Part shown: positions 1 to 60,079 of the stretch, one piece after another
How positions within the stretch are numbered: the stretch's first letter is position 1
Layout: each line of letters starts with the position of its first letter
From: Dehalococcoidales bacterium
GTDB lineage: Bacteria > Chloroflexota > Dehalococcoidia > Dehalococcoidales > W693
Assembly: GCA_034431095.1 (NCBI GenBank)
Contig: DAOUDM010000011.1
Span: 1 to 60,079 of the forward strand
Direction of reading: 5' to 3'
Length of the DNA stretch: 60,079 bases
Translations under genes and position numbers: made by a program
Notes under the pieces: model-generated
What the model saw: the letters and a program-made list of their open reading frames with translations, nothing else
What the model was told of the DNA's origin: nothing
Databases searched by the model: none

Positions 1-716
1 CTGGTATTGAGTGAACGGGTAAGGGTCTCCGCCAGGCTGTTGTTGACGATAATTTCGAAGCTGGTTCTGGGACTGCGGAGCAGGTTTTCGCGTATCCGGT
101 CGAAAACGACGACGGTATTATTAACGCTGTAGCCGATGACCGCCAGGATGCCGGTAATAAAAATCAGGTTGACCTCCCAGCCCAGGATACCGCCGAGGAT
201 GGAGAATACCCCCAGCGCCACCAGTGCGTCATGTATCAGGGCAACTATAGCACAGGCGCCATAGCGGAAGGGCTTGGGCATACGACGGAAAGCCCAGGTG
301 ATATATAGCAGTATGCCGATGGTGGCGATGGCTACGGCAATGGCGGCTGTCTGGGCTGTCTGTCTGGCTATAATTGGGTTCACGTTCTCAAAGACGAGCT
401 CTTCGGCCGGGCCGAGGCTTGCCTCCAGGCCTTCTTCGAGCTGTCCCTTCTCGGCGGCGGTCAGTTCCGAGGTACGGATGATGATGTCGCCCTCTCCCGT
501 AATCTGGACAATGGCGTTGTCGTGGCCCAGATTGTCCAGCTCCAGCTTTACCTCGGCAACCGTTACTTCCTGCTCGAAGTTCAGTGTCAGTAGCGAGCCG
601 GAGCTGAACTCAATACCGGCTTTAAGGCCGAAGCTGGCCAGGGAAATAATGCCGATGAGTAGCACTATCCCTGAGATGAGGAAGAAACGGAACCGTTTAC
701 CTATGATATCAAACAT
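1..716 (-). CDS. secF: Protein translocase subunit SecF (3' part runs off the window)
   Basis: Not in the ORF track. Manual translation from ATG at 716 gives MFDIIGKRFRFFLISGIVLLIGIISLASFGLKAGIEFSSGS (SecF N-terminal G(I/L)DF-GG-like motif). Overlaps the secD stop. Confidence 0.93.
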   Translation of the reverse strand, partial: MFDIIGKRFRFFLISGIVLLIGIISLASFGLKAGIEFSSGSLLTLNFEQEVTVAEVKLELDNLGHDNAIVQITGEGDIIIRTSELTAAEKGQLEEGLEASLGPAEELVFENVNPIIARQTAQTAAIAVAIATIGILLYITWAFRRMPKPFRYGACAIVALIHDALVALGVFSILGGILGWEVNLIFITGILAVIGYSVNNTVVVFDRIRENLLRSPRTSFEIIVNNSLAETLTRSLNT

Positions 717-2040
717 CTTTTCTCCTCAGGTAAGGGCTGAATAGCTTGCTTCGCTGAGCCAGGCGGGTGCCGACGAAGAGGCGGAGAAAGGTCCTGGTGA
801 CCACGATGGCGGTGAACATGCTCACGGCGACGCCGATAAACAGGGTCAGGGCAAAGCCCTTTACCGATGCCCCGGCGACGACGCTGGTGCCTACCCAGTA
901 GAGGATGATACAGACGATAAATGTAGTTACGTTCGAGTCCCTGATGGCGGTCCAGGCTCGGTTGAAGCCGGCCTCGGTGGCAGCACCGAGCGTCCGTCCT
1001 TTCTGTAGCTCTTCCTTCATCCGCTCGAAGATGAGCACATTGGCATCTACCGCCATACCTATGGACAGGACAAAACCGCCGATACCGGCCAGGGTGAGGG
1101 TAACCGGTATCAGCTTGAACAGGGCTAATATCAGTGCGCCGTAGAAGATTAAAGCCAGGGAGGCGACGAGCCCGGGCAGGCGGTAGTAGAGGACTATAAA
1201 CAGCATAACCAGCAATATGCCGATCAGCCCCGCCTTGACGCTCAGGTTGACGAAGTCGGCGCCCAGTATCGGCGATATGTTCTGTTCGTAGATGATTTCC
1301 AGCGGCACTGGCAGGCGTCCGGCATTAAGCTGGCTGGATAGCTCGGTAGCCTCGTTCATGCTCAAACCCTCTATCTGCCCCCGGTCGGTAATCACCGCCT
1401 GAATAATAGGGGTAATGGGGTATCCGTCATCTCCTATCAGGGGCTCATCGCCCTCGAATATGCCCAGCGGCTCGCCGATAAGACGGCTGGTAATCTGCTC
1501 CGAAAGCTGGCTGCCCTCCTCGTCCCATTCAAAAATAAGGTATATGTTGCCGAAGTCATCTCTGGTAACAGAGGTGTTTTCCTTGAAGTAGCTCGAGGTC
1601 AGTACCTTTTCCTCTCCGTCTATGGTGCCGGTAGCCGGTATCCATTCCCCCGTGCCGTCTCCGTATTCCACATATTCGCGGAACTCAAGCAAAACGGTGC
1701 GCCCGAGACGCTCCTTCTGGGTATCGGTGATGCTTTCGCCGGGCAGTTCCACCACTATACGGTCTTCACCCAGCGGATTGACCACCGGCTCGGTTACTCC
1801 CAGAGGGTTGATGCGGTTCATAATAACCGCTATCAACCCTTCGATGATTTCCTTCTCCTTGCCCGCCTCCACTGACGACAGGTCAGCCTTATAGACCAAA
1901 TGGAGCCCGCCCTGGAGGTCCAGCCCCAGCAGGATACCCCTGCCGCCCAGCAGCCCTTTATCAACGGGGAGTACCACCAGCATAGCCGGAATGAAGATTA
2001 CCAGTATCAGGGCAACGACCAGCAGGTTCTTTCTATTCAT
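709..2040 (-). CDS. secD: Protein translocase subunit SecD
   Basis: LGLDLQGGLHLVY, RINPLGVTEP, AGRLPVPL and IGMAVDANVLIFERMKEE motifs; directly upstream of secF. Confidence 0.97.
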   Translation of the reverse strand: MNRKNLLVVALILVIFIPAMLVVLPVDKGLLGGRGILLGLDLQGGLHLVYKADLSSVEAGKEKEIIEGLIAVIMNRINPLGVTEPVVNPLGEDRIVVELPGESITDTQKERLGRTVLLEFREYVEYGDGTGEWIPATGTIDGEEKVLTSSYFKENTSVTRDDFGNIYLIFEWDEEGSQLSEQITSRLIGEPLGIFEGDEPLIGDDGYPITPIIQAVITDRGQIEGLSMNEATELSSQLNAGRLPVPLEIIYEQNISPILGADFVNLSVKAGLIGILLVMLFIVLYYRLPGLVASLALIFYGALILALFKLIPVTLTLAGIGGFVLSIGMAVDANVLIFERMKEELQKGRTLGAATEAGFNRAWTAIRDSNVTTFIVCIILYWVGTSVVAGASVKGFALTLFIGVAVSMFTAIVVTRTFLRLFVGTRLAQRSKLFSPYLRRKDV

Positions 2041-2049
2041 ATCTAAAGC

Positions 2050-3621
2050 CTATTTTCTATCGCGGGAGCCGGATTTTCCCCCGGCGAGCAAGCAGTTTAC
2101 ATAAGATAGGGCTTCCTCTCTGGTGGCGATGTCCGCTGACGCCTGCGCTTCGCGCACCGCCTCCAGCAGTTCCCCGATTTTATGCCCCGGGGCAAGGTTA
2201 AAGGTATTCATTATATCATAACCGCTAATAAGTTTGGGTGGTGCCGTTACGCTCTCCTGCTTGTCGTGCTGGGTGAGAATATGCTCTATCAGGGCAGCAT
2301 GCTGGCGCCAGTTGGTCATATCCAGATTGGAGCCCCTGGTAGCCAGATGGTCGGCAAGGCTGAAGAATAGGGCATCGATAGCCGCCTCTCCGGTGTCGCG
2401 GAAGTAGCGGTAGACAGCCCTCCGTGAAGGGAGCTCATCCTGGCAAGTCTGTACCGGGCGGAGGTGATGGCGCACGACGCCTGCCACCAGCTTTGTCTCC
2501 CTGGTGCTGAAGCGCAGCCTTGTCAGGATGTCGGTGGCTATTTCGGCTCCTTCTCTGGCGTGACCGAAAAAGCGTGTCCTGCCCTGGTCATCAATGGTCT
2601 TTGTTTGCGGCTTGGCGATATCGTGTAGCAGTGCCGCCAGCTTGAGCAGCAATCGGCGGGTACTGCCGCTACTGACCTTGCTGTTGAAGTGCCGCTCGAG
2701 CTCTGCCGACCAGGGGACGCAATCCAGAATACCCTTGTCGGCATACTCCCAGTTTCCATGCCTCAACACGAAGTCGACGGCAGCCACTGTCTTAACAGAG
2801 TGGTTGAAGACATCCCACTGGTGCTCTTTGGGCTGATCGATGCCCTTGGTTTGAGCCAGCTCCGGGATGAGCGTTGCCATCAACCCCAGGTCGTCGAGGT
2901 AGAGAAGAAGATGCCCGGTTCCAGGGGGTGTCAGCAATTTGAGCATTTCCTCCCTTACTCGCTCACCGGCGACGTCGGTAATCAGATGGCTGTATTGCCG
3001 CATCAGGGCTTCGGTCTGCTGGCTGATGGTAAAGCCGAGCTCGGCGGCCAAACGCACCCCCCTCAGCAGACGCAGTGCGTCCGATTCGAAGATATTGTTA
3101 TTGGCAGCCTTTATAACCTTGTGGCGGATGTCCGCCAAACCGTTAAACGGGTCTATAAGCTCGGCATCTGTCATGCCCTCGGGAATCCTGTCGAGCCGCA
3201 TAGCCATGGCGTCTATGGTGAAATCACGCCGCTTGAGGTCGTGCTCAATTCCATCTGTAATGGTTGAGAGGTCTATCTGCCATTGAGTAGTGTCCCGGGC
3301 TGCATCCTTCACTATTACCCGGCTTACCCGGTTTGCCTCGTCCAGAGGGACGTGCTTACCGCCGAGAGCAGTTGCTAGCTCGGGGGCGACTTTCAGTGCA
3401 TCGGCGGAGAGGGCGATATCAATATCAGCTGTATCCCTATCCAGTATGGTGTCGCGGATAAAACCACCGACAATATAGCCTTGGATGCCGTGCTTGGTGA
3501 GGAAATCGTTTATTCCGGTTAATAGTTTCAGTACTCCAGGCTTAAGCAGGAGTGCCAAACCCTTCTTACTCTCGGCTATCATCTGGGAATAAACTATACT
3601 CCAAAGGCATATATTTATCAA
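2050..3621 (-). CDS. Class II tRNA nucleotidyltransferase (CCA-adding/poly(A) polymerase family) with HD domain; true start probably ~20 codons downstream of the ORF start
   Basis: VGGFIRD...DIDIA (DxD), RRDFTIDAMA, DALRLLRGVR, ERVREE and LLHDIAK motifs. Confidence 0.9.
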   Translation of the reverse strand: MINICLWSIVYSQMIAESKKGLALLLKPGVLKLLTGINDFLTKHGIQGYIVGGFIRDTILDRDTADIDIALSADALKVAPELATALGGKHVPLDEANRVSRVIVKDAARDTTQWQIDLSTITDGIEHDLKRRDFTIDAMAMRLDRIPEGMTDAELIDPFNGLADIRHKVIKAANNNIFESDALRLLRGVRLAAELGFTISQQTEALMRQYSHLITDVAGERVREEMLKLLTPPGTGHLLLYLDDLGLMATLIPELAQTKGIDQPKEHQWDVFNHSVKTVAAVDFVLRHGNWEYADKGILDCVPWSAELERHFNSKVSSGSTRRLLLKLAALLHDIAKPQTKTIDDQGRTRFFGHAREGAEIATDILTRLRFSTRETKLVAGVVRHHLRPVQTCQDELPSRRAVYRYFRDTGEAAIDALFFSLADHLATRGSNLDMTNWRQHAALIEHILTQHDKQESVTAPPKLISGYDIMNTFNLAPGHKIGELLEAVREAQASADIATREEALSYVNCLLAGGKSGSRDRK

Positions 3622-3777
3622 GGAAGGTATTGAAGGATAAAGTGTCCTCTGGCGGGTAAAGCGATAAGACCACCCGGAAATCTTAAACAGGGCATTTCAT
3701 TACAGACAATGAAGCATCAGCCAGATCAGAGTTTTAAATTGCTTAGCTGGAGTTTTTTAGCCGTATCGGGCTAGCTT

Positions 3778-4170
3778 TCAGGAACCCTCTTTTGCCATAC
3801 CCTTGGCAATGCTCTTCAGCATGGAGAGGATGCCAATAACGGCGTGCTGTATCTCGATTGGCTCCTGGGCTAATACCTTAGAAACGTAAGGGTCCAACCG
3901 GCCACCGCTATAGCTTGGCCTTGCCTCGGCTATATTGTCGCTGTGGGGTGATAGGTAGCCAGCCAGGGTGAACAGCTCGTCCTCTTCGAAGCCCATTGGT
4001 TTGGCGATTTTACGCAGGATACGGGCTGAGGGAAAGCGCTCGCCTCTCTCTATGCGACCCAGATGGGAAGGGGAGACATCTGCCAGGTTAGCTAGCTCCT
4101 GCAGCGTTAGTGGTATGGTGACCCTTTGTTGCCTGATTACTTCGCCTAGACCAGTCCTTGTATTGCTCAT
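3778..4170 (-). CDS. XRE-family HTH transcriptional regulator (cI-like)
   Basis: LTLQELANLADVSPSHLGRIERGERFPS is a classic HTH_3 motif. ATG at 4170 chosen (the track extends to 4191). Confidence 0.9.
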   Translation of the reverse strand: MSNTRTGLGEVIRQQRVTIPLTLQELANLADVSPSHLGRIERGERFPSARILRKIAKPMGFEEDELFTLAGYLSPHSDNIAEARPSYSGGRLDPYVSKVLAQEPIEIQHAVIGILSMLKSIAKGMAKEGS

Positions 4171-4184
4171 AAGATAATTATAAT

Positions 4185-4413
4185 TAGCCAAATGGCAAAA
4201 GTCAATAGGGTATGGACGGAATATTTTTATTGCCTGAAGTCTTATTTTATATCAGGTGTTCTGAAATATAACACTCTATTTGTTATTGTATTATCTAGTA
4301 GGGGATAGCGAAAACTGGGGAGAGTCTCTATATTTGCCAGTTGGCATATATAGAGACAATAGAAGAGATTATTTATATAAAGACTTGACAAATGACAAAA
4401 TATAGGCTATATT
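4185..4413. promoter_or_regulatory. Divergent promoter region with three TTGCCA-N2-TGGCAA-like palindromes and a sigma70 promoter for the + strand XRE gene
   Basis: TAGCCAAATGGCAA at 4185-4198; TTGCCAGTTGGCAT at 4334-4347, inside a 34-bp imperfect palindrome (4324-4357); TTGACAAATGACAA at 4385-4398, overlapping -35 TTGACA (4385), with a 17-bp spacer and -10 TATATT (4408). Confidence 0.6.
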
Positions 4414-4439
4414 AAAGCCGATTGTCATAACGAGGGGGT

Positions 4440-4733
4440 ATGATTATGGCAGAGAATCTAATGGTAAGGACGAAGGTTTTTGACCTCAGTTATCGGGGTT
4501 ACAGGAACCTGTCCGAGCTGGCTAAAGCGATGGGCATATCGGTAAGCCAGATTTACCGGGTAAAAGAGGGCAAGCGACATATCAATCAGAAGTTTATTAT
4601 CGGTGCGGTGAGGGCTTTTCCGGGCTATAGACTGGATGACCTCTTCTATCTTACCCCTGACGAACCGGGTGGCGGCGTTTCCGGCAAGAAGCAGCCGTTA
4701 CCTGGCAATGTAACCTGTTCGGTTTATAAATAA
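4440..4733 (+). CDS. Small XRE-family HTH regulator (Cro-like)
   Basis: LSELAKAMGISVSQIYRVKEGKRHINQKFI HTH motif; divergent from the other XRE gene. Confidence 0.85.
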   Translation: MIMAENLMVRTKVFDLSYRGYRNLSELAKAMGISVSQIYRVKEGKRHINQKFIIGAVRAFPGYRLDDLFYLTPDEPGGGVSGKKQPLPGNVTCSVYK

Positions 4734-4880
4734 CTATATTGGTAATATATCAATGGGGTAGGTGGGTGAAAAAGACGACTATTCGTAAGGATAAAGGTCG
4801 AGGGCAGGTCAAGGCAGTCCCCAATTATGGATTAATCTACCCGATCGACAGAGCCTTAAAGAGATAGCTACTGCCAGTGC

Positions 4881-7307
4881 TCAGACAAGTCCCACCGGGT
4901 CAACATCTATCGTCCAGCCCTGGGGGATGGATATCGGGGATAAAAAGCGGGCAGGCTCTGTGCCGCGGAGTATAATCTGCCAGCGGAACCTGCCTCTGAG
5001 ACGGTGAATAAATGCCGGTGATGGACCAATCAGGCTGATATCGGCGATTCCCTGCGAATCTAATTCGGCGGTCAGCATCTGCTTCATTCTTGCCGCCTCT
5101 TGCTGGCAGGCTGTGTTGTTGGTATGACTGAAAACGAGGCGGACGAGTCGAGAGAAAGGAGGGTTGTGAAGCTGGCGGCGGTAGGCGATTTCTTGCTGGT
5201 AAAAAGAGGCATAATCGTGCTCAACAGCTGCCTGGATAGCATAGTGCTCCGGGCAGTAGCTCTGGATGATGACCCTACCGCCTAAGGCACCCCTCCCAGC
5301 CCGGCCAGCCACCTGGCAGAGCAACTGAAATGTCCTTTCCCCGGCTCGGAAGTCGGGGAGATTGAGGCTGGTATCGGCGCTGACTACCCCGACCAGGGTG
5401 ACCATCGGCATGTCTAATCCTTTGGCTATCATTTGAGTCCCTATCAGGATGTCGGCATCGTGGGCGCGGAACTTGTCCATAATCTCCTGGTGGGAGTGCT
5501 TCCCCCGGGTGGCATCGCTATCCCAGCGCAATAGCCTGGCTTCGGGGAAGGCGATAGCGGCTTCCTGCTCCAGCTTCTGGGTGCCGATACCCAGAAACTT
5601 CATCCGTTTGCTGGAGCACCTGGGGCAAATCTTGGGCACCCCTGTCCGGTAGTTGCACTGGTGACAGGTCACTATGTTTTCGGCCGGGTGGTAGCTCAGG
5701 GAGACCTGGCAGCGCCGGCAGTTCAGGGCAAGACCGCAGTGGCGACACTGGATGAAGGAAGCCGCCCCCCGCCGGTTTAAAAACAGAATCACCTGCTCCC
5801 CGTTGGTAACCGCCTGGTTTATCGCCTGTTTGAGGCAACGGCTGAAGACACCGCTGTTCCCGGCTTTAAGCTCTTCCCTTAAATCAACCATTGTAACCTC
5901 CGGCAGAGCCGATCCCCTGTGCGGGGTAAGCCGTTCGGGGAGCCGGAGGAGGCGATAATCTTCTCTCTGGGCGTGATAGAGGGTCTCGACATCGGGGGTG
6001 GCACTGCCCAGGATAGCCACGGCTCCGGTCAGCTCGGCTAGCTTTATGGCGGCACTGCGGGCGTGGTAGCGGGGCGATGTATCCTGCTTGTAAGCCCACT
6101 CGTGCTCCTCGTCGATGACTATCAAGCCTAGCTTGGGTTGCGGGGCGAAGATAGCGCTCCGGGCGCCGATGACGACATCTAGTTGTCCGTCTCTTATCTG
6201 CCGCCACTGGTCGAACTGCTCCCCCAGGGAGAGTCTGCTGTGAAATACCGCCACCTTTTTAGGGAAGCGGGCGGCGAAGCGCTCTATGGTCTGGGGGGCG
6301 AGGGCAATCTCCGGCACCAGCACGATACCTCTTTTGCCCAGCCTTACCGCCTCGGCTAGAGCCTGCAGGTAGACCTCTGTCTTGCCACTGCCGGTAACCC
6401 CGTGGAGCAGGAATACGGACGATTTATTCTGTGCCAGGCTTTCCTTGATGGATTTAAGGGCTGATTTCTGGGCGGCGCTCAGGCTGGGTGGTGGTGATGG
6501 GGGGATGTCCCGGGAAATGAATGGCTGACGCTTTACTTCAATAAACTGAACCTGGATTAACCCCTTCTTTACCAGAGACCTGATGGTATCTGATTGGCAG
6601 CCGGTCTTGCTTCTGGCTTCGGCTACTGGCACCGGCTGAGACTGGTGCGCTAGAAAGTCGATGAGAGCCGCCTGTTTGAGCGCCCTTTTCTTGAGCAGTC
6701 CGGCTATTTCCTGCCGCGCCTCGCCGGCATCGATTGCCAGAACTAGGCAGGGCTCTTCTTTGGGCTTTACCCTGACCGGCTCCAGCTCGTAGCTTCTGAC
6801 CGCCAGACCCGACGCCACCAGTTGTGAGACGGCGGTCTGGGCTTTCTTTTTCCCCAGTATCTTTTCCAGTTGCCTGAGAGCCACCCTGCCCTGTCTCTGC
6901 GCCAGTTCAATAACCTGTCTTTGGGCCGGGGAGAGAGAAGACAGCTCACATTTGTCGGCGGCGGCTGAAGCCGAGACGAAGGTTAGCGTTTTACGCTCGA
7001 AGCCCGGCGGTAGCATCAGGGCTACGGCATCGAACAGCGGGCAGAGGTAGTAGTCGCTGAGCCAGCGTGCCAGCTTGACATAGGCTGGAGAGAGCAGTGG
7101 CCGGGACTCGATGACGCCGGCTATGTCCTTGGTTTCCTCGACCGAGGGGTAGCGGCTTATCTGCAGGACTATGCCCTGAAGGACCTTATCGCCGAAGGGG
7201 ACCCATACCGCCTGCCCGATGTCGATATTCAGGTTATCGGGGATAGCGTAGCTGAACATCCGGCGCCGGGCTGCCGGCGAATTGACACTGACCTCAGCAT
7301 AGAGCAA
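4881..7307 (-). CDS. priA: Primosomal protein N' (replication restart helicase)
   Basis: LLHGVTGSGKTEVY, IDEEHE, Cys-rich Zn-binding region, GTQMIAKGLD, QVAGRAGR. Confidence 0.98.
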   Translation of the reverse strand: MLYAEVSVNSPAARRRMFSYAIPDNLNIDIGQAVWVPFGDKVLQGIVLQISRYPSVEETKDIAGVIESRPLLSPAYVKLARWLSDYYLCPLFDAVALMLPPGFERKTLTFVSASAAADKCELSSLSPAQRQVIELAQRQGRVALRQLEKILGKKKAQTAVSQLVASGLAVRSYELEPVRVKPKEEPCLVLAIDAGEARQEIAGLLKKRALKQAALIDFLAHQSQPVPVAEARSKTGCQSDTIRSLVKKGLIQVQFIEVKRQPFISRDIPPSPPPSLSAAQKSALKSIKESLAQNKSSVFLLHGVTGSGKTEVYLQALAEAVRLGKRGIVLVPEIALAPQTIERFAARFPKKVAVFHSRLSLGEQFDQWRQIRDGQLDVVIGARSAIFAPQPKLGLIVIDEEHEWAYKQDTSPRYHARSAAIKLAELTGAVAILGSATPDVETLYHAQREDYRLLRLPERLTPHRGSALPEVTMVDLREELKAGNSGVFSRCLKQAINQAVTNGEQVILFLNRRGAASFIQCRHCGLALNCRRCQVSLSYHPAENIVTCHQCNYRTGVPKICPRCSSKRMKFLGIGTQKLEQEAAIAFPEARLLRWDSDATRGKHSHQEIMDKFRAHDADILIGTQMIAKGLDMPMVTLVGVVSADTSLNLPDFRAGERTFQLLCQVAGRAGRGALGGRVIIQSYCPEHYAIQAAVEHDYASFYQQEIAYRRQLHNPPFSRLVRLVFSHTNNTACQQEAARMKQMLTAELDSQGIADISLIGPSPAFIHRLRGRFRWQIILRGTEPARFLSPISIPQGWTIDVDPVGLV

Positions 7308-7330
7308 CGGCTCGCTCCCGATAGACGGCT

Positions 7331-7738
7331 CTAGGGCTCTTGTGGCTGGCTATCTTCTTCTGGCTCGGTGGGTGCAGGTTCTGCTTTGCTCTTTTTAACC
7401 ACTCGCTTCTCCTTGATACGAGCCGCCTTGCCGCTCAAGCCGCGCAGGTAGTAGAGCCTGGCGCGGCGGACCTTGCCGTGACGTATTACTTCCACCTTAG
7501 CCACCAGAGGCGACAGCAGGGGGAAGGTGCGTTCGACGCCAATGCCGTGGGCAATCCGCCTGACGGTGAAACTGCCGCCGTCGCCGCCGCGGCGGAGCTT
7601 GATTACTATCCCCTGGAATAACTGGATGCGTTCCTTTTCCCCCTCAACGATCTTGGTACTGACTTTCACCGTGTCACCGGGGGATATGGTGGGGATATCG
7701 GGGTTGGCTTTTGTTTCAATGAGTGACGCTACATCCAT
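7331..7738 (-). CDS. rplS: 50S ribosomal protein L19 (start likely at MDVASL; track extends to 7786)
   Basis: PGDTVKV...[41 protein letters not shown]. Confidence 0.97.
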
Positions 7739-7860
7739 CGATAAAACTCCTAGTATAAGTAAAGCATTTTCCGGATTATTTATCAAGTTTTACGATAAAG
7801 TTCTAATCTGGTTGTAAACAACCTATCCTAAAACCTTCTCCCTCTCCTAGTATATGTATG

Positions 7861-7990
7861 CAGGGGGAGTTTAAGAGGAGCGAAACCTTTATAAATACAG
7901 GCGGGAGGTTTGGAGGGACGCAGTCCCTCCATTATAATCTTCCCCCTCTCCTTGTAAGGAGAGGGGGATTCAGGGGGTGAGGTTGTTCTG
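7861..7990. repeat. REP-like palindromic intergenic element, copy 1 (second copy at ~47221-47310, inverted)
   Basis: CCCCCTCTCCTTGTAAGGAGAGGGGG (7942-7967) is identical to 47246-47271. The flank GGGGG(T/A)GAGGTTGTTCTG and a GTTTAAGAGG-hairpin motif are also shared in inverted orientation. Confidence 0.75.
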
Positions 7991-8228
7991 CCAAAAAGAT
8001 ACGTTGGTAATCTTAACCACCACTCTTCCCCACTTATTATTTAACTCTTAACATCCCACCCTGCCCGCCCTCGGCAGGTCTTTATCCAGCATCGGAGGGA
8101 TTATCTATCTCTTTTATCTATTCCCGCTCGCCGCCCTTTAAGGAAGAGATAAAGGGGGTGAGGTAGTCCTCAACTAAAAGAGAACGAAACCGGTTTTACG
8201 GATATGGACGGTCATTAACGGGTGGTAT

Positions 8229-8993
8229 CTAATCTGCCATCGTGTCCTTACTTGGCGGAGCATCTTTCAACTGGTCTATTAGCCTGATTTCTTCCGGGCT
8301 CAGGCTGGATTTATCGAGCAGTTCCGGGCGGCGCTCGAAGGTTCTGATGATAGCTTGCTGACGGCGCCACCGGGCAATCTGGGCGTGGTTGCCGGAGAGC
8401 AGGACTTCGGGTACCGACCACCCCCGGTATACCGCCGGGCGGGTGTATTGAGGATACTCCAGAAGCCCGTTGCTGTGGGAATCGTCCTCGGGCGAGTCCT
8501 GTGAGCCGAGGACCCCGGGTATTAGTCTAGTTATGGTGTCTATGACCACCATAGCCGCCAGCTCGCCGCCGGTGAGGACGTAATCACCGATGCTGATTTC
8601 GTCGGTGACCAGGTGCTGGCGTACCCGTTCGTCAACCCCCTCGTAGTGGCCGCAGATAAGAATCAGGTGGCCGTGCCGTGATAGCCTCCGGGCGGCAGCC
8701 TGGGAGAAGAGACTGCCCTGCGGGGTGAGCAGGATAACAGGCACCCTCTCCTGGGGATTCGCCTCCTCCTTTATGGCTTCAACCGCCTCGAAGATGGGCT
8801 CCGGCTTTAACAACATACCGGCGCCGCCACCATAGGGGTAGTCATCGACGATATGGTGTTTGTCATGGGTGTAGTCGCGGATATTATAGATATTGACGCT
8901 GAACAAGCCCTGGCTGGTAGCCCGTTGAAAGATACCGGTGCTGTTCAGCATGTCAAACATCTGGGGGAATAGGGTTAAAACGTCGATACGCAT
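8229..8993 (-). CDS. trmD: tRNA (guanine-N1)-methyltransferase
   Basis: [52 protein letters not shown]. Confidence 0.98.
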
Positions 8994-9126
8994 TTGTTCT
9001 CGCCTGCTACCCTGGGCTTGCCGACTCGACTACACTGGCTATGCGGCTGGCAGAAACAGGTACTATTTTACCATAACCGGGGCGTATAGAAAAACGGCAC
9101 CGGGTAAAAAAATACTTGCAAAAGTA

Positions 9127-9182
9127 TTGACAAATGGAGGGGGAAGTGTAGTAGAATGGTAGATGTTGGGAGAAAGTGGGAG
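9127..9182 (+). promoter_or_regulatory. mraZ operon promoter with ~10-bp-periodic MraZ-type direct repeats
   Basis: TTGACA at 9127 and TAGAAT at 9152 (long 19-bp spacer). TGGAG, TGTAG, TGGTAG, TGGGAG (9167) and TGGGAG (9177) recur at about one helical turn, like known MraZ operators. Confidence 0.55.
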
Positions 9183-9194
9183 ATAAGGGAAGCC

Positions 9195-9620
9195 ATGTAT
9201 TTCGGTGAATTTGAATATAAAGTTGATGAGAAGGGCAGGATTCCATTACCACCCCGGTTCCGGACTCACCTGAGAGACGGGGTGGTATTGACCCCAGGAG
9301 TGGAGAAGTGCATCACCGCCTATCCTATATCGGAATGGAAAAAGCTAGCGGACAACCTTACCGGCGGCCCACTGGCAAGAAGCAAGTTAAGGCAGTTGAA
9401 CCGGGCCCTTTTTGCCACCGCTTTCTACCTCAGTATTGACGGGCAGGGAAGGATTAACCTCCCGCCGCCACTGCGAGAACACGCCGAGATTGTGGATGAA
9501 GTGGTTGTCGCCGGGGCTAATAACTATCTTGAAATATGGAACAAGGTGCACTGGGAAGATGAGAAGGCTGTCAGCCAGGAGCAAGCCTGGCAAATAATTG
9601 AGAGCCTGGAGAACCGTTAA
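9195..9620 (+). CDS. mraZ: Division/cell wall cluster transcriptional repressor MraZ
   Basis: [19 protein letters not shown] and second repeat DGQGRINLP; first gene of the dcw cluster. Confidence 0.97.
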
Positions 9621-10672
9621 TGGGTCAAGAGGTGTCATCCCTGGTTCATACCCCAGTTTTATTAAATGAGACTATCGAAGCCCTGGATGTCCAGGCAGGT
9701 GGTCGGTATATCGACTGTACTGTGGGCGGTGGTGGCCATGCCGCCGCTATCCTGGAGAGTAGCTCTCCCGGCGGCCAGCTTCTGGGCATAGATGCCGACC
9801 CGGAGGCGGTAAAGACCGCCCAAGCGAGGCTGGAAGCCTTCGGTAAATCGGTCCTTATAGTAAACAACAACTTCGTTAATCTGGAGGCTATCTGCATCAA
9901 GCATGATTTTATGCCGGTGCACGGCATTCTGTTTGACCTGGGCCTCTCCTCTCAACAGCTAAATGGCAGTGGTCGTGGTTTCAGTTTTCAGCACGATGCC
10001 CCTCTGGATATGCGTTTCAATCCTGAGCAGAGGGTTTCCGCTGCCGATATCGTTAATGCGTCTTCCGAGTCTGAACTGGCTTACATCATAAGGACATATG
10101 GCGAGGAGAGCTGCGGCTATAGAATAGCGCGCCGTATCGTCCGTGAGCGCCCGTTAAAGACCACTGCCGAGCTGGCCAGGGTAATAGAGCAGACTGTCCC
10201 GAGAAAAGGAAGAATCCACCCGGCCACCAAGACATTCCAGGCGTTGAGGATAGCTGTAAACCATGAGCTGGAAAACCTGGAAGCGGCGCTAAAACAGGCG
10301 GTCAGGCTGCTCGGCTTCGAGGGGAGGCTGGTGGTTATCAGCTATCACTCTCTTGAAGACCGTATAGTAAAGCGGTTTATGCAGCAGGAATCGAAGGGTT
10401 GTATCTGCCCTCCGGGCACTCCGAGCTGTATCTGCAAGCATACCCCCTGTCTCAAGCTGATTAGCCGGAAGGTTATTACCCCCTCCCTAGAGGAGGTTAG
10501 CCGTAATCCGCGCAGCCGCAGCGCCAGGTTGAGGGTTGCCGAGAGTATTATAACTCAGGATGAGTGGTGTGAAACCGCTGACAGGTTGTGTTTTCTGGGA
10601 GCGACTGGTGCTAGAGGATGGAAGAAACCGCCTATGCTGAAAGAAAGGCTAAAAATTACATCTGCAAATTAG
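9620..10672 (+). CDS. rsmH: 16S rRNA m4C1402 methyltransferase RsmH (MraW), with ~40-aa C-terminal extension
   Basis: [27 protein letters not shown]...[27 protein letters not shown]. Confidence 0.98.
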
Positions 10673-10769
10673 ATAACAGGGTCTACTGTTGGGGGGATAA
10701 GGAGGTTATCAAGATGTGAAGATAGAAATAAATAAAATAATAATAAAAGTAATGGAGAGGAGGAAATAG

Positions 10770-11990
10770 ATGAAAAAGCGATCTAATCTAACTTCGATTG
10801 ATGTCGGTACCACCAAGATATGCACCACCATAGCCGAGATAAACGATAACGGCGATGTCTGGGTTGTCGGCGTCGGTGTTGCTCCGTCAAACGGCCTGCA
10901 TAAAGGGCTAGTGGTCAACATCAGTGAAGCCAGGGAGGCGATTCGTGTGTCGGTGAGGAAGGCGGAGCAAACCTGTAACTACAAGGTGGAATCGGCCTAT
11001 CTTGGCGTCACTGGCAGGCATGTCAGCTCGATAAACAATCGGGGGGTGGTGGCTATTACCCGTAGCGACCGCCTGGTACGCCCCGATGACCTGAAGCGAG
11101 TACTCAGCAGTGCCCAGAGTGTTAAGGTGCCCAATGATAGAAAACTGCTGCATGTCATTCCTCGCGGCTATTCCGTTGATGGCCAGGTGGGGGTTAAGAA
11201 CCCGGTTGGGATGTATGGCTTCAGGCTGGATGTGGAAACGCACATCGTTACCGCCGCCGCTACCTCGATTCAGAACCTGGTAAAGTGTGTTCGTGGTATC
11301 GGCATAGACATCGAAGACCTGGTACTGGAGCCCCTGGCTTCGAGCGAGGCGGTGCTCACCGAAGATGAGAAACAGGTGGGCGTCGTCATAGCCGATATTG
11401 GTGGCGGTACTACCGATATCTGTGTCTTCAAGGATGGCAGCATCTGGCACAGCGCTATCCTGCCCGTCGCCGGGTATCAGCTTACCCGGGATATCGCCAT
11501 TGGTCTCGGGCTGCCGTTTGATGTCGCTGAGGAGATGAAGAAGAGATACGGCAGTGTCATGCCGGTCTATGAAAGCAAGATGGAGACTGCCAATCCGATA
11601 TCCGAGGATGGCCACGGTGTATCATATCAGGACCTGTGCGATATTATCCGGGCTCGGGTTGAGGAGATACTGAGGCTTATCCTGCTCGAACTGCCCAGCT
11701 CTGATTATGAATCACTGGTACCGGCCGGGCTGGTACTTGCCGGCGGTACCGCTAACCTTTCCGGCATTGAGACGCTGGGACGAGAGATACTGCGACTGCC
11801 GGTGAGGGTGGGCGTTCCCACCCATATCTCCGGTATCACCGACTCCCTGCGCGACCCTGCCTACGCCACCAGCGTTGGCCTGCTTCTCTGGGGGGCTAAA
11901 AACGAGGGCAAGCGCAAGTGGCGGGGTAACTGGTTCAGCTCCCGGTTCAGACAGCTGGCTGCCAGAATTAAGAAAATGTTTCTTCTATAG
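10770..11990 (+). CDS. ftsA: Cell division protein FtsA
   Basis: IDVGTTKI, DIGGGTTD, VLAGGTANL; upstream of ftsZ. Confidence 0.97.
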   Translation: MKKRSNLTSIDVGTTKICTTIAEINDNGDVWVVGVGVAPSNGLHKGLVVNISEAREAIRVSVRKAEQTCNYKVESAYLGVTGRHVSSINNRGVVAITRSDRLVRPDDLKRVLSSAQSVKVPNDRKLLHVIPRGYSVDGQVGVKNPVGMYGFRLDVETHIVTAAATSIQNLVKCVRGIGIDIEDLVLEPLASSEAVLTEDEKQVGVVIADIGGGTTDICVFKDGSIWHSAILPVAGYQLTRDIAIGLGLPFDVAEEMKKRYGSVMPVYESKMETANPISEDGHGVSYQDLCDIIRARVEEILRLILLELPSSDYESLVPAGLVLAGGTANLSGIETLGREILRLPVRVGVPTHISGITDSLRDPAYATSVGLLLWGAKNEGKRKWRGNWFSSRFRQLAARIKKMFLL

Positions 11991-12034
11991 CCAGAAAGAA
12001 AAATAATAAATAGGTAGAAGGAAAGGAGGAGGAA

Positions 12035-13165
12035 ATGGCAAAGACAAGCTTTGTACCAAACCCGGCCAAGATAAAGGTTATCGGTATGGGCGGCGGTGGT
12101 TGTAACGCCATAACCCGTATGGTCAGGGAAGAAATCCAGGGTGTTGAATTTATCGCCATGAATACCGATGCCCAGGCTCTGGCAATCACCGAAGCACCGA
12201 CCCGTATTCAGCTTGGAGAAAAAGTCACCAAGGGGTTGGGTGTCGGTGGCGACTGTAGCATGGGGCAGAAGGCGGCTGAGGAAAGCCGTGATGAGATAAG
12301 GGAACTGGTCACCGGCGCTGATATGGTGTTTATCACCGGCGGTATGGGTGGCGGCACCGGCACCGGGGCGGCACCCATTGTTGCCGAGATAGCCAGGGAG
12401 AGTGGTGCTCTGACCATCGCTGTGGTCACCAAACCCTTTGCCTTTGAGGGTGTCCACCGCGGCGAGGTCGCCAAGGATGGCATCTGCAAACTGCTGGGCA
12501 AGGTAGATACCCTTATCATCATCCCCAATGACCGTTTGCTTGACCTATGCGACCAGAAGGTGGGTGTGGACAACGCCTTCAAGATGGCTGATGATGTACT
12601 GCGTCAAGGTGTGCAGGCTATCTCTGAGGTAATCACTACCCCCGGTATGATTAACCTCGATTTTGCCGATGTCAAGGCAGTGATGAAGGATGCCGGTCCC
12701 GCCTGGATGTCAATCGGACGGGGCACGGGTAAGAACCGGGCGGTGGATGCCGCCAAGGAAGCCCTGGCCAGCCCGCTACTGGATGTAACCATCGAGGGCT
12801 CGAAGGGGGTGTTGTTCAACATCGTCGGCAGCAGCGACCTCACCCTGTATGAGGTTAACGAGGCGGCTGAGGTGATAAAGCAGGCGGTTGACCCGGATGC
12901 CAACATCATCTTCGGCGTGGCTCACGACCCCAATATGAGCGGTGATATAAGGATTACCCTGATTACCACCGGCTTTATCTCCAAGAATGAATACAGCGAG
13001 ACTGAAGAGGAAGACGAGTTGACCAAACAGCTCAAGAACATAAAGACCGAGGATGAGCTCGATGTTCCCTCGTTCCTGCGACGCCCGCTATTCAGCCGAC
13101 AGCGCCAGGCGTTTACGGCGACGGACAAGGTTACCAAGCCGCAATCAAAAAGCTGGTTTCGTTAG
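12035..13165 (+). CDS. ftsZ: Cell division protein FtsZ
   Basis: GGGGCNA, tubulin signature GGGTGTG, NLDFADV and C-terminal LDVPSFLR. Confidence 0.99.
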   Translation: MAKTSFVPNPAKIKVIGMGGGGCNAITRMVREEIQGVEFIAMNTDAQALAITEAPTRIQLGEKVTKGLGVGGDCSMGQKAAEESRDEIRELVTGADMVFITGGMGGGTGTGAAPIVAEIARESGALTIAVVTKPFAFEGVHRGEVAKDGICKLLGKVDTLIIIPNDRLLDLCDQKVGVDNAFKMADDVLRQGVQAISEVITTPGMINLDFADVKAVMKDAGPAWMSIGRGTGKNRAVDAAKEALASPLLDVTIEGSKGVLFNIVGSSDLTLYEVNEAAEVIKQAVDPDANIIFGVAHDPNMSGDIRITLITTGFISKNEYSETEEEDELTKQLKNIKTEDELDVPSFLRRPLFSRQRQAFTATDKVTKPQSKSWFR

Positions 13166-13211
13166 GTTTTCTGGTTTCTGCCCGCTAACCGGAAAAGAAT
13201 AGGAGTATAGC

Positions 13212-13251
13212 AATAAGGCTGCGGGACGAATAGTCCCGCAGCCTTATTTTT
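13212..13251 (+). terminator. Rho-independent terminator after ftsZ
   Basis: AATAAGGCTGCGGGAC-gaata-GTCCCGCAGCCTTATT followed by a T run. Confidence 0.85.
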
Positions 13252-13275
13252 AACTGGAATAGGCAATAGTAGGGC

Positions 13276-13329
13276 TTGACAAATACAATATATAGTAGTA
13301 GTATAGCCGAGTAATACTATATATTGTAG
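13276..13329 (+). promoter_or_regulatory. nrdR-nrdJ promoter with tandem NrdR boxes
   Basis: ATACAATATATAGTAG (13283-13298) and ATACTATATATTGTAG (13314-13329) are 31 bp apart and match acaCwAtATaTwGtg. They overlap TTGACA (13276)-17 bp-TAGTAT (13299). Confidence 0.85.
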
Positions 13330-13338
13330 GCTATTGCT

Positions 13339-13874
<536 letters not shown>

Positions 13875-13878
<4 letters not shown>

Positions 13879-16436
13879 GCAAGGCTAAAGAAGCAGATAA
13901 AGGAATGACGACGCCGATTAACCGTACCCAGATTGCCCGGGTTATTTTTACCGCCGCCGAGTCTATGGGCATATCCGATAGAAAACGGATTGAGTGGCTT
14001 ACCAGCCAGGTGATTGAGCGTCTGGAGCGTCCGCAGACATTGCCTGGGATGGAAGACCTGGTGTCCAGGGCTCACAATCAGAAGCAAATTACTAGCGAGT
14101 CTGAAATCCTGACCATGGTAAAGGAGTTTCTAACCAGCGAGGAGCAAGCACAGGAAGGAGAGATTCAACCGCGAAAGGAGGATTCGGCCGTGCCGGTTAA
14201 AACGAAAGCCAGGACTACCACCGGTATAAAACTTACCGAGAATGCGCTCCGGGTTCTGGAGAGAAGGTACTTGAAGAAGGACAAGCAGGGCAATGTCATC
14301 GAGGCGCCGGAGGAGATGTTTCATAGAGTGGCTCGGGCGGTTGCCTCCGCCGAGCTTATCTATAACCCCAAGGCGGATACCAGAGGCTGGGAGGAGGAGT
14401 TCTACCGGCTGATGGCCGGCCTTGAGTTTCTACCCAACTCCCCGACGCTGATGAATGCCGGCCGGGAGCTGGGACAGCTTTCGGCATGTTTTGTCCTGCC
14501 CATAGAGGACTCTATGGAATCCATCTTCGAGGCGGTTAAGAATACCGCCCTCATCCACAAGAGCGGCGGCGGCACCGGCTTTTCCTTCTCACGGCTACGA
14601 CAGGAGAGGGACAGAGTCGGATCTACCGGCGGCATCGCCAGCGGGCCTGTCTCCTTTATGAGAGTCTTTGATGTGGCTACCGATGTTATCAAGCAGGGCG
14701 GGACACGCCGCGGCGCCAATATGGCTATCCTCAGCGTCGACCATCCGGACATTATGGAGTTTATAACAGCTAAAGAAGACCTGACCTCTCTTACCAACTT
14801 CAATATCTCGGTGGCGGTCAGTAACAGGTTTATGGAGGCGGTCGAGGCCGGTAAAGAATACAATCTGGTGAATCCCCGTACCAAGGAGGTGGTGGCCAAA
14901 CTCAACGCCGGAGAGGTATTCGATAAGATTGTAGCCCTAGCCTGGAAGACGGGCGACCCGGGTATCGTTTTCCTTGACCGTATCAATAAAGACAACCCCA
15001 CGCCGCACTTGGGCAGTATCGAGAGCACCAATCCCTGCGGCGAACAGCCGCTGCTGCCCTATGAATCGTGCAACCTGGGCTCTATAAATCTGGCGCGGAT
15101 ACTAAAGAAGGCGAACGGAGCTAAACAGATTGATTACCCCAGGCTTGCCGAGACGGTCAAGAAAGCGGTCCGCTTCCTGGATAATGTTATCGATGTCAAC
15201 AAGTTCCCTCTGCCCGAGATAGACGAGATGACCAAGAAGACGAGAAAGATAGGGCTGGGGGTGATGGGCTTTGCCGATATGCTCATCAAGCTGGGCATTC
15301 CATATAACTCGGAGGAGGCACTCAAGGTTGCCTCGGAGATTATGCGGTTCGTCAACGATGAGGCAGAGAAAGCCTCAGCGGCGATGGCTGAGGAGCGTGG
15401 CGTCTTCCCGGCTTATGAGGGCAGTATCTATGATGTTGCCGGCGGTTCTCGTTTAAGGAATGCCTCGTGCACTACTATCGCCCCCACCGGCACCCTGAGC
15501 CTGATTGCCGGCTGCTCCAGCGGCATCGAGCCCCTGTTCGCCCTCAGCTACACCAGGAATATCCTCGACGGCACGCGGCTGGTCGAGGTGAACCCCCACT
15601 TTGAGGAAGCCGCTAGAAAGGGTGGCTTCTACTCCGGGGAGCTGATGCAGAAGCTGGCCGATGGCGCTCACCTGGGTGATATGGAAGACGTCCCGGAGGA
15701 AGTCAAGCGAATTTTTGTCACCGCCCATGAGATAGATACCAGGTGGCATGTCAGGATGCAGGCTGCCTTCCAGGGGCACACCCATAACGCCGTCTCCAAG
15801 ACGGTCAACTTCCCCAGGGAGGCTACCCGGGAGGATGTCGCCAATGTCTACCGGATGGCTTATAAAGAGGGCTTGAAGGGGATAACCATCTACCGGGACG
15901 GCAGCCGTGAGGGACAGGTACTGACCACGGGTAAAGAGAAGAAGCCTCAGGGTGCTGAGCTTACTCCCCGAAGAAGGTCGAAGATGACCTCCGGGATTAC
16001 CGAGAAGGTAACCACCGGCTGCGGTAACCTGTATGTTACGGTTAACTCGGATGAGCAGGGGATATGTGAGGTCTTTTCGCATCTGGGGAAGTCCGGCGGT
16101 TGTGCCTCCGCCCAGCTGGAAGCCACCTGTCGGCTCATCTCGCTGGCTTTGCGGTCGGGGATAGACGCTTCCTCGGTGGTGAAACAGCTAAAGGGTATCC
16201 GTTGCCCGTCCATCGTCTGGGAGGATGGCAAATCGGTACTCTCCTGCGCCGACGCCATCGCCAGCGTCCTGGAAAAGCACATAAACGGCGGTAAGAGTGA
16301 AACAAATAATGCCAGGGCGGTTCAGGACTACGGTCTGGTGAAGAATGTAGCCGGGCAGTGCCCCGACTGCGGCAGTCTGCTGGTGTACCAGGAGGGGTGC
16401 TTCATCTGCCCCGGCTGTGGTTATACCAAGTGCTGA
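13875..16436 (+). CDS. nrdJ: Class II (adenosylcobalamin-dependent) ribonucleotide reductase with C-terminal TSCPD-like and Zn-ribbon region
   Basis: [52 protein letters not shown] and terminal CPDCG...CPGCGYTKC. No small-subunit gene nearby; no intein visible. Confidence 0.93.
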
Positions 16437-16456
16437 TAATAGAGAGGGGGTAATAT

Positions 16457-16999
16457 ATGACAACGAGATCATCCGAAAGAGTAATGATATTTATTGACGG
16501 TAGCAATGTGTACCACTCACTCCGGGCTCACTTTGGCAGGAAGAATATAGATATCGGCAGGTTCTGCCAGAAACTGCTGGGCAGACGCCGGCTGGTAAGG
16601 AACTACTACTACAATGCCCAGGTGGGGCAGAAAGAGGAGCCGGAGCGATACAAGCGCCAGCGGAACTTCTTTGATAGCGTGGTCGCCATACCCTATACCG
16701 AGCTGAGACTGGGGCGGCTGGTATATAACAACTGGCCTGGTACTCCACCCTATGAGAAAGGGGTTGATATTCAGCTGGCTACCGATATGATAACCCATAG
16801 CTTCAAAGGTAATTATGACGTCGCCATCCTGGTGGCTGGCGATAATGACTTCGTCGGCGCTTTGCAGGCGGTGAAAGACAACGGCAAGAATGTCGAGGTG
16901 GCGCTGTTCGGTAAGGAGCGAACCTCGATGCAGCTCCGTAATGTAGCCGACAAGGTAATTGCTATAGACGGCCGTTTCCTGCGGAACTGCTGGAAATAA
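16457..16999 (+). CDS. NYN-domain (LabA/DUF88, PIN-like) protein
   Basis: IFIDGSNVYH, EKGVDIQLATD, AILVAGDNDFV...GKNV. Confidence 0.9.
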   Translation: MTTRSSERVMIFIDGSNVYHSLRAHFGRKNIDIGRFCQKLLGRRRLVRNYYYNAQVGQKEEPERYKRQRNFFDSVVAIPYTELRLGRLVYNNWPGTPPYEKGVDIQLATDMITHSFKGNYDVAILVAGDNDFVGALQAVKDNGKNVEVALFGKERTSMQLRNVADKVIAIDGRFLRNCWK

Positions 17000-17001
17000 G
17001 A

Positions 17002-18600
17002 ATGGGCTGGAATGGAGCCAGAAAAACGAGGTGGGGCAAGGCTCATCGTGGGCTGTACTATGCCGGGGAGCAGGGCACGATTGTCAAGGACTGGGGAGGC
17101 AGGCTCCCCGTCGCTATTATCTACCCCAACTCCTACTATATCGGTATGTCCAACCTGGGTGTCCACACCATCTACAGTATGCTTAATGGCTACAGCGATG
17201 TTGTTTGTGAGAGGGTCTTCTGGGGTGATAAGCCTGTCCTGAGCCTGGAATCGCGGCGGCCGCTCTCCGACTTCGCCGTTCTGGCCTTCTCCATATCCTA
17301 CGAGCTCGATTATTTCAATGTGGTTAGCATCCTGAGGGAGAGCGGAATCCCGCTATACGCTGCTGAGCGTGACGACCGGCACCCACTGGTTATCGCCGGT
17401 GGCGCCTGTATCACCGCCAATCCTCTGCCACTGGCTCCCTTCTTTGACTGCCTGTGTATCGGAGAGGCGGAGCCGATACTGCCGACGATGCTCCCCGTTT
17501 TATCCGAGGGGGCTGGCCGTCGCGTTGACTGCCTGGAGGCTCTGTCCCGGCTCCCCGGCGTCTATGCCCCCCTGTATGGTGAAAATAAGCCTGTTGTTCG
17601 CCAGTGGCTGCGCAACCTGGACGATTTCATAGCCAGCTCCATCGTGCTCACCAGGGATACCGAGCTCGGCGATATGTATCTTATCGAGGTGGAGCGGGGC
17701 TGTAGCTGGGGCTGTCGTTACTGTCTCGTCGGCAGTGCCTTCTGCCCGATGCGCTATCACTCTGTAGACAGTCTTGTTGAACGGGCGAAGCTGGGGCTCA
17801 AGTATAGAAAGCGCCTGGGGCTGGTGGGGCCGGTTGTTTCCGACCACCCCGAGATAGAGGAGCTGTTGCCCCGGCTGAGACAGATGGGTGCCGGGCTTTC
17901 GCTGAGCTCGTTGAGGGTCAGCCCGCTTTCCAGCACGGTGCTTAGCGAGATGGTGAAAGGGGGCGCCCGCTCCGTTGCCCTGGCACCCGAGGCTGGCTCG
18001 CAGAGATTGCGCCGGTTTATCGGTAAGGACATCTCACGGGACGATATTCTAAGAGCGGTAGCCAGGGCGGCTGAGTATGGCATAAAACAGCTCAAGCTGT
18101 ACTTCATGATCGGTCTGCCCTCGGAGACGGATGCTGATATAGAGGAATTGGCGGTACTGGCACTAGAGTGCAAGGGAATAATAGATAGAGTTCAGCCCGG
18201 ATGTCGTCTCAACCTGAATGTCGCCCCCTTCGTGCCCAAGGCGGGCACTCCCTTCCAGTGGTTGCCGATGGCGGAGCTGGCTGACCTGAGCCGGCGTATG
18301 GTTTTTCTCAAAAAGGCACTGTCGCCGAAGGGAATCAAGGTCAGGAGCGAGAGTCTGGCCTGGAGCCAGGTTCAGGGGGCTCTGGCGCGGGGGGATATAA
18401 AAATGGCTGAGGTGCTGGCTGGTATGGAGGAGGTGTCGCTGGCTGGCTGGCGCAGGGCGATAGCAAAGTGCCAGCTGGATGTGGGCTACTACGTCCTGAA
18501 GCAGTGGGACGTCAGCCAGCAATTGCCCTGGGCGATGCTGGACCTGGGGGTATCGCCGGAGCACCTGGTCAGCGAATTAAAAAGGGCTCTGGCTCGGTAG
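17002..18600 (+). CDS. Radical SAM protein with N-terminal B12-binding-like domain (YgiQ/TIGR03960-like)
   Basis: YPNSYYIGMSNLG and ERGCSWGCRYC (CxxxCxxC), APEAGSQRLR, KLYFMIGLP, FVPKAGTPFQW. Confidence 0.85.
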   Translation: MGWNGARKTRWGKAHRGLYYAGEQGTIVKDWGGRLPVAIIYPNSYYIGMSNLGVHTIYSMLNGYSDVVCERVFWGDKPVLSLESRRPLSDFAVLAFSISYELDYFNVVSILRESGIPLYAAERDDRHPLVIAGGACITANPLPLAPFFDCLCIGEAEPILPTMLPVLSEGAGRRVDCLEALSRLPGVYAPLYGENKPVVRQWLRNLDDFIASSIVLTRDTELGDMYLIEVERGCSWGCRYCLVGSAFCPMRYHSVDSLVERAKLGLKYRKRLGLVGPVVSDHPEIEELLPRLRQMGAGLSLSSLRVSPLSSTVLSEMVKGGARSVALAPEAGSQRLRRFIGKDISRDDILRAVARAAEYGIKQLKLYFMIGLPSETDADIEELAVLALECKGIIDRVQPGCRLNLNVAPFVPKAGTPFQWLPMAELADLSRRMVFLKKALSPKGIKVRSESLAWSQVQGALARGDIKMAEVLAGMEEVSLAGWRRAIAKCQLDVGYYVLKQWDVSQQLPWAMLDLGVSPEHLVSELKRALAR

Positions 18601-18635
18601 GGTATGTTATGACCCGGAAAGACGTTGGTCGGGCA

Positions 18636-18664
18636 TAAAAAAGAGGGCTTGAGCCCTCGTTATT
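18636..18664 (-). terminator. Rho-independent terminator between convergent genes
   Basis: AAAAAA-GAGGGC-ttga-GCCCTC; the U-tract is on the minus strand after yqeY. Confidence 0.7.
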
Positions 18665-18688
18665 TAGGCTGTTCTTCGGTTATAAGCT

Positions 18689-19138
18689 TCAGCCGAGGAG
18701 CTCGGCTACCATGGCGTTTACCTCCCGGCCGTCGGCTTTACCCTTGAGCTGGGGCATAAGCTGGGACATAACCTTACCCTTGTCCCGGGGTCCCTGGGCG
18801 CTGACCTCGTCGATGACCTTGCGGGCGGCGGCTACAATCTCCTCACGGCTTATCTGCTCGGGTAGATACTCATTCAATATAGCCAGTTCCGCTTCTTCAC
18901 GGGCAACCAGGTCCTGGCGGTCTCCCTGCTTGAAGGCATCGATGCTCTCCTTATGCTGCCTGACCTCCTTGGCGATGATACCCAGGAGATCGGCTTCTTC
19001 CAGCGGGGCTCGCTTGGCGATTTCGGCGTTTTGAATAGCAGCCACCAAAAGCCGAATAGTTGAACACTTGAGCTTGTCACGGTCTTTTATCGCCTTTTTG
19101 AGGTCATCGCTGAGCTTTTGCTTTATAGCTGATTCCAC
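18689..19138 (-). CDS. GatB/YqeY domain protein
   Basis: DLKKAIK...IRLL...RQHKESIDAFKQGDRQDL...EELAILNEYLP...KGKVM...KGKADG; follows rpsU as is typical. Confidence 0.95.
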   Translation of the reverse strand: MESAIKQKLSDDLKKAIKDRDKLKCSTIRLLVAAIQNAEIAKRAPLEEADLLGIIAKEVRQHKESIDAFKQGDRQDLVAREEAELAILNEYLPEQISREEIVAAARKVIDEVSAQGPRDKGKVMSQLMPQLKGKADGREVNAMVAELLG

Positions 19139-19160
19139 TTTATTACTGCCTTAGCGGTCA

Positions 19161-19358
19161 TTACTTTCTGATTGATCTGGCTGCCTTGGCTGCCTGGCGT
19201 CTCCTGGCAGATGCCTTACGGGCGCGCCTGGTGATGGGTTTCTGGTAGCGTCCCCGGCGGCGTGCCTCAGATATAATGCCGTACTGCTGCACCTTTCGGC
19301 TGAACCGCTTGAGTAAGCTCTCAAAGCTCTCTTTATCGTCAGCCACTACATTGGCCAA
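19161..19358 (-). CDS. rpsU: 30S ribosomal protein S21
   Basis: ESFESLLKRFSRKVQQYGII...RRRGRYQKP. Confidence 0.93.
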   Translation of the reverse strand: MANVVADDKESFESLLKRFSRKVQQYGIISEARRRGRYQKPITRRARKASARRRQAAKAARSIRK

Positions 19359-19431
19359 ATAGCATCAACCTCCTTCTGGAACAGGCTGTTATATATATCT
19401 GTATACAGCCGGATAGATTGTAAACCTGATT

Positions 19432-19461
19432 ATTCTAGGCCAGCAGGGGGGGTGGTGTCAA
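19432..19461 (-). promoter_or_regulatory. sigma70 promoter of rpsU-yqeY
   Basis: Minus strand TTGACA (19461-19456), 18-bp spacer, TAGAAT (19437-19432); marks the boundary of the phage-like module. Confidence 0.65.
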
Positions 19462-19485
19462 GGGAAGGTGGGCGCAGGTTGTTTC

Positions 19486-19698
19486 CTAACTATAGACGGC
19501 AATCACCACTGCCTCTTTGGGGTTGTGCTCGTCGAAGAAGAGAACGGCTGTCTTTCGGCCGGTGGTCATCTCGGCTGCCGGCAGGTTGCGGGCGACGGCG
19601 ACGTCTTCCAGGTAGACCTTGTAGCTACCGGCAAGCTGAACGGTAGCCGTATAGTCCCCGGAGCTAAAACTTCTTAAAATCGCTTTCCTTATCTTCAT
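19486..19698 (-). CDS. Small phage protein, possible OB-fold spike/baseplate (gpV/gp5 N-terminal-like); track start 19725
   Basis: KAILRSFSSGDYTATVQL...VAVARNLP...GRKTAVLFFDEHNPKEAVVIAVY resembles the OB-fold pattern (G-x-V-x-V-x-F-x-D/G-x-P-x3-VIG). Pattern recognition only. Confidence 0.45.
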   Translation of the reverse strand: MKIRKAILRSFSSGDYTATVQLAGSYKVYLEDVAVARNLPAAEMTTGRKTAVLFFDEHNPKEAVVIAVYS

Positions 19699-19714
19699 CT
19701 CTGGTATCTCCTTT

Positions 19715-21715
19715 TTATACTGCACCTAAAAGCAGGCGCTGCTGGTACTCTCCGCGGCCGGGGTTATAGCTCATTACCAAGCCAACCAGCCTCTTCTTTT
19801 GAGCGTCAAGACCGGCACGGCTGTCGGTTATATCGACGACATCGTATAGCTGTTGTCCGCAGTTAACCGGAATCCGTATCAAGCCGTCAGCCGATGCTAT
19901 CTCCGCTTTCCTGAGGTAGGCTTCCCCGCGCGCCTGGGCTCCGGCGACGGTGTTGATGTTGTTATCCTCCAGGTGCTTGAGCCGGTCATAGACCTTATCC
20001 ACTTCATCCCAGTTAAAGCTGTCGGTGACGATGGTGCCGCTGTCGTATCCCTCGACCTGGATGCGGTTGTGCTTCAAGGCTGAGAGCTGGTAGCGTCCCT
20101 CGAGTATCGGGTGGGCGGTGGCTCCGCTCTGCGGGGTGATATAGGCATAAACTGATGCGTCTTCAGCCAGCGGATTGACCAGGTAAGCTTTATAGCCCTC
20201 GATAAATAGCACATCGGGGACGAACGACAATAGCCTGTATATCGCTGTTGTGCCACCGGTATCGGGGTTTATGGTGAAGTCGGGGTAATAGCCAGTGATG
20301 ACCGATGACTGGGAGACTACCTCCAGCTTCAAGCCAGCCCTTGCAAACACAAAGGAGAGGATGTCCTTAACGCTGGCATCGCTTGAGTCCTTGTTCCACC
20401 GCATCTGGTATCTTGCCTGCCAGTTTGCCACCAGGCTCCAGCTGTCGAGGGCGTATAGCACCAGGCTTGCCCTGCCGCCCGAGCTGGTATGCTCGTAGGC
20501 TTCCAGGGTAAAGCTCTGCCCGGGGCTTGCCTCGTTGCCCTGTGAGGTGTTATAGCCCGGGCTTAGGTCTAGCTGACAGCCGATGTCAAGGGGTGATGGT
20601 AGCGAAGAAAAGCAGCCGTCGTCGTTCCTGAGCTCTACGGTGAGCTTGCCCCCGGATGTTTTGGTCTCCTGCTTTAAGGACAGCACGTCGGCGGTTAAAT
20701 CCAGGCTCTGGCTGGCGAGCGAGGCTCGCCAGACGCCGTTTGGGGAGGACAACCAGCAGTAGTCACCGTGGTGGGCAATAGCCAGCCCATACTCCGAGGA
20801 CAGGTTGAAGGGCACCGGTTCCCGCCACAGGTTATCAACGAAGCCGGTATCGGCGACCGAGTGTGACCAGAAGGGGCGGTAGTAGGCTTCGGTGCCGGTG
20901 AACTTCTCGATGTAGAAACAGCGGCAGACATCCGGCTTGTCCAGGAAAGCCCGGTGGTATTCAAAGCTGCCCCCTGAAGGAGCCTGGGCGAACTCCTTGA
21001 GGTCTGACCAGGTGCCAGCGGCAACATCGCCACCATCGCCATAGACCAGGCTCCACAGCTTGAAATTGCCGTCCGTGTCCTGGCCGGTGACAAAAAGGTT
21101 CCAGTCGCCGTCATAGACTGCGGCAACGCCCGATAGCGCACCAGTGGTCTTATCCCAGGCTGATTTCGTCTGCCACTGGCCGCTCTCGTACTTTTTAACA
21201 TAGAGCGTTGCCTGGTCGGCGAAGAAGAGGGCGATGTCACCGTTGGGCTTGTAGGCGGCGGTGATGCCGTTGATGGCGGTAGTCGGTGAGTAATCGATAA
21301 GCTCCGGTGACCCCCAGCTTATGCCGTAGTCAGTGCTCTTTATCCACTGAATCTTTCGGTCAGACTTGATCCAGAAGATAGACACCTCCGCTCCCAGTGA
21401 GGCGGCAGCCACGATGACGGCATTGTAATGGCTGGTGTATGCCCACTGGTTGAAGTCGGACTCCGGGTTCGGGTCGGCTACCCTCTGCCGGTACAGCTTC
21501 CTTGAATCGGACGGGGGAGTTATCCTGACCTTTACCAGCGACCCGTCGCCGGGGATGGTCACAGCATGAAAGTAGTCGTCCTCCGAGCCATTATATAGCC
21601 TTGTCCAGTCGAGCCTGGTAACACCGGCAATCTTGTTGCAGGCTTCCAGTTTGACATAAGGTGTATGAGAGGCCTGCTTTTGAGCGGTCAGCAGTGTTTC
21701 CGATAGATTTCTCAT
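19715..21715 (-). CDS. Phage virion protein: N-terminal BNR/beta-propeller-like region, C-terminal baseplate hub-like region
   Basis: Asp-box-like KSTDYGISW and Trp-rich beta repeats; C-terminal A..RGEAYLRK...IPVNCGQQLYDVVDITDSRAG resembles hub (gp27/late control D-like) endings; last large gene of the structural operon. Confidence 0.55.
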   Translation of the reverse strand: MRNLSETLLTAQKQASHTPYVKLEACNKIAGVTRLDWTRLYNGSEDDYFHAVTIPGDGSLVKVRITPPSDSRKLYRQRVADPNPESDFNQWAYTSHYNAVIVAAASLGAEVSIFWIKSDRKIQWIKSTDYGISWGSPELIDYSPTTAINGITAAYKPNGDIALFFADQATLYVKKYESGQWQTKSAWDKTTGALSGVAAVYDGDWNLFVTGQDTDGNFKLWSLVYGDGGDVAAGTWSDLKEFAQAPSGGSFEYHRAFLDKPDVCRCFYIEKFTGTEAYYRPFWSHSVADTGFVDNLWREPVPFNLSSEYGLAIAHHGDYCWLSSPNGVWRASLASQSLDLTADVLSLKQETKTSGGKLTVELRNDDGCFSSLPSPLDIGCQLDLSPGYNTSQGNEASPGQSFTLEAYEHTSSGGRASLVLYALDSWSLVANWQARYQMRWNKDSSDASVKDILSFVFARAGLKLEVVSQSSVITGYYPDFTINPDTGGTTAIYRLLSFVPDVLFIEGYKAYLVNPLAEDASVYAYITPQSGATAHPILEGRYQLSALKHNRIQVEGYDSGTIVTDSFNWDEVDKVYDRLKHLEDNNINTVAGAQARGEAYLRKAEIASADGLIRIPVNCGQQLYDVVDITDSRAGLDAQKKRLVGLVMSYNPGRGEYQQRLLLGAV

Positions 21716-21972
21716 TGTTCTTTATTATCCTCACCTTGCTGGTTGGGTATGTATTTCTTGCCCCAGAAGAGGTGGCCGGCGATGTAGCCGAGGGCAAAAA
21801 CCAGCAGCAGCCAGAAGATCAGTGGCCACAGCCAGTAGCCCAGTATGGCGCCGGCGGCAACAAGGGTAATAATGCACAAGCCCTCGTATTTATGCCATAT
21901 ATCGCGCAGGATATAGGTCCAGGGTCGGCTGCCGATTGCCTGCCACAATGCACGGTAGATGTTTGCTAGCAT
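21712..21972 (-). CDS. Small two-TM membrane protein, holin-like
   Basis: Two hydrophobic segments and a charged C-terminus (GKKYIPNQQGEDNKEQ); located in the virion operon. Confidence 0.45.
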   Translation of the reverse strand: MLANIYRALWQAIGSRPWTYILRDIWHKYEGLCIITLVAAGAILGYWLWPLIFWLLLVFALGYIAGHLFWGKKYIPNQQGEDNKEQ

Positions 21973-21992
21973 CAGTTCTCCGAATATCTTGC

Positions 21993-22625
21993 TTATGGTC
22001 CGTAGTCGGTTGTTTTTGATACAACCGGATAGGCTGGCTTGTAGAGCTGATTTATTCTGGCCCGGTTTCTCCGCCCCAGCCGTTTGAGCTCCTGCCGGAA
22101 GTAGTCTAGGTTCTCCCTGCCCCAGCCGAGGAGCTCCCCGGGTGTTGCCGTGCCGCCGACATTAACCCGGTTGATGGCAAAGGCGGCCCATTCCACGGAG
22201 GCGTAGCCACAGGCGCCGGTAGCGATTAAGTCCTCGTAGATGGCGGGGATGGTCGAGCTTCCGGTATCAAGGGTATGGAGCTTGCCGTAGTAGATATAGG
22301 CGTTTGAGCCGTCGGGCACTTCTTCCCCCAGCAGGGTTACGGTATCCCCCCACAGGCTAAAGCGCTGATATATTTTGGGGAACCTGTCCACCGGGTATTC
22401 TACGGCTTGAACCATAATACGGTTGGTGATGGTAGATATATCAAGCTCTCTGGAGTCGGCGGTAGTAGCCTTGGTCGTTTTTTGCTCCAGTGGTATAGCC
22501 TCGGAGAGTTCCCTAGCGGCATGGGCGATGTGCCTGTCCAGCTCATCGTTGCTCCAGCGGTAGTTCTCCGAGTCCTCGTCGTGCAGGTCGCGCCTGACTA
22601 TGGCTCTCATCTCGGTCAGGTTCAT
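21993..22625 (-). CDS. Phage head-tail adaptor/connector protein
   Basis: MNLTEMRAIVRRDLHDED...WSNDELDRHI is typical of gp15/gp6-like adaptors; located downstream of the capsid gene. Confidence 0.7.
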   Translation of the reverse strand: MNLTEMRAIVRRDLHDEDSENYRWSNDELDRHIAHAARELSEAIPLEQKTTKATTADSRELDISTITNRIMVQAVEYPVDRFPKIYQRFSLWGDTVTLLGEEVPDGSNAYIYYGKLHTLDTGSSTIPAIYEDLIATGACGYASVEWAAFAINRVNVGGTATPGELLGWGRENLDYFRQELKRLGRRNRARINQLYKPAYPVVSKTTDYGP

Positions 22626-22628
22626 AGT

Positions 22629-22838
22629 TTATCTCCTAAGCCTGGCTAGTGCTTTTACCAGCTGTTTGAGTTTGGTAGTGGTTAGTTCGGCATCCGTTAA
22701 GCTGGAGAGTTGGGCGATGGTATTTTCCGCCTCCTCCCTCTCCAGCTCTTCATCGGAGACCTTATAGGGTATCTTTTCGGTTGCTATTAACTTGCTGTCT
22801 CTATAAGTCTCTATTGTTTGGTATCTTGTTTCCGGCAT
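22629..22838 (-). CDS. Hypothetical phage protein
   Basis: AGGAG RBS, in operon, tight spacing. Confidence 0.6.
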   Translation of the reverse strand: MPETRYQTIETYRDSKLIATEKIPYKVSDEELEREEAENTIAQLSSLTDAELTTTKLKQLVKALARLRR

Positions 22839-22848
22839 AATTGTCTCC

Positions 22849-23454
22849 TTAATCCAGCGATGAAACCCTTACCGCGCCATATCCGGCAGACCACTCACCA
22901 TCAGGGGTCGGGAACGGGTCGGCCAGGGCGGCGGGATTTTCCCCGCCTTTGTAGAGGCTGGCAGCAGTACCAGCTAGGTTAGTATTATTTGCCCCGATGG
23001 GGCTCCAGGCGGCAGAGTAATACCTTATAGCAGGTGTTCCATCGCTGATGACTGCTATAAAGTAGATGCCCTTGGTTAATGCCTGCCCGCCGCTGATTTG
23101 CAGAGTCTTTAAGCCGGTGCTGTCAACGGCAACGGTTCCGGCGTCAAGCAACAGGGTGCCGGGGTACAGGTTGGTCCCCACATTATAGATACCGAGACGG
23201 GCAATCTTGCCCGCGGCGGCGGCAGATGTAACCTCGATTACCAGATGGCTCAGGGTCATAGCCCTGGGGACCAGCATAAAGGTGCCGACCAGTCTGTTAG
23301 CCACTACGGTTACGGTTCCAAAGGCATAGATAGGGAGCAGTATCTGGTTTTTCCCTGTCCTCAGCCTATCCATCAGCTGGTAGCTATGGGCATCAAGGCT
23401 GGCTTCATGGTCAGCCAGTTGCCCCTCAATACATTCTCCGGCAAGTTTGAGCAT
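22849..23454 (-). CDS. Phage structural protein (head fibre/decoration-like beta-sandwich)
   Basis: IEVTSAAAAGKIARLGIY...YPGTLLLDAGTV...TGLKTLQI...KGIYFIAV is a pattern common in virion appendage proteins. Confidence 0.5.
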   Translation of the reverse strand: MLKLAGECIEGQLADHEASLDAHSYQLMDRLRTGKNQILLPIYAFGTVTVVANRLVGTFMLVPRAMTLSHLVIEVTSAAAAGKIARLGIYNVGTNLYPGTLLLDAGTVAVDSTGLKTLQISGGQALTKGIYFIAVISDGTPAIRYYSAAWSPIGANNTNLAGTAASLYKGGENPAALADPFPTPDGEWSAGYGAVRVSSLD

Positions 23455-23465
23455 AGTTTCACCTC

Positions 23466-23807
23466 CTAGCTAAGGCTATAGTCCGCCTCGAGGGAGAATG
23501 ATGTCCCCGAGAAAGCGGTCACCTTAAGAAATATGATAGCTCCTCTGGAGTCGACTATCAGGGCATGCTGTCCGGTGGCAGTGAATGTTCTCTTGCTACC
23601 TCCGAACCACTTCTCCTGCCTCGGGTTCCAGAAGATGACCTGGGTTTCGAGGCTAGTGAGGCCGGTGCCGGTGATGGTGATATCGAGGCGGCATTCTTTA
23701 TACCCTTCGCTGTCGATGGCTCCCGAGGTGTCCGCCGGGTCGGATGTGTCAACAGTGGTGATACCGCTCCGGTGGAGCTTGGGTTGTGTGACGTAAACTT
23801 CAGCCAT
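23466..23807 (-). CDS. Hypothetical phage protein (possible capsid decoration protein)
   Basis: Beta-rich 113-aa protein immediately after the capsid gene; AAGGAG RBS. Confidence 0.5.
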   Translation of the reverse strand: MAEVYVTQPKLHRSGITTVDTSDPADTSGAIDSEGYKECRLDITITGTGLTSLETQVIFWNPRQEKWFGGSKRTFTATGQHALIVDSRGAIIFLKVTAFSGTSFSLEADYSLS

Positions 23808-23859
23808 AACTTGTCTCCTTTGGGTGGGGAGGGGTTTATCCCCTCCCCACGGATTTAGT

Positions 23860-24780
23860 TTAGTCCTGGGCGCCTATCAGCGCCGCCGCTTTTACAGAGG
23901 AAAACAGTGCCAGTGAGCAGTACCACTTGACCCGGGTACGCGAGGCATCCTTGTTCTCCAGCGGGCCAATCGGCTCTACCTGGAGGAAGCCGGGGCTGGT
24001 CAAGCCGCAAAGGGCGCCTTCGCCGAGCTGGATGACGTAGATGGTGGAGCAGTCGCCGCCGGTGGTGGCTGATTCCAGGCTGTCGGTGACGATGTGGGTG
24101 TCGAGTATCCAGTCGTTGACGCCGATGGGGATGCCGTCCCATAGCTGGATGAAGTTGCCCCAGCTATCGCGGTCGGCGTCCATCATGCCGCCGGCGGCTC
24201 TGACCAGGGTGTTGATCTTACGCCGCGAGCGGCGGCTCATCAGTAGCATATCGGGCTTGCCGCCTTTTACAGCGTCGATGAGCTCATCCAGCTTATCCAG
24301 CGTCAGGGTGGCGCCGGTGGCGCCCATAGCGATAACCTGGTCGCTGGCGCTGGTGGTGTCGATGAGCAGCCTCAACCCGTCGAACTGCTTTGAGTTGGTT
24401 GCCGAGTCGCCGTAGATGAAGATTTCGTCGAACTTTTGCTTGAGCGCCTTGGCTTTGAGCTCTATGATTGCCGACTCGAGGTCCTGGACGTTGCTTCGGG
24501 TTGCCTTAAGGAAGTTGTCGACATCGGCATCGCCGCCCATTATTTTCAGGTTGGCTGTCTTTTGTTCGAAGGTCGGGGTGGACTCATCCCAGGTATCACC
24601 GACATCGTAGAAGTCGATGCTGGGCAGGGCATTCTCCTGATTGTAGGTCAGGCCGTTGCCCACGATTTCGATAAATGGTAGTTGCTGCAGGATAGGGGAG
24701 TCCTTAACGATGGTCTCCACTACCCCCTGGAGCAGTATATCGTTGGATAATTTTGATGCTTCGGCTAGGGTTAAAGCCAT
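23860..24780 (-). CDS. Major capsid protein (HK97-fold type)
   Basis: 306 aa; LPFIEIVGNGLTYNQENALP, GGDADVDNFL, FIYGDS...FDGL, TLDKLDELID, WDGIPI, RVKWYCSLAL; follows scaffold and portal. Confidence 0.88.
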   Translation of the reverse strand: MALTLAEASKLSNDILLQGVVETIVKDSPILQQLPFIEIVGNGLTYNQENALPSIDFYDVGDTWDESTPTFEQKTANLKIMGGDADVDNFLKATRSNVQDLESAIIELKAKALKQKFDEIFIYGDSATNSKQFDGLRLLIDTTSASDQVIAMGATGATLTLDKLDELIDAVKGGKPDMLLMSRRSRRKINTLVRAAGGMMDADRDSWGNFIQLWDGIPIGVNDWILDTHIVTDSLESATTGGDCSTIYVIQLGEGALCGLTSPGFLQVEPIGPLENKDASRTRVKWYCSLALFSSVKAAALIGAQD

Positions 24781-25286
24781 TATTTGTTACCTCCTATGGC
24801 GTATTGAATTTTTTCCCTGGCAGATAGAGCTGAGAAGTCGGGTGGGGTTCTCACCGGGGCGCCGGCCGGGATTCTGGTTTTGATAGCCTCAGCCTCCAGT
24901 CCCTGCCTCACCTGGCTGACCAGGTTCTTGGCTCTGGCCAGCGAGTCGTCGATTGACTCGATGGTGTCGCCGGTGATAAGTTCGGGGGGTACTTCCGGAT
25001 TGGTCTCAATCACTATGCTCTTGTAGCTCGATACCGCCTTGCTTAGCTGTTCGCCGAGCTGGTCGAGGTCTTCGCTGGACTGGGTGACGGACTGCTCCAG
25101 GGAAGCGATTTCGCTGTCTTTGTCGGCTACAGCCTGCTCCAGCTTCAAGATTTGCTGGTTCCTTGCCTCCAGCTCCCGGTCTTTCTCGGTGACCAGTTGG
25201 GTAAGCTCGGTAACTCTGGCTTCAAGCTGCCTCAGCTTCTCCTCCAAGGGATTTTGCTCTTCCTGTTTTAGCTCTTCATCAGTCAA
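24780..25286 (-). CDS. Capsid scaffolding protein
   Basis: Acidic coiled coil with C-terminal PPDFSALSAREKIQYA tail; stop overlaps the capsid start codon (TAATG). Confidence 0.75.
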   Translation of the reverse strand: MTDEELKQEEQNPLEEKLRQLEARVTELTQLVTEKDRELEARNQQILKLEQAVADKDSEIASLEQSVTQSSEDLDQLGEQLSKAVSSYKSIVIETNPEVPPELITGDTIESIDDSLARAKNLVSQVRQGLEAEAIKTRIPAGAPVRTPPDFSALSAREKIQYAIGGNK

Positions 25287-25309
25287 ATTAAATAACCCCC
25301 TTGTGATTG

Positions 25310-26695
25310 TTACAAAGCGCCTTCCACCTTGGGCTTCAAAGCTCTCTCTCGCCCGCCGCCGGCGGTAGACTTGGCACTAAGCTCTTTATTCATCTTGAGG
25401 ATGGCCTGCCTCTCCTCAAGCCACTGCTTGAACTCCATCTCCGGGTCGTTGACCCCGACCTCGTACATAGCCCGGCGCCGGGAGTGGATGCCGTTCTGAA
25501 CCAGGGTCTGCTCATTGGTGACCAGACGGCTCAGGTCTCTGGGCAACACCGGGCTCCAGACCACATCCAAACGGTGGTTGCCGAAGTCCTGGTTCTGGTA
25601 TTTCTCGATAAGCCGGAGGATGAGCTGGCCTCTCTTTTTATAGGCGGTGGTCCTGATGAGTCTCTTGCGCCACACCTTCTGCAATAGCGGTTGTAGCTCA
25701 ATCTCAAGGGCTACCCCGGAAAGGTCCCTGGAGGTGCCGCCGAAGGCAGCTCGGGGCGCCTCGGCGACATCATGCAGGGTTCGGTAAAGGAGGTCGATGT
25801 AGCTGATGTGGAGGCCGACGCCACCGCCCTGGAGCAGGTCAAGCAGGTAGGCTTTAGCATCGTCGGGTATGTTCCACACTGCCCCCGGCTTGACGGCGAT
25901 ATCCTCGGATTCCTCCACGTTCTCCAGTACGGCGATGGGGTTGCCCGATAGCTCCAGGATTCTTGATAGCTGGCTCATCGCCCGGTTCAGCTCCCGCTGT
26001 GGCTCGACGAGCTGTGCCAGATCGGATATGCCCCAGAACTTCTTCGGCTCTCTCAGGTTGGGGTAGATAACGAACGGGATAAAGCCGTAGGGGTTGGCTT
26101 TCTTCTCTACCTGGTTATCGTCCAGCCAGAGCTCGAAGTGCCCGTCTGTCCATATCTCGACGATGCTGGCTGTCTTGCCCCTGGCTTTTACCCCGTACTG
26201 GATTTCAGCCTCCTCGGCGGTCAGGTTGTACTTTGAGGCTACCCGCCATATTCGGGAGGTGTCGTCTCCCAGCCACCAGGCATAGATACCCTGGATATCG
26301 GGGGCGGTAACCCGGACGGCCTTCCTTTCCGTGTCCCAGGTAACCTTGAAGCAGGCGTCGCCGAGGATGGCGCAGTCAATCTCGGTCTCGAAGGTTAGCT
26401 GTTCCAGGTTGTTGTCCTGCTCCACCTGCCGCAGGGCGGCCTCGGCTCTCTTGGCTCTGGCTCTGGCTTCGTCCGAATCCTCCACCGCCTCGACGGTCGA
26501 GTGAACGCCGGATGACAGATAGGAAGTGACCTTGTCGATAACCACCTTGGCGTAGTTGAAGGTCAGGTGTTTCTCGCCTCGGGTGGCGCGACCTGGCCAC
26601 TGCTGGCCGCGGTAGAAATCGAGCAGCTCCCGGTACCGTTTGAGCCTGTCAAAGTCCTGCTGGTTCAACTGCATTGGGGTGAAATCATTGTTCAT
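25310..26695 (-). CDS. Phage portal protein (SPP1 gp6-like)
   Basis: 461 aa; LDFYRGQQW, TFNYAKVVIDK, AILGDACFKV, NPYGFIPFVIYPN...WGISDL, SGVALEIELQPL. Confidence 0.9.
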   Translation of the reverse strand: MNNDFTPMQLNQQDFDRLKRYRELLDFYRGQQWPGRATRGEKHLTFNYAKVVIDKVTSYLSSGVHSTVEAVEDSDEARARAKRAEAALRQVEQDNNLEQLTFETEIDCAILGDACFKVTWDTERKAVRVTAPDIQGIYAWWLGDDTSRIWRVASKYNLTAEEAEIQYGVKARGKTASIVEIWTDGHFELWLDDNQVEKKANPYGFIPFVIYPNLREPKKFWGISDLAQLVEPQRELNRAMSQLSRILELSGNPIAVLENVEESEDIAVKPGAVWNIPDDAKAYLLDLLQGGGVGLHISYIDLLYRTLHDVAEAPRAAFGGTSRDLSGVALEIELQPLLQKVWRKRLIRTTAYKKRGQLILRLIEKYQNQDFGNHRLDVVWSPVLPRDLSRLVTNEQTLVQNGIHSRRRAMYEVGVNDPEMEFKQWLEERQAILKMNKELSAKSTAGGGRERALKPKVEGAL

Positions 26696-26709
26696 CTTTT
26701 ATCCTTTGT

Positions 26710-27015
26710 TTAAAAATCTTGGTCTTCCTGATGAGTGTTCCGGTAGTTCTTCAGCACCCTCTGGACGGTGCGCTGGCTGATGCTGAATGCTATCGCCAGC
26801 TCTTTTACTCCTCTGCCCTCTTTCTGGAACTGGTGCAGTATCTGCCGGTCACGGCGGCTCTTGAGCAGGTGCTGCTTGCCTCTGGGCACGTCGTAGATGC
26901 ATCCGGGGAAGGGACAATTGAGACAGGATTCAGCCAGTTCACAGCCTTCATCTTTGTAATGACAATACTCCGGTGGTAAATCTATCTCAGTGTAAAACGT
27001 CGGCTCCAGTTCCAT
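26710..27015 (-). CDS. Cys-cluster + HTH DNA-binding protein (candidate late-gene regulator); track start 27024
   Basis: C-x6-C-x5-C-x2-C-x4-C followed by GVKELAIAFSISQRTVQRVL HTH; first gene of the virion operon. Confidence 0.7.
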   Translation of the reverse strand: MELEPTFYTEIDLPPEYCHYKDEGCELAESCLNCPFPGCIYDVPRGKQHLLKSRRDRQILHQFQKEGRGVKELAIAFSISQRTVQRVLKNYRNTHQEDQDF

Positions 27016-27049
27016 AACACTCAATCCAAAAAGCTCACTGAGTGGTAAA

Positions 27050-27078
27050 ATAATAGCACATATGTTCTATTCGGTCAA
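27050..27078 (-). promoter_or_regulatory. Promoter of the virion operon with a LexA-like (GAAC-N4-GTTC) box between -35 and -10
   Basis: Minus strand TTGACC-17 bp-TATTAT with extended TGn; AGAACATATGTGCT (27068-27055) lies inside it. Confidence 0.7.
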
Positions 27079-27148
27079 CACTTTTTTGTCGTCTGGGAGG
27101 CTAACCATTCTGTCTTATTTGCGTTATAGTTAGTAGGCTCGTTGATGC

Positions 27149-27177
27149 TTGACAAAGGAGGATATTGGTGCTATTAT
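27149..27177 (+). promoter_or_regulatory. sigma70 promoter for the HTH + surface protein operon
   Basis: TTGACA (27149)-17 bp-TATTAT (27172), extended -10 TGc. Confidence 0.7.
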
Positions 27178-27212
27178 TGTTTTGACAAAGTAATATTTAC
27201 TTTTCTAGTATT

Positions 27213-27416
27213 ATGGTACCTTTAGATAACTACTATAATGTGATGGAAGCCGGTCATCGTCTCAAGATTCATCCGGAAACGGTGAAACGCCTGTGCCGGC
27301 AGAAAGACCTGCCGGCGATAAAGTTGCATAATACCTGGTTGATTGACAAGGATGACCTTGACAACTTCGCCGGGACCTACGTCCCGAGGCGCGGTGCTAA
27401 AAGGAAACTGATATAG
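27213..27416 (+). CDS. Excisionase/MerR-like winged HTH (HTH_17) protein
   Basis: YYNVMEAGHRLKIHPETVKRLCRQKDLPAIKLHNTWLIDKDDL. Confidence 0.85.
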   Translation: MVPLDNYYNVMEAGHRLKIHPETVKRLCRQKDLPAIKLHNTWLIDKDDLDNFAGTYVPRRGAKRKLI

Positions 27417-27437
27417 AAAACTTATAAGGGAGGAAAC

Positions 27438-29852
27438 ATGGTGAAAGATAAAAAGGTTTTTCGAATACTGGCAGTGACTTTGACTTTGGCGTTACTGCTG
27501 ATGGCGATACCGGCGTCGCTGGTCCTGGCGGCGGCAAGTCTTAATCTTACCCCGGACGAAGGCGAGGTTGGTGATGACGTTCAAGTTAATGGCACGGGTT
27601 TTAATACAGGCCTGAGCCTCATTCTTTATTTCTCCAGCCAGCCGGCTGAGGTGGGCGATGATATCAATACCGATGTTACCATCTATAAGCAGGTAAATAC
27701 AGCTGGTACGCCTGTGAGTCCCAATTTTGTTAAAAACTTTCTGGTGCCGGAAGTTCTTAGCCAGGGCCCTGGTACCGATGAAGATGTTCACGACGGCAGG
27801 TATTATGTATATGTTACCAATGATATTTCAGAGTATATACTGGCCAAGGCTTACTTTACCGTCGTTGGCTTTGGTACTATTGAGTTAAGCGATGATGAAG
27901 GCACGGTTGGTACCGAGATTGACATCACCGGTGGTGGCTTTGCTGCAGATGAAGATCTTTCCGTGGAGTTTGGCGGCGATGAAGTGGATATTGAATCTGG
28001 TGATGAGGTAACCGATGAAGACGGTGAATTTATCCTATCCATTATTATCCCGGATGCCATTTTTGGTGACCATACTATAGCTGTTATCGGTGGAGAGTCT
28101 CTGGCAGAGGTTAGCGATACATTTACTGTGATGTCAGATATAACAGTTAATCCTGTGCAAGGGCTGCCGGGCGATGAGCTGACATTATATGGCACCGGTT
28201 TTGATAAAAGGAATGGTGTGGATTTCTATTTTGGTGGTACCCCGATTACTGTTGAATGGATTGTTGATGCTGCCCGCAGTAAGACCAACAACGACGGTTA
28301 TTTTGCCGTAAAGATTACCGTACCCGATGTTGATGTCGGTGCCTATACCATTCTGGCCGAGGATGAGGATGACGATGATATCTCAGCACAGGTAACCTTC
28401 ACCGTGACAGAGCCATCGTTAAACCCGGTTATCGTCGTTGACCCCACCAGTGCCAATGTCGACGACGAGGTTGAGGTTAGCGGGACGGAGTTCGCTCCCG
28501 GCGATACCGTGACCATCTACTTTGACGATGAAGTTGTCGACACGACTACCACCTTGACTGACGGCAGCTTCACCGGTTCCTTTGATATTCCCGAGAGTGT
28601 CAATGGCAGTCATACCATAAAGGCTGAGGATACTGATGGTGGGGTGGCGACAGCAACGATAACCGTAGAGCCGAAGATAGCCTTTGACATTGAAGAAGGC
28701 CCGGGCGGTACCGAGGTAACGGTAACCGGCACCGGCTTCGGCTACCGGAGCGATATTGAGACCATTGAATTTGATAGTACCGATGTTGATATAGAGAGCG
28801 GTGATGATAGGTCTGGTACGGATGGCAGTTTTGAGTTCAGCTTCATAGTGCCGGCGGTTGGAGCCGGCAGTTATGATGTAACGGTCGAGGATGAAGACGG
28901 CAACTCCGCCGAGGCCGAGTTCACCGTGGTGGCCGCCGCGGCCAGCATTACTCCAACCAGCGGAGTGGGCGGCACTGAAATTACAGTTACCGGTGTTAAC
29001 TTTATCGCCGGTGCTGAAGTTACCATTTCTTATGATGGTGTTGACATTACTACTGCTACTGCCGGTAGTGATGGAACAGTATCAGCTACATTCGATGCTC
29101 CTGCCGGCGCCGGTGGGGTACACAATGTAACCATAAGTGATGGAATAAACGATCCCGATGCTGAATTTACAGTTACTGCTGAAGCTTCTATCAATCCAGT
29201 TAGCGGTAATGTAGGCAGTGCGATTACGGTGAGTGGTAATGGCTTTGGCGCCAGCAAGCCGATAACCATCACCTATGATGGCAGTGTCGTTACCCCGATG
29301 GCGACAATCGTAACTCTGGTTGACGGCAGCTTCAGCGGCAGTTTTATCGCTCCTGTCAGCACTGGCGGTAGCCACGTTATAACCGTCAGCGATGGCGTCA
29401 ACCCTCCTAAGCAGTTTACCTTTACCATGGAGACAACCAAACCGCCGACGCCCCAGCAACTTCCGCTTGGGACGGATAAGCCCAAGCAGCCGATTACCTT
29501 TGATTGGAGCGATGTCACCGATGCCAGTATGCCGGTAACATATAGTCTCCAGGTTGCTACCGATGCCAGCTACGGCAATATAGTGATTGATAAGATGGGG
29601 CTTGCCGGGTCTGAATACACCCTTCTCGAAGAGGAGGAGCTTGAGCCTGTTGGTAAGGATAGCCCTTACTACTGGAGAATAAGCTCAACAGATGCTGCCA
29701 GCAATAGCAGTGACTGGGGTCCCAGCGCCACCTTCTATATTGGTGGCGGTTGGCCCGGCTGGCTGATGTGGCTCTGGATTGGGCTGGGGGCACTGACGCT
29801 CGGTATATTCTTCTTCTGGCTGGGTAGGAGAATAGCCTTTAGCTCCTACTAA
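27438..29852 (+). CDS. Large acidic cell-surface protein: signal peptide, ~7 IPT/TIG Ig-like repeats, FN3-like module, C-terminal membrane anchor
   Basis: Seven P-x2-G-x2-G-x-(E/D)-V-x-V-x-G-x-GF repeats, FDWSDV...YYWRI module, and a Trp-rich TM segment ending GRRIAFSSY. Confidence 0.85.
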   Translation: MVKDKKVFRILAVTLTLALLLMAIPASLVLAAASLNLTPDEGEVGDDVQVNGTGFNTGLSLILYFSSQPAEVGDDINTDVTIYKQVNTAGTPVSPNFVKNFLVPEVLSQGPGTDEDVHDGRYYVYVTNDISEYILAKAYFTVVGFGTIELSDDEGTVGTEIDITGGGFAADEDLSVEFGGDEVDIESGDEVTDEDGEFILSIIIPDAIFGDHTIAVIGGESLAEVSDTFTVMSDITVNPVQGLPGDELTLYGTGFDKRNGVDFYFGGTPITVEWIVDAARSKTNNDGYFAVKITVPDVDVGAYTILAEDEDDDDISAQVTFTVTEPSLNPVIVVDPTSANVDDEVEVSGTEFAPGDTVTIYFDDEVVDTTTTLTDGSFTGSFDIPESVNGSHTIKAEDTDGGVATATITVEPKIAFDIEEGPGGTEVTVTGTGFGYRSDIETIEFDSTDVDIESGDDRSGTDGSFEFSFIVPAVGAGSYDVTVEDEDGNSAEAEFTVVAAAASITPTSGVGGTEITVTGVNFIAGAEVTISYDGVDITTATAGSDGTVSATFDAPAGAGGVHNVTISDGINDPDAEFTVTAEASINPVSGNVGSAITVSGNGFGASKPITITYDGSVVTPMATIVTLVDGSFSGSFIAPVSTGGSHVITVSDGVNPPKQFTFTMETTKPPTPQQLPLGTDKPKQPITFDWSDVTDASMPVTYSLQVATDASYGNIVIDKMGLAGSEYTLLEEEELEPVGKDSPYYWRISSTDAASNSSDWGPSATFYIGGGWPGWLMWLWIGLGALTLGIFFFWLGRRIAFSSY

Positions 29853-29878
29853 TATATCTTGATAATACAGGAAATAGC

Positions 29879-29915
29879 ATCCCCCCTCCCTGATTTACGG
29901 GAGGGGGATTTTTTT
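29879..29915 (+). terminator. Rho-independent terminator after the surface protein gene
   Basis: ATCCCCCCTCCC...GGGAGGGGGAT followed by a T run. Confidence 0.75.
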
Positions 29916-30031
29916 AATGAAAGAGGGAGCTGAAAGCCCCCTCTTAGACTTTTCCCCCTGCCTTGCTATGCAGAATACTATTGGACAAATGTGGTATAAT
30001 TAACATAACGAAATATTAGCTTGAAGATGCT

Positions 30032-31138
30032 GTGAAAGAAGATGAGAATATATTCCCATCATTACTAGAAAAGGTACTTGTAGACATTTGGGGAGGTGGT
30101 GGAGACCGTCTTAGCACACTTCATCTTAAAAAAACACGCACAGCGACTTCTCATATTCGAAGTATCTATAGGCATAAGGGTGAGCACGGTACTATCCAAC
30201 CTTCCAGAATAAATTACCAATTTAAGCAAAATAGGGCTGGATATTTAGCTGCCTTTGGGGAAAGGCATGCTTATCTATCCTACTTACATTTAAATAAAGT
30301 ACAAAGCAAAAATCCTGAAGCAATACCAAAGCCTCGTGGCAAGAGAAACGAATTGGTAGTTACTTCTTTGGGAGCTGGAGCTTGTGTTGAGTTATTTGGC
30401 ATATGTCTTTTCTATTTATCAGGTGCAGGTCGTCAATCGCTTCTTTTAAAATTAAACTCTGTAGAAAAAGAGCGTGAATGGAATTCAAGCCAACATATTG
30501 TATTTACTAGAGTCCTAAAAGATATTTTTCCGAAAGTAGATGTTGATAAAATTGATGTTGCAGTAGATTTGAAAGAGGATGCAATACCTGCATTCTCTAA
30601 TCAATATGATAGGCTCACCAACACCGATATATTGCTTATTTACAACGTTTTAAATGAAATCCCATCAACTTATGCGAATAAAGTATGGAGAAATATTAAA
30701 TTTTTAATAGACATATTCCAGAGGCCAGTTCTTATTCTTCTTATGGAACCTTCTGCTTCGCGAGCGGAACCTCGTATATATCGAATAAAGGAACAACTCA
30801 TTCAACAAACTGATTTGATTGAAGAAAACAAGGAAGAAATATTTTATTTTAATGAAGCACCTGTTTGCATCAAGAAGAGCAATTCTGAAGATGATTTAAA
30901 CTATCGGTTATTTGGACCTAGCACTGATAGCTCGCAGCCTGATTTCGAGACGTCAATTTCGAGAGCACACATGTCTTCTGTGAAGAAACCAGATTCACCA
31001 ATAACCATGGAACAAGTGGCTTTGCAGCTTTCGAAGTTGGGTATTAAGAGAGGGAGAAAAGGAGCAAGTGCGTTTCGGCGCCCTAGAGTAGGGCCACAAT
31101 ATACGTTTGTCTCTGTTAGTGATGATTGGAAATTGTAA
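30032..31138 (+). CDS. Putative class I SAM-dependent methyltransferase, Rsm22-like; AT-rich insert (GTG start)
   Basis: VTSLGAGACVE (motif I-like), DILLIYNVLNEI and LILLMEPS resemble the Rsm22 DLVIASxVLNEL / LVxIEPG motifs; visibly AT-richer than the flanks. Confidence 0.55.
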   Translation: MKEDENIFPSLLEKVLVDIWGGGGDRLSTLHLKKTRTATSHIRSIYRHKGEHGTIQPSRINYQFKQNRAGYLAAFGERHAYLSYLHLNKVQSKNPEAIPKPRGKRNELVVTSLGAGACVELFGICLFYLSGAGRQSLLLKLNSVEKEREWNSSQHIVFTRVLKDIFPKVDVDKIDVAVDLKEDAIPAFSNQYDRLTNTDILLIYNVLNEIPSTYANKVWRNIKFLIDIFQRPVLILLMEPSASRAEPRIYRIKEQLIQQTDLIEENKEEIFYFNEAPVCIKKSNSEDDLNYRLFGPSTDSSQPDFETSISRAHMSSVKKPDSPITMEQVALQLSKLGIKRGRKGASAFRRPRVGPQYTFVSVSDDWKL

Positions 31139-31237
31139 TGAAAAGGTGGTAGTATAACATTTAACTACACCTTGTAATATATACAATTGCTGCTTGACTT
31201 GGTTTAGCGCTATTGCTTTTTGCACAATCTTACCCCC

Positions 31238-32671
31238 TCACTCCCTAACACTCCCCACCGCTGTTTTCCTCTCGTATTGGTTAGCTGCTTCAACCAGCAG
31301 TGCCAGGCTCATCAGGAAGTCGTCGTGCCCCTGTGACGGGTCGACATAAAAATTCATTGTCTGGTTGGGGCGGTACTGGTTTCTGGCTTTTTCCATCTGT
31401 AACCAGAACTCTCGGTATTCCGCTGAGCCGTCGCCGGCATACACCTTCAGCCGGCCCGAGTTAATAGCCGCCAGCAGGTTGAAGCCCAGCTTTGACTTGG
31501 AACCGGTGGTGAAGGTGAACGGGGAGACTTTTGAACCCAGTGACTTCCTAAGGAAGGAGCTTACCGGCTGGCCGACGCCGGTGGCATCGACCACTACCCG
31601 TCGGCAGTGCCATACATTACCCAGGATGTCGATAAGCTGATGGTAGAGCTCGGAGTGCTTTTTACCGGTCCACCAGTAGTGCTCGACGATATTTACCCTG
31701 GGCTGTTTCTGAACTTCGTCGCTGACCGAGAAGTCCAGTTCGCCGATGGTAACCACGGTCGAGTCCTTGAGCGGCTTTAGAGCTCTCAGGGTAGCTCCCT
31801 CCGCCTCCTCTGCCTCACCGGCAAGGTCGATGCCGGCGATATAGGTTTTGCCCGGCTCGGGCTGGTGTTTTCTCGGGTGCTTCCCCTGTAGCTGTGCCCT
31901 CTGTTGATGGCTTAAGAAGCCACCGCCGCCATGTATGGGTAACAGGCAGTACTGGGTCAGGAAAAGTGGGTGGTTCTCCCCCAAACGCTCACGCTCCGCC
32001 TGGACATAGGCTAGATAATCGGGGTTGTATTTGGCTACTTCCTGCCAGTCGAATCGGAAGTGGCGTTTGGTGCCGTCTTTCCTCTCCAGTTCCAGGTTGG
32101 TCTGCTTTATCTCCTCGAGCAGGGTCAGGTCGTCCCAGGTGGTGCCGTAGTGAATGGTGGTGACATTGGTTGTCGCCCCCATAGGTTTGAACTCCTTGGT
32201 GTATTTCGCCTTGCTTACATCTTGGGACTCGTCTATCTCCAGGAGTATGTGAGCCGTGTTACCAACGACGTTAGCCGATTCGTCGGCGGAAAGGAATATA
32301 GCCCTGGCATTATATAGCCTGATGATATAGCCCATCTCGGATGTCCAGACGCCAGCAAAACCGGCATCGTTCAGCCTGTCCTTGAGCCGCGTCATAGAGA
32401 TGACCGTCTGCGGTTTGAAGGTGGGGGCACACTTAATCAGGTTCTGCGGTGTCGCCGTCATGAAGAGGGTCACAAGCAACAGCTCAAGCTGGGCGGATAG
32501 CTCGTTCTTGCCTCCCTGGCGGGCGATCTCGACGGAGAAGGTAATGCCCTTCCTGCCGAAAACGCTGTCCAGTATAGCCAGTGCCACCTCTCTCTGGTAG
32601 GGGCGGAGTCTATTTATCAATGAAGCTTCCGATGCCGATGCCCAGCGGTAGGGCAACATCCCGGAGGACAT
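31238..32671 (-). CDS. Terminase large subunit
   Basis: LRPYQ, Walker A ARQGGKNE, Walker B LEIDESQ, GTT coupling motif, nuclease acidic residues GIDLAG, VDATGVG and HDDFLMS all present. Exact start uncertain. Confidence 0.92.
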   Translation of the reverse strand: MSSGMLPYRWASASEASLINRLRPYQREVALAILDSVFGRKGITFSVEIARQGGKNELSAQLELLLVTLFMTATPQNLIKCAPTFKPQTVISMTRLKDRLNDAGFAGVWTSEMGYIIRLYNARAIFLSADESANVVGNTAHILLEIDESQDVSKAKYTKEFKPMGATTNVTTIHYGTTWDDLTLLEEIKQTNLELERKDGTKRHFRFDWQEVAKYNPDYLAYVQAERERLGENHPLFLTQYCLLPIHGGGGFLSHQQRAQLQGKHPRKHQPEPGKTYIAGIDLAGEAEEAEGATLRALKPLKDSTVVTIGELDFSVSDEVQKQPRVNIVEHYWWTGKKHSELYHQLIDILGNVWHCRRVVVDATGVGQPVSSFLRKSLGSKVSPFTFTTGSKSKLGFNLLAAINSGRLKVYAGDGSAEYREFWLQMEKARNQYRPNQTMNFYVDPSQGHDDFLMSLALLVEAANQYERKTAVGSVRE

Positions 32672-32975
32672 TGGTGATCGCCTCCTTCAGGCTCCTCTTG
32701 TCCTCCTTGCTGATGTTGTATCTGGTTCTGACCAGCCGGGCCAGAGTATTGGTTGCCTGTATAATGAGCTTTATATTTTGCGGGTCGTGGGCAACGACGG
32801 ACTTAATCTTGGTTCTAAGCAGGGCGATCTCATCGTCGATACCCTCGACGCGGGTGGCTAGCTCGAAATCGAGCTGTTCCGCCTCATCGAGCACCCTGGA
32901 GTAGAAGCCGTGCTTTCTAGCGTTTTGATTGCCTCTGGGGGCGCCTCTTTTTATTTTCTCTGTATTCTCCGGCAT
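32610..32975 (-). CDS. Terminase small subunit
   Basis: KRGAPRGNQNARKHGFYS N-terminal TerS motif; AAAGGAG RBS before ATG 32975; directly upstream of terL. Confidence 0.8.
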   Translation of the reverse strand: MPENTEKIKRGAPRGNQNARKHGFYSRVLDEAEQLDFELATRVEGIDDEIALLRTKIKSVVAHDPQNIKLIIQATNTLARLVRTRYNISKEDKRSLKEAITNVLRDVALPLGIGIGSFIDK

Positions 32976-33078
32976 ATAGTCTGTCTCCTTTGTCAAGGAG
33001 CTCGGCAGTGGTCAGGACAATAATGTGAGCCGCCAACTCCCATCTCTGGTTTTCTATGGCTAATCTCAGCAGTTTCAT
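32917..33078 (-). CDS. Unannotated 53-aa protein overlapping terS (MKLLRLAIENQRWELAAHIIVLTTAELLDKGDRLYAGEYRENKKRRPQRQSKR)
   Basis: Strong SD AAGGAGGAGG before ATG 33078; first ORF after the LexA-box promoter; below the 60-aa track cut-off. Confidence 0.6.
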   Translation of the reverse strand: MKLLRLAIENQRWELAAHIIVLTTAELLDKGDRLYAGEYRENKKRRPQRQSKR

Positions 33079-33106
33079 CGCCTCCTCCTTGACTAGATGT
33101 AGAGTT

Positions 33107-33135
33107 ATAATAGCACAAATGTTCTACTATTACTA
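33107..33135 (-). promoter_or_regulatory. Promoter of the terminase operon with a LexA-like box
   Basis: AGAACATTTGTGCT (33125-33112) overlaps extended -10 TGcTATTAT; 19 of 20 bp (ATAATAGCACA-x-ATGTTCTA) identical to 27050-27069. Confidence 0.7.
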
Positions 33136-33201
33136 CTATATTTTGTCATATCTGAAGAATTGATATTATGCTCTATCCGCTATAGAATAGTGGGTTAGAA
33201 G

Positions 33202-33897
33202 ATGAGCACTGTCCAGAAGCTTTATCAGCTACAGGAGATTGAACTTGAGATTGAGTCCGATGAGAAGGCTCTATCCCGGTGTCTTGGTCGGCTCGGGGAA
33301 AGTGAGGCGGTAAACAGGGTTAACTCCAGGCTCCAGTGCGCACGGCAACAGCTGGCAGGGCTTGAGCAGAAACAGCACTCAGCGGAGTGGCAGATAGAAG
33401 ACATCGAAGCCAAGCTGATGGCGGTGAAAGAGACGCTTTATAGCGGGCGGGTGAAAAATCCCAAGGAGCTGGCCGGTCTCCAGCAGGAGGAAAAAAGCCT
33501 GGAAGCCCAGCGTGACCGTTTAGAGGAAGGGGCACTGGAGACGATGGAGCAGGTGGAGGTGGTTACCGCTGACCTGGCGGCATTAAACAGTGAGCTCGGG
33601 GAACTGGAAGACGAGTGGCGCCGCCAGCAGCAGGAGTTGTCTGTAGAGATAGAGAGATTGAAGGAATCGATATCCGAGCTGAAAGAGAAACAGAAGCTGG
33701 CACTGGCTGGCATAGATGCCAGAACGATTGATTACTATAACCAGCTAAAGAAACAGAAGGGATGGGCGGTTGCCAGAATCGAGCAGGGCACATGCCGTAG
33801 CTGTCGTATATCGCTGTCCACTGCCGAGTTACAGCGAGCCAGGGGAGACCAGCTGGTCGAGTGCAATAGCTGCCGGCGTATCCTGTTTCTTGACTGA
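33202..33897 (+). CDS. Coiled-coil protein with C4-type zinc ribbon (DUF164/CT398-like)
   Basis: Long coiled coil then AVARIEQGTCRSCRI...VECNSCRRIL. Confidence 0.9.
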   Translation: MSTVQKLYQLQEIELEIESDEKALSRCLGRLGESEAVNRVNSRLQCARQQLAGLEQKQHSAEWQIEDIEAKLMAVKETLYSGRVKNPKELAGLQQEEKSLEAQRDRLEEGALETMEQVEVVTADLAALNSELGELEDEWRRQQQELSVEIERLKESISELKEKQKLALAGIDARTIDYYNQLKKQKGWAVARIEQGTCRSCRISLSTAELQRARGDQLVECNSCRRILFLD

Positions 33898-33918
33898 TTG
33901 GGGTGAATATTTAGGCGT

Positions 33919-34317
33919 ATGGCGATTAGAAAGGTAGTGATACACTCGGACGGGGTGTCGCGGAATAATCCGGGACCGGCGGCTATAGGCGCCACTATCA
34001 AGGATGAGCAGGGGCGGCTGATAGCGGTTGTTTCGCGGAGTATCGGACGGGCGACCAATAATCAGGCGGAGTACGGGGCGGTCATCGCCGCTCTAGAAAA
34101 GGCTATCAAACTGGGTGCCCGGCAGGTTGAGCTGAACCTGGACTCGGAGCTAGTAGTCAGGCAGGTTACCGGGCGATATCGGGTAAAGAACGAGGCTCTC
34201 AAGCCCTTGTTTGACAGGGTGAAAAAACTGCTGGGCTCTCTGGAAGACTTCAGCATAAAGCATATCCCCCGCCGGCAGAATCGAGAGGCTGATAGGCTGG
34301 CTAATAGCGCCCTGTAG
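33919..34317 (+). CDS. rnhA: Ribonuclease HI
   Basis: SDGVSRNNPGPAAIG, TNNQAEY, LDSELVVRQ, HIPRRQNREADRLAN. Confidence 0.93.
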   Translation: MAIRKVVIHSDGVSRNNPGPAAIGATIKDEQGRLIAVVSRSIGRATNNQAEYGAVIAALEKAIKLGARQVELNLDSELVVRQVTGRYRVKNEALKPLFDRVKKLLGSLEDFSIKHIPRRQNREADRLANSAL

Positions 34318-34375
34318 TTTGGCTGTTTAACGGCAACGTTTGACTAAAGCCCCTTTCTATAATAGAGTATAGTTG

Positions 34376-34729
34376 GGCTAAGTAAACCGGGTAACCGCCC
34401 CTTCTTCGAAGGGGAGGAAAGTCCGAGCTCCACCGGGCAGGGTGCTGGGTAACGCCCAGGAGGGGTGACCCTACGGATAGTGCCACAGAAACATACCGTC
34501 CTTCGGCTGAAGGATAAGGGTGAAATGGTGAGGTAAGAGCTCACCAGCGGCCGGGTGACCGGTCGGCTGGGTAAACCCCACCCGGAGCAAGACCGAATAG
34601 AGGGACAAAAGGACGCCCGGCCTGTCCCCGGGTTGGTCGCTTGACCCTGCTGGTAACAGCAGGGCTAGATAGATGGTTACCGCCCTTCCTCGGAAGGGTA
34701 CAGAACTCGGCTTACAGGTTTACTTAGCC
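34376..34729 (+). ncRNA. rnpB: RNase P RNA (bacterial type A)
   Basis: GAGGAAAGTCC, AGTGCCACAGAAA, GGGTGAAA, GGTAAACCCC...GAGCAAG and ACAGAACTCGGCTTA conserved regions; 5' GGCTAAGTAAACC pairs with 3' GGTTTACTTAGCC; promoter TTGACT (34340)-17 bp-TAGAGT. Confidence 0.98.
34704..34729 (+). repeat. attL (3' end of rnpB)
   Basis: AACTCGGCTTACAGGTTTACTTAGCC, identical to 38009-38034. Confidence 0.92.
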
Positions 34730-35175
34730 TAAACACTATTGTCACTTTCTGTCCTCCTTCTATTTGAGCGGCTGGTCCTCTATATTAGCCATTTTTTAAG
34801 CTCTTGATTCCATTATGCCATTCTCTTTTGAATAATATAGCCATGGCACCTGGCTGTCAATATAGTTCTACACTGTGGTTGACTATATGTCAATAGAGGT
34901 TAATAAACACTGGGGTTGACAAAAGGGTTAATAGGGGCTGATAAAAGGGTTGAAAATGAATACGTAAAGGAAAGGTAGTTTTCTACTCGAGAAACTATCT
35001 GACGGTTTGTTAGGTAACATTTCGATGAAATGTTATTTCCATTTTGCCCTTTTTAGGAAAGCAATTTAATTAATAATCCCTGTATTTATTATGATAAGAT
35101 AACTTCAAATCTATTCATCGTATTTTTAATTGTGTCACCGGTGTAAAAAACATACAAAGAAAAGGCAATTAAAAT

Positions 35176-35584
35176 TGACCTGCCCCCATAAGGTGTACCA
35201 CTTGTTAAGTTAGAGTTACCGGTATTATAGCCTCAGGAGCTGGTGGCTGATCTTAGTCTTGATAACTCCATTCTCAAAGAGGCAGCCCAGGGAAACTCCT
35301 AAGCCCGTCCAAAAGGCGAAGGGTGATAATCCGCGTAAGCGAGTCATTTCATATCTCCCAGAGGCGGGCATGCCGGGTGCTGAGGCAGGCCAGGTCTACT
35401 CAGAGGCGTATTCTCCGTACCAGCTGCGAAGAGGACAGACTGGTGACGTGCATTATTAATCTGGCCACTAAGTATGGCAGATACGGATATCGCAGGATAA
35501 CAGCTCTGTTGCGTAATGAAGGCTGGAAGGTAAACCACAAGAGGGTGGAGAGGATATGGAGGAGGGAAGGACCTAAGGTGCCCA
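35176..35584 (+). pseudogene. Rearranged IS3-family remnant (IS end fused to orfA C-terminus and orfB N-terminus)
   Basis: Starts TGACCTGCCCCCATAAGGTGTACCAC, then ELVADLSLDNSILKEAAQGNS*, slippery GGGAAAC (35290-35296) and orfB YGRYGYRRITALLRNEGWKVNHKRVERIWRREG; truncated after KVP. Confidence 0.85.
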
Positions 35585-35788
35585 ATATGTCTTGCTAGCA
35601 CCGCTGGGTAACGATCAGCCAGAAAGCGACTCACTTTGTTGGTAGTCTGAGCAGGAATCTTTACTCATGTGTGTTGCTCCCCAGTAATGCTTTTAGGGAG
35701 TGGAGTGAACAGATACCAATAGCTGAAGTTCTTTACATGGAGATGCGTTAGTCTGTTTTTCGATGCCGGGCAGGTGGGAGCAGGTGTA

Positions 35789-36343
35789 TCATTGGAGAAG
35801 CTTTGGGTTGAGAAAGACATTAGCTACATTGGGATCAAATTGAGTACCTGTACAGAACACTATATCAGCGCGTGCGGCTTCAGGGCTCATTGCCTCCCGG
35901 TACGGATGCCCAGATGTCATAGCATCATAGGCTTCAGCCAGCGCCAAGATTCTAGCTCCCAGTGGTATTTGCTCGTCGTGTAGCCCGTCCGGATAGCCTC
36001 CACCATCATAGCGCTCGTGGTGATGCTTGACCATCTTCAAAATGCTCTCATCCTTTATCATGGAAGCTAGAATACGTTCACCCATTTCACAGTGGTATGT
36101 TATATGACGATACTCAGCCTCGGTAAGCCGCTCCTGTTTGCTCAGAACAGATTCCCCCACTTCCATCATACCAATATCATGAGTCAACCCAGCTAGTCTT
36201 ACCTTCTCAATATCATCCTGCGGCAGGCCTAGCCCTTGGGCTATAGCTACAGCTATTTCGGCTACCCTCTTCGAATGATCACCTAGCTCTTTAGAAAAAG
36301 AGTCAAATATCTTTTTCGCCTGTTTCTCAACAATACGCCGCAT
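35789..36343 (-). CDS. Stand-alone HD-GYP domain protein (putative cyclic dinucleotide phosphodiesterase)
   Basis: HSKRVA, LTHDIG, HHERYDGGGYPDGL, IPLGARIL, GTQFDP. Confidence 0.9.
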   Translation of the reverse strand: MRRIVEKQAKKIFDSFSKELGDHSKRVAEIAVAIAQGLGLPQDDIEKVRLAGLTHDIGMMEVGESVLSKQERLTEAEYRHITYHCEMGERILASMIKDESILKMVKHHHERYDGGGYPDGLHDEQIPLGARILALAEAYDAMTSGHPYREAMSPEAARADIVFCTGTQFDPNVANVFLNPKLLQ

Positions 36344-36566
36344 TTTTCTGTGCCTCCTTGGTCATATACTCGAAAACACTATGCATCTCACCTCCAGCCA
36401 ACACCTATAACCCTATATATGATACATTCTGAGAATAACTCTATCAACTAGGACTCATTTGCCCATTGAAGATTAAGGATACATTTCATCTTTTTGTGAC
36501 CGATTATAAAGCTAGTTGGCTATTACAAATAATGATAACAGCTATCTATAATCATAAATGGTTCAC

Positions 36567-37057
36567 TGGCCTGCCCCCATAAGGTGTACCACCTATAGAG
36601 TTAGAGTCTCGACCATTTTAGCTTCAGGAGCTGGTGGCTTATAACCCAGAGAACTATGTGGTCTTACCTGATTGTATTCCATCCTCCACTCCTCAATCAA
36701 TACCCTGGCCTCTATCAACGTTGTAAATATCTCCTTGTTAAGAAGTTCATCCCTTAGCTTACCATTGAATGACTTGATATATCCATTCTCCCATGGACTT
36801 CCCGGCTCTATAAACAGGGTCTTCACTCCCAAACGACTAGGCCAGTTTCTTATCTACCTGGCGGTAAATTCTGTGCCATTATCTGAGCGGATATGCTCCG
36901 GTATTCCCCTGAGTATAAACAGGTTAAACAGCTGGTCGATGACATCCTGGGAGGAAATACGGCGGCTGCTCCGGAGTGTAAGCCTTCTTGGCCATTTATC
37001 CCCCTTTTATCCTCCAGTCTAACATTAAGACCGGACTACTTTTTGGGGGGCAGGTCA
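36567..37057 (-). mobile_element. 491-bp internally deleted IS3-family element with both terminal IRs and a 4-bp target duplication
   Basis: Ends TGACCTGCCCCC / TGGCCTGCCCCC; TCAC duplicated at 36563-36566 and 37058-37061; orfA start MAKKAYTPEQ fused to the integrase core (IRSDNGTEF, PGSPWENGYIKSFNGKLRDE, RPHSSLGY) with an in-frame stop. Confidence 0.88.
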
Positions 37058-37120
37058 TCACGTTCCTCTATCATATACGATTCCTCATTTTACCTATCAA
37101 TTTTGGGTGATCTTACTCAA

Positions 37121-37912
37121 TCACACTTTCTGACGAAATGTGCAGGTCACAAGATATAGGGCGGTTGTGTCCGGTGATTGATGCCCTAGTAACTTCTGTA
37201 CATCTCTCAAGTTTGCCCCAGATTCTAGCAGCTGGGTCGCAAAATAATGACGCGGACAATGAGGATGAAAACCCTCCAAGCCACAAGCCTTGGCCAAACT
37301 GGTGACTATTCTATAAAAAATGCGGCCATTAAGGCCATCAAAGACTCTTTCCCTCGCTACCTTGCTGGCGCACTGCTCACGTAGCGGAAGGATGGTCCTT
37401 TCGGCCATGGGTATTACCCTATCCCGCTGCCCTTTTCCTTGGCGCACCAAGATGCGGCGATTATTGAAATCAGTATCGCTAACCAGCAGGCTAAGCAATT
37501 CGCTCTTGCGAAGGCCGGTATAGCCTAGTACTAGGATCAGGTTTTTATTTCTCCGTTTCTGCGCTCCAGTTTGATGGCAAAGCCCTGTCTCAGCCTGCTT
37601 AACCAGTGCCTCATAGTCGCCCCTGTCATGGTAGGGTGGCAGCATTACGGGCTTTTGTAGCTTAATTTTAAGGTGCTCACCAATAAACTCGAAGAATGGC
37701 CTCAGGGCGTGGTAGTAGACCAGGAGCGACTTTGGCTGATAGCCCCTGTCTCTGAGGTGGGCTATGAATTCCTTGGCATTGGCAGCACTTGGCTCCTTAC
37801 CGGAGAGCCATTTACTGTAGCCTTCTAATATTTGCCGATACTTCGCCACTGTGCTACGATTAAGGTCGTCCTGCTTTAGCCTTTGGTAGTAATCTTTAAG
37901 GAGTGTTGCCAT
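37121..37912 (-). CDS. Tyrosine recombinase/integrase (XerC/D-like, SAM-like N-domain); track start 37942
   Basis: TGLRKSEL (R), GKG (K), HCPRH (HxxR), LGH and TTALY (Y) all present. HxLRH has L>P and the extreme C-terminus may be replaced by foreign sequence. Confidence 0.9.
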   Translation of the reverse strand: MATLLKDYYQRLKQDDLNRSTVAKYRQILEGYSKWLSGKEPSAANAKEFIAHLRDRGYQPKSLLVYYHALRPFFEFIGEHLKIKLQKPVMLPPYHDRGDYEALVKQAETGLCHQTGAQKRRNKNLILVLGYTGLRKSELLSLLVSDTDFNNRRILVRQGKGQRDRVIPMAERTILPLREQCASKVARERVFDGLNGRIFYRIVTSLAKACGLEGFHPHCPRHYFATQLLESGANLRDVQKLLGHQSPDTTALYLVTCTFRQKV

Positions 37913-38008
37913 ATCTAAAGGATAACACTTGCCAGCTGGCAAACTGTCTACAAGCTGGGAGCAAAGACTTTTGGCAACTGCCCGAATCTGGCTTTCAGAT
38001 AGTCCTGT

Positions 38009-38034
38009 AACTCGGCTTACAGGTTTACTTAGCC
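38009..38034 (+). repeat. attR (displaced 3' end of rnpB)
   Basis: Identical 26-mer. The following C restores a Watson-Crick pair with the 5' GGGC of rnpB, suggesting this is the original terminus. Confidence 0.9.
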
Positions 38035-38104
38035 CGGTTGCTTCAGAGTTGTTGGTAATTGCTCATCATGGCTGTGTTATAATATCGGCCTAGTATGGAT
38101 TGAG

Positions 38105-38722
38105 TTGGGAAGGAATGGGGGATTTATGAACCGGGCTGTGAAACTGGGTGCCATCACATTGGCCTTAATTGCTATAACCGTCCTTCTGTATACCGCTGCT
38201 TCTGGTAGTATATTCTTTGTTGACCAGCAACTAACGCCGGACACCGTTGTCTACACTGAAAGAGATGGCTATGTCTTCCCCTTCTATAAGGATGGCACCG
38301 CCGTCAAGGTGGCTACTGTCTTTCATAGTGTGGAGCCGGGAGATGGCAATCTGGCCCCGATACTGTTTCAGGTAATACCCCGGGATGGCTACCGGGTCGA
38401 CTCATTACATCTGGAGTTAAGGCTGTTGCAGCCACCTTCGGCGCTCCTGCTGGAAAACCCGGAGGGGGATTTATCGCCGCCATACGATTACACCCGCACC
38501 GACCTTGATTCATCGGTTGTCCTCGATTTTCCGGTCCTGGATTCCCGGGCTTCGGAAACGATAACCCTCAACTTCTGGCTGGACCTGTCGGCGATAGACC
38601 CGTCTACTCCGGAGCAGTTGCTTCTGGATATTGCCTTTGCCATGCATGAGGAAAGCATACTAAAAATCGTAAGGTATAATGCCAGTATAACGATACAGTT
38701 AGAAGTCCCATCCATTGCCTGA
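38105..38722 (+). CDS. Hypothetical exported/membrane-anchored protein
   Basis: N-terminal hydrophobic segment (LGAITLALIAITVLLY), then a beta-rich domain; probable start at MNRAVK. Confidence 0.6.
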   Translation: MGRNGGFMNRAVKLGAITLALIAITVLLYTAASGSIFFVDQQLTPDTVVYTERDGYVFPFYKDGTAVKVATVFHSVEPGDGNLAPILFQVIPRDGYRVDSLHLELRLLQPPSALLLENPEGDLSPPYDYTRTDLDSSVVLDFPVLDSRASETITLNFWLDLSAIDPSTPEQLLLDIAFAMHEESILKIVRYNASITIQLEVPSIA

Positions 38723-38862
38723 TGCCAGCCATTCCCTTCCACGGCAAAGTATGTTATTTATAATTGCCTATTGTCTTATCTTATTATATTGTCGGGTTAG
38801 CCGCCCGACCTTTCTTTATTCTTGATTAGTTGATAAACTGTCTATAGAACGAGTAAAAGGGA

Positions 38863-40020
38863 GTGAGTCCGATGTCAAAAGAAGTAAAAATAGGGCTGGT
38901 CAGTCTGTTGCTGGGATTGGGTTTTGGTCTGTCTTTCGGCCTGGGTTATCTCCTGGGCGACGATATGCAGACACAAGACCCATCTTTTACCAGTGTTGAG
39001 CAAGCCTGGAATATCATACTCAATGACTATGTGGAGAAGGATAAAATCGATGCCGAAATGCTGAGCCAGGCGGCTATCGAGGGTATGATAGCGGCGCTGG
39101 ATGACCCTTATACCGCTTACCTGGATGCCACAACCTACCAGTTGGGTATAAGTGAATCGGAGGGAGAATATACCGGTATTGGCGCCAGTGTCGGCATACA
39201 GGACGGGCAACTGACGGTTGTCGCTGCCTTTGACGGTTCACCGGCTGATGTAGCGGGTATACAAGCCGGGGATGTGATTCTGGAAATTGGTGGCGTGTCT
39301 ACTTTGGGAATGGACCTCTATGACGCGGTGCTGAAGGTACGTGGCGATTTAGGGACATCGGTCAGTCTGCTCATTCTCCACCAGGGGGAGACCGAGCCGG
39401 TGGAGATTATCGTCGTCAGGGGGCAGATAGAGGTGCCCAGCGTTGACTTTGAGATGCGGGGAGACATTGCCTATATCGGTATCGAGCACTTTACCGAGAG
39501 AACCGATAAAGAGCTGGTGCCGGTGCTGGAAGCTATAGCCGACGAAGGGGCTACCGGCATCGTCCTTGACCTGAGGGGTAACCCGGGCGGTCTGCTGGAC
39601 TCGGTGGTTCTGGTCACCAGCCGCTTCCTGACACAGGGAGAGGTGCTCACCGTGCGGGACAGCTATGGCAACGTTGAGGTCTATGTGGTCAGCCCTCAGG
39701 AGTTGACCACCGACCTGCCGATGGTGGTGCTGGTCGATGGCTATAGCGCCAGCGGTAGCGAGGTGGTGGCCGGCGCTCTTCAAGACCACGAGCGGGCGGT
39801 TATCGCCGGCACCGCCACCTACGGCAAGGGTAGCGCCAACACCTTGAAAGAGCTTGCCGATGGCTCCGGTCTGTACATTACCATCGCCCGCTGGCTGACG
39901 CCCGATGGTCATCTGATAGAGGGGATAGGCGTTATCCCCGATGTCGAGCTTGAGCTTACCGATGAGGATGCCGTCCAGTGGGCTATAGACTATCTTCATG
40001 GCGGCGGGCAGGCAGGCTAG
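38863..40020 (+). CDS. Carboxyl-terminal processing protease, S41 family with PDZ domain
   Basis: ALDDPYTAY, YTGIG, PDZ, LDLRGNPGG, SASGSE, TYGKG, GIGVIPD. Confidence 0.95.
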   Translation: MSPMSKEVKIGLVSLLLGLGFGLSFGLGYLLGDDMQTQDPSFTSVEQAWNIILNDYVEKDKIDAEMLSQAAIEGMIAALDDPYTAYLDATTYQLGISESEGEYTGIGASVGIQDGQLTVVAAFDGSPADVAGIQAGDVILEIGGVSTLGMDLYDAVLKVRGDLGTSVSLLILHQGETEPVEIIVVRGQIEVPSVDFEMRGDIAYIGIEHFTERTDKELVPVLEAIADEGATGIVLDLRGNPGGLLDSVVLVTSRFLTQGEVLTVRDSYGNVEVYVVSPQELTTDLPMVVLVDGYSASGSEVVAGALQDHERAVIAGTATYGKGSANTLKELADGSGLYITIARWLTPDGHLIEGIGVIPDVELELTDEDAVQWAIDYLHGGGQAG

Positions 40021-40056
40021 GCAAAAACGATAGAGTATGGTTGGTCGGGGCTTGAT

Positions 40057-40464
40057 ATGGACCGCTTGAGCTTCAGGTTATGGCTGGTGGCGAGCGTTAC
40101 GCTGGCCTTGGGCGCGGTAATAATCCGTCTGGCCTGGGAGGCGGCTTACACCACTACGGCAGGCAGTATGGTCATCATAGCCCTGCTTATGCTGGCTATT
40201 CTCGGTATCTATGCCCTTTTCCTGTATCTTATAATCAAACCCAGCCGGGGGAAAATGACCAGTTTGCCGGTCAAGGTATCGTTTACGGTGATAATTACCG
40301 CCGGTCTTATCAGCGGCATCATCCACTTCGTCCGCTTTGTTCCCTCGCCCGAGGCCTTCTTCCCACTAAGCGTGGTAATAGCTACCCTGCTCCTGGTGGC
40401 GGGGGTTATCGCCTACCTGCTGGCGCTCGGGCTTATCTGGTCAATACATAAGGCCGGGAAATAG
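40057..40464 (+). CDS. Hypothetical four-TM membrane protein
   Basis: Four hydrophobic segments. Confidence 0.6.
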   Translation: MDRLSFRLWLVASVTLALGAVIIRLAWEAAYTTTAGSMVIIALLMLAILGIYALFLYLIIKPSRGKMTSLPVKVSFTVIITAGLISGIIHFVRFVPSPEAFFPLSVVIATLLLVAGVIAYLLALGLIWSIHKAGK

Positions 40465-40555
40465 GCAGCCCTGTTACTATTGGCTTCTATTTGACCATAT
40501 TATCGGTAGTAGCCTATAATTCATAGACAATTCCGGGGTAATCCCTTGTAATACT

Positions 40556-41602
40556 ATGAGCGTATCACAACAACTTGAAGAGATAAGAAAGGCGGCGATT
40601 GGGGAGCTGGGCGGTACCGGCGATGCCAGGGAACTGGAAGCCTGGCGGGTTCGCTATTTAGGCAAAAAGAGCCTGCTGAATGAGGTCCTGCGTAGCCTGT
40701 TTCGGTTACCCCTTGAGGAGAGAAAGGCGGTGGGCGCCGCCGCCAACAGGCTCAAGGCTGATCTGGAGAACGAGCTGGGCCAGAAGGAGCAGGTGGTTCG
40801 TCAGGATAGACTGGCAGCGTCGGCTGGAGGAAAGGATATCGATATATCCCTGCCCGGGCGCTCCTTCACCGCCGGGCGGCTGCACCCGGTTACCCGGGTG
40901 TATTATGAGATAAACGATATCTTTGTCTCTATGGGCTTTGAGGTGGTTGAGGGGCCGGAGGTAGAGTGGGACTACTATAACTTCGAGGCGTTGAACATTC
41001 CCAAGGAGCACCCAGCCCGCGATACCATGGCGACGCTCTGGATAGACAGTGAGGCGGGGAGTGGGGGCAGGTCAAGGCTGTTGCGCACCCACACCTCGCC
41101 GATGCAGGTTCGGGTTATGGAGAAGGTGCGCCCTCCGCTGAGGATAGTGGTACCGGGTAAGGTGTACCGCTATGAGGCTACCGATGCCACCCATATCCCT
41201 ATGTTCCATCAGCTTGAGGGCCTGGCGGTGGACGAGGGTATTACTATGACTGACCTTAAGGGGACGCTCTACGAGTTTGCCCGCCGCTTCTTCGGCGGAG
41301 ATAGGCGGGTGCGCTTTCGCTGTGACTACTTCCCCTTCGTTGAGCCCGGCGTTGAGATGGCGATTGAGTGCATTGTCTGTAAGGGGGAGGGGTGCCGCCT
41401 GTGCGGCTCCAGCGGCTGGATTGAAATACTGGGCGCCGGTATGGTCCACCCCCGGGTGCTGGAGCGGGTGAACATCGACCCCGAGGTCTACTCCGGCTTT
41501 GCCTTCGGCATGGGTATCGAGCGCATCCCGATGTTACGCTACGGCATTAACGATATCCGCCTGTTTTACGGCAGTGACCTTAGATTCTTGAGGCAATTTT
41601 AG
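40556..41602 (+). CDS. pheS: Phenylalanine--tRNA ligase alpha subunit
   Basis: [37 protein letters not shown]. Confidence 0.99.
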
Positions 41603-41606
41603 GGCT

Positions 41607-44003
41607 ATGAAGGTTCCGGTTAAGTGGCTCAGGGACTATGTTGATATAGACCTGCCGCTGGCAGAGGTTGCCCGGCGGCTGACGATGGCCGGTACCGAGA
41701 CCAGCCTGCTGTCGCTGGGGCAAAGCTGGCAGGGGGTGGTCGTCGGACAGATAATAGCCGTAGAGCCACACCCTAATGCTGAACGCCTGCGCCTGGTGAC
41801 CGTAGACCTGGCTACGGAAGAGCAGACGGTGGTCTGCGGCGCGCCCAATCTCCAGATTGGCGATAAGATAGCCTTTGCCCCTGTCGGCACCGAGCTTATC
41901 GATGGGCATACTGGCGAAAAAGCGGTTCTCAAGAAAGCCAAGATTCGTGGCGTTGCTTCCTGCGGCATGGTCTGCTCGGAGAAGGAGCTGGGTATATCCG
42001 ATAGCCACGAGGGGATTATGGTTCTGCCTTCCGAGGCGCAGCCGGACACACCACTGTCTGAATTTTTAAACGATATGGTGCTTGACCTTGAAGTAACCCC
42101 CAACCGCCCTGACCTGCTGTCGGTAATCGGCGTCGCCAGGGAGGTAGCCGCTCTCACCGGGCAGTGTGTCTCTCTTTCCGAGCCCGGTTTTGAGGCTCGG
42201 GGAGACCCGATAGAAGGGCAAATATCGGTCGAGATAACCGATCCCGATCTGTGCCCCAGATACTGCGCCAGCTTAATAAATGGTATAAAAATAGCCGAGT
42301 CCCCCGAGTGGTTAAAGCAGCGTCTCACTAGCTCGGGCATGCGCCCGATAAACAATATCGTGGATGTTACCAACTACGTTATGCTGGAATACGGGCAGCC
42401 TCTACACGGTTTTGATTATCATAAAATCAGTGATAAGAAGATTATCGTGCGCCGGGCGAAAGATGGCGAGGTTATGGTTTCTCTGGATGGGGTAGAGCGG
42501 AACCTTAGCAGAGATATGCTGGCCATCGTCGATAGCCAGCGGGCGGTAGCCATTGGCGGCGTTATGGGTGGTGCCAACAGCGAGGTGAGCGAAGAAACCA
42601 CATCAATATTGCTGGAAGCGGCCAGTTTTAACCCGGCAAGCATTCACTTTACCAGCCACAGACTGGGTCTGGTAAGCGAAGCCAGTATGCGCTTTGAGCG
42701 GGCCATCCGTTCCGAGCTGGCACTGCCGGCGCTGAAACGGGCGACTCAGCTTATTGTACAACTGGCTGGCGGCAAAGCCGCCCGGGGTCTGATTGACATC
42801 TACCCGGGGAGGCAGGAGTGGAAACCCATTCTGCTGAGGGCTAGCAGGGTGAACCGCCTCCTGGGCGTTGAGTTTGACCCAAGACAGATAACGGATGCCC
42901 TGGTATTGCTTGGCTTTGACATAAAGCCAGCCTCTTCGGCTTCAGAGTTTCTGGTCGCTGTTCCATACTGGCGCAGCGATATAAGCCTTGAGGTCGACCT
43001 GATAGAGGAGGTCGCCCGTGTTATCGGCTATGATAGGATTCCGACAACCATGCTGGCCAGTCCGTTACCACAGCAGAACCCCAAACCCATCATCGGGCTG
43101 AGGAGGAAGGTAAGCCAGATTCTTACCGGTTTCGGTTTTCAGGAGGTGATAACCTATTCGTTGACCAGCCGTGAGATTATGAAAAAGGTCTTTCAACGCC
43201 CCTTTGAGCCGGAGCCTATACGTCTGGCTAACGCTATGACGATGGAGCAGGAGTACCTCCGCACCAGCCTCAGGGGCAACCTTTTAATTGCCCTGGCCGC
43301 CAACAGGCAGCATGAAGACGGGCCGATAATGCTCTTTGAGCTGGGCAGGGTATACCTCCCTCGCGATAACGACTTGCCCGATGAGCCCGAGGTACTGTGT
43401 GGTTTTTTGAGTAGCTCCGGGGTGGAAAAAACGTGGCACGATAGCCAATATCCCCTCGATTTCTTTGATGCCAAGGGGGCGGTGGAGGGTTTGCTGTCTC
43501 AACTGGGGCTCGAAGCCAGCTTTGAGGAAAGTGATGACGATGGCTTGAGGCCGGGTAGGCAGTTGTCTATATTGGTCGGCGGTGACAGGCTCGGGGTTGT
43601 CGGCGAGTTACACTCCGGGGTAGCTGAGGCCTTTGATATTTCCGGGGAGGTCTATCTCTTTGAGATGGACATGGCGGCGCTTTTGCCCCATACCCTCGGC
43701 TATAAGAAATTCCAGCCGATACCGCGCTTCCCGTCTGTGGTTCGGGATATAGCCCTGGTGCTTGATAACGATGTCACCCATCAGCAGGTGGTGGATATTA
43801 TTCAGGGCTTTCCATTGGTTAATAAGGTATCCCTATTTGACGTCTATACCGGCAAGCAGCTGCCGCCGGGCAAGAAGTCCCTTGCCTATCGCATTAGCTT
43901 CCAGTCGCCGGACCACACCCTGACCGACGAAGAGGCCAATAAAGTCCAGCAGCAGATTCTGGACAAGCTGTCCGGTGAGCTGGGGGCTACCCTGCGCACT
44001 TGA
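41607..44003 (+). CDS. pheT: Phenylalanine--tRNA ligase beta subunit
   Basis: HPNAERL, VCGAPN, TPNRPD, NNIVDVTNY, RFER, FDVYTG...KKSLAY. Confidence 0.99.
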   Translation: MKVPVKWLRDYVDIDLPLAEVARRLTMAGTETSLLSLGQSWQGVVVGQIIAVEPHPNAERLRLVTVDLATEEQTVVCGAPNLQIGDKIAFAPVGTELIDGHTGEKAVLKKAKIRGVASCGMVCSEKELGISDSHEGIMVLPSEAQPDTPLSEFLNDMVLDLEVTPNRPDLLSVIGVAREVAALTGQCVSLSEPGFEARGDPIEGQISVEITDPDLCPRYCASLINGIKIAESPEWLKQRLTSSGMRPINNIVDVTNYVMLEYGQPLHGFDYHKISDKKIIVRRAKDGEVMVSLDGVERNLSRDMLAIVDSQRAVAIGGVMGGANSEVSEETTSILLEAASFNPASIHFTSHRLGLVSEASMRFERAIRSELALPALKRATQLIVQLAGGKAARGLIDIYPGRQEWKPILLRASRVNRLLGVEFDPRQITDALVLLGFDIKPASSASEFLVAVPYWRSDISLEVDLIEEVARVIGYDRIPTTMLASPLPQQNPKPIIGLRRKVSQILTGFGFQEVITYSLTSREIMKKVFQRPFEPEPIRLANAMTMEQEYLRTSLRGNLLIALAANRQHEDGPIMLFELGRVYLPRDNDLPDEPEVLCGFLSSSGVEKTWHDSQYPLDFFDAKGAVEGLLSQLGLEASFEESDDDGLRPGRQLSILVGGDRLGVVGELHSGVAEAFDISGEVYLFEMDMAALLPHTLGYKKFQPIPRFPSVVRDIALVLDNDVTHQQVVDIIQGFPLVNKVSLFDVYTGKQLPPGKKSLAYRISFQSPDHTLTDEEANKVQQQILDKLSGELGATLRT

Positions 44004-44063
44004 TATAAGCTCCTTGATTATATATGTTATAATCATTATATAAACAAAGGGAGGTGGTTTGCG

Positions 44064-44306
44064 GTGAAAGAATTAGAAAAAGAGTTTGATTATTACTTAA
44101 AGCACCAAGACGAACTCGTTAAAAAATACAATGGGAAATTTATTGTAATAAAAGATTGCGCTGTAATTGGTGATTATGATTCAGAGTTAGAAGCAGTTGA
44201 GAAGACTACAGAAAAATACGAGTTGGGCACTTTTTTAGTTCAAAAATGTGAACCTGGTAGCGAAAGCTATACCCAGACATACCATTCAAGAGTATTGTTT
44301 GCATAG
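44064..44306 (+). CDS. Small hypothetical protein (DUF5678-like), AT-rich
   Basis: FDYYLKHQDELVKKYNGKFIVIKD pattern; GGAGG RBS; paired with the aspartyl protease gene. Confidence 0.6.
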   Translation: MKELEKEFDYYLKHQDELVKKYNGKFIVIKDCAVIGDYDSELEAVEKTTEKYELGTFLVQKCEPGSESYTQTYHSRVLFA

Positions 44307-44315
44307 GGAAGCTTT

Positions 44316-44903
44316 ATGCAAACAAAAGTAGATGCATTCACCTCAAAATATCCTGGAAGATCAAGAGTATTAGCTAATAAGGTACATATTTCTCAAGCTT
44401 TTCTATCTAAAGGCTCATCTGTGCGTAGACCCGAAAATGCAAAAGAGTTTGCAGCTATTTGGGATACTGGGGCGACTGGTTCGGTTATCACTAAAAAAGT
44501 TGTTGATGACTGTAAATTAAAACCTATTGGTATGGCTAAAGTAAGCACCGCCCAAGGAGAAACAACAAAAAATGTATATCTTGCGAGTATCTTTTTACCT
44601 AATAAAGTTGCTTTTCCTCAAGTAAGAGTGGTTGAGGGTAATATTACTGGTGACTTTGAAGTACTAATAGGCATGGATATAATAAGCCAAGGTGATTTTG
44701 CAGTAACTAACAAAGATGGAAAAACAGTATTTTCCTTTAGAATGCCGTCTATTGAATGCATTGATTTTGTAAAACAGAGACCACCCGGAGCTATGCCTCA
44801 GACTATAAGCTCTACACCTAAAGTTGGCAGAAATGACCCTTGTCCATGTGGTAGTGCAAAAAGTATAAAAAGTGCTGCGGTAAGTAAATTAGCTTTTAGC
44901 TAA
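44316..44903 (+). CDS. Retropepsin-like aspartyl protease with C-terminal SEC-C motif, apparently frameshifted at ~44856
   Basis: AIWDTGATGS and VLIGMDII motifs; KVGRNDPCPCGS continues in another frame as KKYKKCCGK*. Confidence 0.8.
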   Translation: MQTKVDAFTSKYPGRSRVLANKVHISQAFLSKGSSVRRPENAKEFAAIWDTGATGSVITKKVVDDCKLKPIGMAKVSTAQGETTKNVYLASIFLPNKVAFPQVRVVEGNITGDFEVLIGMDIISQGDFAVTNKDGKTVFSFRMPSIECIDFVKQRPPGAMPQTISSTPKVGRNDPCPCGSAKSIKSAAVSKLAFS

Positions 44904-46586
44904 CTCTTTTATCCGGTTAACCGCTTCCTCAAGCGGTACTATTTTAGCTTTCTTCTCAGAGCGTAACTTTAGCTCAACGCTGTTTTTCTCTAGTGTGCGC
45001 GGGCTGATGGTTACCCTTATGGGTATCCCCAGCAGGTCGGCGTCGTTGAACTTGATTCCCGGGGACTCGATTCGGTCGTCAAAGAGCACTTCCAGCCCTT
45101 GCCCCTCAAGCTCGGCGTAGAGGTTCTCCGTAGCCTTGAGCACCTCGGGGTTTTCCATAAATAGAGGGCAGAGGTAGAGCTGGTATGGAGCAACCGACAT
45201 CGGCCAGATGATGCCCTTATCATCGTGGTTAAGCTCCACAATAGCCGCCATAAGACGGCCGATACCGATGCCGTAGCAGCCCATGACAATGGGGTGCGAA
45301 ACGCCGCTGGCATCTATGTAAGAGGCGCCCAGCTTTTCGCTTAGGAAGGTGCCCAGCTTGAAAACATGACCGACCTCAATCCCCTGTGTGGCAAGTAATT
45401 TGCCGCTGCACCTGGGGCAGCCTTCACCGGCGTGAGCCAGGGCGATATCCGCCACTAGGTCAGCCTTGAAATCCCGGGGGTAGTTGACATTCTTAAGGTG
45501 GGTATCGGCTTTGTTGGCACCGGCGACGAAGTTCGTTCCCGAGGTTACCGATTTGTCGGCGACAATCCTGACATTCTTTAAGCCTACCGGTGACGCCGAG
45601 CCGGCGACGATACCGGCGGCAATAGCCTCGTCCTCGCCAGCCATGCGGAGCTCGGAGCAGCGCAGCAGGTTCTTCAGCTTTACCTCGTTGACCTCAATGT
45701 CGCCCCTGATAACCACGAAAATGAGCTTGCTGTCGGCAACATAGAAGACGGCTTTCAGGGTCTGGCTCTGAGGGACACCGAGAAAGGCTGATACCTCTTC
45801 AATTGTATAATAGCCGGGCGTAGCCACTTCTTCTATGGGTAGTGGCTGTCCGCCGTCTGCCTTGTCTTTGATGCTTTCTGCCTTCTCGGCATTGGCGGCG
45901 TAGTCACAGCCATCGCAGTAGATGATCTCGTCCTCGCCGCTTTCGGCGATGACCATGAACTCGTGGGAGTCCTTGCCGCCGATGGCGCCGCTGTCAGCCT
46001 CTATAAGGATGGCTGGCAGACCACAGCGCTTGTAGATATTACTATAGGCGTTCAGTATTTTGCCATAGCTCTGCCCCAGCCCGTCCTCGTCGGCGTCGAA
46101 GCTATAGAGGTCTTTCATGGTGAACTCCCTCACCCTTATCAGTCCGCCTCTGGGCCTCGGCTCATCGCGAAACTTGGTCTGGATCTGATAGAGAAGTAAG
46201 GGCAGGTCGCGGTAGCTCTGCACGTTGTGGCTGACAAGCTCGGTGATGACCTCTTCGTGCGTTGGGCCGAGGGCTAGCTGGCGCTCCTTGCGGTCGTATA
46301 GGGTAAAGAGACCCTTGCCGAAGGCGAGGTCGCGTCCTGTTTTCTGCCACAGCTCGATGGGCTGGAGCACAGGCATAGATAGCTCCTGGCCGCCGGCTTT
46401 ATTCATTTCGTCGCGGACGATGCTCTCTATTTTTCCTATCACCCGCCAGGCTAAAGGCAGATAGGAGTAGATGCCAGCCGCCAGCTGGCGTATCATGCCG
46501 GCTCTAAGCAATAGCTGGTGGCTTACCGTATCCGCTTCGGCCGGTATCTCTCGCTGTGTTTTACCGAATAACTTTGATAGACGCAC
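44889..46586 (-). CDS. proS: Proline--tRNA ligase with editing (INS) domain
   Basis: GPTHEE, QTKFRDEPRPRGGLIRVREF, IEVGHVFKLG, MGCYGIG. Confidence 0.99.
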   Translation of the reverse strand: MRLSKLFGKTQREIPAEADTVSHQLLLRAGMIRQLAAGIYSYLPLAWRVIGKIESIVRDEMNKAGGQELSMPVLQPIELWQKTGRDLAFGKGLFTLYDRKERQLALGPTHEEVITELVSHNVQSYRDLPLLLYQIQTKFRDEPRPRGGLIRVREFTMKDLYSFDADEDGLGQSYGKILNAYSNIYKRCGLPAILIEADSGAIGGKDSHEFMVIAESGEDEIIYCDGCDYAANAEKAESIKDKADGGQPLPIEEVATPGYYTIEEVSAFLGVPQSQTLKAVFYVADSKLIFVVIRGDIEVNEVKLKNLLRCSELRMAGEDEAIAAGIVAGSASPVGLKNVRIVADKSVTSGTNFVAGANKADTHLKNVNYPRDFKADLVADIALAHAGEGCPRCSGKLLATQGIEVGHVFKLGTFLSEKLGASYIDASGVSHPIVMGCYGIGIGRLMAAIVELNHDDKGIIWPMSVAPYQLYLCPLFMENPEVLKATENLYAELEGQGLEVLFDDRIESPGIKFNDADLLGIPIRVTISPRTLEKNSVELKLRSEKKAKIVPLEEAVNRIKELAKS

Positions 46587-46591
46587 CGGCT

Positions 46592-46984
46592 CTACTCAAA
46601 CTCCTTTCTGGATATGGAGATAAAGACAACCGCCAGTACTCCCAGAATCTGTGACGGGAAGACGGAGCAAATAGAGCCAGCCAGCGCCATTCCCCACCCC
46701 CGCCTCTGAATGGCGTAAATACCACCTACGATGGCTACTATATTAACGCATAGCAGGGGTATGGCTATTATGCCGATTATGGTTAAAGGCAGACCTGCCT
46801 GCCAGTAGCCCAGGGAGCTCAGAACGTCGCGGGCTATGGCGGCGCCAAAGATGCTGCCAAAGGTAAGGAAGAAGGCGATGGTAATAAAGCCCAGTGCCCC
46901 GGAGATGATGCTTAGAATGCCGCCGGCTGTTGGCATCCAGGTCTTGGGTGCCGGTTTCGGGGCGTCGTCTGGTTGCTGTGACAC
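46592..46984 (-). CDS. Hypothetical membrane protein
   Basis: PTAGGILSIISG...AIVGGIYAIQRRGWGMALAGSI; several TM segments. Confidence 0.65.
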   Translation of the reverse strand: MSQQPDDAPKPAPKTWMPTAGGILSIISGALGFITIAFFLTFGSIFGAAIARDVLSSLGYWQAGLPLTIIGIIAIPLLCVNIVAIVGGIYAIQRRGWGMALAGSICSVFPSQILGVLAVVFISISRKEFE

Positions 46985-47220
46985 TTTTTTAGTCCCTCCG
47001 TGTCGGTTAAGCTGTAACGAGATTGGTGATTACCAGAATTAAACCATATCGGGTGGATTTATGCCAGTCCTATTGATATTTCTCCTTGAGGGTGGTGGGC
47101 GGGAATAGATAGTAGAAAATCTCTCTCTTAATTCCACTTACCGAGGGTGGGCTCGGGTGGGAAAGAAAAGCTAAAGAAAGCTGAGGGGTGGGGTGGCTTT
47201 CACCCCAAGCCAGTCCTTTT

Positions 47221-47310
47221 ATCAGAACAACCTCTCCCCCTTAATCCCCCTCTCCTTGTAAGGAGAGGGGGAGATATAAAAAGAGGGGCTTTGCCCCTCT
47301 TAAACGCCCC
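47221..47310. repeat. REP-like palindromic intergenic element, copy 2
   Basis: Identical 26-bp palindrome at 47246-47271 plus AAGAGGGGCTTTGCCCCTCTT hairpin; inverted relative to the 7861-7990 copy. Confidence 0.75.
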
Positions 47311-47346
47311 TGATTATAATAAACTTGCCCCTCTTAAACTTCCCCA

Positions 47347-48474
47347 TTATCTTGTCATTTTTCTAACAAAGGTTATCAAGAATAGGGCAATAGTGAAAAC
47401 TCCAATAAATGATTCAAGAGCACCGAAACCTTGCACCCATCCGATTGGTGGGGATGCCCAATTTCCATATCCTAGAGCTGTGAATGAGACAGCACTATAA
47501 TATAGAGAATATGGTAGAGTTAGTCCTCCGAGTAGGTAATAGACCGCTGCAAGGCCAAATACAACTGATGCTGCCCAGCCGATAACTCTTAACGGTTTTT
47601 CACCATAGCCACAGATGAGAGAAATAAACTTAGACCATGCCCAATGGAATGGTTTTCTGGGGAAGATGGCTTTTGACAAATCCTTAGGCTTGAAAGGGAG
47701 AAGCAACTCTCTAAAGGGCTTACTTTTGTTGCCCTGCCACCAAAAGTTCTTTCTTTTTGCTGTCATCTCCCGAAAGAAGAACTCTCCCGCTATGTCATAT
47801 ATTCCGGCATTAATATGCCACATCTTCAGCTGTCGATAGATATCTGAAGCCCATAAGAAATACTGTTTTGACTCCTCTCCCATGGTGTAGCTTCCCCAGT
47901 ACACTCTCACTAGCTTAGTATTAGGGGAAAACACAGTTTCGTGTAAATGAACTCGCTCTAGGTTAGCTCTAGTTAGGTCAGTTTCCTCTAGCTGGGCATG
48001 CTGCAAACGCGCTTCCTCTAGGTGCGCATTTCGTAAATCAGCCTTCTCAAAGTTAGTGTCCCTCAAATTAGCCCCTTCGAGATGAATGTATCGAAGACGA
48101 GCATCATTAAGGTTAGCTCCTCTTAAAATTGCCCCCTCTAAATGAGCATGTGTTAAATTGGCTCTATACATTTGAGCATTACTCATCTTTGCTTTTTGGG
48201 CTTGAGTGTTTCGTAAATCAGCTTCTTCAAGGTGAGCTCTATTCAGCTTAGCTCCCTGAAGGTCGGCGTATCGTAACTTAGCCCCTTGTAGGTGAGCGTC
48301 AGATAGATTTGCTCTTGCAAGTATGATTCTATTAAGGTTAAGACCACGCAAGTCAACGCTTTCCTCAAATACTTTTCCTGAAAGGTCAAGACCCTTGGCT
48401 GCGCTACCGTGTCTTCTTATTCGCCTGAGCACATCTTCGCGGGTGTAGGGATTTTGTCTTGTTCCGTCTCCCAT
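47347..48474 (-). CDS. Pentapeptide-repeat protein with C-terminal two-TM ion-channel-like domain
   Basis: About 24 A(D/N/H)LxxA-type pentapeptides; GYGEKP, then YYSAVSFTALGYGN pore-like segment and ESFIG; AT-rich. Confidence 0.85.
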   Translation of the reverse strand: MGDGTRQNPYTREDVLRRIRRHGSAAKGLDLSGKVFEESVDLRGLNLNRIILARANLSDAHLQGAKLRYADLQGAKLNRAHLEEADLRNTQAQKAKMSNAQMYRANLTHAHLEGAILRGANLNDARLRYIHLEGANLRDTNFEKADLRNAHLEEARLQHAQLEETDLTRANLERVHLHETVFSPNTKLVRVYWGSYTMGEESKQYFLWASDIYRQLKMWHINAGIYDIAGEFFFREMTAKRKNFWWQGNKSKPFRELLLPFKPKDLSKAIFPRKPFHWAWSKFISLICGYGEKPLRVIGWAASVVFGLAAVYYLLGGLTLPYSLYYSAVSFTALGYGNWASPPIGWVQGFGALESFIGVFTIALFLITFVRKMTR

Positions 48475-48477
48475 AGC

Positions 48478-49524
48478 TTAAAACCCCTCCACCTCCCTCA
48501 TCAGCACGCTTACAAAGTCCTTTTCCTCAATTACCCCAATCTTTTTTCCCTTCTTAAAAAGGACGGCTCTGCCCTTGCCGCAGGCGATACCGATATCGGC
48601 GTCTCTGGCTTCGCCGGGTCCATTGACGACGCAGCCCATCACCGCCACCTTTATCGGCTTGTTAATCTTCAGCAGCCGTTCTTCCACTTCCCTTGCCAGA
48701 CGTATAATATCAACCTCAGTCCTTCCACAAGAAGGACAGCTGACCAGAACCGGGCCGCGCTGGCGCAAATCGAGGCTCTTCAGGATTTCGTAGGCGGCGA
48801 TTACCTCTTCCCTGGGGTGGGCTGAGAGCGATACCCTGATAGTATCGCCGATGCCCATATAGAGCAGGGGGCTGATGCCGGCGACGCTGCGGATGATACC
48901 GCTCCTGGGTGGGCCGGCTTCGGTAATGCCGATATGCAGTGGGTAGGGGATTTTCTCAGCGATGTCCCGGTAGGCTTCTATGGTCGTCGGCACGTCGAAA
49001 GCCTTGAGCGAGACCTTTATTAAATCAAAGTCCAGCTTTTCCAGCAGTCTGATGTGCTCCATCGCCGCCGCCACCATCTTTTGGGCGGTGGTCAGCTTGG
49101 GGTCGGCTGTTCTGGGCAGGCTGCCGGCGTTCACCCCGATGCGGATGGGGATACCCCTCTCTCTGGCGGCTCTGGCGATGACGGTAACCTTCTCCGGCTG
49201 GCTGATATTGCCCGGGTTCAGCCGCAGCCCGTCGACGCCGGCGGAGATAGCCGCCAGCGCCAGCCGGTGGTCGAAGTGGATATCGGCGATAAGTGGTATG
49301 GAGATCCCTTTCTTAATAGCCGATAGGGATTCGGCGGCTTCTCTATCGGGTACAGCCACCCGTACTAGCTCACAGCCACAGTCTTCCAGCTCTTTAATCT
49401 GGTTGATGGTTGACATAACATCTCGGGTATCGGTCTTGGTCATAGACTGGACTATGATAGGGGCGCCGCCGCCGACGGTTACACTACCGATTTTGATTGG
49501 CTTGGAGACTCGCCGTTGGTTCAT
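48478..49524 (-). CDS. ispG: 4-hydroxy-3-methylbut-2-en-1-yl diphosphate synthase
   Basis: VQSMT, ADIHFD, RLNPGNI, RIGVNAGSL, HIGITEAG, SCPSCGR, VMGCVVNGPGE. Start set at MNQRR (ATGA overlap with rseP). Confidence 0.98.
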   Translation of the reverse strand: MNQRRVSKPIKIGSVTVGGGAPIIVQSMTKTDTRDVMSTINQIKELEDCGCELVRVAVPDREAAESLSAIKKGISIPLIADIHFDHRLALAAISAGVDGLRLNPGNISQPEKVTVIARAARERGIPIRIGVNAGSLPRTADPKLTTAQKMVAAAMEHIRLLEKLDFDLIKVSLKAFDVPTTIEAYRDIAEKIPYPLHIGITEAGPPRSGIIRSVAGISPLLYMGIGDTIRVSLSAHPREEVIAAYEILKSLDLRQRGPVLVSCPSCGRTEVDIIRLAREVEERLLKINKPIKVAVMGCVVNGPGEARDADIGIACGKGRAVLFKKGKKIGVIEEKDFVSVLMREVEGF

Positions 49525-50588
49525 GGTATTATGCTCTCCCCGCTTATGATACGCATGATGTCCTGGAAGGTAACCGCCAGGATGAATGCCATCAGCATGG
49601 CAAAGCCGATTAGATGTACCAGCCCCTCTCTCTTGGGCGAGATACGCTTGCCACGGCGAACCCACTCCAGGAGGACGAAGGCGATTCTGCCGCCGTCCAG
49701 CGCCGGCAGTGGCAGGAGGTTCAATATAGCCAGGTTGAGACTGAAGAAGGCAGTCCACTCCAGAAGCGGGCTGATGCCGGCTTTAGCCACCTCGCCGGTT
49801 ATCTGGGCGATGCCCACCGGCCCGGCAACGCCACCGACGGTGGCAGTACCGATGAACAGGCTGAGTATGGCATTCTTGAACAGCACCATAGTTTCTACAG
49901 TCTGTCCTACTCCCATGGGTATTGCCCGCCAGAAGGGTTCGCTCTGGCTCTCTACAATCGGGTCTTTAGTGGTTACAGCCACCCCGATGGCACCCTCGCC
50001 TTCCGGCGGTCTCCATCTGGGGCTCAGCTTTATCTCTTCCTGGCTGGCGTCGTCGTGCTCCACCAGCATGGTAATTTCACCACCCAGGTTGAGCTGGATA
50101 TAACGGCTCAGGTCTGACGTATTGTTTATGGTCTTATTATTTATACTGAGAATAGTATCCCCGGCTCTGATGCCGGCTATAGCGGCCGGTGAGTTTTCAG
50201 CTATTTCCTCGACGGTTACCTGCCCCATTACCACATCGTGGGGAACCATAAAGGCGATTGACAGCAGCAGGAAGGGGAGTATGGCGTTCATCAGCGAGCC
50301 GGCGCTCAAGACCAGCAGTCTGGTGCCGACGCCCTTGCTGGCGAGGCTGCGCTCTACCTTCGGGTCTTCCTCGCCAGACATCTTGGTGAAGCCGCCCAGG
50401 GGTATGGCGTTCAGCGAGTATGTTGTCTCGCCGCGCTTTATGCCGAATAGCCGGGGAGGATAGCCCAGCCCGAACTCCTCCACCTTGACACCGCAGGCTT
50501 TGGCGGTGGCGAAGTGCCCCAGTTCGTGGGCGATGATAACTATAGCCAGGACGCCGAAGAAAGCGAGGACGGTTATCACTATATCCAT
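49521..50588 (-). CDS. rseP: RIP metalloprotease RseP (M50, PDZ)
   Basis: HELGH, PLGGF, NLLPLPALDGG. Confidence 0.96.
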   Translation of the reverse strand: MDIVITVLAFFGVLAIVIIAHELGHFATAKACGVKVEEFGLGYPPRLFGIKRGETTYSLNAIPLGGFTKMSGEEDPKVERSLASKGVGTRLLVLSAGSLMNAILPFLLLSIAFMVPHDVVMGQVTVEEIAENSPAAIAGIRAGDTILSINNKTINNTSDLSRYIQLNLGGEITMLVEHDDASQEEIKLSPRWRPPEGEGAIGVAVTTKDPIVESQSEPFWRAIPMGVGQTVETMVLFKNAILSLFIGTATVGGVAGPVGIAQITGEVAKAGISPLLEWTAFFSLNLAILNLLPLPALDGGRIAFVLLEWVRRGKRISPKREGLVHLIGFAMLMAFILAVTFQDIMRIISGESIIP

Positions 50589-51730
50589 TACGACCTGTCT
50601 CCAGGGGCGAGCTCATAGGCTTTTTCTCTAGCCCAGGCATCGGCGGCGGTTATTTCTTCTATGATGGGGTGGGCTACAGGATGGTGCTTTTCTAGCACCT
50701 GCTGTATCAGGGCGGGAATATCTAAAAACTTAATACGGTTGGCCAGGAATAGCTCGACGGCGACCTCGTCGGCGGCGCAGAGCACGGCGGGGTAGGTGCC
50801 GCCCTTTTTACCGGCTTCAATAGCCAGACTAAGGCAGGGGAAGGTTTCCAGGTCAGGCTCCTTGAAATCGAGGTGGCTGATAAGGCTCCAGTCAATCTTG
50901 GGCAGTACCGGGTTGGGCAGGCGTTCCGGGTAGGTCAGGGCATACTGGATGGGCAGACGCATATCGGGCCGGCTAAGTTGGGCTTTAGCCGAGCCGTCGC
51001 TGAACTCGACTATAGAGTGGACGATGCTCTGGGGGTGGACCAGAACGCTTATACTTTCAAAGGGCATAGCGAACAGCCAGTGGGCTTCGATAACCTCCAG
51101 CCCCTTGTTCATCAATGTCGCCGAGTCGGTAGTAACCTTCTTCCCCATCTGCCACGATGGGTGCTTCAGTGCCTGCTCGGCGGTTACGTTCTCCAGCTGG
51201 GCAGTGGTGAAACAGCAGAAGGGCCCCCCGGAGGCAGTCAGGATGAGGCGGGAAGCTGGCGTGGCTTCACCCTCGAGGCACTGCCAGATAGCGCTGTGTT
51301 CACTATCGATGGGCAGAATTCGGGCGCCGTTTGCCTTGGCTTCGTTCATGATAATCTCTCCGGCGGTAACTAGGGATTCCTTGTTGGCTAGAGCGATGTC
51401 CTTGCCTGCCCTGATGGCGGCCAGTGTCGGGCTCAGGCCAGAGCTTCCCGATATGGCGGTAACCACGGTATCCACCCGGGGGTGGGCCGCCATTTCCTCC
51501 ATAGACAGGAACTGGTAGTTTCCGCTTTTGGGGTTGTCTTGACCTTCCCGGTAGTAGACGAACCTGGGCTTGAACTCTTTAACCTGTTTTTCCAGCAGGG
51601 CGAGGTTGCCGCCGGCTGCCAGCCCGACTATCTCAAACCTGTCGGGAAAGGCACGGACTACCTCCAGCGTCTGCCGGCCTATGGAGCCAGTGGAACCCAG
51701 CACCGCCAGCCGTTTTACTATACCAGCCAT
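50588..51730 (-). CDS. dxr: 1-deoxy-D-xylulose-5-phosphate reductoisomerase
   Basis: LGSTGSIG, LANKESLV, PIDSEHSA, HPSWQMG, NKGLEVIEA. Confidence 0.98.
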   Translation of the reverse strand: MAGIVKRLAVLGSTGSIGRQTLEVVRAFPDRFEIVGLAAGGNLALLEKQVKEFKPRFVYYREGQDNPKSGNYQFLSMEEMAAHPRVDTVVTAISGSSGLSPTLAAIRAGKDIALANKESLVTAGEIIMNEAKANGARILPIDSEHSAIWQCLEGEATPASRLILTASGGPFCCFTTAQLENVTAEQALKHPSWQMGKKVTTDSATLMNKGLEVIEAHWLFAMPFESISVLVHPQSIVHSIVEFSDGSAKAQLSRPDMRLPIQYALTYPERLPNPVLPKIDWSLISHLDFKEPDLETFPCLSLAIEAGKKGGTYPAVLCAADEVAVELFLANRIKFLDIPALIQQVLEKHHPVAHPIIEEITAADAWAREKAYELAPGDRS

Positions 51731-52515
51731 ATCACATAATAGTATACCACTACGCCGGCAAAGACAACGCTATCCATGCGGTCGAGGAAGCCGCCGTGAC
51801 CCGGCATGGCGTTGCCCGAGTCCTTCACCCTCATATTGCGTTTGAAAAGGGACTCGAACAGGTCGCCGATTTGCCCAAAAACGCTGACGGCGATTGCCAG
51901 CGGTAGTGCCGCCACGTAGCCGATAGGCAGGTCGAGGAGCATAACAAGAAGCAGGCTGGCTATAATAGCTCCGATAACGCCGCCGATGGCGCCCTCACGG
52001 GTCTTTTTAGGACTGATGTCGGGGGCGAGGGGGTGCCTGCCCCAGGCTCTGCCGATAAAGTATGCCGCCGAATCGGAGGCAAAGGTGACGAAAAGAGCAA
52101 AAAGCACCCAGTCGCGGCCGGATTCCAGCCCCCTCAGGGCGACGAAGTGGCTCAACAGCCAGCCGATATAGAGAATGCCGGCTATCGTCCACGCCCAGCT
52201 GGCAAAAGCGTCTTCCTTCCGGCGGCGGGCTAAAAGCCAGAGCGGGGGCAGGACTACCGCCGAGGTTAATAGTAATGGGTTGATATAAGCCCAGCTACAG
52301 TGCGGGCTGATGATAAATAGCAGTGTCCAGATAAGCCCGAAGCAGGTGAGAGGTTCTACCCGGGATGTTTTAACCGCTCTATAGAACTCCAGGGCTGCCA
52401 GCACTCCCCAGATGGCTGTTACTACAGTAAGCCAGGGCAGTGGCTCATCAAACCAGACGGCGGCTATCAGAACGGGCAGAAGGCAGACCGCCGTGATAAC
52501 CCTTTTCTTGAGCAT
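51718..52515 (-). CDS. cdsA: Phosphatidate cytidylyltransferase
   Basis: SDSAAYFIG, ISPKKTREG, GDLFESLFKR...KDSG...PGHGGFLDRMDS. Start set at MLKKRV. Confidence 0.96.
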   Translation of the reverse strand: MLKKRVITAVCLLPVLIAAVWFDEPLPWLTVVTAIWGVLAALEFYRAVKTSRVEPLTCFGLIWTLLFIISPHCSWAYINPLLLTSAVVLPPLWLLARRRKEDAFASWAWTIAGILYIGWLLSHFVALRGLESGRDWVLFALFVTFASDSAAYFIGRAWGRHPLAPDISPKKTREGAIGGVIGAIIASLLLVMLLDLPIGYVAALPLAIAVSVFGQIGDLFESLFKRNMRVKDSGNAMPGHGGFLDRMDSVVFAGVVVYYYVIWLV

Positions 52516-52516
52516 T

Positions 52517-53215
52517 TTACACTCTGCCGAAACGCCTCTGCCTCTGGCTATAGACTGCCAGCGCCTTCTCAACCTCTCTGGTGTTGAAGTCCGGCCAGAG
52601 CACCTCGGTAAAGTAGTATTCGCTGTAAGCCGATTGCCACAGCAGGAAGTTGCTGATGCGTAGCTCGCCGCCGGTGCGGACGACCAGGTCGACATAGGGC
52701 AGGTCGGCGGTGTAGAGGTGGCTGTTGAACAGCTCCTCGTTTACGTCCTGCGGGGATATGCCTTCTGCTATGATATTACGCACTGCGTCCAGGATTTCGG
52801 CCCGCCCCCCGTAGTCGAAGGCGAGGCTCAGGTTCATTCCGGTATTGTTTTTAGTCAGCTCGGTAGCCATCTCTATTGCCAGCTTAAGGCCCTGCGGCAG
52901 CCTTTCCAGGCGACCTATGTGGTGAAACTTGACACCGTTTTGGTGCAGTTCAACGGTCTCTTTCTCAATCGACTCGCCCAGTATCTTGAGCAGGCTGTTT
53001 ACCTCTATCTTGGGGCGGTTCCAGTTCTCGGTAGAGAAGCTGTAGAGGGTAACATAGTTTATATGGTATTCCCCAAGGCATTTGACTAACGAGCGGGTGC
53101 TCTCTATACCGGCGCAGTGGCCTTCGATACGGGGCAGGTGGCGCTGTTCCGCCCAGCGGCCGTTGCCGTCCATAATAAAGGCTATATGGTTGGGCAGACG
53201 GGCAAATTTCTTCAT
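52517..53215 (-). CDS. uppS: Polyprenyl (undecaprenyl) diphosphate synthase
   Basis: HIAFIMDGNGRWA, FSTENWNRP, RTGGELRISNFLLWQ. Confidence 0.98.
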   Translation of the reverse strand: MKKFARLPNHIAFIMDGNGRWAEQRHLPRIEGHCAGIESTRSLVKCLGEYHINYVTLYSFSTENWNRPKIEVNSLLKILGESIEKETVELHQNGVKFHHIGRLERLPQGLKLAIEMATELTKNNTGMNLSLAFDYGGRAEILDAVRNIIAEGISPQDVNEELFNSHLYTADLPYVDLVVRTGGELRISNFLLWQSAYSEYYFTEVLWPDFNTREVEKALAVYSQRQRRFGRV

Positions 53216-53381
53216 GGCTTTCTTCCGGCTTCTATTGTATCACAATATGGCGGGACTATTTACAGATTTGCGGGGGATTATACAGACCGCTGAATGGCTC
53301 TTACAAAAAGGGGCTATTATAGCCCTTTAATTTGTTGGTGTGGACAGGTAATATTTCTACTTTGGTGCTTCCCTGAACCGG

Positions 53382-55187
<1,806 letters not shown>

Positions 55188-55202
55188 CTCTTCCTCCCTG
55201 CT

Positions 55203-56003
55203 TTATTTCTCTTCTTCGGTGGTCGCTTCCGTAGATTCGATGGGTTCGGCAGTATCGGCAGTCTCAGCCTGTTCCAGGCTGGCTTCCTGTGTTTCCCCGG
55301 CTGGTGTTAATACCTCTTCCCCCGATTTGCCCTCGATGACGGCATCGGCTATTTTACTGGTCATAAGCTTGATAGCCCTTATGGCGTCGTCATTGGCTGG
55401 AATGGGAAAGTCTATATCGTCTGGGTTGCAGTTGGTATCGACAATGGCGACTATCGGTATGTCTACCCGTCTGGCTTCGGCAAGGGCAATGGCTTCTTTT
55501 GTCGGGTCGACGACGAATATGGCGTCCGGTAGACTGGTCATCTCTTTGAAACCGCCCATAAACTTGTTGAGGCGTACGATTTCCTTGTTGAGCTTCAGGG
55601 CTTCTTTTTTAGGCAGGCGGTTGAAATCGCCCCTGGCTTGCTGGTCTTCTAGCCGAACCAGGTGGTCTATCCGTGACTGAATAGTGGAGAAGTTGGTTAG
55701 TACTCCGCCTATCCAGCGCTGGTTGATATAGTACATGCCACAGCGTGTGGCTCCTTCCTCTATAATATCCTGGGCTTGCTTCTTGGTGCCGACAAAGAGA
55801 ATCTTACCGCCTTCGGCAACCAGCTCTTTGATGAACTGGCAGGCTCTGTCCAGCATGCTGGCCGTCTGCTCTAAATCAATGATATGGATGCCGTTGCGCT
55901 TGGTAAAGATATACTTCTTCATACGCGGGTGCCAGCGGCTGGTCTGGTGGCCGAAGTGCGCCCCGGCTTCTAAAAGCTCCTTTATTGTGGCTGTGCCTGG
56001 CAA
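55203..56003 (-). CDS. rpsB: 30S ribosomal protein S2
   Basis: [43 protein letters not shown]. Confidence 0.99.
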
Positions 56004-56117
56004 TAACGTAACTCCCTTCTAACTACCTGCATTAGCTTAACAGTATATCATACCCCCAGGTAGGCGGCAACAGCGTAACCGGAATAGCGGGTTCCGGCTA
56101 TCTTGGCTGGTTATAAT

Positions 56118-56882
56118 TTACAGGCTTTTGACCCACGCCACCGCATTCTTAAAGATTCCGAGCCCGTCTTCTTTATCGTCGCTTCTCTGGTGGGGCCATC
56201 TCGGGTGCTGGCTATTGCGGATGTGGCGCTCCGGGTGCGGCATCAGGGCGAAGATGCGCCCGGTGCTGTCGCAGATGCCGGCGATGTCTGCCATAGAGCC
56301 GTTGGGGTTGTGCGGGTAACCGGCTTGTCGGTTGCCCTGCCCGTCGGTGTAGTAGAGGGCTACATCCAGGCTGTTTATTACGGCAGTATCGGCAACGAGC
56401 TTGCCTTCACCGTGTGCTACCGGCAGGTAGAGACGCTCTATCCCCTTGGTGAAGACGCATCGGCTTTTGCCGTTGGCGACGAGGTATACCCAGCGGCACT
56501 CGAACCTGCCCGAGTCGTTTGTCGTCAGGGTCAACCGGTGATTGTTTCCCCCCTCGGGCAAAATGCCCGCTTTTACCAGCACCTGGAAGCCGTTGCAGAT
56601 GCCCAGAATGAGGCAGCCGTTTTCAATGAAGCGCTCTATATCATCGCCCAGCTTCAGCCGTATTTCGTTGGACAGCACCCTGCCCGCCCCCAGGTCATCG
56701 CCGTAGGTGAAGCCGCCGGGGATGACCATTATCTGGTAGTCTGCCAGCCTTTGCTGGCGGCGAATCAACTGCCCGATGTGAACCAGCGACGTCTCCGCCC
56801 CCGCCTGCTGGAAGGCGAAGGCAGTCTCCCGGTCGCAGTTCGTTCCCGGGGCTCTCAGTATCAGCGTTCTTACTCCGGCCAT
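56118..56882 (-). CDS. purQ: FGAM synthase glutaminase subunit
   Basis: PGTNCD, PGGFTYGD, GICNGFQ, HGEG, MPHPER. Confidence 0.97.
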   Translation of the reverse strand: MAGVRTLILRAPGTNCDRETAFAFQQAGAETSLVHIGQLIRRQQRLADYQIMVIPGGFTYGDDLGAGRVLSNEIRLKLGDDIERFIENGCLILGICNGFQVLVKAGILPEGGNNHRLTLTTNDSGRFECRWVYLVANGKSRCVFTKGIERLYLPVAHGEGKLVADTAVINSLDVALYYTDGQGNRQAGYPHNPNGSMADIAGICDSTGRIFALMPHPERHIRNSQHPRWPHQRSDDKEDGLGIFKNAVAWVKSL

Positions 56883-56887
56883 AGTCT

Positions 56888-59758
56888 CTACCAGTCGAGC
56901 GGTTTTTGCCAGGCCTCCTTTAGCCTGTCTATTGACGCGTCCAAGACCCTGTTACCATTCAGCCCGTATACCTCAAGCATACCGGATGAGGTGACCTCTC
57001 CGATTTGTGAAAATACAGACTTGCCCATCGTCTTTTCAAACTCAGCCCTGTCTTCCGGGGCTATTTCCGCCAGGAAGCGGCTGTTCGATTCGGAGAAGAG
57101 GATGAAATCGTCGCGCTCGATAGCCTCTCTCAGCGGCACCTGCCCCAGCCTGATGGTCGCCCCCAGCCCGCCGGCGAAAGCCATCTCGGCGATGGCGACG
57201 CCGAGGCCACCATCGCTCAGGTCGTGGCAGGCTTTGACCAAACCCTTATCTGTAGCCAGCGCCAGGTTGTCCATAAGCTCTTTGGCCTGTTTCGGGCTTA
57301 CCTTGGGCACCCTGTTGCCGGTAAAACCGAGGCTTCTAAAGTATTCCGAGCCGCCCAGTTCGTTATTAGTGGTACCGACAATATAGATAAGGTTGCTGGC
57401 GGCCTTGAGGTCCATTGATACTGCTTTATTGCTGTCCTCCATAACCCCTATCGCAGAGATGAGCAGGGTATCGGGGATGGATATGGTTTTACCTTCAAAC
57501 TCAAACTCGTTGTTCAGACTGTCCTTGCCGGAGATGAAGGGTGTGCCATAGACGATTGCCATATCGTAGCACGCCTGGCAAGTGAGCACTAAGGCGCCAA
57601 GCCTTTCCGGGCGGCTGGTATTGCCCCAGCAGAAGTTGTCCAGCAGAGCCACCCGCTTGAGGTTGCCGCCGACGGCGATAATCTGCCTCAGGGCTTCGTC
57701 GATAGCCGAAGCCGCCATCCAGTAGGGGTCTATGTCACTGTATTTGGGGTTAATACCGTTGGCGATGATGACCCCTCTCTCTGAATTGAGCAGGGGGCGG
57801 ATGATAGCGGCATCGCCGGGGCCATCGCTTTCCCTGCCGACCAGGGGCTTGAGGACACTGCTTCCCTGCACCTCGTGGTCGTACTGGCGTATCACCCATT
57901 CCTTGCTGCATACGTTCCACGAGCCGAGCACTCGAAGCAAGGCTTGGGTTAGATCCGGCGCTTTGAAATCCGGCTCGGTATGCTCCGGCTGTTGCCAGGC
58001 GGCTTCCAGTTCAAGTTGGGGCAGCCCTTTGTGGAGAAACTCCATCTCCAGGTCGCATACCAGGTTATCGTTATAGAAAAGCTTCAGCCTTTTATCATCG
58101 GTGAACTCGCCGATGACGGTCGCCTCGATGCCCTCGTCGGCAAAGAGGATTAGTAGCTCATTGGCGCACTCAGGAGCCACCGCCAGCAGCATCCGTTCCT
58201 GGGACTCGGATATCCATATCTCGGAATAAGAAAGCCCGGCGTATTTCAGCGGCACTCTGTCCAGGTAGATGCGGGCGCCGGTGTCGGCGGCCATCTCGCC
58301 TATAGCCGATGATAATCCGCCGCCGCCACAATCGGTTATACGGCGGAAGAGATTGCGGTCTCTGGCCTGAATCAGGGTGTCGATAAGTTTCTTTTCCACG
58401 ATGGGGTTACCTATCTGAACCGAGCTGAAAGAAAGCTCGGTGGAGTCCTTGTTGAGCTGCTCAGAGGCGAAGGTAACGCCGTGGATGCCGTCGCGTCCGG
58501 TTTTGCCGCCAGCCACCACCACCAGGTCGCCGGGCATTTGTTGCCCCATCAAAGCCTGTTTTTTGGGCATCAGCCCAATGGTGCCGCAGTAGACTAGAGG
58601 ATTGGCGACATAGCGCTCATCAAAGAGTATAGCGCCGTTAAGGGTCGGGATACCAAGGCGATTGCCGTAGTCGGCGACGCCGGCGCGGACACCCTTAAGC
58701 ATGCGGCGCGGGTGAAGTACCCCCGGTGGTAGCTTATCGTAGGCTAAATCGGGCGGGCCGAAGCAGAAGACATCGGTATTGCAGATGGGCCAGGCGCTGA
58801 GCCCGGTGCCCAGCACGTCGCGGACAACCCCACCGATGCCGGTAGAAGCACCGCCGTAGGGTTCTATCGCCGAGGGGTGGTTGTGGGTCTCGACCTTGAA
58901 GCATAAAGCCCATTCGCCGTCGAAATCAATAACCCCGGCATTGTCCCTGAAGACGGACAGGCACCACGGTTTGTCTAGTTCCTCGGTTGCCTTCATAATG
59001 GTGCTCTTGAGCAGGTTGTCTATCGCCTCGCCGTTAAAGCTGATTTTACTCTTGAATGTCTTATGGACGCAGTGCTCCGACCAGGTCTGGGCCAGCGTTT
59101 CCAGCTCGGCGTCGGTGGGGTTCCGCCCCTGCCCGGTGAAATAGGCGGTTATGGCTTCAATTTCGTGGCTGTTAAAGCCGAACTGCCGGGCGATTTCCCG
59201 GTTGTTATCTGTTCCCAGCAGGTCTATATGCTCTAGCTTGAAGCTGTACTGGGGGTTTTCGGTAAAAACCACCGATTCTCTATCAACGATATGCTGGATA
59301 ATCGGGTTGACCAGCAGCCGGCTGCAGATTGTCTCCAGTTGTTTTTCATCCAGCTTGCCTTTTATGAGGTAACACTGTGCTGTCTTTATCGCCCTGATGC
59401 CGTCGATGCCCAGGTCAAGCACTGCCTTCATCGCCGTCTCTTCCACCGGGTCGGCAACGCCGGCATTGTAGGCTACCTCGACCGAGTAGAATCCATCCCC
59501 GTTCTTACTATGGTTATCCGTGTCGGAGCGGTAGCCCTGGGTTATCGGGTCAGCCAAAAGGTTACAGCAGACAAGCTCCAGCTCCTCGGCTTTGAGCCTG
59601 GCATCCAGCCAGTAGACGTCCATTATGCGGACATCGGCGACGTCGCTTATACCAAGGTCGTAGATATCGCGTACAAGCCCCTGCCCTCTGGCATCGGGCA
59701 GATTCTCTTTAACATAAACCTCTACTCTATGCATCAGGCGATACTTTGTTTGAGGCAT
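56888..59758 (-). CDS. purL: FGAM synthase subunit PurL with N-terminal PurS-like modules
   Basis: QTWSEHC, ETHNHPSAIEP, TGRDGIHG, QYDHEV, SGKDS, HDLSDGG; ~170-aa N-terminal extension with two PurS-like repeats (LADPI / LLVNPI). Confidence 0.96.
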   Translation of the reverse strand: MPQTKYRLMHRVEVYVKENLPDARGQGLVRDIYDLGISDVADVRIMDVYWLDARLKAEELELVCCNLLADPITQGYRSDTDNHSKNGDGFYSVEVAYNAGVADPVEETAMKAVLDLGIDGIRAIKTAQCYLIKGKLDEKQLETICSRLLVNPIIQHIVDRESVVFTENPQYSFKLEHIDLLGTDNNREIARQFGFNSHEIEAITAYFTGQGRNPTDAELETLAQTWSEHCVHKTFKSKISFNGEAIDNLLKSTIMKATEELDKPWCLSVFRDNAGVIDFDGEWALCFKVETHNHPSAIEPYGGASTGIGGVVRDVLGTGLSAWPICNTDVFCFGPPDLAYDKLPPGVLHPRRMLKGVRAGVADYGNRLGIPTLNGAILFDERYVANPLVYCGTIGLMPKKQALMGQQMPGDLVVVAGGKTGRDGIHGVTFASEQLNKDSTELSFSSVQIGNPIVEKKLIDTLIQARDRNLFRRITDCGGGGLSSAIGEMAADTGARIYLDRVPLKYAGLSYSEIWISESQERMLLAVAPECANELLILFADEGIEATVIGEFTDDKRLKLFYNDNLVCDLEMEFLHKGLPQLELEAAWQQPEHTEPDFKAPDLTQALLRVLGSWNVCSKEWVIRQYDHEVQGSSVLKPLVGRESDGPGDAAIIRPLLNSERGVIIANGINPKYSDIDPYWMAASAIDEALRQIIAVGGNLKRVALLDNFCWGNTSRPERLGALVLTCQACYDMAIVYGTPFISGKDSLNNEFEFEGKTISIPDTLLISAIGVMEDSNKAVSMDLKAASNLIYIVGTTNNELGGSEYFRSLGFTGNRVPKVSPKQAKELMDNLALATDKGLVKACHDLSDGGLGVAIAEMAFAGGLGATIRLGQVPLREAIERDDFILFSESNSRFLAEIAPEDRAEFEKTMGKSVFSQIGEVTSSGMLEVYGLNGNRVLDASIDRLKEAWQKPLDW

Positions 59759-59815
59759 GATAGATGTAGGCTATATTGCAGGATGGTAGACGGCGGCTAA
59801 TGAAGGTTGCCAATA

Positions 59816-60079
59816 CTACCATCCCCTCGGTGACAGCAGTTCCTCATCGGGGATTTGCTTTATATCCAGCCCGGGCATAGCCTCTCCCAGCCCCTTTGAT
59901 ACCTCGGCGATGACCTGAGGCTCCTGGTAGTAGGTGGTGGCTTTAACGATAGCCCTGGCTATCTTTTCGGGGTCGGAGGACTTGAATATACCGGAGCCGA
60001 CGAACACCCCCTCGGCACCGAGCTGCATCATCAGGGCGGCGTCGGCCGGGGTGGCGATACCACCGGCGGCAAAGTTGAC
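59816..60079 (-). CDS. pdxS: Pyridoxal 5'-phosphate synthase lyase subunit (5' part off window)
   Basis: [34 protein letters not shown]. Confidence 0.97.

Follow-up and report, generated by a model that had tools for sequence, protein, structure and literature searches.

A block of phage-derived head, packaging and tail-hub genes in a Dehalococcoidales bacterium appears to be a fixed, vertically inherited locus that serves its host in the manner of a gene transfer agent (GTA) and is not a virus; we put the probability of this reading at roughly 60%. The block occupies positions 19486-33130 of the window (the whole stretch of 60,079 nucleotides that was analyzed) and encodes TerS, TerL, portal, scaffold, an HK97-type capsid protein, an SU10-type adaptor and a 666-aa hub protein. 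The evidence lies in the gene identities, the fixed locus, purifying selection, co-divergence with the host, and a conserved operator that overlaps the promoters. We found no earlier description of this module in the literature.

Gene content of the block

Pfam and PHROGs confirm the content of the block, including the packaging and head set recognized in the initial annotation. The neighbors are rpsU-yqeY on one side and Zn-ribbon-rnhA-rnpB on the other; these core-gene flanks had also been proposed and are confirmed, rnpB through Rfam. The features are the following:

18689-19138: yqeY, flank gene
19161-19358: rpsU, flank gene
19486..19725, minus strand: g79, conserved 70-79-aa protein, last in the virion operon (start likely 19698)
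19715..21715, minus strand: tail hub protein, 666 aa; modeled as beta-propeller (about residues 1-305) and gp27/Mu gp44/VgrG-type hub (about 310-666)
21712..21972, minus strand: holin-like membrane protein with two TM segments, 86 aa (hydrophobic stretches in the translation)
21993..22625, minus strand: head-tail adaptor, 210 aa (SU10_adaptor 1.2e-5, 26.3 bits, below the Pfam cut-off of 27)
22629..23807, minus strand: variable cassette between capsid and adaptor (113-aa, 201-aa and 69-aa proteins)
23824..23850: GC-rich hairpin immediately 3′ of the capsid stop (11 pairs, 9 of them G-C; terminator-like scan)
23860..24780, minus strand: HK97-fold major capsid protein (MCP), 306 aa, no delta domain (phrog_212 1.7e-71; Pfam GP7, Phage_capsid, SU10_MCP)
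24780..25286, minus strand: coiled-coil scaffold, 168 aa (assigned from position and composition; coiled-coil family matches only)
25310..26695, minus strand: portal, 461 aa (SPP1_portal 4.2e-25; phrog_64 1.4e-37)
26710..27024, minus strand: Mor-like late activator with Cys-rich N-terminus, 104 aa (Pfam Mor 7.1e-7; PHROG late transcriptional activator 1.6e-8)
27025..27212: divergent regulatory region (promoter scan; alignment of 30 intergenic regions)
27213..27416, plus strand: excisionase/MerR-type HTH protein, 67 aa (TIGR01764 6.4e-7; PHROG DNA-binding/excisionase families)
27438..29852, plus strand: surface protein, 804 aa, with signal peptide, IPT/TIG repeats (TIG 8.8e-24) and C-terminal membrane anchor, its termini read off the translation
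30032..31138, plus strand: 368-aa cargo gene (GC 0.36) specific to the window, within the variable stretch between TerL and TIG
31238..32671, minus strand: TerL, 477 aa (Terminase_6C 2.5e-5; PHROG TerL 7.8e-7)
32610..32996, minus strand: TerS-like protein, 128 aa (PHROG TerS families 2.6e-6 to 2e-3; NCBIfam TerS_not_xtmA 5.7e-6)
32917..33078, minus strand: s53, small upstream ORF of 53 aa (MKLLRLAIENQRWELAAH...) that has a strong RBS and overlaps the start of TerS in a different frame
33107..33126, minus strand: terminase-operon operator and extended -10, TAGAACATTTGTGC TATTAT, exact repeat of the 27050 box
33202-33897: Zn-ribbon gene (ZnR), flank gene
33919-34317: rnhA, flank gene
34379-34730: rnpB (Rfam, 322 bits)
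37121-37942: tyrosine recombinase, 4 kb from the block, within a separate islet

In the terminase operon, the Walker-A-like RQGGKN, LLEIDE and the nuclease Asp residues in IAGIDLAG, VVDATG and GHDDF of TerL are invariant in 13 species. TerS, 49-79% identical across related loci, aligns through residues 15-53 to positions 83-120 of the 233 in the TerS_not_xtmA profile; corresponding only to the middle of the longer TerS families of phages, it is probably N-terminally shortened. The 53-aa ORF upstream is kept in about 12 related loci and missing from others.

The virion operon begins with mor, which is found in all loci reaching that far. Both this activator and the HTH protein are regulators that had been overlooked. 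The portal is 64-83% identical in related loci, the scaffold gene sits between portal and capsid at every locus, and the hairpin behind the capsid gene is a possible attenuator. The gap between capsid and adaptor measures 81-3192 nt across 67 loci and is filled by several gene families. In the window, the 201-aa cassette protein matches phrog_21562, a "tail protein" PHROG (2.3e-11); elsewhere the cassette holds a 154-180-aa protein, LamG-type proteins plus a 70-95-aa protein (Laminin_G_3 was found in loci L001 and L002), or nothing. The SU10_adaptor family also matches the adaptor orthologues in L002 and L181, and adaptor identity in related loci is 54-77%. The holin-like gene, initially listed with the packaging and head set, is accessory: its slot shows a gene-sized gap in 41 of 62 loci and none in the other 21.

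The 666-aa protein has no sequence-level match in Pfam, PHROGs or isolate phages. Its AlphaFold2 model is confident (pLDDT 93.6, pTM 0.90) and shows a gp27/Mu gp44-type tail hub to which a beta-propeller is joined. Foldseek matched the model to 7aef_q (3e-16), Mu gp44 (1wru, TMt 0.71), MuSo2 (3cdd, TMt 0.68), phage 80alpha (6v8i) and T4 gp27 (1k28); the C-terminal ~350 residues superpose on hub proteins with target-normalised TM of 0.6-0.73. The modeled protein thus shares this hub fold with gp27, Mu gp44, the Tal N-terminal region and VgrG, but differs from them in its N-terminal propeller and in having no accompanying gene for a tube, tape measure or distal tail protein. The model lends support to the earlier descriptions "hub-like" and "very short-tailed". 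As for podovirus short-tail features (SU10/T7/P22 type), the adaptor match is just below the cut-off, the distal position holds a gp27-type hub instead of a nozzle, and no needle protein was recognized in the block. A gp27-type hub normally caps a tail tube; its presence without a tube gene in the block implies an unusual architecture, or parts encoded elsewhere. The last gene, g79, is present in all loci reaching that far (48-88% identity) and matched neither a family nor a PDB entry.

On the plus strand, the HTH gene (66-81% identity in related loci) opens the HTH-TIG transcription unit. The TIG protein occupies the same position in 35 of 42 loci, yet is only 29-50% identical and therefore fast-evolving. 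The adjacent 368-aa gene, unmatched in Pfam, PHROGs, NCBIfam and PADLOC and absent from all related loci, is outside the conserved system. It is also the exception to the host-like base composition noted initially, which holds for the structural genes (GC 0.55-0.58, equal to that of the flanks). Depending on the species, 36 to 5158 nt separate TerL and TIG, and in 11 of 32 loci the 7-10 kb upstream of mor contain no TerL; overall, the block is not kept contiguous, with gaps of 0-5 kb and differing cargo at three places.

Screening every ORF of 19486-33125 with Pfam, PHROGs and NCBIfam gave no match to integrase, replication, protease, tube or tape-measure families. No direct or att-like repeat flanks the block, and no conserved lysis gene was found in the window or related loci. 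The initial statement that there is no integrase is correct for the block but not for its surroundings, where the tyrosine recombinase lies in a 3.3-kb islet inserted in rnpB. The rnpB 3′ end recurs as a perfect 26-nt repeat at the two boundaries of the islet (34704-34729 and 38009-38034); these repeats exclude the block, and we rejected this gene as part of it. Being the only integrase nearby, and independent, it is not the matching integrase of a normal prophage.

Promoters and the LexA-type box

The near-identical LexA-like promoter suggested for each operon is real. The two boxes, TAGAACAWWTGTGCTATTAT, lie at 27050-27069 and 33107-33126, and scanning the window gave three matches, the third of which reads the 33107 site on the opposite strand, where 0.01 would be expected by chance. 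Across nearly all species, both promoters contain the 16-nt box TAGAACATATGTGCTA. P(mor), on the minus strand at 27078-27050, consists of TTGACC-17 nt-TATTAT with TG; the operator at 27050-27069 fills its spacer, and the fixed G of the box supplies the TG of the extended -10. The promoter scan also placed plus-strand promoters at 27149-27211, and the divergent region contains a second conserved palindrome (consensus ATTGCTTT-N4-AAAGCAAT).

The box corresponds to the B. subtilis-type LexA consensus, GAACN4GTTC (PMC4234289), plus one fixed change that creates the extended -10; GAACATATGTGC and GAACATTTGTGC, in the spacer and extended -10, are each one mismatch off this GAAC-N4-GTTC palindrome. 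The box stands upstream of TerS in 17 of 19 related loci and upstream of mor in 54 of 63, and the same box precedes mor in a distant clade. Searching both strands of 1.2 Mb of loci for AGAAC-N4-GT[G/T]CT returned 77 matches, 71 of them at the two promoters; five of the other six are opposite-strand readings of promoter sites, and the last is at a locus (L082) where mor went undetected. LexA of D. ethenogenes binds the Gram-positive box. From the box sequence and this precedent we infer that LexA is the protein binding the conserved operator, although the module's own HTH or Mor protein could also be the binder. No SOS gene was found in the window or related loci.

Synteny, selection and co-divergence with the host

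Database relatives of the capsid protein number 5574, and in the best 120 clusters they are 85-100% identical and 305-306 aa long. The protein is encoded in 380 GTDB species genomes; the best 80 of these, at 79-94% identity, are all Dehalococcoidales-type MAGs. The loci compared here were picked by capsid similarity, which biases the set towards intact capsids. Their shared order is rnhA-ZnR, TerS TerL [gap] TIG HTH, Mor portal scaffold MCP [gap] adaptor hub g79, followed by [gap] rpsU yqeY rSAM NYN RNR. Order and flanks were seen on contigs of 525 kb and 442 kb and at every long-enough locus: ZnR adjoins TerS in 10 of 13 loci, and rpsU/yqeY follow g79 in 23, among them all four with at least 6 kb of room. 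The prediction of a same locus across Dehalococcoidia is thus borne out in dozens of species, wherever contigs reach; the module is widespread with its synteny kept, and neither patchy nor strain-specific. In IMG/VR the module occurs only as fragments of up to 12.7 kb, and the nearest isolate phages, which are full siphoviruses, have capsids at most 40% identical.

These data bear on whether the block belongs to a complete functional temperate phage whose remaining modules lie beyond the window. The sequence covered comprised 60 kb here and, in the other genomes, about 10 kb to each side of the capsid gene, so that tail or lysis genes may lie elsewhere, and TerL is already apart from the virion operon. 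However, a packaged phage genome must be contiguous, and here core genes directly flank both sides; the locus is syntenic across deep divergence, and IMG/VR holds no long viral contig. We therefore consider this extremely unlikely. A functional temperate prophage would also be bounded by an integrase and att sites and have repressor or replication genes and complete tail and lysis modules; no such set was found in the block, and 21 of 62 loci lack even the small membrane protein.

The dN/dS values of the module are well below 1, as had been predicted (0.10-0.27 overall, with synonymous sites near saturation), in a range no higher than that of the neighboring core genes. Among MCP, portal, TerL, hub and adaptor, the capsid protein has the lowest value (0.096), followed by 0.12, 0.17, 0.19 and 0.24, respectively; the HTH gene has 0.08. 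In the flanks, we obtained 0.16 for yqeY, 0.17 for rSAM, 0.23 for rnhA and 0.32 for ZnR. At the same loci, the capsid is 79-94% identical, against 46-79% for rpsU, 51-72% for yqeY and 53-70% for rSAM, where one value of 40% stems from a contig-end match spanning 8% of the protein. The expected congruence with the host is likewise observed: distances of capsid, portal, hub or adaptor correlate with those of yqeY or rSAM (Mantel r 0.55-0.94, p <= 0.002; host-host control yqeY-rSAM, r 0.83), the "host" genes being linked to the module, so that congruence is tested for the region and not the whole genome.

Stops or frameshifts in TerL, portal, adaptor or hub occur in about 10 of 56 loci, indicating that the element is dispensable in some lineages, or reflecting assembly errors. 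Such disruptions, cargo inserted at three gaps, and the loss of tail, lysis, replication and integration functions would be expected of a cryptic prophage remnant under neutral decay. This explanation is nevertheless very unlikely, being contradicted by the dN/dS range at near-saturated synonymous sites, by a capsid better conserved than rpsU, yqeY and rSAM in a gene spread over 380 species, and by the conservation of catalytic motifs and promoters.

Relation to known systems and proposed mode of action

As in GTAs (RcGTA, BaGTA, VSH-1, Dd1, VTA), phage-derived structural and packaging genes are clustered without replication, integration or lysogeny functions (profile scans, repeat search). 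The chromosomal locus is fixed, vertically inherited and under purifying selection (synteny, dN/dS, Mantel tests against linked core genes), with putative host-type regulatory input and a tolerated split of the locus. GTAs are defined by particles that carry essentially random host DNA, in pieces too short for the encoding genes, and deliver it to recipients, where it recombines; such packaging and delivery are predicted for the module, with the partial TerS match and the non-contiguous locus as indirect hints at the packaging. Unlike known GTAs, the module has an independent origin in a different phylum and embeds a surface-protein operon; its control would involve a LexA-type operator instead of CtrA/GafA or quorum sensing. 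Membership in the RcGTA-type family was rejected: RcGTA-type agents have a homologous cluster of 15-17 head-tail genes that includes a prohead protease, tube, tape measure, distal tail protein, hub and megatron, all but the hub lacking in the module, the capsid is phrog_212/SU10-like, and the hub fold is shared only generically.

PBSX of Bacillus, a defective phage conserved at a fixed chromosomal site, is induced by DNA damage and packages host DNA. The module is likewise fixed, conserved and phage-derived; damage induction and host-DNA packaging are predicted for it. It differs in having only an adaptor and hub and no lysin, whereas PBSX, which kills sensitive cells, is equipped with a contractile tail, lysis genes and an Xre repressor; the two share no sequence relationship beyond general phage folds. 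The module could then be a domesticated particle with a function other than transfer: a PBSX-like killer, a means of altruistic lysis or DNA release set off by the SOS response, or a device that interferes with infecting phages, either packaging their DNA or competing for it. Conservation, synteny and the operator apply equally to such functions, as they show selection for function and not which one; SOS-type control and random packaging describe PBSX too, and the variable surface-binding cassette and fast-evolving TIG protein would suit strain-specific killing or recognition. On the other hand, the block encodes no toxin, lysin or sheath-type killing device, and the complete terminase, whose catalytic residues are invariant, speaks for the importance of DNA filling. 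We regard a non-transfer function as possible but rather doubtful.

In four contigs of uncultivated phages in IMG/VR (L165, L178, L180, L179), a phrog_212 capsid, an SU10-type adaptor and the C-terminal hub domain are arranged as in the module; these contigs plausibly represent the ancestral lineage. They are 37-50 kb with many extra genes, or carry an integrase (L179, 393 aa), and lack the conserved core flanks; the module is only 27-33% identical to them, except for TerL (63%) and TerS (64%) of L179. This integrase-bearing relative, together with head and packaging genes lacking a tube or tape measure, could suggest a satellite-like head module that combines its own capsids with helper-phage tails, or is otherwise still mobile. 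Like the module, capsid-forming PICIs (cf-PICIs) are small islands encoding TerS, TerL, portal, capsid and connector proteins but lacking a tail tube; unlike it, they bring an integrase, att sites and replication genes and are mobile, with a patchy distribution. For the module we found no integrase, att site, or replication or primase gene, and the nearby integrase belongs to the islet; in dozens of species it sits at the same place between core genes, it co-diverges with the host, and it encodes its own adaptor and hub. We thus rejected cf-PICI membership, and consider a satellite unlikely.

For the favored reading, a GTA-like module, we infer particle formation, DNA packaging, release and delivery along the following lines. 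Two sigma-70 promoters would serve s53-TerS-TerL and Mor-portal-scaffold-capsid-(variable surface cassette)-adaptor-hub-g79, respectively, and a repressor on the LexA-type operator in the spacer and extended -10 would keep both off by occlusion. Upon DNA damage, RecA-stimulated cleavage of LexA would open both promoters, and the Mor-like protein may raise late expression. Portal, scaffold and capsid protein would assemble into proheads without a protease, to be filled from the chromosome by the shortened TerS and TerL through headful packaging. The adaptor and a trimeric propeller-hub protein would close the portal and form a stubby tail, and the propeller and variable LamG-type proteins would bind the recipient surface. 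In this way, a wall-less cell would release particles carrying host DNA.

Gene content and chromosomal setting

The window is ordinary core chromosome. Upstream lie secD, cca, priA, rplS, trmD, mraZ/rsmH, ftsA/ftsZ, nrdR, the genes for ribonucleotide reductase (RNR), an NYN-domain protein and a radical-SAM protein (rSAM), yqeY and rpsU; downstream are a CT398-type zinc-ribbon gene (ZnR), rnhA, rnpB, ctpA, pheST, proS, ispG, rseP, dxr, cdsA, pyrH, rpsB and purL. Between rpsU and ZnR stands a module of phage-type genes, for which profile searches upheld the calls of the initial annotation.

Features of the module and its boundaries
19161-19358, rpsU, module boundary
19486-19725, minus strand, g79, last gene of the virion operon
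19715-21715, minus strand, 666-aa hub protein
21993-22625, adaptor, SU10-type (profile search)
23824-23850, GC-rich hairpin of 11 pairs, directly after the capsid gene
23860-24780, capsid, HK97-fold (phrog_212, 1.7e-71)
24780-25286, scaffold, coiled-coil
25310-26695, portal, SPP1-type (profile search)
26710-27024, Mor-like activator (mor), first gene of the virion operon
27213-27416, excisionase-family HTH protein, first gene of a divergent unit with the 804-aa IPT/TIG surface protein
27438-29852, plus strand, TIG-repeat surface protein (TIG)
30032-31138, plus strand, 368-aa gene, GC 0.36
31238-32671, TerL (profile search)
32610-32996, TerS-like (profile search)
32917-33078, minus strand, 53-aa ORF (MKLLRLAIENQRWELAAH...) with a strong RBS, between operator and TerS
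from 33202, zinc-ribbon gene, the other module boundary

The module carries no genes for self-propagation. As the initial annotation had stated, no protease, tail tube, tape measure, replication protein or integrase was matched among the ORFs of the block in profile searches, and no att-like repeat was found around it; the structural genes have the same GC content as the flanks, in keeping with the host-like composition noted there. PDB sequence searches with the hub, g79, TerL, adaptor and capsid returned nothing useful. In profile searches, the match of TerS to the longer TerS families of phages is confined to their central part. The 53-aa ORF, which overlaps the start of TerS in another frame and is kept in about 12 related loci and absent from others, could encode a small protein of its own or a part that frameshifting joins to TerS at the N terminus. 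For the 368-aa gene, located in the variable gap between TerL and TIG, Pfam, PHROGs, NCBIfam and PADLOC yielded no match, and it occurs in no other locus; it is probably recently acquired cargo. Finally, the hairpin behind the capsid gene could cause the tail genes downstream of it to be transcribed less than the head genes.

A tyrosine recombinase is encoded nearby, in an islet inserted in the 3′ end of rnpB.

Features of the rnpB islet
34704-38034, islet of 3.3 kb, GC 0.44-0.48
34704-34729 and 38009-38034, perfect 26-nt direct repeat of the rnpB 3′ end, bracketing the islet
35176 and 36567, two 76-nt repeats
35789-36343, HD-domain gene
37121-37942, tyrosine recombinase, 273 aa

The islet is a separate small integrative element that uses rnpB as its att site, and the capsid module lies outside it. 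We therefore ruled out the integrase at 37121-37942 as a part of the module: the att repeats span 34704-38034 only, and tblastn of the window proteins found the islet genes in none of the related loci. Two further low-GC patches are embedded among the core genes, namely a retropepsin-like aspartyl protease with a SEC-C motif (44316-44903, plus strand, GC 0.37) and a pentapeptide-repeat protein with an ion-channel domain (47347-48474, minus strand).

A fixed locus under purifying selection

Relatives of the capsid number 5574 in a collection of 5.8 billion proteins, and the best 120 clusters (made at 90% identity) are 85-100% identical to it and 305-306 aa long. When one genome per GTDB species was scanned, 380 genomes were found to encode a capsid relative; the best 80 of these share 79-94% identity, come each from a different assembly and are nearly all labelled Dehalococcoidales, Dehalococcoidaceae, Dehalococcoidia or Chloroflexi. 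Synteny was then analyzed by tblastn of all window proteins against the related loci. Every locus of sufficient length has the gene order rnhA-ZnR, TerS TerL [gap] TIG HTH, Mor portal scaffold capsid [gap] adaptor hub g79 [gap], rpsU yqeY rSAM NYN RNR, as would be expected from the earlier prediction of a shared chromosomal site. ZnR adjoins TerS in 10 of 13 loci, rpsU/yqeY follow g79 in 23 loci, including all four with at least 6 kb of room, and on two contigs of 525 kb and 442 kb the entire arrangement, flanks included, matches the window.

The three gaps differ in size and content between loci, ranging over 36-5158 nt (TerL-TIG), 81-3192 nt (capsid-adaptor) and 128-5417 nt (g79-rpsU), and the 7-10 kb upstream of mor lack TerL in 11 of 32 loci. 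Between capsid and adaptor, the window has genes for proteins of 113, 201 and 69 aa, while other species have a 154-180-aa protein, LamG-type proteins and a 70-95-aa protein; these genes are exchangeable between species and missing from eight loci. A two-TM protein of 86 aa is absent in 21 of 62 loci. The differing cargo in other species suggests insertion hot spots at the edges of the module. One related locus, L002, carries a Bro-N protein and a DndB-family gene (14401-15216, 18284-19390), and two others (L032 and L059) have an FAD-type oxidoreductase of about 470 aa in the g79-rpsU gap. The TIG-repeat protein keeps its position in 35 of 42 loci, is only 29-50% identical between species and its gene is sometimes duplicated within the TerL-TIG gap, a pattern that resembles, by analogy, that of a fast-evolving receptor or recognition protein. 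Such drift in contiguity, with variable gaps and a displaced TerL, would be intolerable for a virus that packages its own genome and tolerable for a host-owned gene set. That the module is part of a complete phage is the least credible of the explanations weighed here, and it displays none of the defining properties of a prophage.

In the same loci, which were sampled by capsid similarity, identity to the window is 79-94% for the capsid, 51-72% for yqeY, 53-70% for rSAM, 46-79% for rpsU and 70-83% for RNR (a single rSAM value of 40% is from a contig-end match covering just 8% of the protein). Thus, the capsid protein is better conserved than the product of the adjacent ribosomal protein gene rpsU. 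The initial annotation had predicted dN/dS well below 1, and this is what we observed: Nei-Gojobori estimates, from pairs with dS < 1.5 of which most are near saturation (median pS ~0.7), are 0.096 for capsid, 0.12 for portal, 0.17 for TerL, 0.19 for hub, 0.19 for TerS, 0.24 for adaptor, 0.27 for scaffold and 0.08 for HTH, as compared to 0.16 for yqeY, 0.17 for rSAM, 0.23 for rnhA and 0.32 for ZnR in the flanks. The RQGGKN and LLEIDE motifs and the three nuclease aspartate motifs of TerL are invariant in 13 species. The module is therefore under strong purifying selection; on these data we rejected a decaying prophage, neutral decay being very improbable.

The module also co-diverges with the neighbouring core genes, as had been anticipated in the form of congruent trees. 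Using host genes linked to the module, pairwise dN values of module genes correlate with those of yqeY (Mantel r 0.55-0.74) and rSAM (r 0.70-0.94), with p <= 0.002 for both, the host-host control of yqeY versus rSAM giving r 0.83; pairs with TerL are weaker (r 0.34-0.51, p 0.01-0.07). An internal stop or frameshift in TerL, portal, adaptor or hub is present in about 10 of 56 loci (for example L002, L009, L022, L033, L039, L044, L046, L066, L074 and L076). Since several of these come from long-read assemblies, some of the lesions may be errors; in other disrupted loci, TGG-to-TAG changes at conserved tryptophans look real from the sequence. Most loci are intact, and the disrupted ones indicate that the module is dispensable in some lineages, as is known also for other domesticated phage elements.

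Promoter operators and the tail hub

The near-identical LexA-like boxes described in the initial annotation at the two minus-strand operons correspond to the 20-nt TAGAACAWWTGTGCTATTAT, which has two sites in the window, one upstream of each operon, and no other (0.01 expected by chance). The virion-operon site occupies the spacer of a TTGACC-17 nt-TATTAT promoter. The operator is conserved within both promoters: TAGAAC-N4-GTGCTA precedes mor in 54 of 63 loci and TerS in 17 of 19, and the same box is also present ahead of mor in a distant clade of modules whose capsid is only ~60% identical. When AGAAC-N4-GT[G/T]CT was searched on either strand in 1.2 Mb of loci plus the window, 71 of 77 matches fell at the two promoters; a further five are opposite-strand readings of the same sites, and the last is in L082, a locus with no detected mor. 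In its core, GAAC-N4-GTGC, the box differs by one mismatch from the LexA consensus of the B. subtilis type, GAAC-N4-GTTC (PMC4234289). The G at this mismatch is fixed and makes the TG of an extended -10 element (TGCTATTAT), which accounts for the shared imperfection of the palindrome across nearly all species. The LexA of D. ethenogenes reportedly binds the Gram-positive box. Considering this and the position of the LexA-like box, repression by LexA through promoter occlusion would be the most economical reading of the sequence; the HTH or Mor protein of the module are also candidates for binding the box. No SOS genes, sought for operator comparison, are present in the window or the loci. A second conserved palindrome, with consensus ATTGCTTT-N4-AAAGCAAT, is located at the HTH promoter (27095-27212; 30 aligned intergenic regions), and this HTH-mor intergenic region also contains a conserved TTGTCAAG/GACAAAA pair (30 loci). 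These elements are probably an operator at which the 67-aa HTH protein or some other regulator binds.

The tail genes of the conserved core are only the adaptor, the 666-aa hub and the conserved 70-aa g79, the latter with no PDB match and no PHROG family. Sequence searches of Pfam, PHROG, NCBIfam and PDB with the 666-aa protein gave no match, nor did tblastn against 50,697 isolate phages. A profile search with this protein against 1.84 billion cluster representatives retrieved 1533 clusters (E <= 0.001), mostly of 650-690 aa. AlphaFold with close homologues only gave pLDDT 53 and only generic propeller matches; AlphaFold2 with a diverse alignment (29-46% identity) gave pLDDT 93.6 and pTM 0.90. 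Foldseek of this model against the PDB found central hub and spike-base proteins, namely those of extracellular contractile injection system baseplates (7aef_q, 3e-16), the MuSo2 43-kDa tail protein (3cdd, TM 0.68 normalised to target), Mu gp44 (1wru, TM 0.71 normalised to target), phage P1, phage 80alpha (6v8i), Listeria prophage gp18 (3gs9), T4 gp27 (1k28) and VgrG1. The hub-type alignments cover ~350 columns at 4-5 Å rmsd, and the N-terminal part matches beta-propeller lectins and sialidases. According to the model, therefore, the protein is an N-terminal beta-propeller fused to a gp27-type hub, which bears out its earlier description as hub-like. Such a protein would suit a distal tail tip carrying a head that binds glycans or a surface.

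Origin, function and significance

Among isolate phages, the nearest relatives have capsids of at most 40% identity and are siphoviruses of the usual kind, equipped with a protease, a tube and a tape measure. Close relatives of the capsid in IMG/VR number 210, and the best 80 of them are all on contigs of at most 12.7 kb; these contigs are fragments of the chromosomal locus, not viral genomes. A second clade in other Dehalococcoidia (L170, L173, L176, L181, L182) has a 307-aa capsid of 57-64% identity and keeps the order TIG-Mor-portal-scaffold-capsid-adaptor-hub at a different chromosomal site, with additional genes after the hub and, in L170, L173 and L176, the same operator before mor. Single-protein scans of IMG/VR for the hub were also carried out. 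Three viral contigs of 37-50 kb (L165, L178, L180) contain a phrog_212 capsid followed by a larger protein with the hub domain, two of them also having an adaptor-like gene. In the IMG/VR contig L179 (10.9 kb), TerL and TerS are 63% and 64% identical, the portal directly follows TerL, and the stretch from the end of the hub to TerS is occupied by genes for a 393-aa integrase, a methyltransferase and an HTH protein; this contig is a candidate for a still-mobile cousin. These distant relatives indicate that the module descends from a real phage lineage and was captured at least once in Dehalococcoidia. That the module itself is a satellite-like or mobile element is improbable, and it shows none of the defining properties of a cf-PICI.

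By analogy, the module would work like a gene transfer agent (GTA) or a PBSX-like defective phage; GTAs are defined by particles that contain random host DNA and deliver it. We assign a probability of roughly 0.6 to the GTA-like reading as a whole, while the narrower claim of a domesticated, functional particle-forming module of some kind is highly probable; a domesticated particle with another function is a less likely, minority explanation. In the GTA-like reading, DNA damage would relieve LexA repression and the Mor-like protein would boost late expression. Portal, scaffold and capsid protein would form proheads, without proteolysis, which TerS and TerL would fill with chromosomal DNA by headful packaging, and the adaptor and a trimeric propeller-hub would seal the portal to give a stubby tail. 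Dehalococcoides-type cells have no peptidoglycan, so that release would need no lysin, and recipients would be bound by the propeller and the LamG-type proteins. A more speculative and rather doubtful extension is that the locus holds both halves of a kin-restricted DNA exchange, an SOS-triggered particle and a TIG recipient receptor, with possible pac-start packaging similar to lateral transduction. Here, the receptor-binding parts of the particle, namely the hub beta-propeller and the variable LamG cassette, may co-diversify with the fast-evolving TIG protein. Since the packaging genes are fixed beside core genes, packaging from a pac site in the locus could proceed into the adjacent chromosome, so that a defined core region would be transferred directionally, in contrast to the random packaging of GTAs.

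The module is not a member of the RcGTA family, which has a protease, tube, tape measure and distal tail protein that are absent here and a capsid of another family. Our literature search found no description of such an element, as GTA or prophage, in Dehalococcoidia, Dehalococcoides, Dehalococcoidales or Chloroflexota. In anoxic subseafloor clay, Chloroflexi transcripts of the 'prophage' category increase (PMC7688785). We rate as new an independent, phylum-new domestication, with its minimal adaptor-plus-hub tail, putative LexA-type control and embedded surface-protein operon; the minimal architecture, in which adaptor and propeller-hub occur with no tube, is also structurally interesting.

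Dehalococcoidia are abundant, slow-growing bacteria of subsurface and sediment with small genomes, and include organohalide respirers used in bioremediation. To our knowledge, gene exchange among them is poorly understood and only a handful of GTA lineages are known. If the GTA-like reading is true, a host-owned DNA-packaging particle in hundreds of species would represent an independent, phylum-new phage domestication beside these lineages, and would account for the labelling of short Dehalococcoidales fragments as 'viral' by virus-prediction pipelines. It would also provide a concrete, testable route for gene flow and stress-induced DNA release in Dehalococcoidia communities.

Follow-up and report, generated by a model that had tools for sequence, protein, structure and literature searches.

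A LexA-type box conserved in the promoters of a gene-transfer-agent-like module in Dehalococcoidia

Gene content and inheritance of the module

The window, that is, the whole stretch of 60,079 nucleotides analysed here, carries a module of phage-type head and packaging genes at positions 19715-33078. YqeY and radical-SAM genes lie on one side of it, CT398, RNase H and RNase P RNA on the other, and the same flanks recur in relatives, so that synteny is preserved. The module genes form two minus-strand operons. The P2 operon (31238..33078) consists of g53 (32917-33078), its first gene, the small terminase TerS (32610-32996) and the large terminase TerL (31238-32671), a Terminase_6C protein with more than 3700 homologues, the first 120 listed being 78-91% identical. 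The P1 operon (19715..27015) extends from a Mor-like activator to g666. Its first gene (26710-27015, with the conserved start at the ATG at 27015) encodes a Mor/C-type activator, which matches the Pfam family Mor (PF08765) with 29.7 bits against a cutoff of 24.9, as well as PHROG families named late transcriptional activator. The protein has an invariant N-terminal cluster of four cysteines, C-X5-C-X2-C-X4-C, which to our knowledge is not a known feature of Mu Mor/C. The portal (25310-26695), the scaffold (24780-25286) and the major capsid protein, MCP (23860-24780), follow on the same strand. Three genes, g113, g201 and g69, are located between MCP and a head-tail adaptor (21993-22625) that stays below the Pfam threshold (26.3 bits, cutoff 27), and the operon further includes g86, a small predicted membrane protein, and g666 (19715-21715), which has no hits. 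A PHROG 'tail protein' match was obtained for g201, and PADLOC and NCBIfam returned nothing for g368, g666, g201 and g113. Genes for a tail tube, a tape-measure protein or an endolysin are not found in the module; an endolysin is not expected in the wall-less hosts of this group.

The two operons are separated by an opposite-strand cargo of three plus-strand genes (27213..31138), namely, an HTH_17 gene (27213-27416), a TIG-repeat surface protein with a signal peptide and a C-terminal anchor (27438-29852), and an ORF without assigned function and with a GC content of 36% (30032-31138). The HTH_17 and TIG pair occupies the same place in related loci L001-L003, L005, L006, L008-L010 and L017.

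As in gene transfer agents (GTAs), the structural and packaging genes reside at a fixed chromosomal site, with no replication, lysogeny or integration genes in the module, and are inherited vertically under purifying selection. Indeed, dS values of the module genes (0.7-1.4) are close to those of the flanking host genes (0.9-1.6), and dN/dS is 0.03-0.1, with 0.03-0.07 for MCP and 0.05-0.09 for TerL. Identity to cultured phages is at most 31% for TerL and at most 40% for MCP. Synteny, host-like dS, low dN/dS and the missing replication and integration genes, all of them separate from the promoter box described below, support the view that phage head and packaging genes have been domesticated here and are passed on vertically as a GTA-like module. 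No description of it was found in the searchable literature.

Two promoters sharing a conserved dyad

The preliminary description of this DNA had pointed to two matching 20-mers about 6 kb apart, each upstream of a minus-strand phage operon, and their coordinates, their 19/20 identity and both operons were borne out. The P1 site, TAGAACATATGTGCTATTAT, runs from 27069 to 27050 and the P2 site, TAGAACATTTGTGCTATTAT, from 33126 to 33107, both on the minus strand and 6057 bp apart. A search allowing up to three mismatches finds no third match in the window, and 100 dinucleotide shuffles of it gave no match at all. The likeness continues, at a weaker level, over 41 nt (76%) up to a common GACAAAA at equal distance (family D13). 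By contrast, the bare core GAAC-N4-GTKC is not enriched (2 found and 2.5 expected in the window), and therefore the significance of the sites comes from their extended identity, placement and conservation in relatives rather than from the core count.

Both sites are built into a promoter. At P1, the core promoter (27050..27078, minus strand) comprises TTGACC (27078-27073), a 17 nt spacer and TATTAT (27055-27050) with the TG of an extended -10 at 27058-27057; it matches the consensus at 10 of 12 positions, and the promoter scan agrees with the earlier assignment. The extended -10 previously proposed for P2, TGcTATTAT, is present as well, with its hexamer at 33112-33107, though the -35 TAGTAA (33135-33130), located 17 nt upstream within the P2 core promoter (33107..33135, minus strand), matches at only 3/6 positions, which explains why P2 is missing from the consensus promoter scan. 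The LexA-type (Cheo/SOS) boxes, TAGAACATATGTGCTA at P1 (27054..27069) and TAGAACATTTGTGCTA at P2 (33111..33126), both on the minus strand, fill the promoter spacers, their final TA being the first two bases of the -10, and each is the last intergenic element ahead of its operon. Seven of the eight core bases of the dyad GAAC-N4-GTTC are matched at either site (GAAC-N4-GTGC), consistent with the one-base difference noted earlier.

Conservation upstream of orthologues, proposed in the preliminary description as a check, is extensive. The 16-bp dyad TAGAAC-N4-GTGCTA is kept at approximately 38 promoters in approximately 30 related Dehalococcoidia loci, in the same register with the -10, and the left half GAAC is found at every conserved promoter instance. 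The P1 operator is conserved upstream of Mor-like/portal genes in L001, L005, L006, L009, L010, L017, L039 and L042. Where modules are split, the downstream piece always has its own box-bearing promoter, the box being found before Mor/portal and before scaffold/MCP in L013 and L037. The box is absent from phage-like IMG/VR relatives, which have an integrase and one long co-directional gene array. A perfect GAAC-N4-GTTC at L020:12911 was taken as chance, since it falls within coding sequence, in an ORF belonging to an inserted pair of genes.

Could the shared 20-mer be no operator at all, and represent either core-promoter sequence that both promoters owe to a duplication, or a pair of promoters that overlap (nnGACA-17-TAGAAC and -35-17-TATTAT)? 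GACA is indeed located 17 nt upstream of TAGAAC at P1 and in relatives (18 nt in one locus), the hexamer ending in GACA often matches TTGACA at 5/6 positions, GTGCTA holds the TG and TA of the extended -10, and a distant clade (L025, L027, L029, L035) has kept the promoter but lost the left half-site, so that GTACTAATAT remains. However, the last base of TAGAAC is always C, whereas a -10 requires T there (TAGAAT is found in 0 of 34 instances), and the left arm, TA and GAAC, is the mirror image of the right one, although a TA on the left serves no sigma-70 function. Moreover, in a motif-blind alignment of CT398-g53 intergenic regions the P2 operator columns are invariant, while flanking spacer and UTR fall to approximately 30% column identity, and the same palindrome is present in lexA promoters. 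We therefore regard a purely promoter-based origin of the dyad as very unlikely. As for the distant clade, loss of the left half-site suggests that repression is dispensable there.

The mismatched core position was said to be a G imposed by the TG of the extended -10, and this explanation holds in part. Among the orthologous promoters, the perfect GAAC-N4-GTTC, present in four relatives (L013, L014, L031, L037), occurs only with -35 hexamers matching at 5-6 of 6 positions, and promoters with a weak -35 mostly have G. On the other hand, four weak -35 promoters have A, and hence no TG, and many promoters with a strong -35 have G too.

The second shared element, GACAAAA, lies at 27084..27090 (minus strand, about -47 to -41) upstream of P1 and, with the same spacing, at 33141..33147 (minus strand) upstream of P2, where GACAA is invariant in the alignment. 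This invariance implies that at least one further factor or promoter feature is involved besides the LexA-type box, and GACAAAA is a candidate activator site or UP-like element.

Relation of the dyad to Chloroflexota lexA promoters

The Gram-positive-type LexA box CGAAC-N4-GTTCG has reportedly also been assigned to LexA of Dehalococcoides ethenogenes. The module boxes share with it the dyad, a 4-bp AT-rich centre, one perfect GAAC half and the overlap with the promoter; they differ in their flanks, which are TA rather than C/G, as in Chloroflexota lexA promoters, and in having G instead of T as the third base of the right half. One half is imperfect in many genuine operators, for example GAAC-N4-GTTT in C. 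difficile, which the window sites resemble in this respect. The position that differs in the module boxes is also variable in the LexA boxes of cyanobacteria, RGTACNNNDGTWCB (PMC3091678).

The preliminary description had proposed scoring the sites with a position weight matrix (PWM). We built one from 12 boxes in seven Chloroflexota lexA promoters, identified through LexA protein homology and belonging to other Chloroflexota orders (GC 0.53-0.70) than the module-bearing genomes. Out of approximately 60,000 window positions, this PWM from other orders ranked the P1 and P2 sites first and second with 18.5 and 18.3 bits, the next position scoring 9.5. When the GTGC box was left out of the matrix, the two sites still scored 15.9 and 16.1 bits, and they occupied the two top ranks under every leave-out scheme, including removal of the GTGC box or of the motif-ascertained locus. 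In most related loci, a similar PWM places the module promoters on top.

The lexA promoters themselves display the features of the module boxes. The box of L187, TAGAACATTTGTTCTA, is one base different from P2, and that of L178, CAGAACATATGTGCCG, is the same GTGC variant (L178/L180) as in the window; further Chloroflexota lexA promoters contain TAGAACACAAGTTCTG, TAGAACAAAAGTTCGT and TCGAACAGGCGTTCCA. The GGTC and AGAC variants seen in module operators of L023 and L026 are also present in Chloroflexota lexA promoters. The box layout of P1 and P2 recurs in the lexA promoters of L183 and L185, arranged as TTGACA-box-TATAAT, and of L062, where the TA of the box is common to the -10. Furthermore, a scan of metagenomes with the motif TAGAACATWWGTTCTA (120 contigs sampled) placed the exact palindrome TAGAACATWWGTTCTA directly upstream of lexA in 2 of the 120 contigs (L052, L062), 240 bp upstream of a LexA-like ORF in L058, and next to recA in L048 and L084. 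At the core position that carries G in the window sites, the symmetrised lexA boxes have T in 21 of 24 cases. Because G is found there in both window sites and in most orthologues, affinity may be low.

MAGs of the class Dehalococcoidia and of other Chloroflexota encode LexA. No lexA was detected by tblastn in the window or across 47 module loci (approximately 600 kb) when LexA of B. subtilis, E. coli and Chloroflexota served as queries, and SOS genes are likewise missing from the window, the content of which is housekeeping. The recA gene in L031 has no box. This is uninformative, since recA of D. ethenogenes is reportedly outside LexA control.

Taken together, the PWM ranking, the GTGC and one-base-off boxes in lexA promoters and the same box placement make LexA control of P1 and P2 the best-supported reading of these promoters, and a likely one. 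An alternative is that the dyad is the operator of another dedicated repressor, host- or module-encoded, for example of the XRE type, that recognises a Cheo-like palindrome. In favour of such a repressor, the core G is fixed in most of the clade (26/34 instances), and two divergent Cro/CI-like HTH genes are located at 3778-4733; an exact 14-mer is common to the promoter of the 97-aa member of this pair and the region upstream of P2, though the dyad is not involved. Nevertheless, none of the proteins encoded by the module is both repressor-like and conserved wherever the box occurs, and HTH_17 is absent from the unsplit modules L014 and L031, where the box is present. Moreover, the variant spectrum, TA flanks, AT-rich centre and promoter architecture all match the lexA promoters of the phylum, which makes a dedicated repressor of this kind unlikely.

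The preliminary description had also named the Cys-HTH (Mor-like) protein as a possible owner of the site; it is encoded by the first gene of P1, and no other protein of the module is clearly DNA-binding. Mor/C-family proteins of phage Mu activate transcription from sites upstream of the -35 or overlapping it, whereas the dyad overlaps the -10, a repressor position. The boxes also persist in L002-L004 and L008, where no Mor gene is found within 10 kb, and in L017, from which the half of the module from Mor to g666 has been deleted. Binding of the dyad by this predicted late activator is thus very unlikely, and a more plausible target for Mor would be the GACAAAA at about -45. Other assignments of the motif were rejected: in the case of CIRCE/HrcA only six bases of one arm match, and for NrdR, sigma-54 and ECF -35 elements spacing or bases fail.

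Predicted regulation and comparison with known systems

Under LexA control, P1 and P2 would be sigma-70-type promoters with one Chloroflexota-type LexA box, TAGAAC-N4-GTGCTA, in each spacer, the right arm of which overlaps the extended -10 (TGc) and the first two -10 bases. A host LexA dimer bound at the box would block RNA polymerase at both promoters, so that the packaging operon (g53-TerS-TerL) and the head operon (Mor-like to g666) would be kept silent together. Following DNA damage, RecA-stimulated self-cleavage of LexA would release both operons. The single non-consensus G would weaken the right half-site and at the same time create the TG of the extended -10, which may compensate for the poor -35 of P2-type promoters. 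LexA binding, repression, damage induction and particle production at the module are predictions, and DNA damage probably switches on this GTA-like cluster.

A few temperate phages are known in which LexA controls phage genes directly. In GIL01, a tectivirus of Bacillus thuringiensis, host LexA represses the phage promoter P1, with gp7 as a co-repressor and the LexA-like gp6 as a late activator (PMC4551915, PMC6182141). Similarly to the module as predicted here, GIL01 depends on host LexA rather than on a phage CI, has non-canonical boxes and uses a phage-encoded late activator at a downstream step. However, GIL01 is a replicating temperate phage with LexA acting on an early promoter, whereas the module is chromosomal and non-replicating and has its boxes on structural and packaging operons. 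In addition, g53 and the Mor-like protein share no sequence similarity with gp7 and gp6, and were accordingly rejected as a gp7-like LexA co-repressor and a gp6-like LexA homologue, respectively. With these differences in gene content and box position, the module was also rejected as a GIL01-like LexA-controlled temperate phage. The direct use of host LexA by this temperate phage also means that the box by itself is no strong evidence of domestication, contrary to the strong weight given to it in the preliminary description.

GTA production in Rhodobacter capsulatus (RcGTA) needs LexA, and the GTA cluster of D. shibae has a predicted LexA site (PMC6363796, PMC6473078); in R. capsulatus, LexA acts indirectly via cckA, the direct activator being GafA. 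The module resembles the alphaproteobacterial GTAs in being a phage-derived structural cluster, vertically inherited, under purifying selection and, by prediction, host-controlled. It differs from these GTAs, on which the influence of LexA is indirect only, in that its structural proteins are not closely related to those of cultured phages and that tail tube and tape-measure genes are missing.

In the module, the promoter of each structural or packaging operon appears to incorporate a canonical SOS box that was retained, or arose anew after splits, throughout a class. If true, this would plainly exemplify the takeover of a domesticated virus by a global regulator of its host, and would point to a damage-inducible DNA-packaging particle in Dehalococcoidia. 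We know of no genetic tools for this class, which is of importance in organohalide bioremediation and in the carbon cycle of the subsurface, and in which horizontal gene transfer, for example of reductive dehalogenase islands, is poorly understood. A broader proposal can be put forward tentatively, as a possibility that we consider rather doubtful at present: Dehalococcoidia may harbour an undescribed, class-wide family of GTA-like elements with every operon SOS-wired by a promoter LexA box, a four-cysteine Mor-type activator and an embedded, conserved TIG-repeat surface gene, so that damage would lead these wall-less, genetically intractable anaerobes to release DNA-filled capsids.

Domesticated phage structural modules expressed after DNA damage are also represented by PBSX and the R/F-pyocins. 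In those systems the RecA-sensitive switch is the element's own repressor (Xre and PrtR, respectively), whereas in the module it would be the predicted LexA box on each structural operon.

Near-identical promoter sites in the head and packaging module

The minus-strand promoters of the phage-derived module, P1 upstream of the Mor-like/portal operon and P2 upstream of the terminase operon, contain 20-mers, TAGAACATATGTGCTATTAT (27069–27050) and TAGAACATTTGTGCTATTAT (33126–33107), that are identical at 19 of 20 bases, as the preliminary description had reported, and separated by 6057 bp. With up to three mismatches allowed, they are the sole matches in the 60 kb, and shuffled sequences gave none. 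Their likeness runs on weakly over 41 nt, up to a common GACAAAA at equal distance (repeat family D13). The P1 site lies inside TTGACC-17-TATTAT with the TG of an extended −10, a placement that had been proposed before and was recovered by the promoter scan. P2 has the same TGcTATTAT, but its −35 is poor (TAGTAA, 3/6) and it was therefore not picked up by the consensus scan. By itself, the core GAAC-N4-GTKC shows no enrichment (2 observed versus 2.5 expected in the window), and the case thus stands on the extent, placement and conservation of the sites.

Downstream of P2 lie a conserved 53-aa ORF (g53, 32917–33078), the small terminase (TerS, 32610–32996) and the large terminase (TerL, 31238–32671), all on the minus strand. 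The P1 operon comprises a 101-aa Mor/C-type ‘late transcriptional activator’ (26710–27015, minus strand; conserved start ATG at 27015, not TTG at 27024), an SPP1-type portal, a coiled-coil scaffold, an HK97-fold major capsid protein (MCP), three small proteins, a head–tail adaptor just under the Pfam threshold (26.3 bits versus a cutoff of 27), a predicted small membrane protein and a 666-aa protein (g666) with zero family matches. Four cysteines of the Mor-like protein, C-X5-C-X2-C-X4-C before the HTH, are invariant in 11/11 aligned homologues, which suggests a metal or Fe-S cluster; such a cluster could make activation redox- or oxygen-sensitive.

Three plus-strand genes separate the two operons. 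Two of them, an HTH_17 gene and a gene for a TIG-repeat protein of 804 aa that has a signal peptide and a C-terminal membrane anchor (27213–29852), lie between TerL and P1. Since the pair occupies the identical slot in relatives (L001–L003, L005, L006, L008–L010 and L017), it may be part of the system (receptor, exclusion) rather than random cargo. The third is a 368-aa ORF (30032–31138) of 36% GC, versus 55% for the genome, with zero matches in Pfam, PHROGs, NCBIfam and PADLOC; a 74% identical copy is found in the same slot of L004. Three other ORFs occupy the position downstream of TerL in L020: one of 200 aa that is Cys-rich, one of 171 aa and one of 530 aa, the last ATPase-like by eye from its sequence. 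This slot looks like a cargo hotspot.

The remaining window is core chromosome (SecD, CCA-adding enzyme, PriA, L19, TrmD, MraZ/RsmH, FtsA/FtsZ, NrdR/NrdJ, YqeY, CT398-like, RNase H, RNase P RNA, PheT, ProS, IspG, Dxr, S2 and PurL). The bacterial class A RNase P RNA (34379–34730, plus strand, 322 bits), located just past CT398 and RNase H, confirms that the module sits within the core genome. The window contains no tRNA gene, and no integrase lies beside the module.

Conservation of the dyad and history of the module

TerL has more than 3700 homologues (78–91% identical among the first 120 listed), and all named matches belong to Dehalococcoidales or Chloroflexota MAGs. Among 39 related loci from one genome scan, the dyad recurs as TAGAAC-N4-GT[G/A/T]CTA, in unchanged orientation and register with a TAnnnT −10, at three types of position: before g53/TerS/TerL in nearly every locus having enough upstream sequence, before the Mor-like/portal genes wherever the split of the module falls there, and before scaffold/MCP in L013 and L037, which are split after the portal. 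This recurrence upstream of orthologues agrees with the preliminary claim that host LexA co-controls both operons. In 34 instances, collected with flank and center positions free in the search pattern, the left flank is T in 27 and A in 33, and the center A-T-W-T has A in 28, T in 25 and the last T in 30. At the third base of the right half, 26 instances have G, 5 have A and 3 have T; four boxes, in the deeper-branching L013, L014, L031 and L037, are perfect GAAC-N4-GTTC. A motif-blind alignment of CT398–g53 intergenic regions from eight genomes, cut by gene coordinates, has a mean column identity of 30%, its invariant positions being GACAA, T.G of the weak −35, GAAC, TGTGCTA and the final T of the −10. 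A distant clade (L025, L027, L029 and L035; TerL ~60% identical) has kept GCGACAG...TTGAAG...GTACTAATAT and lost the left half. Binding of the dyad by the Mor-like protein itself is hardly credible, as the dyad is wrongly positioned for an activator and boxes persist where no Mor gene is nearby.

Gene order across MAGs is RNase H-CT398/g53-TerS-TerL/(TIG, HTH_17)/Mor-portal-...-g666/YqeY-radical SAM, and the module is unsplit in L014, L031, L037 and L038. L017 (9985–10581) has a deletion of the ~7-kb Mor-to-g666 half with both promoters kept, so that YqeY now directly follows P1 and its box, and L002, L003, L004 and L008 carry TerS/TerL with the box while the capsid half is absent within 10 kb; the module is thus decaying or rearranged in some lineages. 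Values of dS are alike for module genes (0.7–1.4) and flanking host genes (0.9–1.6), and dN/dS is 0.03–0.07 for the capsid protein and 0.05–0.09 for the terminase. These values indicate co-divergence with the host under strong purifying selection, not recent transfer. Together with the recurrent gene order, they support domestication of the module. IMG/VR contains phage-like relatives with an integrase and one long co-directional gene array (L043–L047; TerL 61–65% identical). A tyrosine recombinase is present in four of the five (L043, L044, L045 and L047), and L047 has numerous small genes in the same direction and, following the head genes, a 1048-aa ORF. In all five, g53 lacks a preceding LexA-type box; the group is likely a free or temperate phage lineage and the source of the chromosomal module. 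The nearest cultured phages are remote (TerL ≤31%, MCP ≤40% identical).

Farther afield, the 68% GC metagenomic contig L054 has a perfect TAGAACATATGTTCTA at 1009–1024, with a portal homologue (41% identical) 35 bp downstream, and LexA-type boxes on head genes may therefore also exist outside Dehalococcoidia.

Comparison with lexA promoters

Because lexA is absent from the window and the module loci, metagenomes were scanned with the perfected palindrome TAGAACATWWGTTCTA. It is directly upstream of lexA in 2 of 120 sampled contigs (L052 and L062); in L058 a LexA-like ORF lies 240 bp downstream of it, and in L048 and L084 it adjoins recA. With the L052 LexA as query, Chloroflexota and Dehalococcoidia-class LexA proteins were then retrieved by homology, their genes with flanks, making the selection of promoters independent of the motif. 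These promoters contain TCGAACAGGCGTTCCA (L168/L181), three boxes, TCGAACGGATGGTCTC, CTAGACTAGTGTTCTG and ACGAACAAAGGTTCGC, in L172 with three corresponding ones in L175, CAGAACATATGTGCCG, the GTGC variant as in the window (L178/L180), TAGAACAAAAGTTCGT (L183), TAGAACACAAGTTCTG (L185), and CAGAACATTAGTTCTA together with TAGAACATTTGTTCTA (L187), the latter differing from the P2 box by one base. GGTC and AGAC, as variant halves, are shared with module operators (L023 and L026). In L183 and L185 the box takes up the whole spacer of TTGACA...TATAAT, and in L062 the −10 begins with the last TA of the box, exactly as it does in P1 and P2. In L185, a Chloroflexi MAG, lexA adjoins the CCA-enzyme gene.

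Among ~60,000 window positions, a symmetrized PWM of 12 homology-derived boxes, which come from other orders of the phylum, gives 27054 and 33111 the highest and second-highest scores (18.5 and 18.3 bits), the next best being 9.5, again in line with the proposed LexA control. Leaving out the GTGC box gives 15.9 and 16.1 versus 10.2, a matrix from only three perfect boxes retains both ranks, and an earlier 8-box PWM placed module promoters on top in most related loci. The ranking largely restates that both sites are the best GAAC-N4-GTNC dyads in the window; flanks, center, variants and architecture are agreements beyond it. They match the lexA promoters of the phylum, which makes a repressor other than LexA an unlikely occupant of the dyad. 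That the dyad is pure promoter sequence, or overlapping promoters, is highly improbable given its symmetry, the invariant C at the place where a −10 needs T, and the same palindrome in lexA promoters.

The G in the right half had been regarded as imposed by the TG of the extended −10, which holds only in part. Perfect GTTC occurs only together with −35 hexamers of 5–6/6, and promoters with a −35 of ≤3/6 have G (12) or A (4); G is also found in many strong −35 promoters. With a weak −35, the extended −10 plausibly favors G without strictly imposing it, the instances being highly non-independent phylogenetically. Cyanobacterial LexA boxes, RGTACNNNDGTWCB, vary at the same position (PMC3091678). 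In clostridial operators, one half is typically perfect and the other imperfect.

Judged from sequence, the P1/P2 element would work like a Gram-positive/Chloroflexota SOS box, and the best reading is that host LexA probably represses both promoters. LexA would sit on the spacer and extended −10 of each, and its cleavage upon DNA damage would release packaging and head genes together; the Mor-like activator, as first P1 product, would possibly boost P2 with its weak −35. Particle production by the module is something we infer. Closest in logic is tectivirus GIL01, in which phage promoters are repressed directly by host LexA (PMC4551915). GTAs are also close: R. capsulatus LexA acts indirectly, and in the D. 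shibae GTA a LexA site is only predicted. What sets the module apart from these systems is a LexA-type box on every structural operon of a head module that is inherited vertically and does not replicate; our literature search turned up no account of a module of this kind in Dehalococcoidia.

A second conserved element and other repeats

TAGAAC is preceded by a G[A/C]CA element, in most cases GACAAAA, at a distance of 17 nt (18 in one locus) and at approximately −47 to −41; this element is conserved as strongly as the dyad and kept by the clade without the left half. Since Mor/C proteins of Mu act from that region, the Mor-like activator could bind here; alternatively, the element could be an UP-like A-tract. 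A pairing of GACAAAA as a −35 with TAGAAC at 17 nt is disfavored by the invariant C, which stands where a −10 needs T.

The 14-mer ATGACAAAATATAG of P2 (33136–33149) has exactly one further copy, at 4392–4405, in the promoter spacer of a gene for a 97-aa Cro/CI-like protein. This gene forms a divergent pair with HTH_3 (137 aa) at 3778–4733, within the AT-rich 1.2 kb that separate the CCA-adding enzyme from PriA, and a 16-nt palindrome lies at 4324–4357.

Direct repeats of 76 nt (35176–35251 and 36567–36642; 82% identical) enclose an HD-GYP-like gene and a short ORF resembling, by eye, a transposase N-terminal fragment, and are followed by a 273-aa ORF that is XerC/D-type recombinase-like by eye (further coordinates of this region and its neighbors, 35323–35598 and 37121–37942). 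GC is lower here (0.44–0.48), and the region is a small mobile-element scar separate from the module. Finally, a GC-rich hairpin, CCCCCTCTCC-TTGTAA-GGAGAGGGGG, is repeated at 7942–7970, 29882–29910 and 47246–47274, as two 93% identical copies and a variant after the TIG gene, and resembles a bidirectional terminator in shared use or a REP-like element.

Follow-up and report, generated by a model that had tools for sequence, protein, structure and literature searches.

The window analysed here, a 60,079-nt stretch of a Dehalococcoidales contig, carries a class A RNase P RNA gene (rnpB) whose 3' end recurs 3.3 kb downstream, beside a gene for a tyrosine integrase (int). The repeated 26-mer, AACTCGGCTTACAGGTTTACTTAGCC, has exactly two copies, both on the plus strand; no third copy with up to three mismatches was found in the window, and 100 dinucleotide shuffles gave 0 matches. 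Because Rfam model RF00010 matches rnpB over its full length (322.6 bits against a gathering score of 100, not truncated), the proximal copy makes up the final 26 nt of the gene. No tRNA or tmRNA gene was found in the window. The exact duplication of the rnpB end and the integrase next to its distal copy had been pointed out in a preliminary description of this DNA, and both are borne out. The features of the segment are collected in Table 1, in which the rnpB-side and int-side junctions are called attL and attR.

Table 1. Features of the segment 34731-38008 and its flanks, as positions in the window
Feature	Position	Strand	Evidence or content
Phage packaging/head module, outside the islet	19486-32996	-	terS, terL, portal, scaffold, major capsid, adaptor, tail protein, o666
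rnpB, RNase P RNA class A	34379-34730	+	Rfam RF00010, model 1-367
attL, rnpB-side half-site TACAGAA	34699-34705		
attL identity block, end of rnpB, presumed element-supplied	34704-34729	+	exact repeat
attL, putative overlap CTCGGC	34706-34711		P4 3' strand
attL, half-site TTACAGG	34712-34718		followed by P1 3' strand
Flank F, presumed element-supplied	34731-34802	+	terminator-like hairpin 34770-34790 and T run (terminator scan)
AT-rich non-coding stretch	34803-35175	.	short direct repeats GGGGYTGAYAAAAGGGTT (x2) and ACACTGKGGTTGAC (x2)
IS3-family fragment	35176-35258	-	last ~20 transposase codons and IS end
IS3-family fragment, opposite orientation	35259-35598	+	OrfA end and OrfB N-terminus (HTH_21), PF13276 7.4e-15, frame translations
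HD-domain protein (HD_5, HD-GYP-like), 184 aa	35789-36343	-	PF13487 4.8e-37
IS3 OrfB fragment, 5'-truncated (DDE C-terminal part, rve_3)	36568-37010	-	PF13683 1.6e-29 at 36593-36832
Tyrosine integrase, int	37121-37942	-	PF00589 and SAM-like N-terminal domain
Element arm between int and core	37943-38008	-	sequence comparison with L319, L332/L333
attR identity block, displaced native rnpB 3' end	38009-38034	+	exact repeat

The ribozyme gene is whole. The 5' strand of P1 begins at 34375/34376, and the helix comprises 13 Watson-Crick pairs (34376-34388 with 34717-34729) plus a terminal G.U pair; P1 and the 3' strand of P4 are both intact after the insertion, in line with the earlier proposal that the proximal copy rebuilds these two 3' strands. 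The base that follows the repeat is T34730 at attL and C38035 at attR. A C in this position would pair with G34375 as G-C and lengthen the 13-bp P1, and T34730 gives G.U. C38035 is the native next base after the displaced rnpB 3' end, and the preliminary description was right that the distal copy keeps a C able to pair with the 5' strand. The P1 sequence is peculiar to this genome (CTTAGCC; all relatives have CTTGACC or CTTGGCC), and therefore both copies of the repeat fit this genome's own rnpB 5' strand.

The interior of the segment appears worn. Its sole intact gene encodes the HD-domain protein, which gave no tblastn match in related loci. IS3 sequence is present as three fragments of mixed orientation with odd head-to-tail joins; no full IS3 element, with complete OrfA and OrfB, a DDE domain and two terminal inverted repeats, was found in the segment. 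The first fragment copies 36567-36642 at 81.6% identity, and the OrfB fragment, separated by ~110 nt from where int is cut off, has an in-frame stop, with frame 1 continuing upstream to end in GIPEHIRSDNGTEFTAR and a stop. No homologue of the AT-rich stretch was found among the fetched loci, the single interior match to related loci is 95 nt in L095 that overlaps the upstream edge of an IS3 fragment, and none of the backbone genes of related islands lies in the segment interior.

The integrase itself is well recognizable (PF00589 match of 1.9e-31, 109.6 bits against a curated cut-off of 27.1). Its likely start is ATG 37912, the gene call in an independent assembly, giving 263 aa; the start is 66-96 nt from attR and is spanned by a 14-nt palindrome, TTGCCAGCTGGCAA. 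The catalytic residues R145, K170, H228, R231, H254 and Y263 are present and are invariant in a 37-member alignment. Directly after Y263 the protein departs from the family consensus and stops 10 residues on, so that its C-terminus reads LYLVTCTFRQKV followed by the stop in place of IYLDVxxxHLxxxxxLLD, and the complete C-terminal segment is missing. The window integrase is probably inactive. We suspect that the element is now immobile, because the C-terminus of int was lost to an IS3-associated deletion and island genes were replaced by IS fragments and the HD-domain gene, and the window copy would then be a fossil.

Relatives of this integrase are tightly linked to rnpB. In the homologue list E-values drop sharply from ~1e-34 to 1e-17, and we treat the window integrase family as distinct for this reason. 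Among assessable loci, the rnpB 3' end lies beside int in 22/22 at 50% identity or more to the window integrase (the window and 21 other loci), in 19/21 at 40-50%, in 11/54 at 33-40% and in 0/83 below 33%; six more loci at 50% or above, outside this banded count, all have the rnpB 3' end adjoining. The check suggested earlier, whether homologues sit beside the rnpB 3' end, thus comes out in favour of an rnpB-specific integrase subfamily. The family spans more than 50 loci in several host contexts and includes circular forms. In 22 loci a full rnpB directly precedes int and has the same orientation; others (L085/L086/L091, L102-L119 and more) share the window arrangement, in which an rnpB 3' fragment of opposite orientation is found ~90-120 nt upstream of int. 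At least six different kinds of host context precede the rnpB-int pair, among them terS-CT398-RNaseH, rpoA-truA-rplM-rpsI-panC, an SBP gene, radical SAM and hypothetical genes, cob genes with CT398, and polA/fpg.

The content downstream of rnpB-int differs among loci and includes ~18-kb phages. In loci where int directly follows rnpB, no distal repeat of at least 13 nt was found within up to 10 kb, nor a second match to the core motif within up to 10 kb (L019, L093, L096, L014, L328, L330); because of this, their island status is drawn from variable content and varied context. A distal repeat was seen solely in the window and in L319. The preliminary description had proposed looking for 3'-end duplications beside the homologues and had raised a possible hotspot for cargo: the hotspot is partly borne out, by the variable content, but the two-copy repeat was seen in these two loci alone. 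No empty attB was found among five contigs carrying homologues of o205, the gene downstream of the islet, and the closest o205 relatives (L320-L323) are without rnpB upstream of o205.

The locus L319, from a related species, has the same insertion in rnpB with homologous arms, a deleted integrase and a different interior. One contig of an independent assembly, which starts within rnpB, gives the order rnpB 3' end, island, arm, core and o205; the target gene marks one end, and the displaced 3' fragment forms a direct repeat at the opposite end. The rnpB 3' end and flank F up to 34789 share 89.7% identity with the attL side of L319, positions 34706-34802 are 83% identical to the sequence (F') behind its second core, and the arm is 90.6-90.8% identical to that of L319 and nearly identical to the sequence beside the core in L332/L333. 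Flank F probably terminates the rebuilt rnpB, and may be a captured rnpB terminator. The first gene after attL in L319 is Metallophos_2; in L104/L112/L117 its homologue is found to that side of the fragment which belongs to the host.

In all fragment-bearing relatives the identity block starts at the same rnpB nucleotide, between AA and CTCGGC. The attR core consists of CCTGTAA (38004-38010), CTCGGC (38011-38016) and TTACAGG (38017-38023), in which the outer parts form a perfect 7-nt inverted repeat; the left half-site on the rnpB side is imperfect (TACAGAA). Across loci, element-side sites have dyad symmetry at 5-7 of 7 positions versus 2-4 of 7 in rnpB, and the two cores of L319 differ to either side of CTCGGC. 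Because of the half-site symmetry and this one pair of diverged cores, the comparison suggests that strand exchange takes place inside CTCGGC, in the P4 3' strand of rnpB. The core falls where the ribozyme is most conserved (ACAGAACUCGGCUUA). Relative to int it can point either way inside one integrase clade, and several loci have hybrid P1 helices with G.U pairs. Element-side and rnpB-side half-sites also appear to covary as R/Y (CCTGTAA/TTACAGG versus CCTATAA/TTATAGG), a pattern that is no more than suggestive, as there are few independent cases.

Free forms occur among the relatives, with attP-type arrangements in L326, L324 and L265. L326, a contig of 13.9 kb, has the same 119 nt at both ends and a core 100 nt upstream of int, and L324 is a permuted phage contig with the order o666, 5 kb, core, int and terS to MCP; on both, an rnpB fragment of 26-27 nt lies beside int with the rest of rnpB missing, as an attP would. 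The contig of L314 begins and ends in o666, and therefore the genome of this phage family is circular and ~18 kb. The window head module, which is split by a plus-strand insert (26710-31138), belongs to the same family, whose free members have an rnpB-type attP. The two repeats in the window do not enclose a complete prophage: head and packaging genes lie outside them, on the 5' side of rnpB, and the X region (RepO-like, Pol-beta-like) and g1..gN genes of the free phage relatives are absent from the window. Against deposited phage genomes terL reaches at best 31% identity and int at best 30%, and we therefore regard this as a phage family without a named relative. As a separate candidate, we considered a phage carrying CT398-RNaseH-rnpB-int as one mobile genome and rejected it: the regions after int share nothing with the phage regions after o666, and the same int clade follows rnpB in a ribosomal-protein context.

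We think it very likely that an integrative element entered the 3' end of rnpB by means of its own tyrosine integrase and that 34731-38008 is what decay has left of it. In this scenario, site-specific recombination by that integrase would have joined the attP of the element to the rnpB 3' end. The attP would have held the last 26 nt of rnpB (P4 3' strand, linker and P1 3' strand) and a terminator-bearing flank, so that the integrated ribozyme gene would read through element-supplied sequence at attL (34704-34729 and F). Strand exchange in CTCGGC, between the element-side half-sites CCTGTAA and TTACAGG, would have pushed the native rnpB 3' end to attR, where it adjoins int. Later decay would have included an IS3-associated deletion that trimmed int, and replacement of island genes by IS fragments and the HD-domain gene.

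The int gene and the distal fragment could instead be the right end of a former ~18-kb prophage, the head module of which lies at 19.5-33 kb, with rnpB moved between terS and int by rearrangement (for example, aberrant excision capturing CT398-RNaseH-rnpB and then re-insertion); the 3.3-kb islet would then be the rest of the int-proximal phage region and no separate island. The gene orders give this reading some weight: fragment(-), int, X, terS, terL, portal, MCP and o666 follow each other in more than 20 loci, the minus strand of the window follows this order except that rnpB-RNaseH-CT398 and debris stand in for X, and the nearest mobile relatives of the module (L232 and L324; terL 74-78%) have an rnpB-type attP. 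The prophage int end adjoins an S41 peptidase in L003, and o205 intervenes in the window. We nevertheless consider a prophage end unlikely, given that the window integrase groups with island-type integrases in clade I and is 33-45% identical to those of the phage-linked clade II. Islands of clade I share a backbone of int, a small ORF, genes for 590 aa and 320 aa, and a second integrase; L332 has these backbone genes together with a full-length 293-aa integrase, the same arm as the window and the S41 peptidase flank, with terS and terL absent, and appears to be the intact counterpart of the window element. Furthermore, the order terL(-), terS(-), CT398, RNaseH and rnpB recurs in seven loci with an island of the 'rnpB then int(+)' type opposite, and therefore the position of the head module is independent of the window integrase. 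No second rnpB, core or CT398/RNaseH copy was found at the far end of the head module.

An integrative element in rnpB is also a better account than a contig chimera, joined across rnpB or IS repeats, in which the two copies would not be 3.3 kb apart in the real genome; we judge such an artefact to be quite improbable. An independent assembly of the same sample does break here, with one scaffold stopping inside rnpB at 34477 and the next beginning at 36410, and therefore the attR junction was assembled twice, and identically, and the window contig is the only source for the attL junction and for 34478-36409. The start of the L319 contig inside rnpB and the odd IS joins of the interior would also fit a chimera, and the attL junction and IS-rich interior could hold mis-joins at IS repeats. 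However, the distal P1 strand is exactly complementary to the P1 5' strand of this very genome and differs from that of all relatives, and L319 has the arrangement on a single, independently assembled contig with arms 90% identical; an artefact could make the interior longer or shorter, but attL and attR would exist all the same. Least probable is that int is a resident, domesticated Xer-like recombinase syntenic with rnpB and that the repeat arose by local duplication or IS-mediated rearrangement: the protein is small with a XerC/D-like architecture, most close homologues directly follow rnpB with no distal repeat within 10 kb, and IS3 fragments lie inside the segment, but synteny cannot account for a pairing that persists across at least six unrelated upstream contexts, element contigs that are circular or permuted have the fragment next to int, every lineage has the fragment boundary at one and the same rnpB nucleotide with an inverted repeat on the element side, and 26 nt is too long for the target duplications of IS3-family elements, which are a few bp.

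That mobile elements integrate at the 3' ends of tRNA and tmRNA genes is textbook knowledge. Such islands include the ssrA islands of Dehalococcoides, which carry vcrABC (PMC4383910, PMC3146451). As far as the sections available of these reports describe them, Islander-type and ssrA islands resemble the rnpB element in having a tyrosine integrase, the 3' part of a structured-RNA gene as target, int near one end, an element-borne 3' copy that rebuilds the gene and a displaced fragment as direct repeat at the other end. The window element differs in its target, rnpB, and in a putative crossover in the P4 3' strand of the catalytic core; both core orientations relative to int occur in one clade, and the window copy seems fossil. 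With rnpB as target and no tRNA or tmRNA gene, it is therefore a variant outside the tDNA class.

A closer parallel may be the Enterococcus phage phiEf11, which according to the accessible parts of PMC12540744 integrates in ffs, the 4.5S RNA gene, with PCR-confirmed att sites. Both use a non-tRNA housekeeping RNA gene as attB, and phiEf11 too has an identical core of ~27 nt near the integrase gene (PMC12540744); the RNA gene and the host phylum are different, and the rnpB evidence is comparative whereas that for phiEf11 comes from PCR. As known ncRNA targets the same parts of that report give tRNA/tmRNA and csRNA, with rnpB unmentioned. The preliminary description called rnpB a rarely reported target; our limited literature search found no report at all of rnpB as an integration target, with rnpB appearing there as a marker or annotation item.

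The rnpB integrases are like XerC/XerD in size (~280-300 aa), in combining a SAM-like core-binding domain with a catalytic domain, in a probable 7 + 6 + 7 nt core and in having no recognizable arm-binding domain. They differ in being carried by mobile elements beside an rnpB fragment rather than serving a dif-type chromosomal function, and identity to annotated Xer proteins or phage integrases is ~30% or less. The element also holds ~70 nt of rnpB downstream flank (F) with a terminator, homologous to the native F' in L319, which recalls specialised transduction of gal and bio by lambda, except that capture of the rnpB flank is deduced from sequence.

The case for rnpB as a target rests on a whole integrase family, not on one locus. 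Island and prophage finders restricted to tRNA and tmRNA genes miss rnpB elements. Dehalococcoidia are hard to manipulate genetically, and the rnpB integrases offer a ready-made single-copy attB for these bacteria. The analysis also reveals an uncharacterised family of small temperate phages of Dehalococcoidia, together with its attachment site, and raises the question of how much foreign P1 and P4 sequence an essential ribozyme tolerates. We tentatively suggest, with more doubt than confidence, that the rnpB 3' end in Dehalococcoidia may be a common landing pad for unrelated kinds of mobile element, namely integrase-bearing islands, 13-14-kb circular elements and ~18-kb temperate tailed phages, which would repeatedly swap the P4 and P1 3' strands and the terminator, creating chimeric RNase P RNAs, and capture host DNA flanking rnpB; such capture would have produced the intact head and packaging module that is fixed 5' of rnpB in one host lineage, and this module may be a domesticated remnant that forms particles.

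The last 26 nt of rnpB (the gene for RNase P RNA), AACTCGGCTTACAGGTTTACTTAGCC, occur exactly twice in the 60-kb window, both times on the plus strand: at 34704-34729 (attL) and at 38009-38034 (attR). No third copy was found in the window when up to three mismatches were allowed, and 100 shuffles gave 0 matches. The Rfam model of bacterial RNase P class A matches rnpB at 34379-34730 over its full length (322.6 bits, not truncated), and thus the proximal copy is the 3' end of the gene itself. A tyrosine recombinase gene (int) adjoins the distal copy; no tRNA or tmRNA gene was found in the window. Directly 3' of the 26 nt stands a T in the rnpB copy and a C in the distal one. The C would add a G-C pair with G34375 to the 13-bp P1 helix, while the T makes a G.U pair. 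The exact duplication, the adjoining integrase and the retained pairing C had been reported in a preliminary description made from the sequence alone. Every one of its descriptive statements held, and its interpretation as an rnpB-targeting integrative element is supported.

Features of the rnpB region and of comparison loci (window positions unless a locus is named; numbered rows run from attL to attR)
Feature	Position	Strand	Remarks
Phage packaging and head module, intact	19486-32996	minus	5' side of CT398-RNaseH-rnpB
Insert interrupting the module	26710-31138	plus	between terL and portal
1. Flank F			
2. AT-rich non-coding stretch			short repeats
3. IS3-family element, last ~80 nt		minus	
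4. IS3-family element, middle part		opposite to 3	end of OrfA and OrfB N-terminus
5. HD-domain gene, intact	35789-36343		
6. OrfB fragment			5'-truncated, in-frame stop
7. Tyrosine recombinase gene int	37121-37942	minus	about 110 nt past the OrfB fragment; adjoins distal repeat copy; probable start ATG 37912
Metallophos_2 homologues, another lineage	L104 399-851; L112 5455-5907; L117 1143-1589		host side of fragment

A search of 5.8 billion proteins with the window integrase as query returned about 98 homologues at E < 1e-34 (34-70% identity), with a sharp drop beyond, to about 30% identity. Loci with relatives of the integrase were drawn from genomes, metagenomes and viral contigs, and rnpB was detected in them by Rfam, an nhmmer profile and the core motif. 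Assessable loci were scored as linked when the rnpB 3' end lay at most 450 nt upstream of int, and were binned by identity to the window integrase. The rnpB 3' end was linked in 22/22 loci at identities of at least 50% (the window included), in 19 of 21 at 40-50%, in 11/54 at 33-40% and in none of the 83 below 33%; six loci fetched later also fit this pattern. The preliminary description had proposed looking for homologues beside rnpB, and this is where the closer ones were found. In a neighbour-joining tree the window integrase falls within clade I, whose members are all rnpB-linked. Clade I integrases whose neighbourhood is preserved are accompanied by a small ORF, genes for proteins of ~590 and ~320 aa and a further integrase that bears a zinc ribbon, and not by phage genes. 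Sister integrase subclades in the same phage family have other targets: a ~630-aa ORF lies upstream of int in L131 and L128 (only a fragment of it in L136), and a tRNA gene immediately upstream in L004.

Two geometries are found among the rnpB-linked loci. In type A (22 loci, plus L328-L331 fetched later), a complete rnpB is followed by int on the same strand. The genes upstream of this pair are terS-CT398-RNaseH, rpoA-truA-rplM-rpsI-glycosylase-panC (L083), a solute-binding protein gene (L001), radical SAM and hypothetical genes (L328), cobalamin genes with CT398 (L329) or polA/fpg (L330). Because they vary by lineage, the pairing of int tracks rnpB and not a gene neighbourhood. In type B, to which the window, L085/L086/L091, L332/L333 and phage-linked groups belong, only a 26-27-nt fragment of rnpB is present, on the opposite strand and ~90-120 nt upstream of int. 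In the type A loci L083, L084, L090, L092, L093 and L096 the P1 5' strand GGTCAAG stands opposite CTTGGCC, giving a G.U pair (a mismatch in L096). Such pairs are to be expected where an element that had previously resided in another host supplied the 3' strand, in which case these RNase P RNAs would be chimeric.

Some members of the family were recovered as free forms. The IMG/VR contig L326 (14,029 nt) begins and ends with the same 119 nt, as contigs of circular molecules usually do, and is probably a circular element of 13,910 nt (13.9 kb). Its rnpB fragment, AACTCGGCTTACAGGTCTACTTGTCC preceded by CACAT, sits 100 nt upstream of int; it further encodes an N6/N4 DNA methylase, a ParB-like HTH protein and otherwise unknown proteins. 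A second IMG/VR contig, L265, has identical 127-nt ends and an rnpB fragment, and is probably a circular element of ~13.0 kb. On the single contig of L324, o666 (the 666-aa protein gene that ends a phage head module) is followed by small genes over about 5 kb, then by the fragment and int, and then by terS, terL, portal, scaffold and capsid, so that the fragment has element genes on both sides, as expected of attP. The 18.5-kb contig L314 has o666 at both ends, which shows the genome of this phage family to be circular and about 18 kb long.

Comparison of the junctions narrows down the recombination site. Similarity to rnpB begins at one and the same nucleotide in all fragment-bearing loci, the first of CTCGGCTTA, directly after AA. 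The element-side site is CCTGTAA-CTCGGC-TTACAGG in the window, L091 and L332, and CCTATAA-CTCGGC-TTATAGG in L232 and L324, that is, a 7-nt inverted repeat with a 6-nt spacer. In other lineages 5-6 of the 7 positions match on the element side; the rnpB side (TACAGAA) matches at only 2-4 of 7. An inverted repeat around a short spacer is the usual core anatomy of tyrosine recombinases, and on this basis we infer that strand exchange takes place within CTCGGC. This hexamer, which we take to lie within the P4 3' strand, in the catalytic core of the ribozyme, contains CTCGG, complementary to CCGAG at 34422-34426 (within 34416-34428). The two cores of L319, a locus from a related species, differ at positions 2 and 12, which flank CTCGGC on each side; position 2 of the distal core is a G absent from every rnpB, and hence the exchange point lies to its right. 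Flank F, the ~70 nt after attL, holds a terminator-like hairpin and T run (34770-34790) and is 83% identical to the sequence 3' of the L319 distal core. The sequence captured by the element thus seems to reach beyond the 26 nt and to take in the terminator region of rnpB.

The element in the window has decayed. All six catalytic residues of the integrase are present; the protein departs from the family consensus right after Tyr263, ends 10 residues on and lacks the conserved tail of ~20-30 residues. This truncation suggests that the element is probably immobile. None of the clade I backbone genes is left in the window. L332/L333 share its arm sequence and S41 peptidase flank and have a full-length 293-aa integrase together with backbone genes, and can be regarded as its intact counterpart. 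Judging from these sequences, we conclude that the 3.3-kb segment is a fossil of a clade I-type island. The preliminary description had presented an integrative islet at rnpB; the target stands, but the window copy is better described as a decayed remnant than as a working islet. Short direct repeats in the AT-rich stretch (34855-34951; GGGGYTGAYAAAAGGGTT, ACACTGKGGTTGAC and TGTCAATAKAG, each twice) may have served the lost element as arm-type or iteron-like sites. Over the int start region (37927-37944) lies the perfect 14-nt palindrome TTGCCAGCTGGCAA, possibly an operator or binding site, which accounts for a conserved 'PAG' in translations 5' of the probable start codon.

The preliminary description had named an assembly artefact as one result that would overturn it. 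In a further assembly of this sample (ENA ERZ23486252) both halves recur with 100% identity, but on two scaffolds: one breaks off within rnpB (34477) and the next begins at 36410, just upstream of the HD gene. Two assemblies thus agree on the junction of int, fragment and o205 (the gene past attR), while the junction of rnpB with the islet and the interior with its IS fragments come from the window's contig only. The P1 3' strand CTTAGCC, in both copies, is the exact complement of the genome's own P1 5' strand GGCTAAG and is unlike that of all relatives (CTTGACC or CTTGGCC). This match and the layout of L319 on one contig argue against a chimera.

L319 comes from an independent NCBI assembly, with PheS 81% and the S41 peptidase 75% identical to those of the window. 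Its contig runs from the rnpB 3' end (core at 173) through 5.6 kb to a second core at 5773 and o205-S41-pheS-pheT. The left arms (window 34532-34789, L319 1-258) are 89.7% identical, ~60 nt of this past rnpB, and the right arms (37894-38034, 5658-5798) 90.8%. The L319 int is reduced to its first ~20 nt, and the genes in its interior bear no relation to those of the window. Homologous arms with differing interiors imply an insertion older than the split of the two species, followed by different decay in each. The L319 contig, too, begins inside rnpB; in these metagenomes, assemblies appear to break at this conserved gene. Homologues of the first gene after the L319 attL (707-1162, Metallophos_2), 47-51% identical, lie on the host side of the fragment in another lineage, a hint that host genes downstream of rnpB were taken up by the island from a former host. 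In L320-L323, the nearest relatives by PheS (up to 90%), o205-S41-pheST is present with neither rnpB nor the fragment 5' of o205, so that even near relatives do not share the placement of rnpB with respect to these genes.

A phage module lies on the other side of rnpB. It comprises terS, terL, portal, scaffold, major capsid, adaptor, tail protein and 666-aa protein genes, and its insert encodes, on the plus strand, proteins of 368 aa (no family match) and 804 aa (TIG/Ig domains) and a small HTH_17 protein, and on the minus strand a Mor-like protein. L179 and L191 have Ig-domain genes at this same place, and L311 has them within a rearranged module. The free relatives, circular temperate phages of Dehalococcoidia of ~18 kb, are made up of this module in the order int-X-terS-...-o666, X being the genes between int and terS. 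The nearest mobile relatives, L232 and L324 (terL 74-78% identical), have an rnpB-type attP, and such a phage, once integrated, should lie 3' of rnpB. In the window and in 7/7 type A loci with the CT398 context, however, terS abuts CT398 on the 5' side of rnpB. Missing from window-like modules, compared with the free relatives, are int, the RepO-like and Pol-beta-like replication genes and the ~5 kb past o666. A second rnpB, a second core and duplicates of CT398 or RNaseH were looked for at the far end of the module, and none was found. The 5' placement would fit a lambda-gal-like capture of the rnpB block with later loss of the duplicate, and would fit a retained, domesticated remnant as well. 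In L096 (6099-7952) only terL and terS are left beside CT398, with no portal or capsid gene upstream; stages of module decay thus differ among genomes. No close deposited phage was found, the best terL match being 31% and the best int match 30% identical.

Among 33 papers whose full text mentions both rnpB and integrase we found no description of rnpB as an attachment site; in those examined the gene serves as a phylogenetic marker, qPCR control or annotation item. A 2025 paper presents integration into ffs as novel, gives tRNA/tmRNA and csRNA as the known non-coding RNA targets, and places RNase P models merely among the candidates to test with an updated Phage_Finder (PMC12540744). As in tRNA/tmRNA islands (PMC4383910, PMC3146451), a tyrosine integrase acts at the 3' end of a gene for a conserved structured RNA; sequence from the element restores the gene, and the far end is recognisable by a displaced fragment. 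The target here is rnpB, however, and the window element is therefore not a member of the tDNA class; mechanistically, the system is the same paradigm on another RNA gene. Large island databases may already contain undescribed rnpB islands. The result is wider than the window: the comparisons indicate that, across Dehalococcoidia, the 3' end of rnpB serves as attB for an integrase family that spans several element types.
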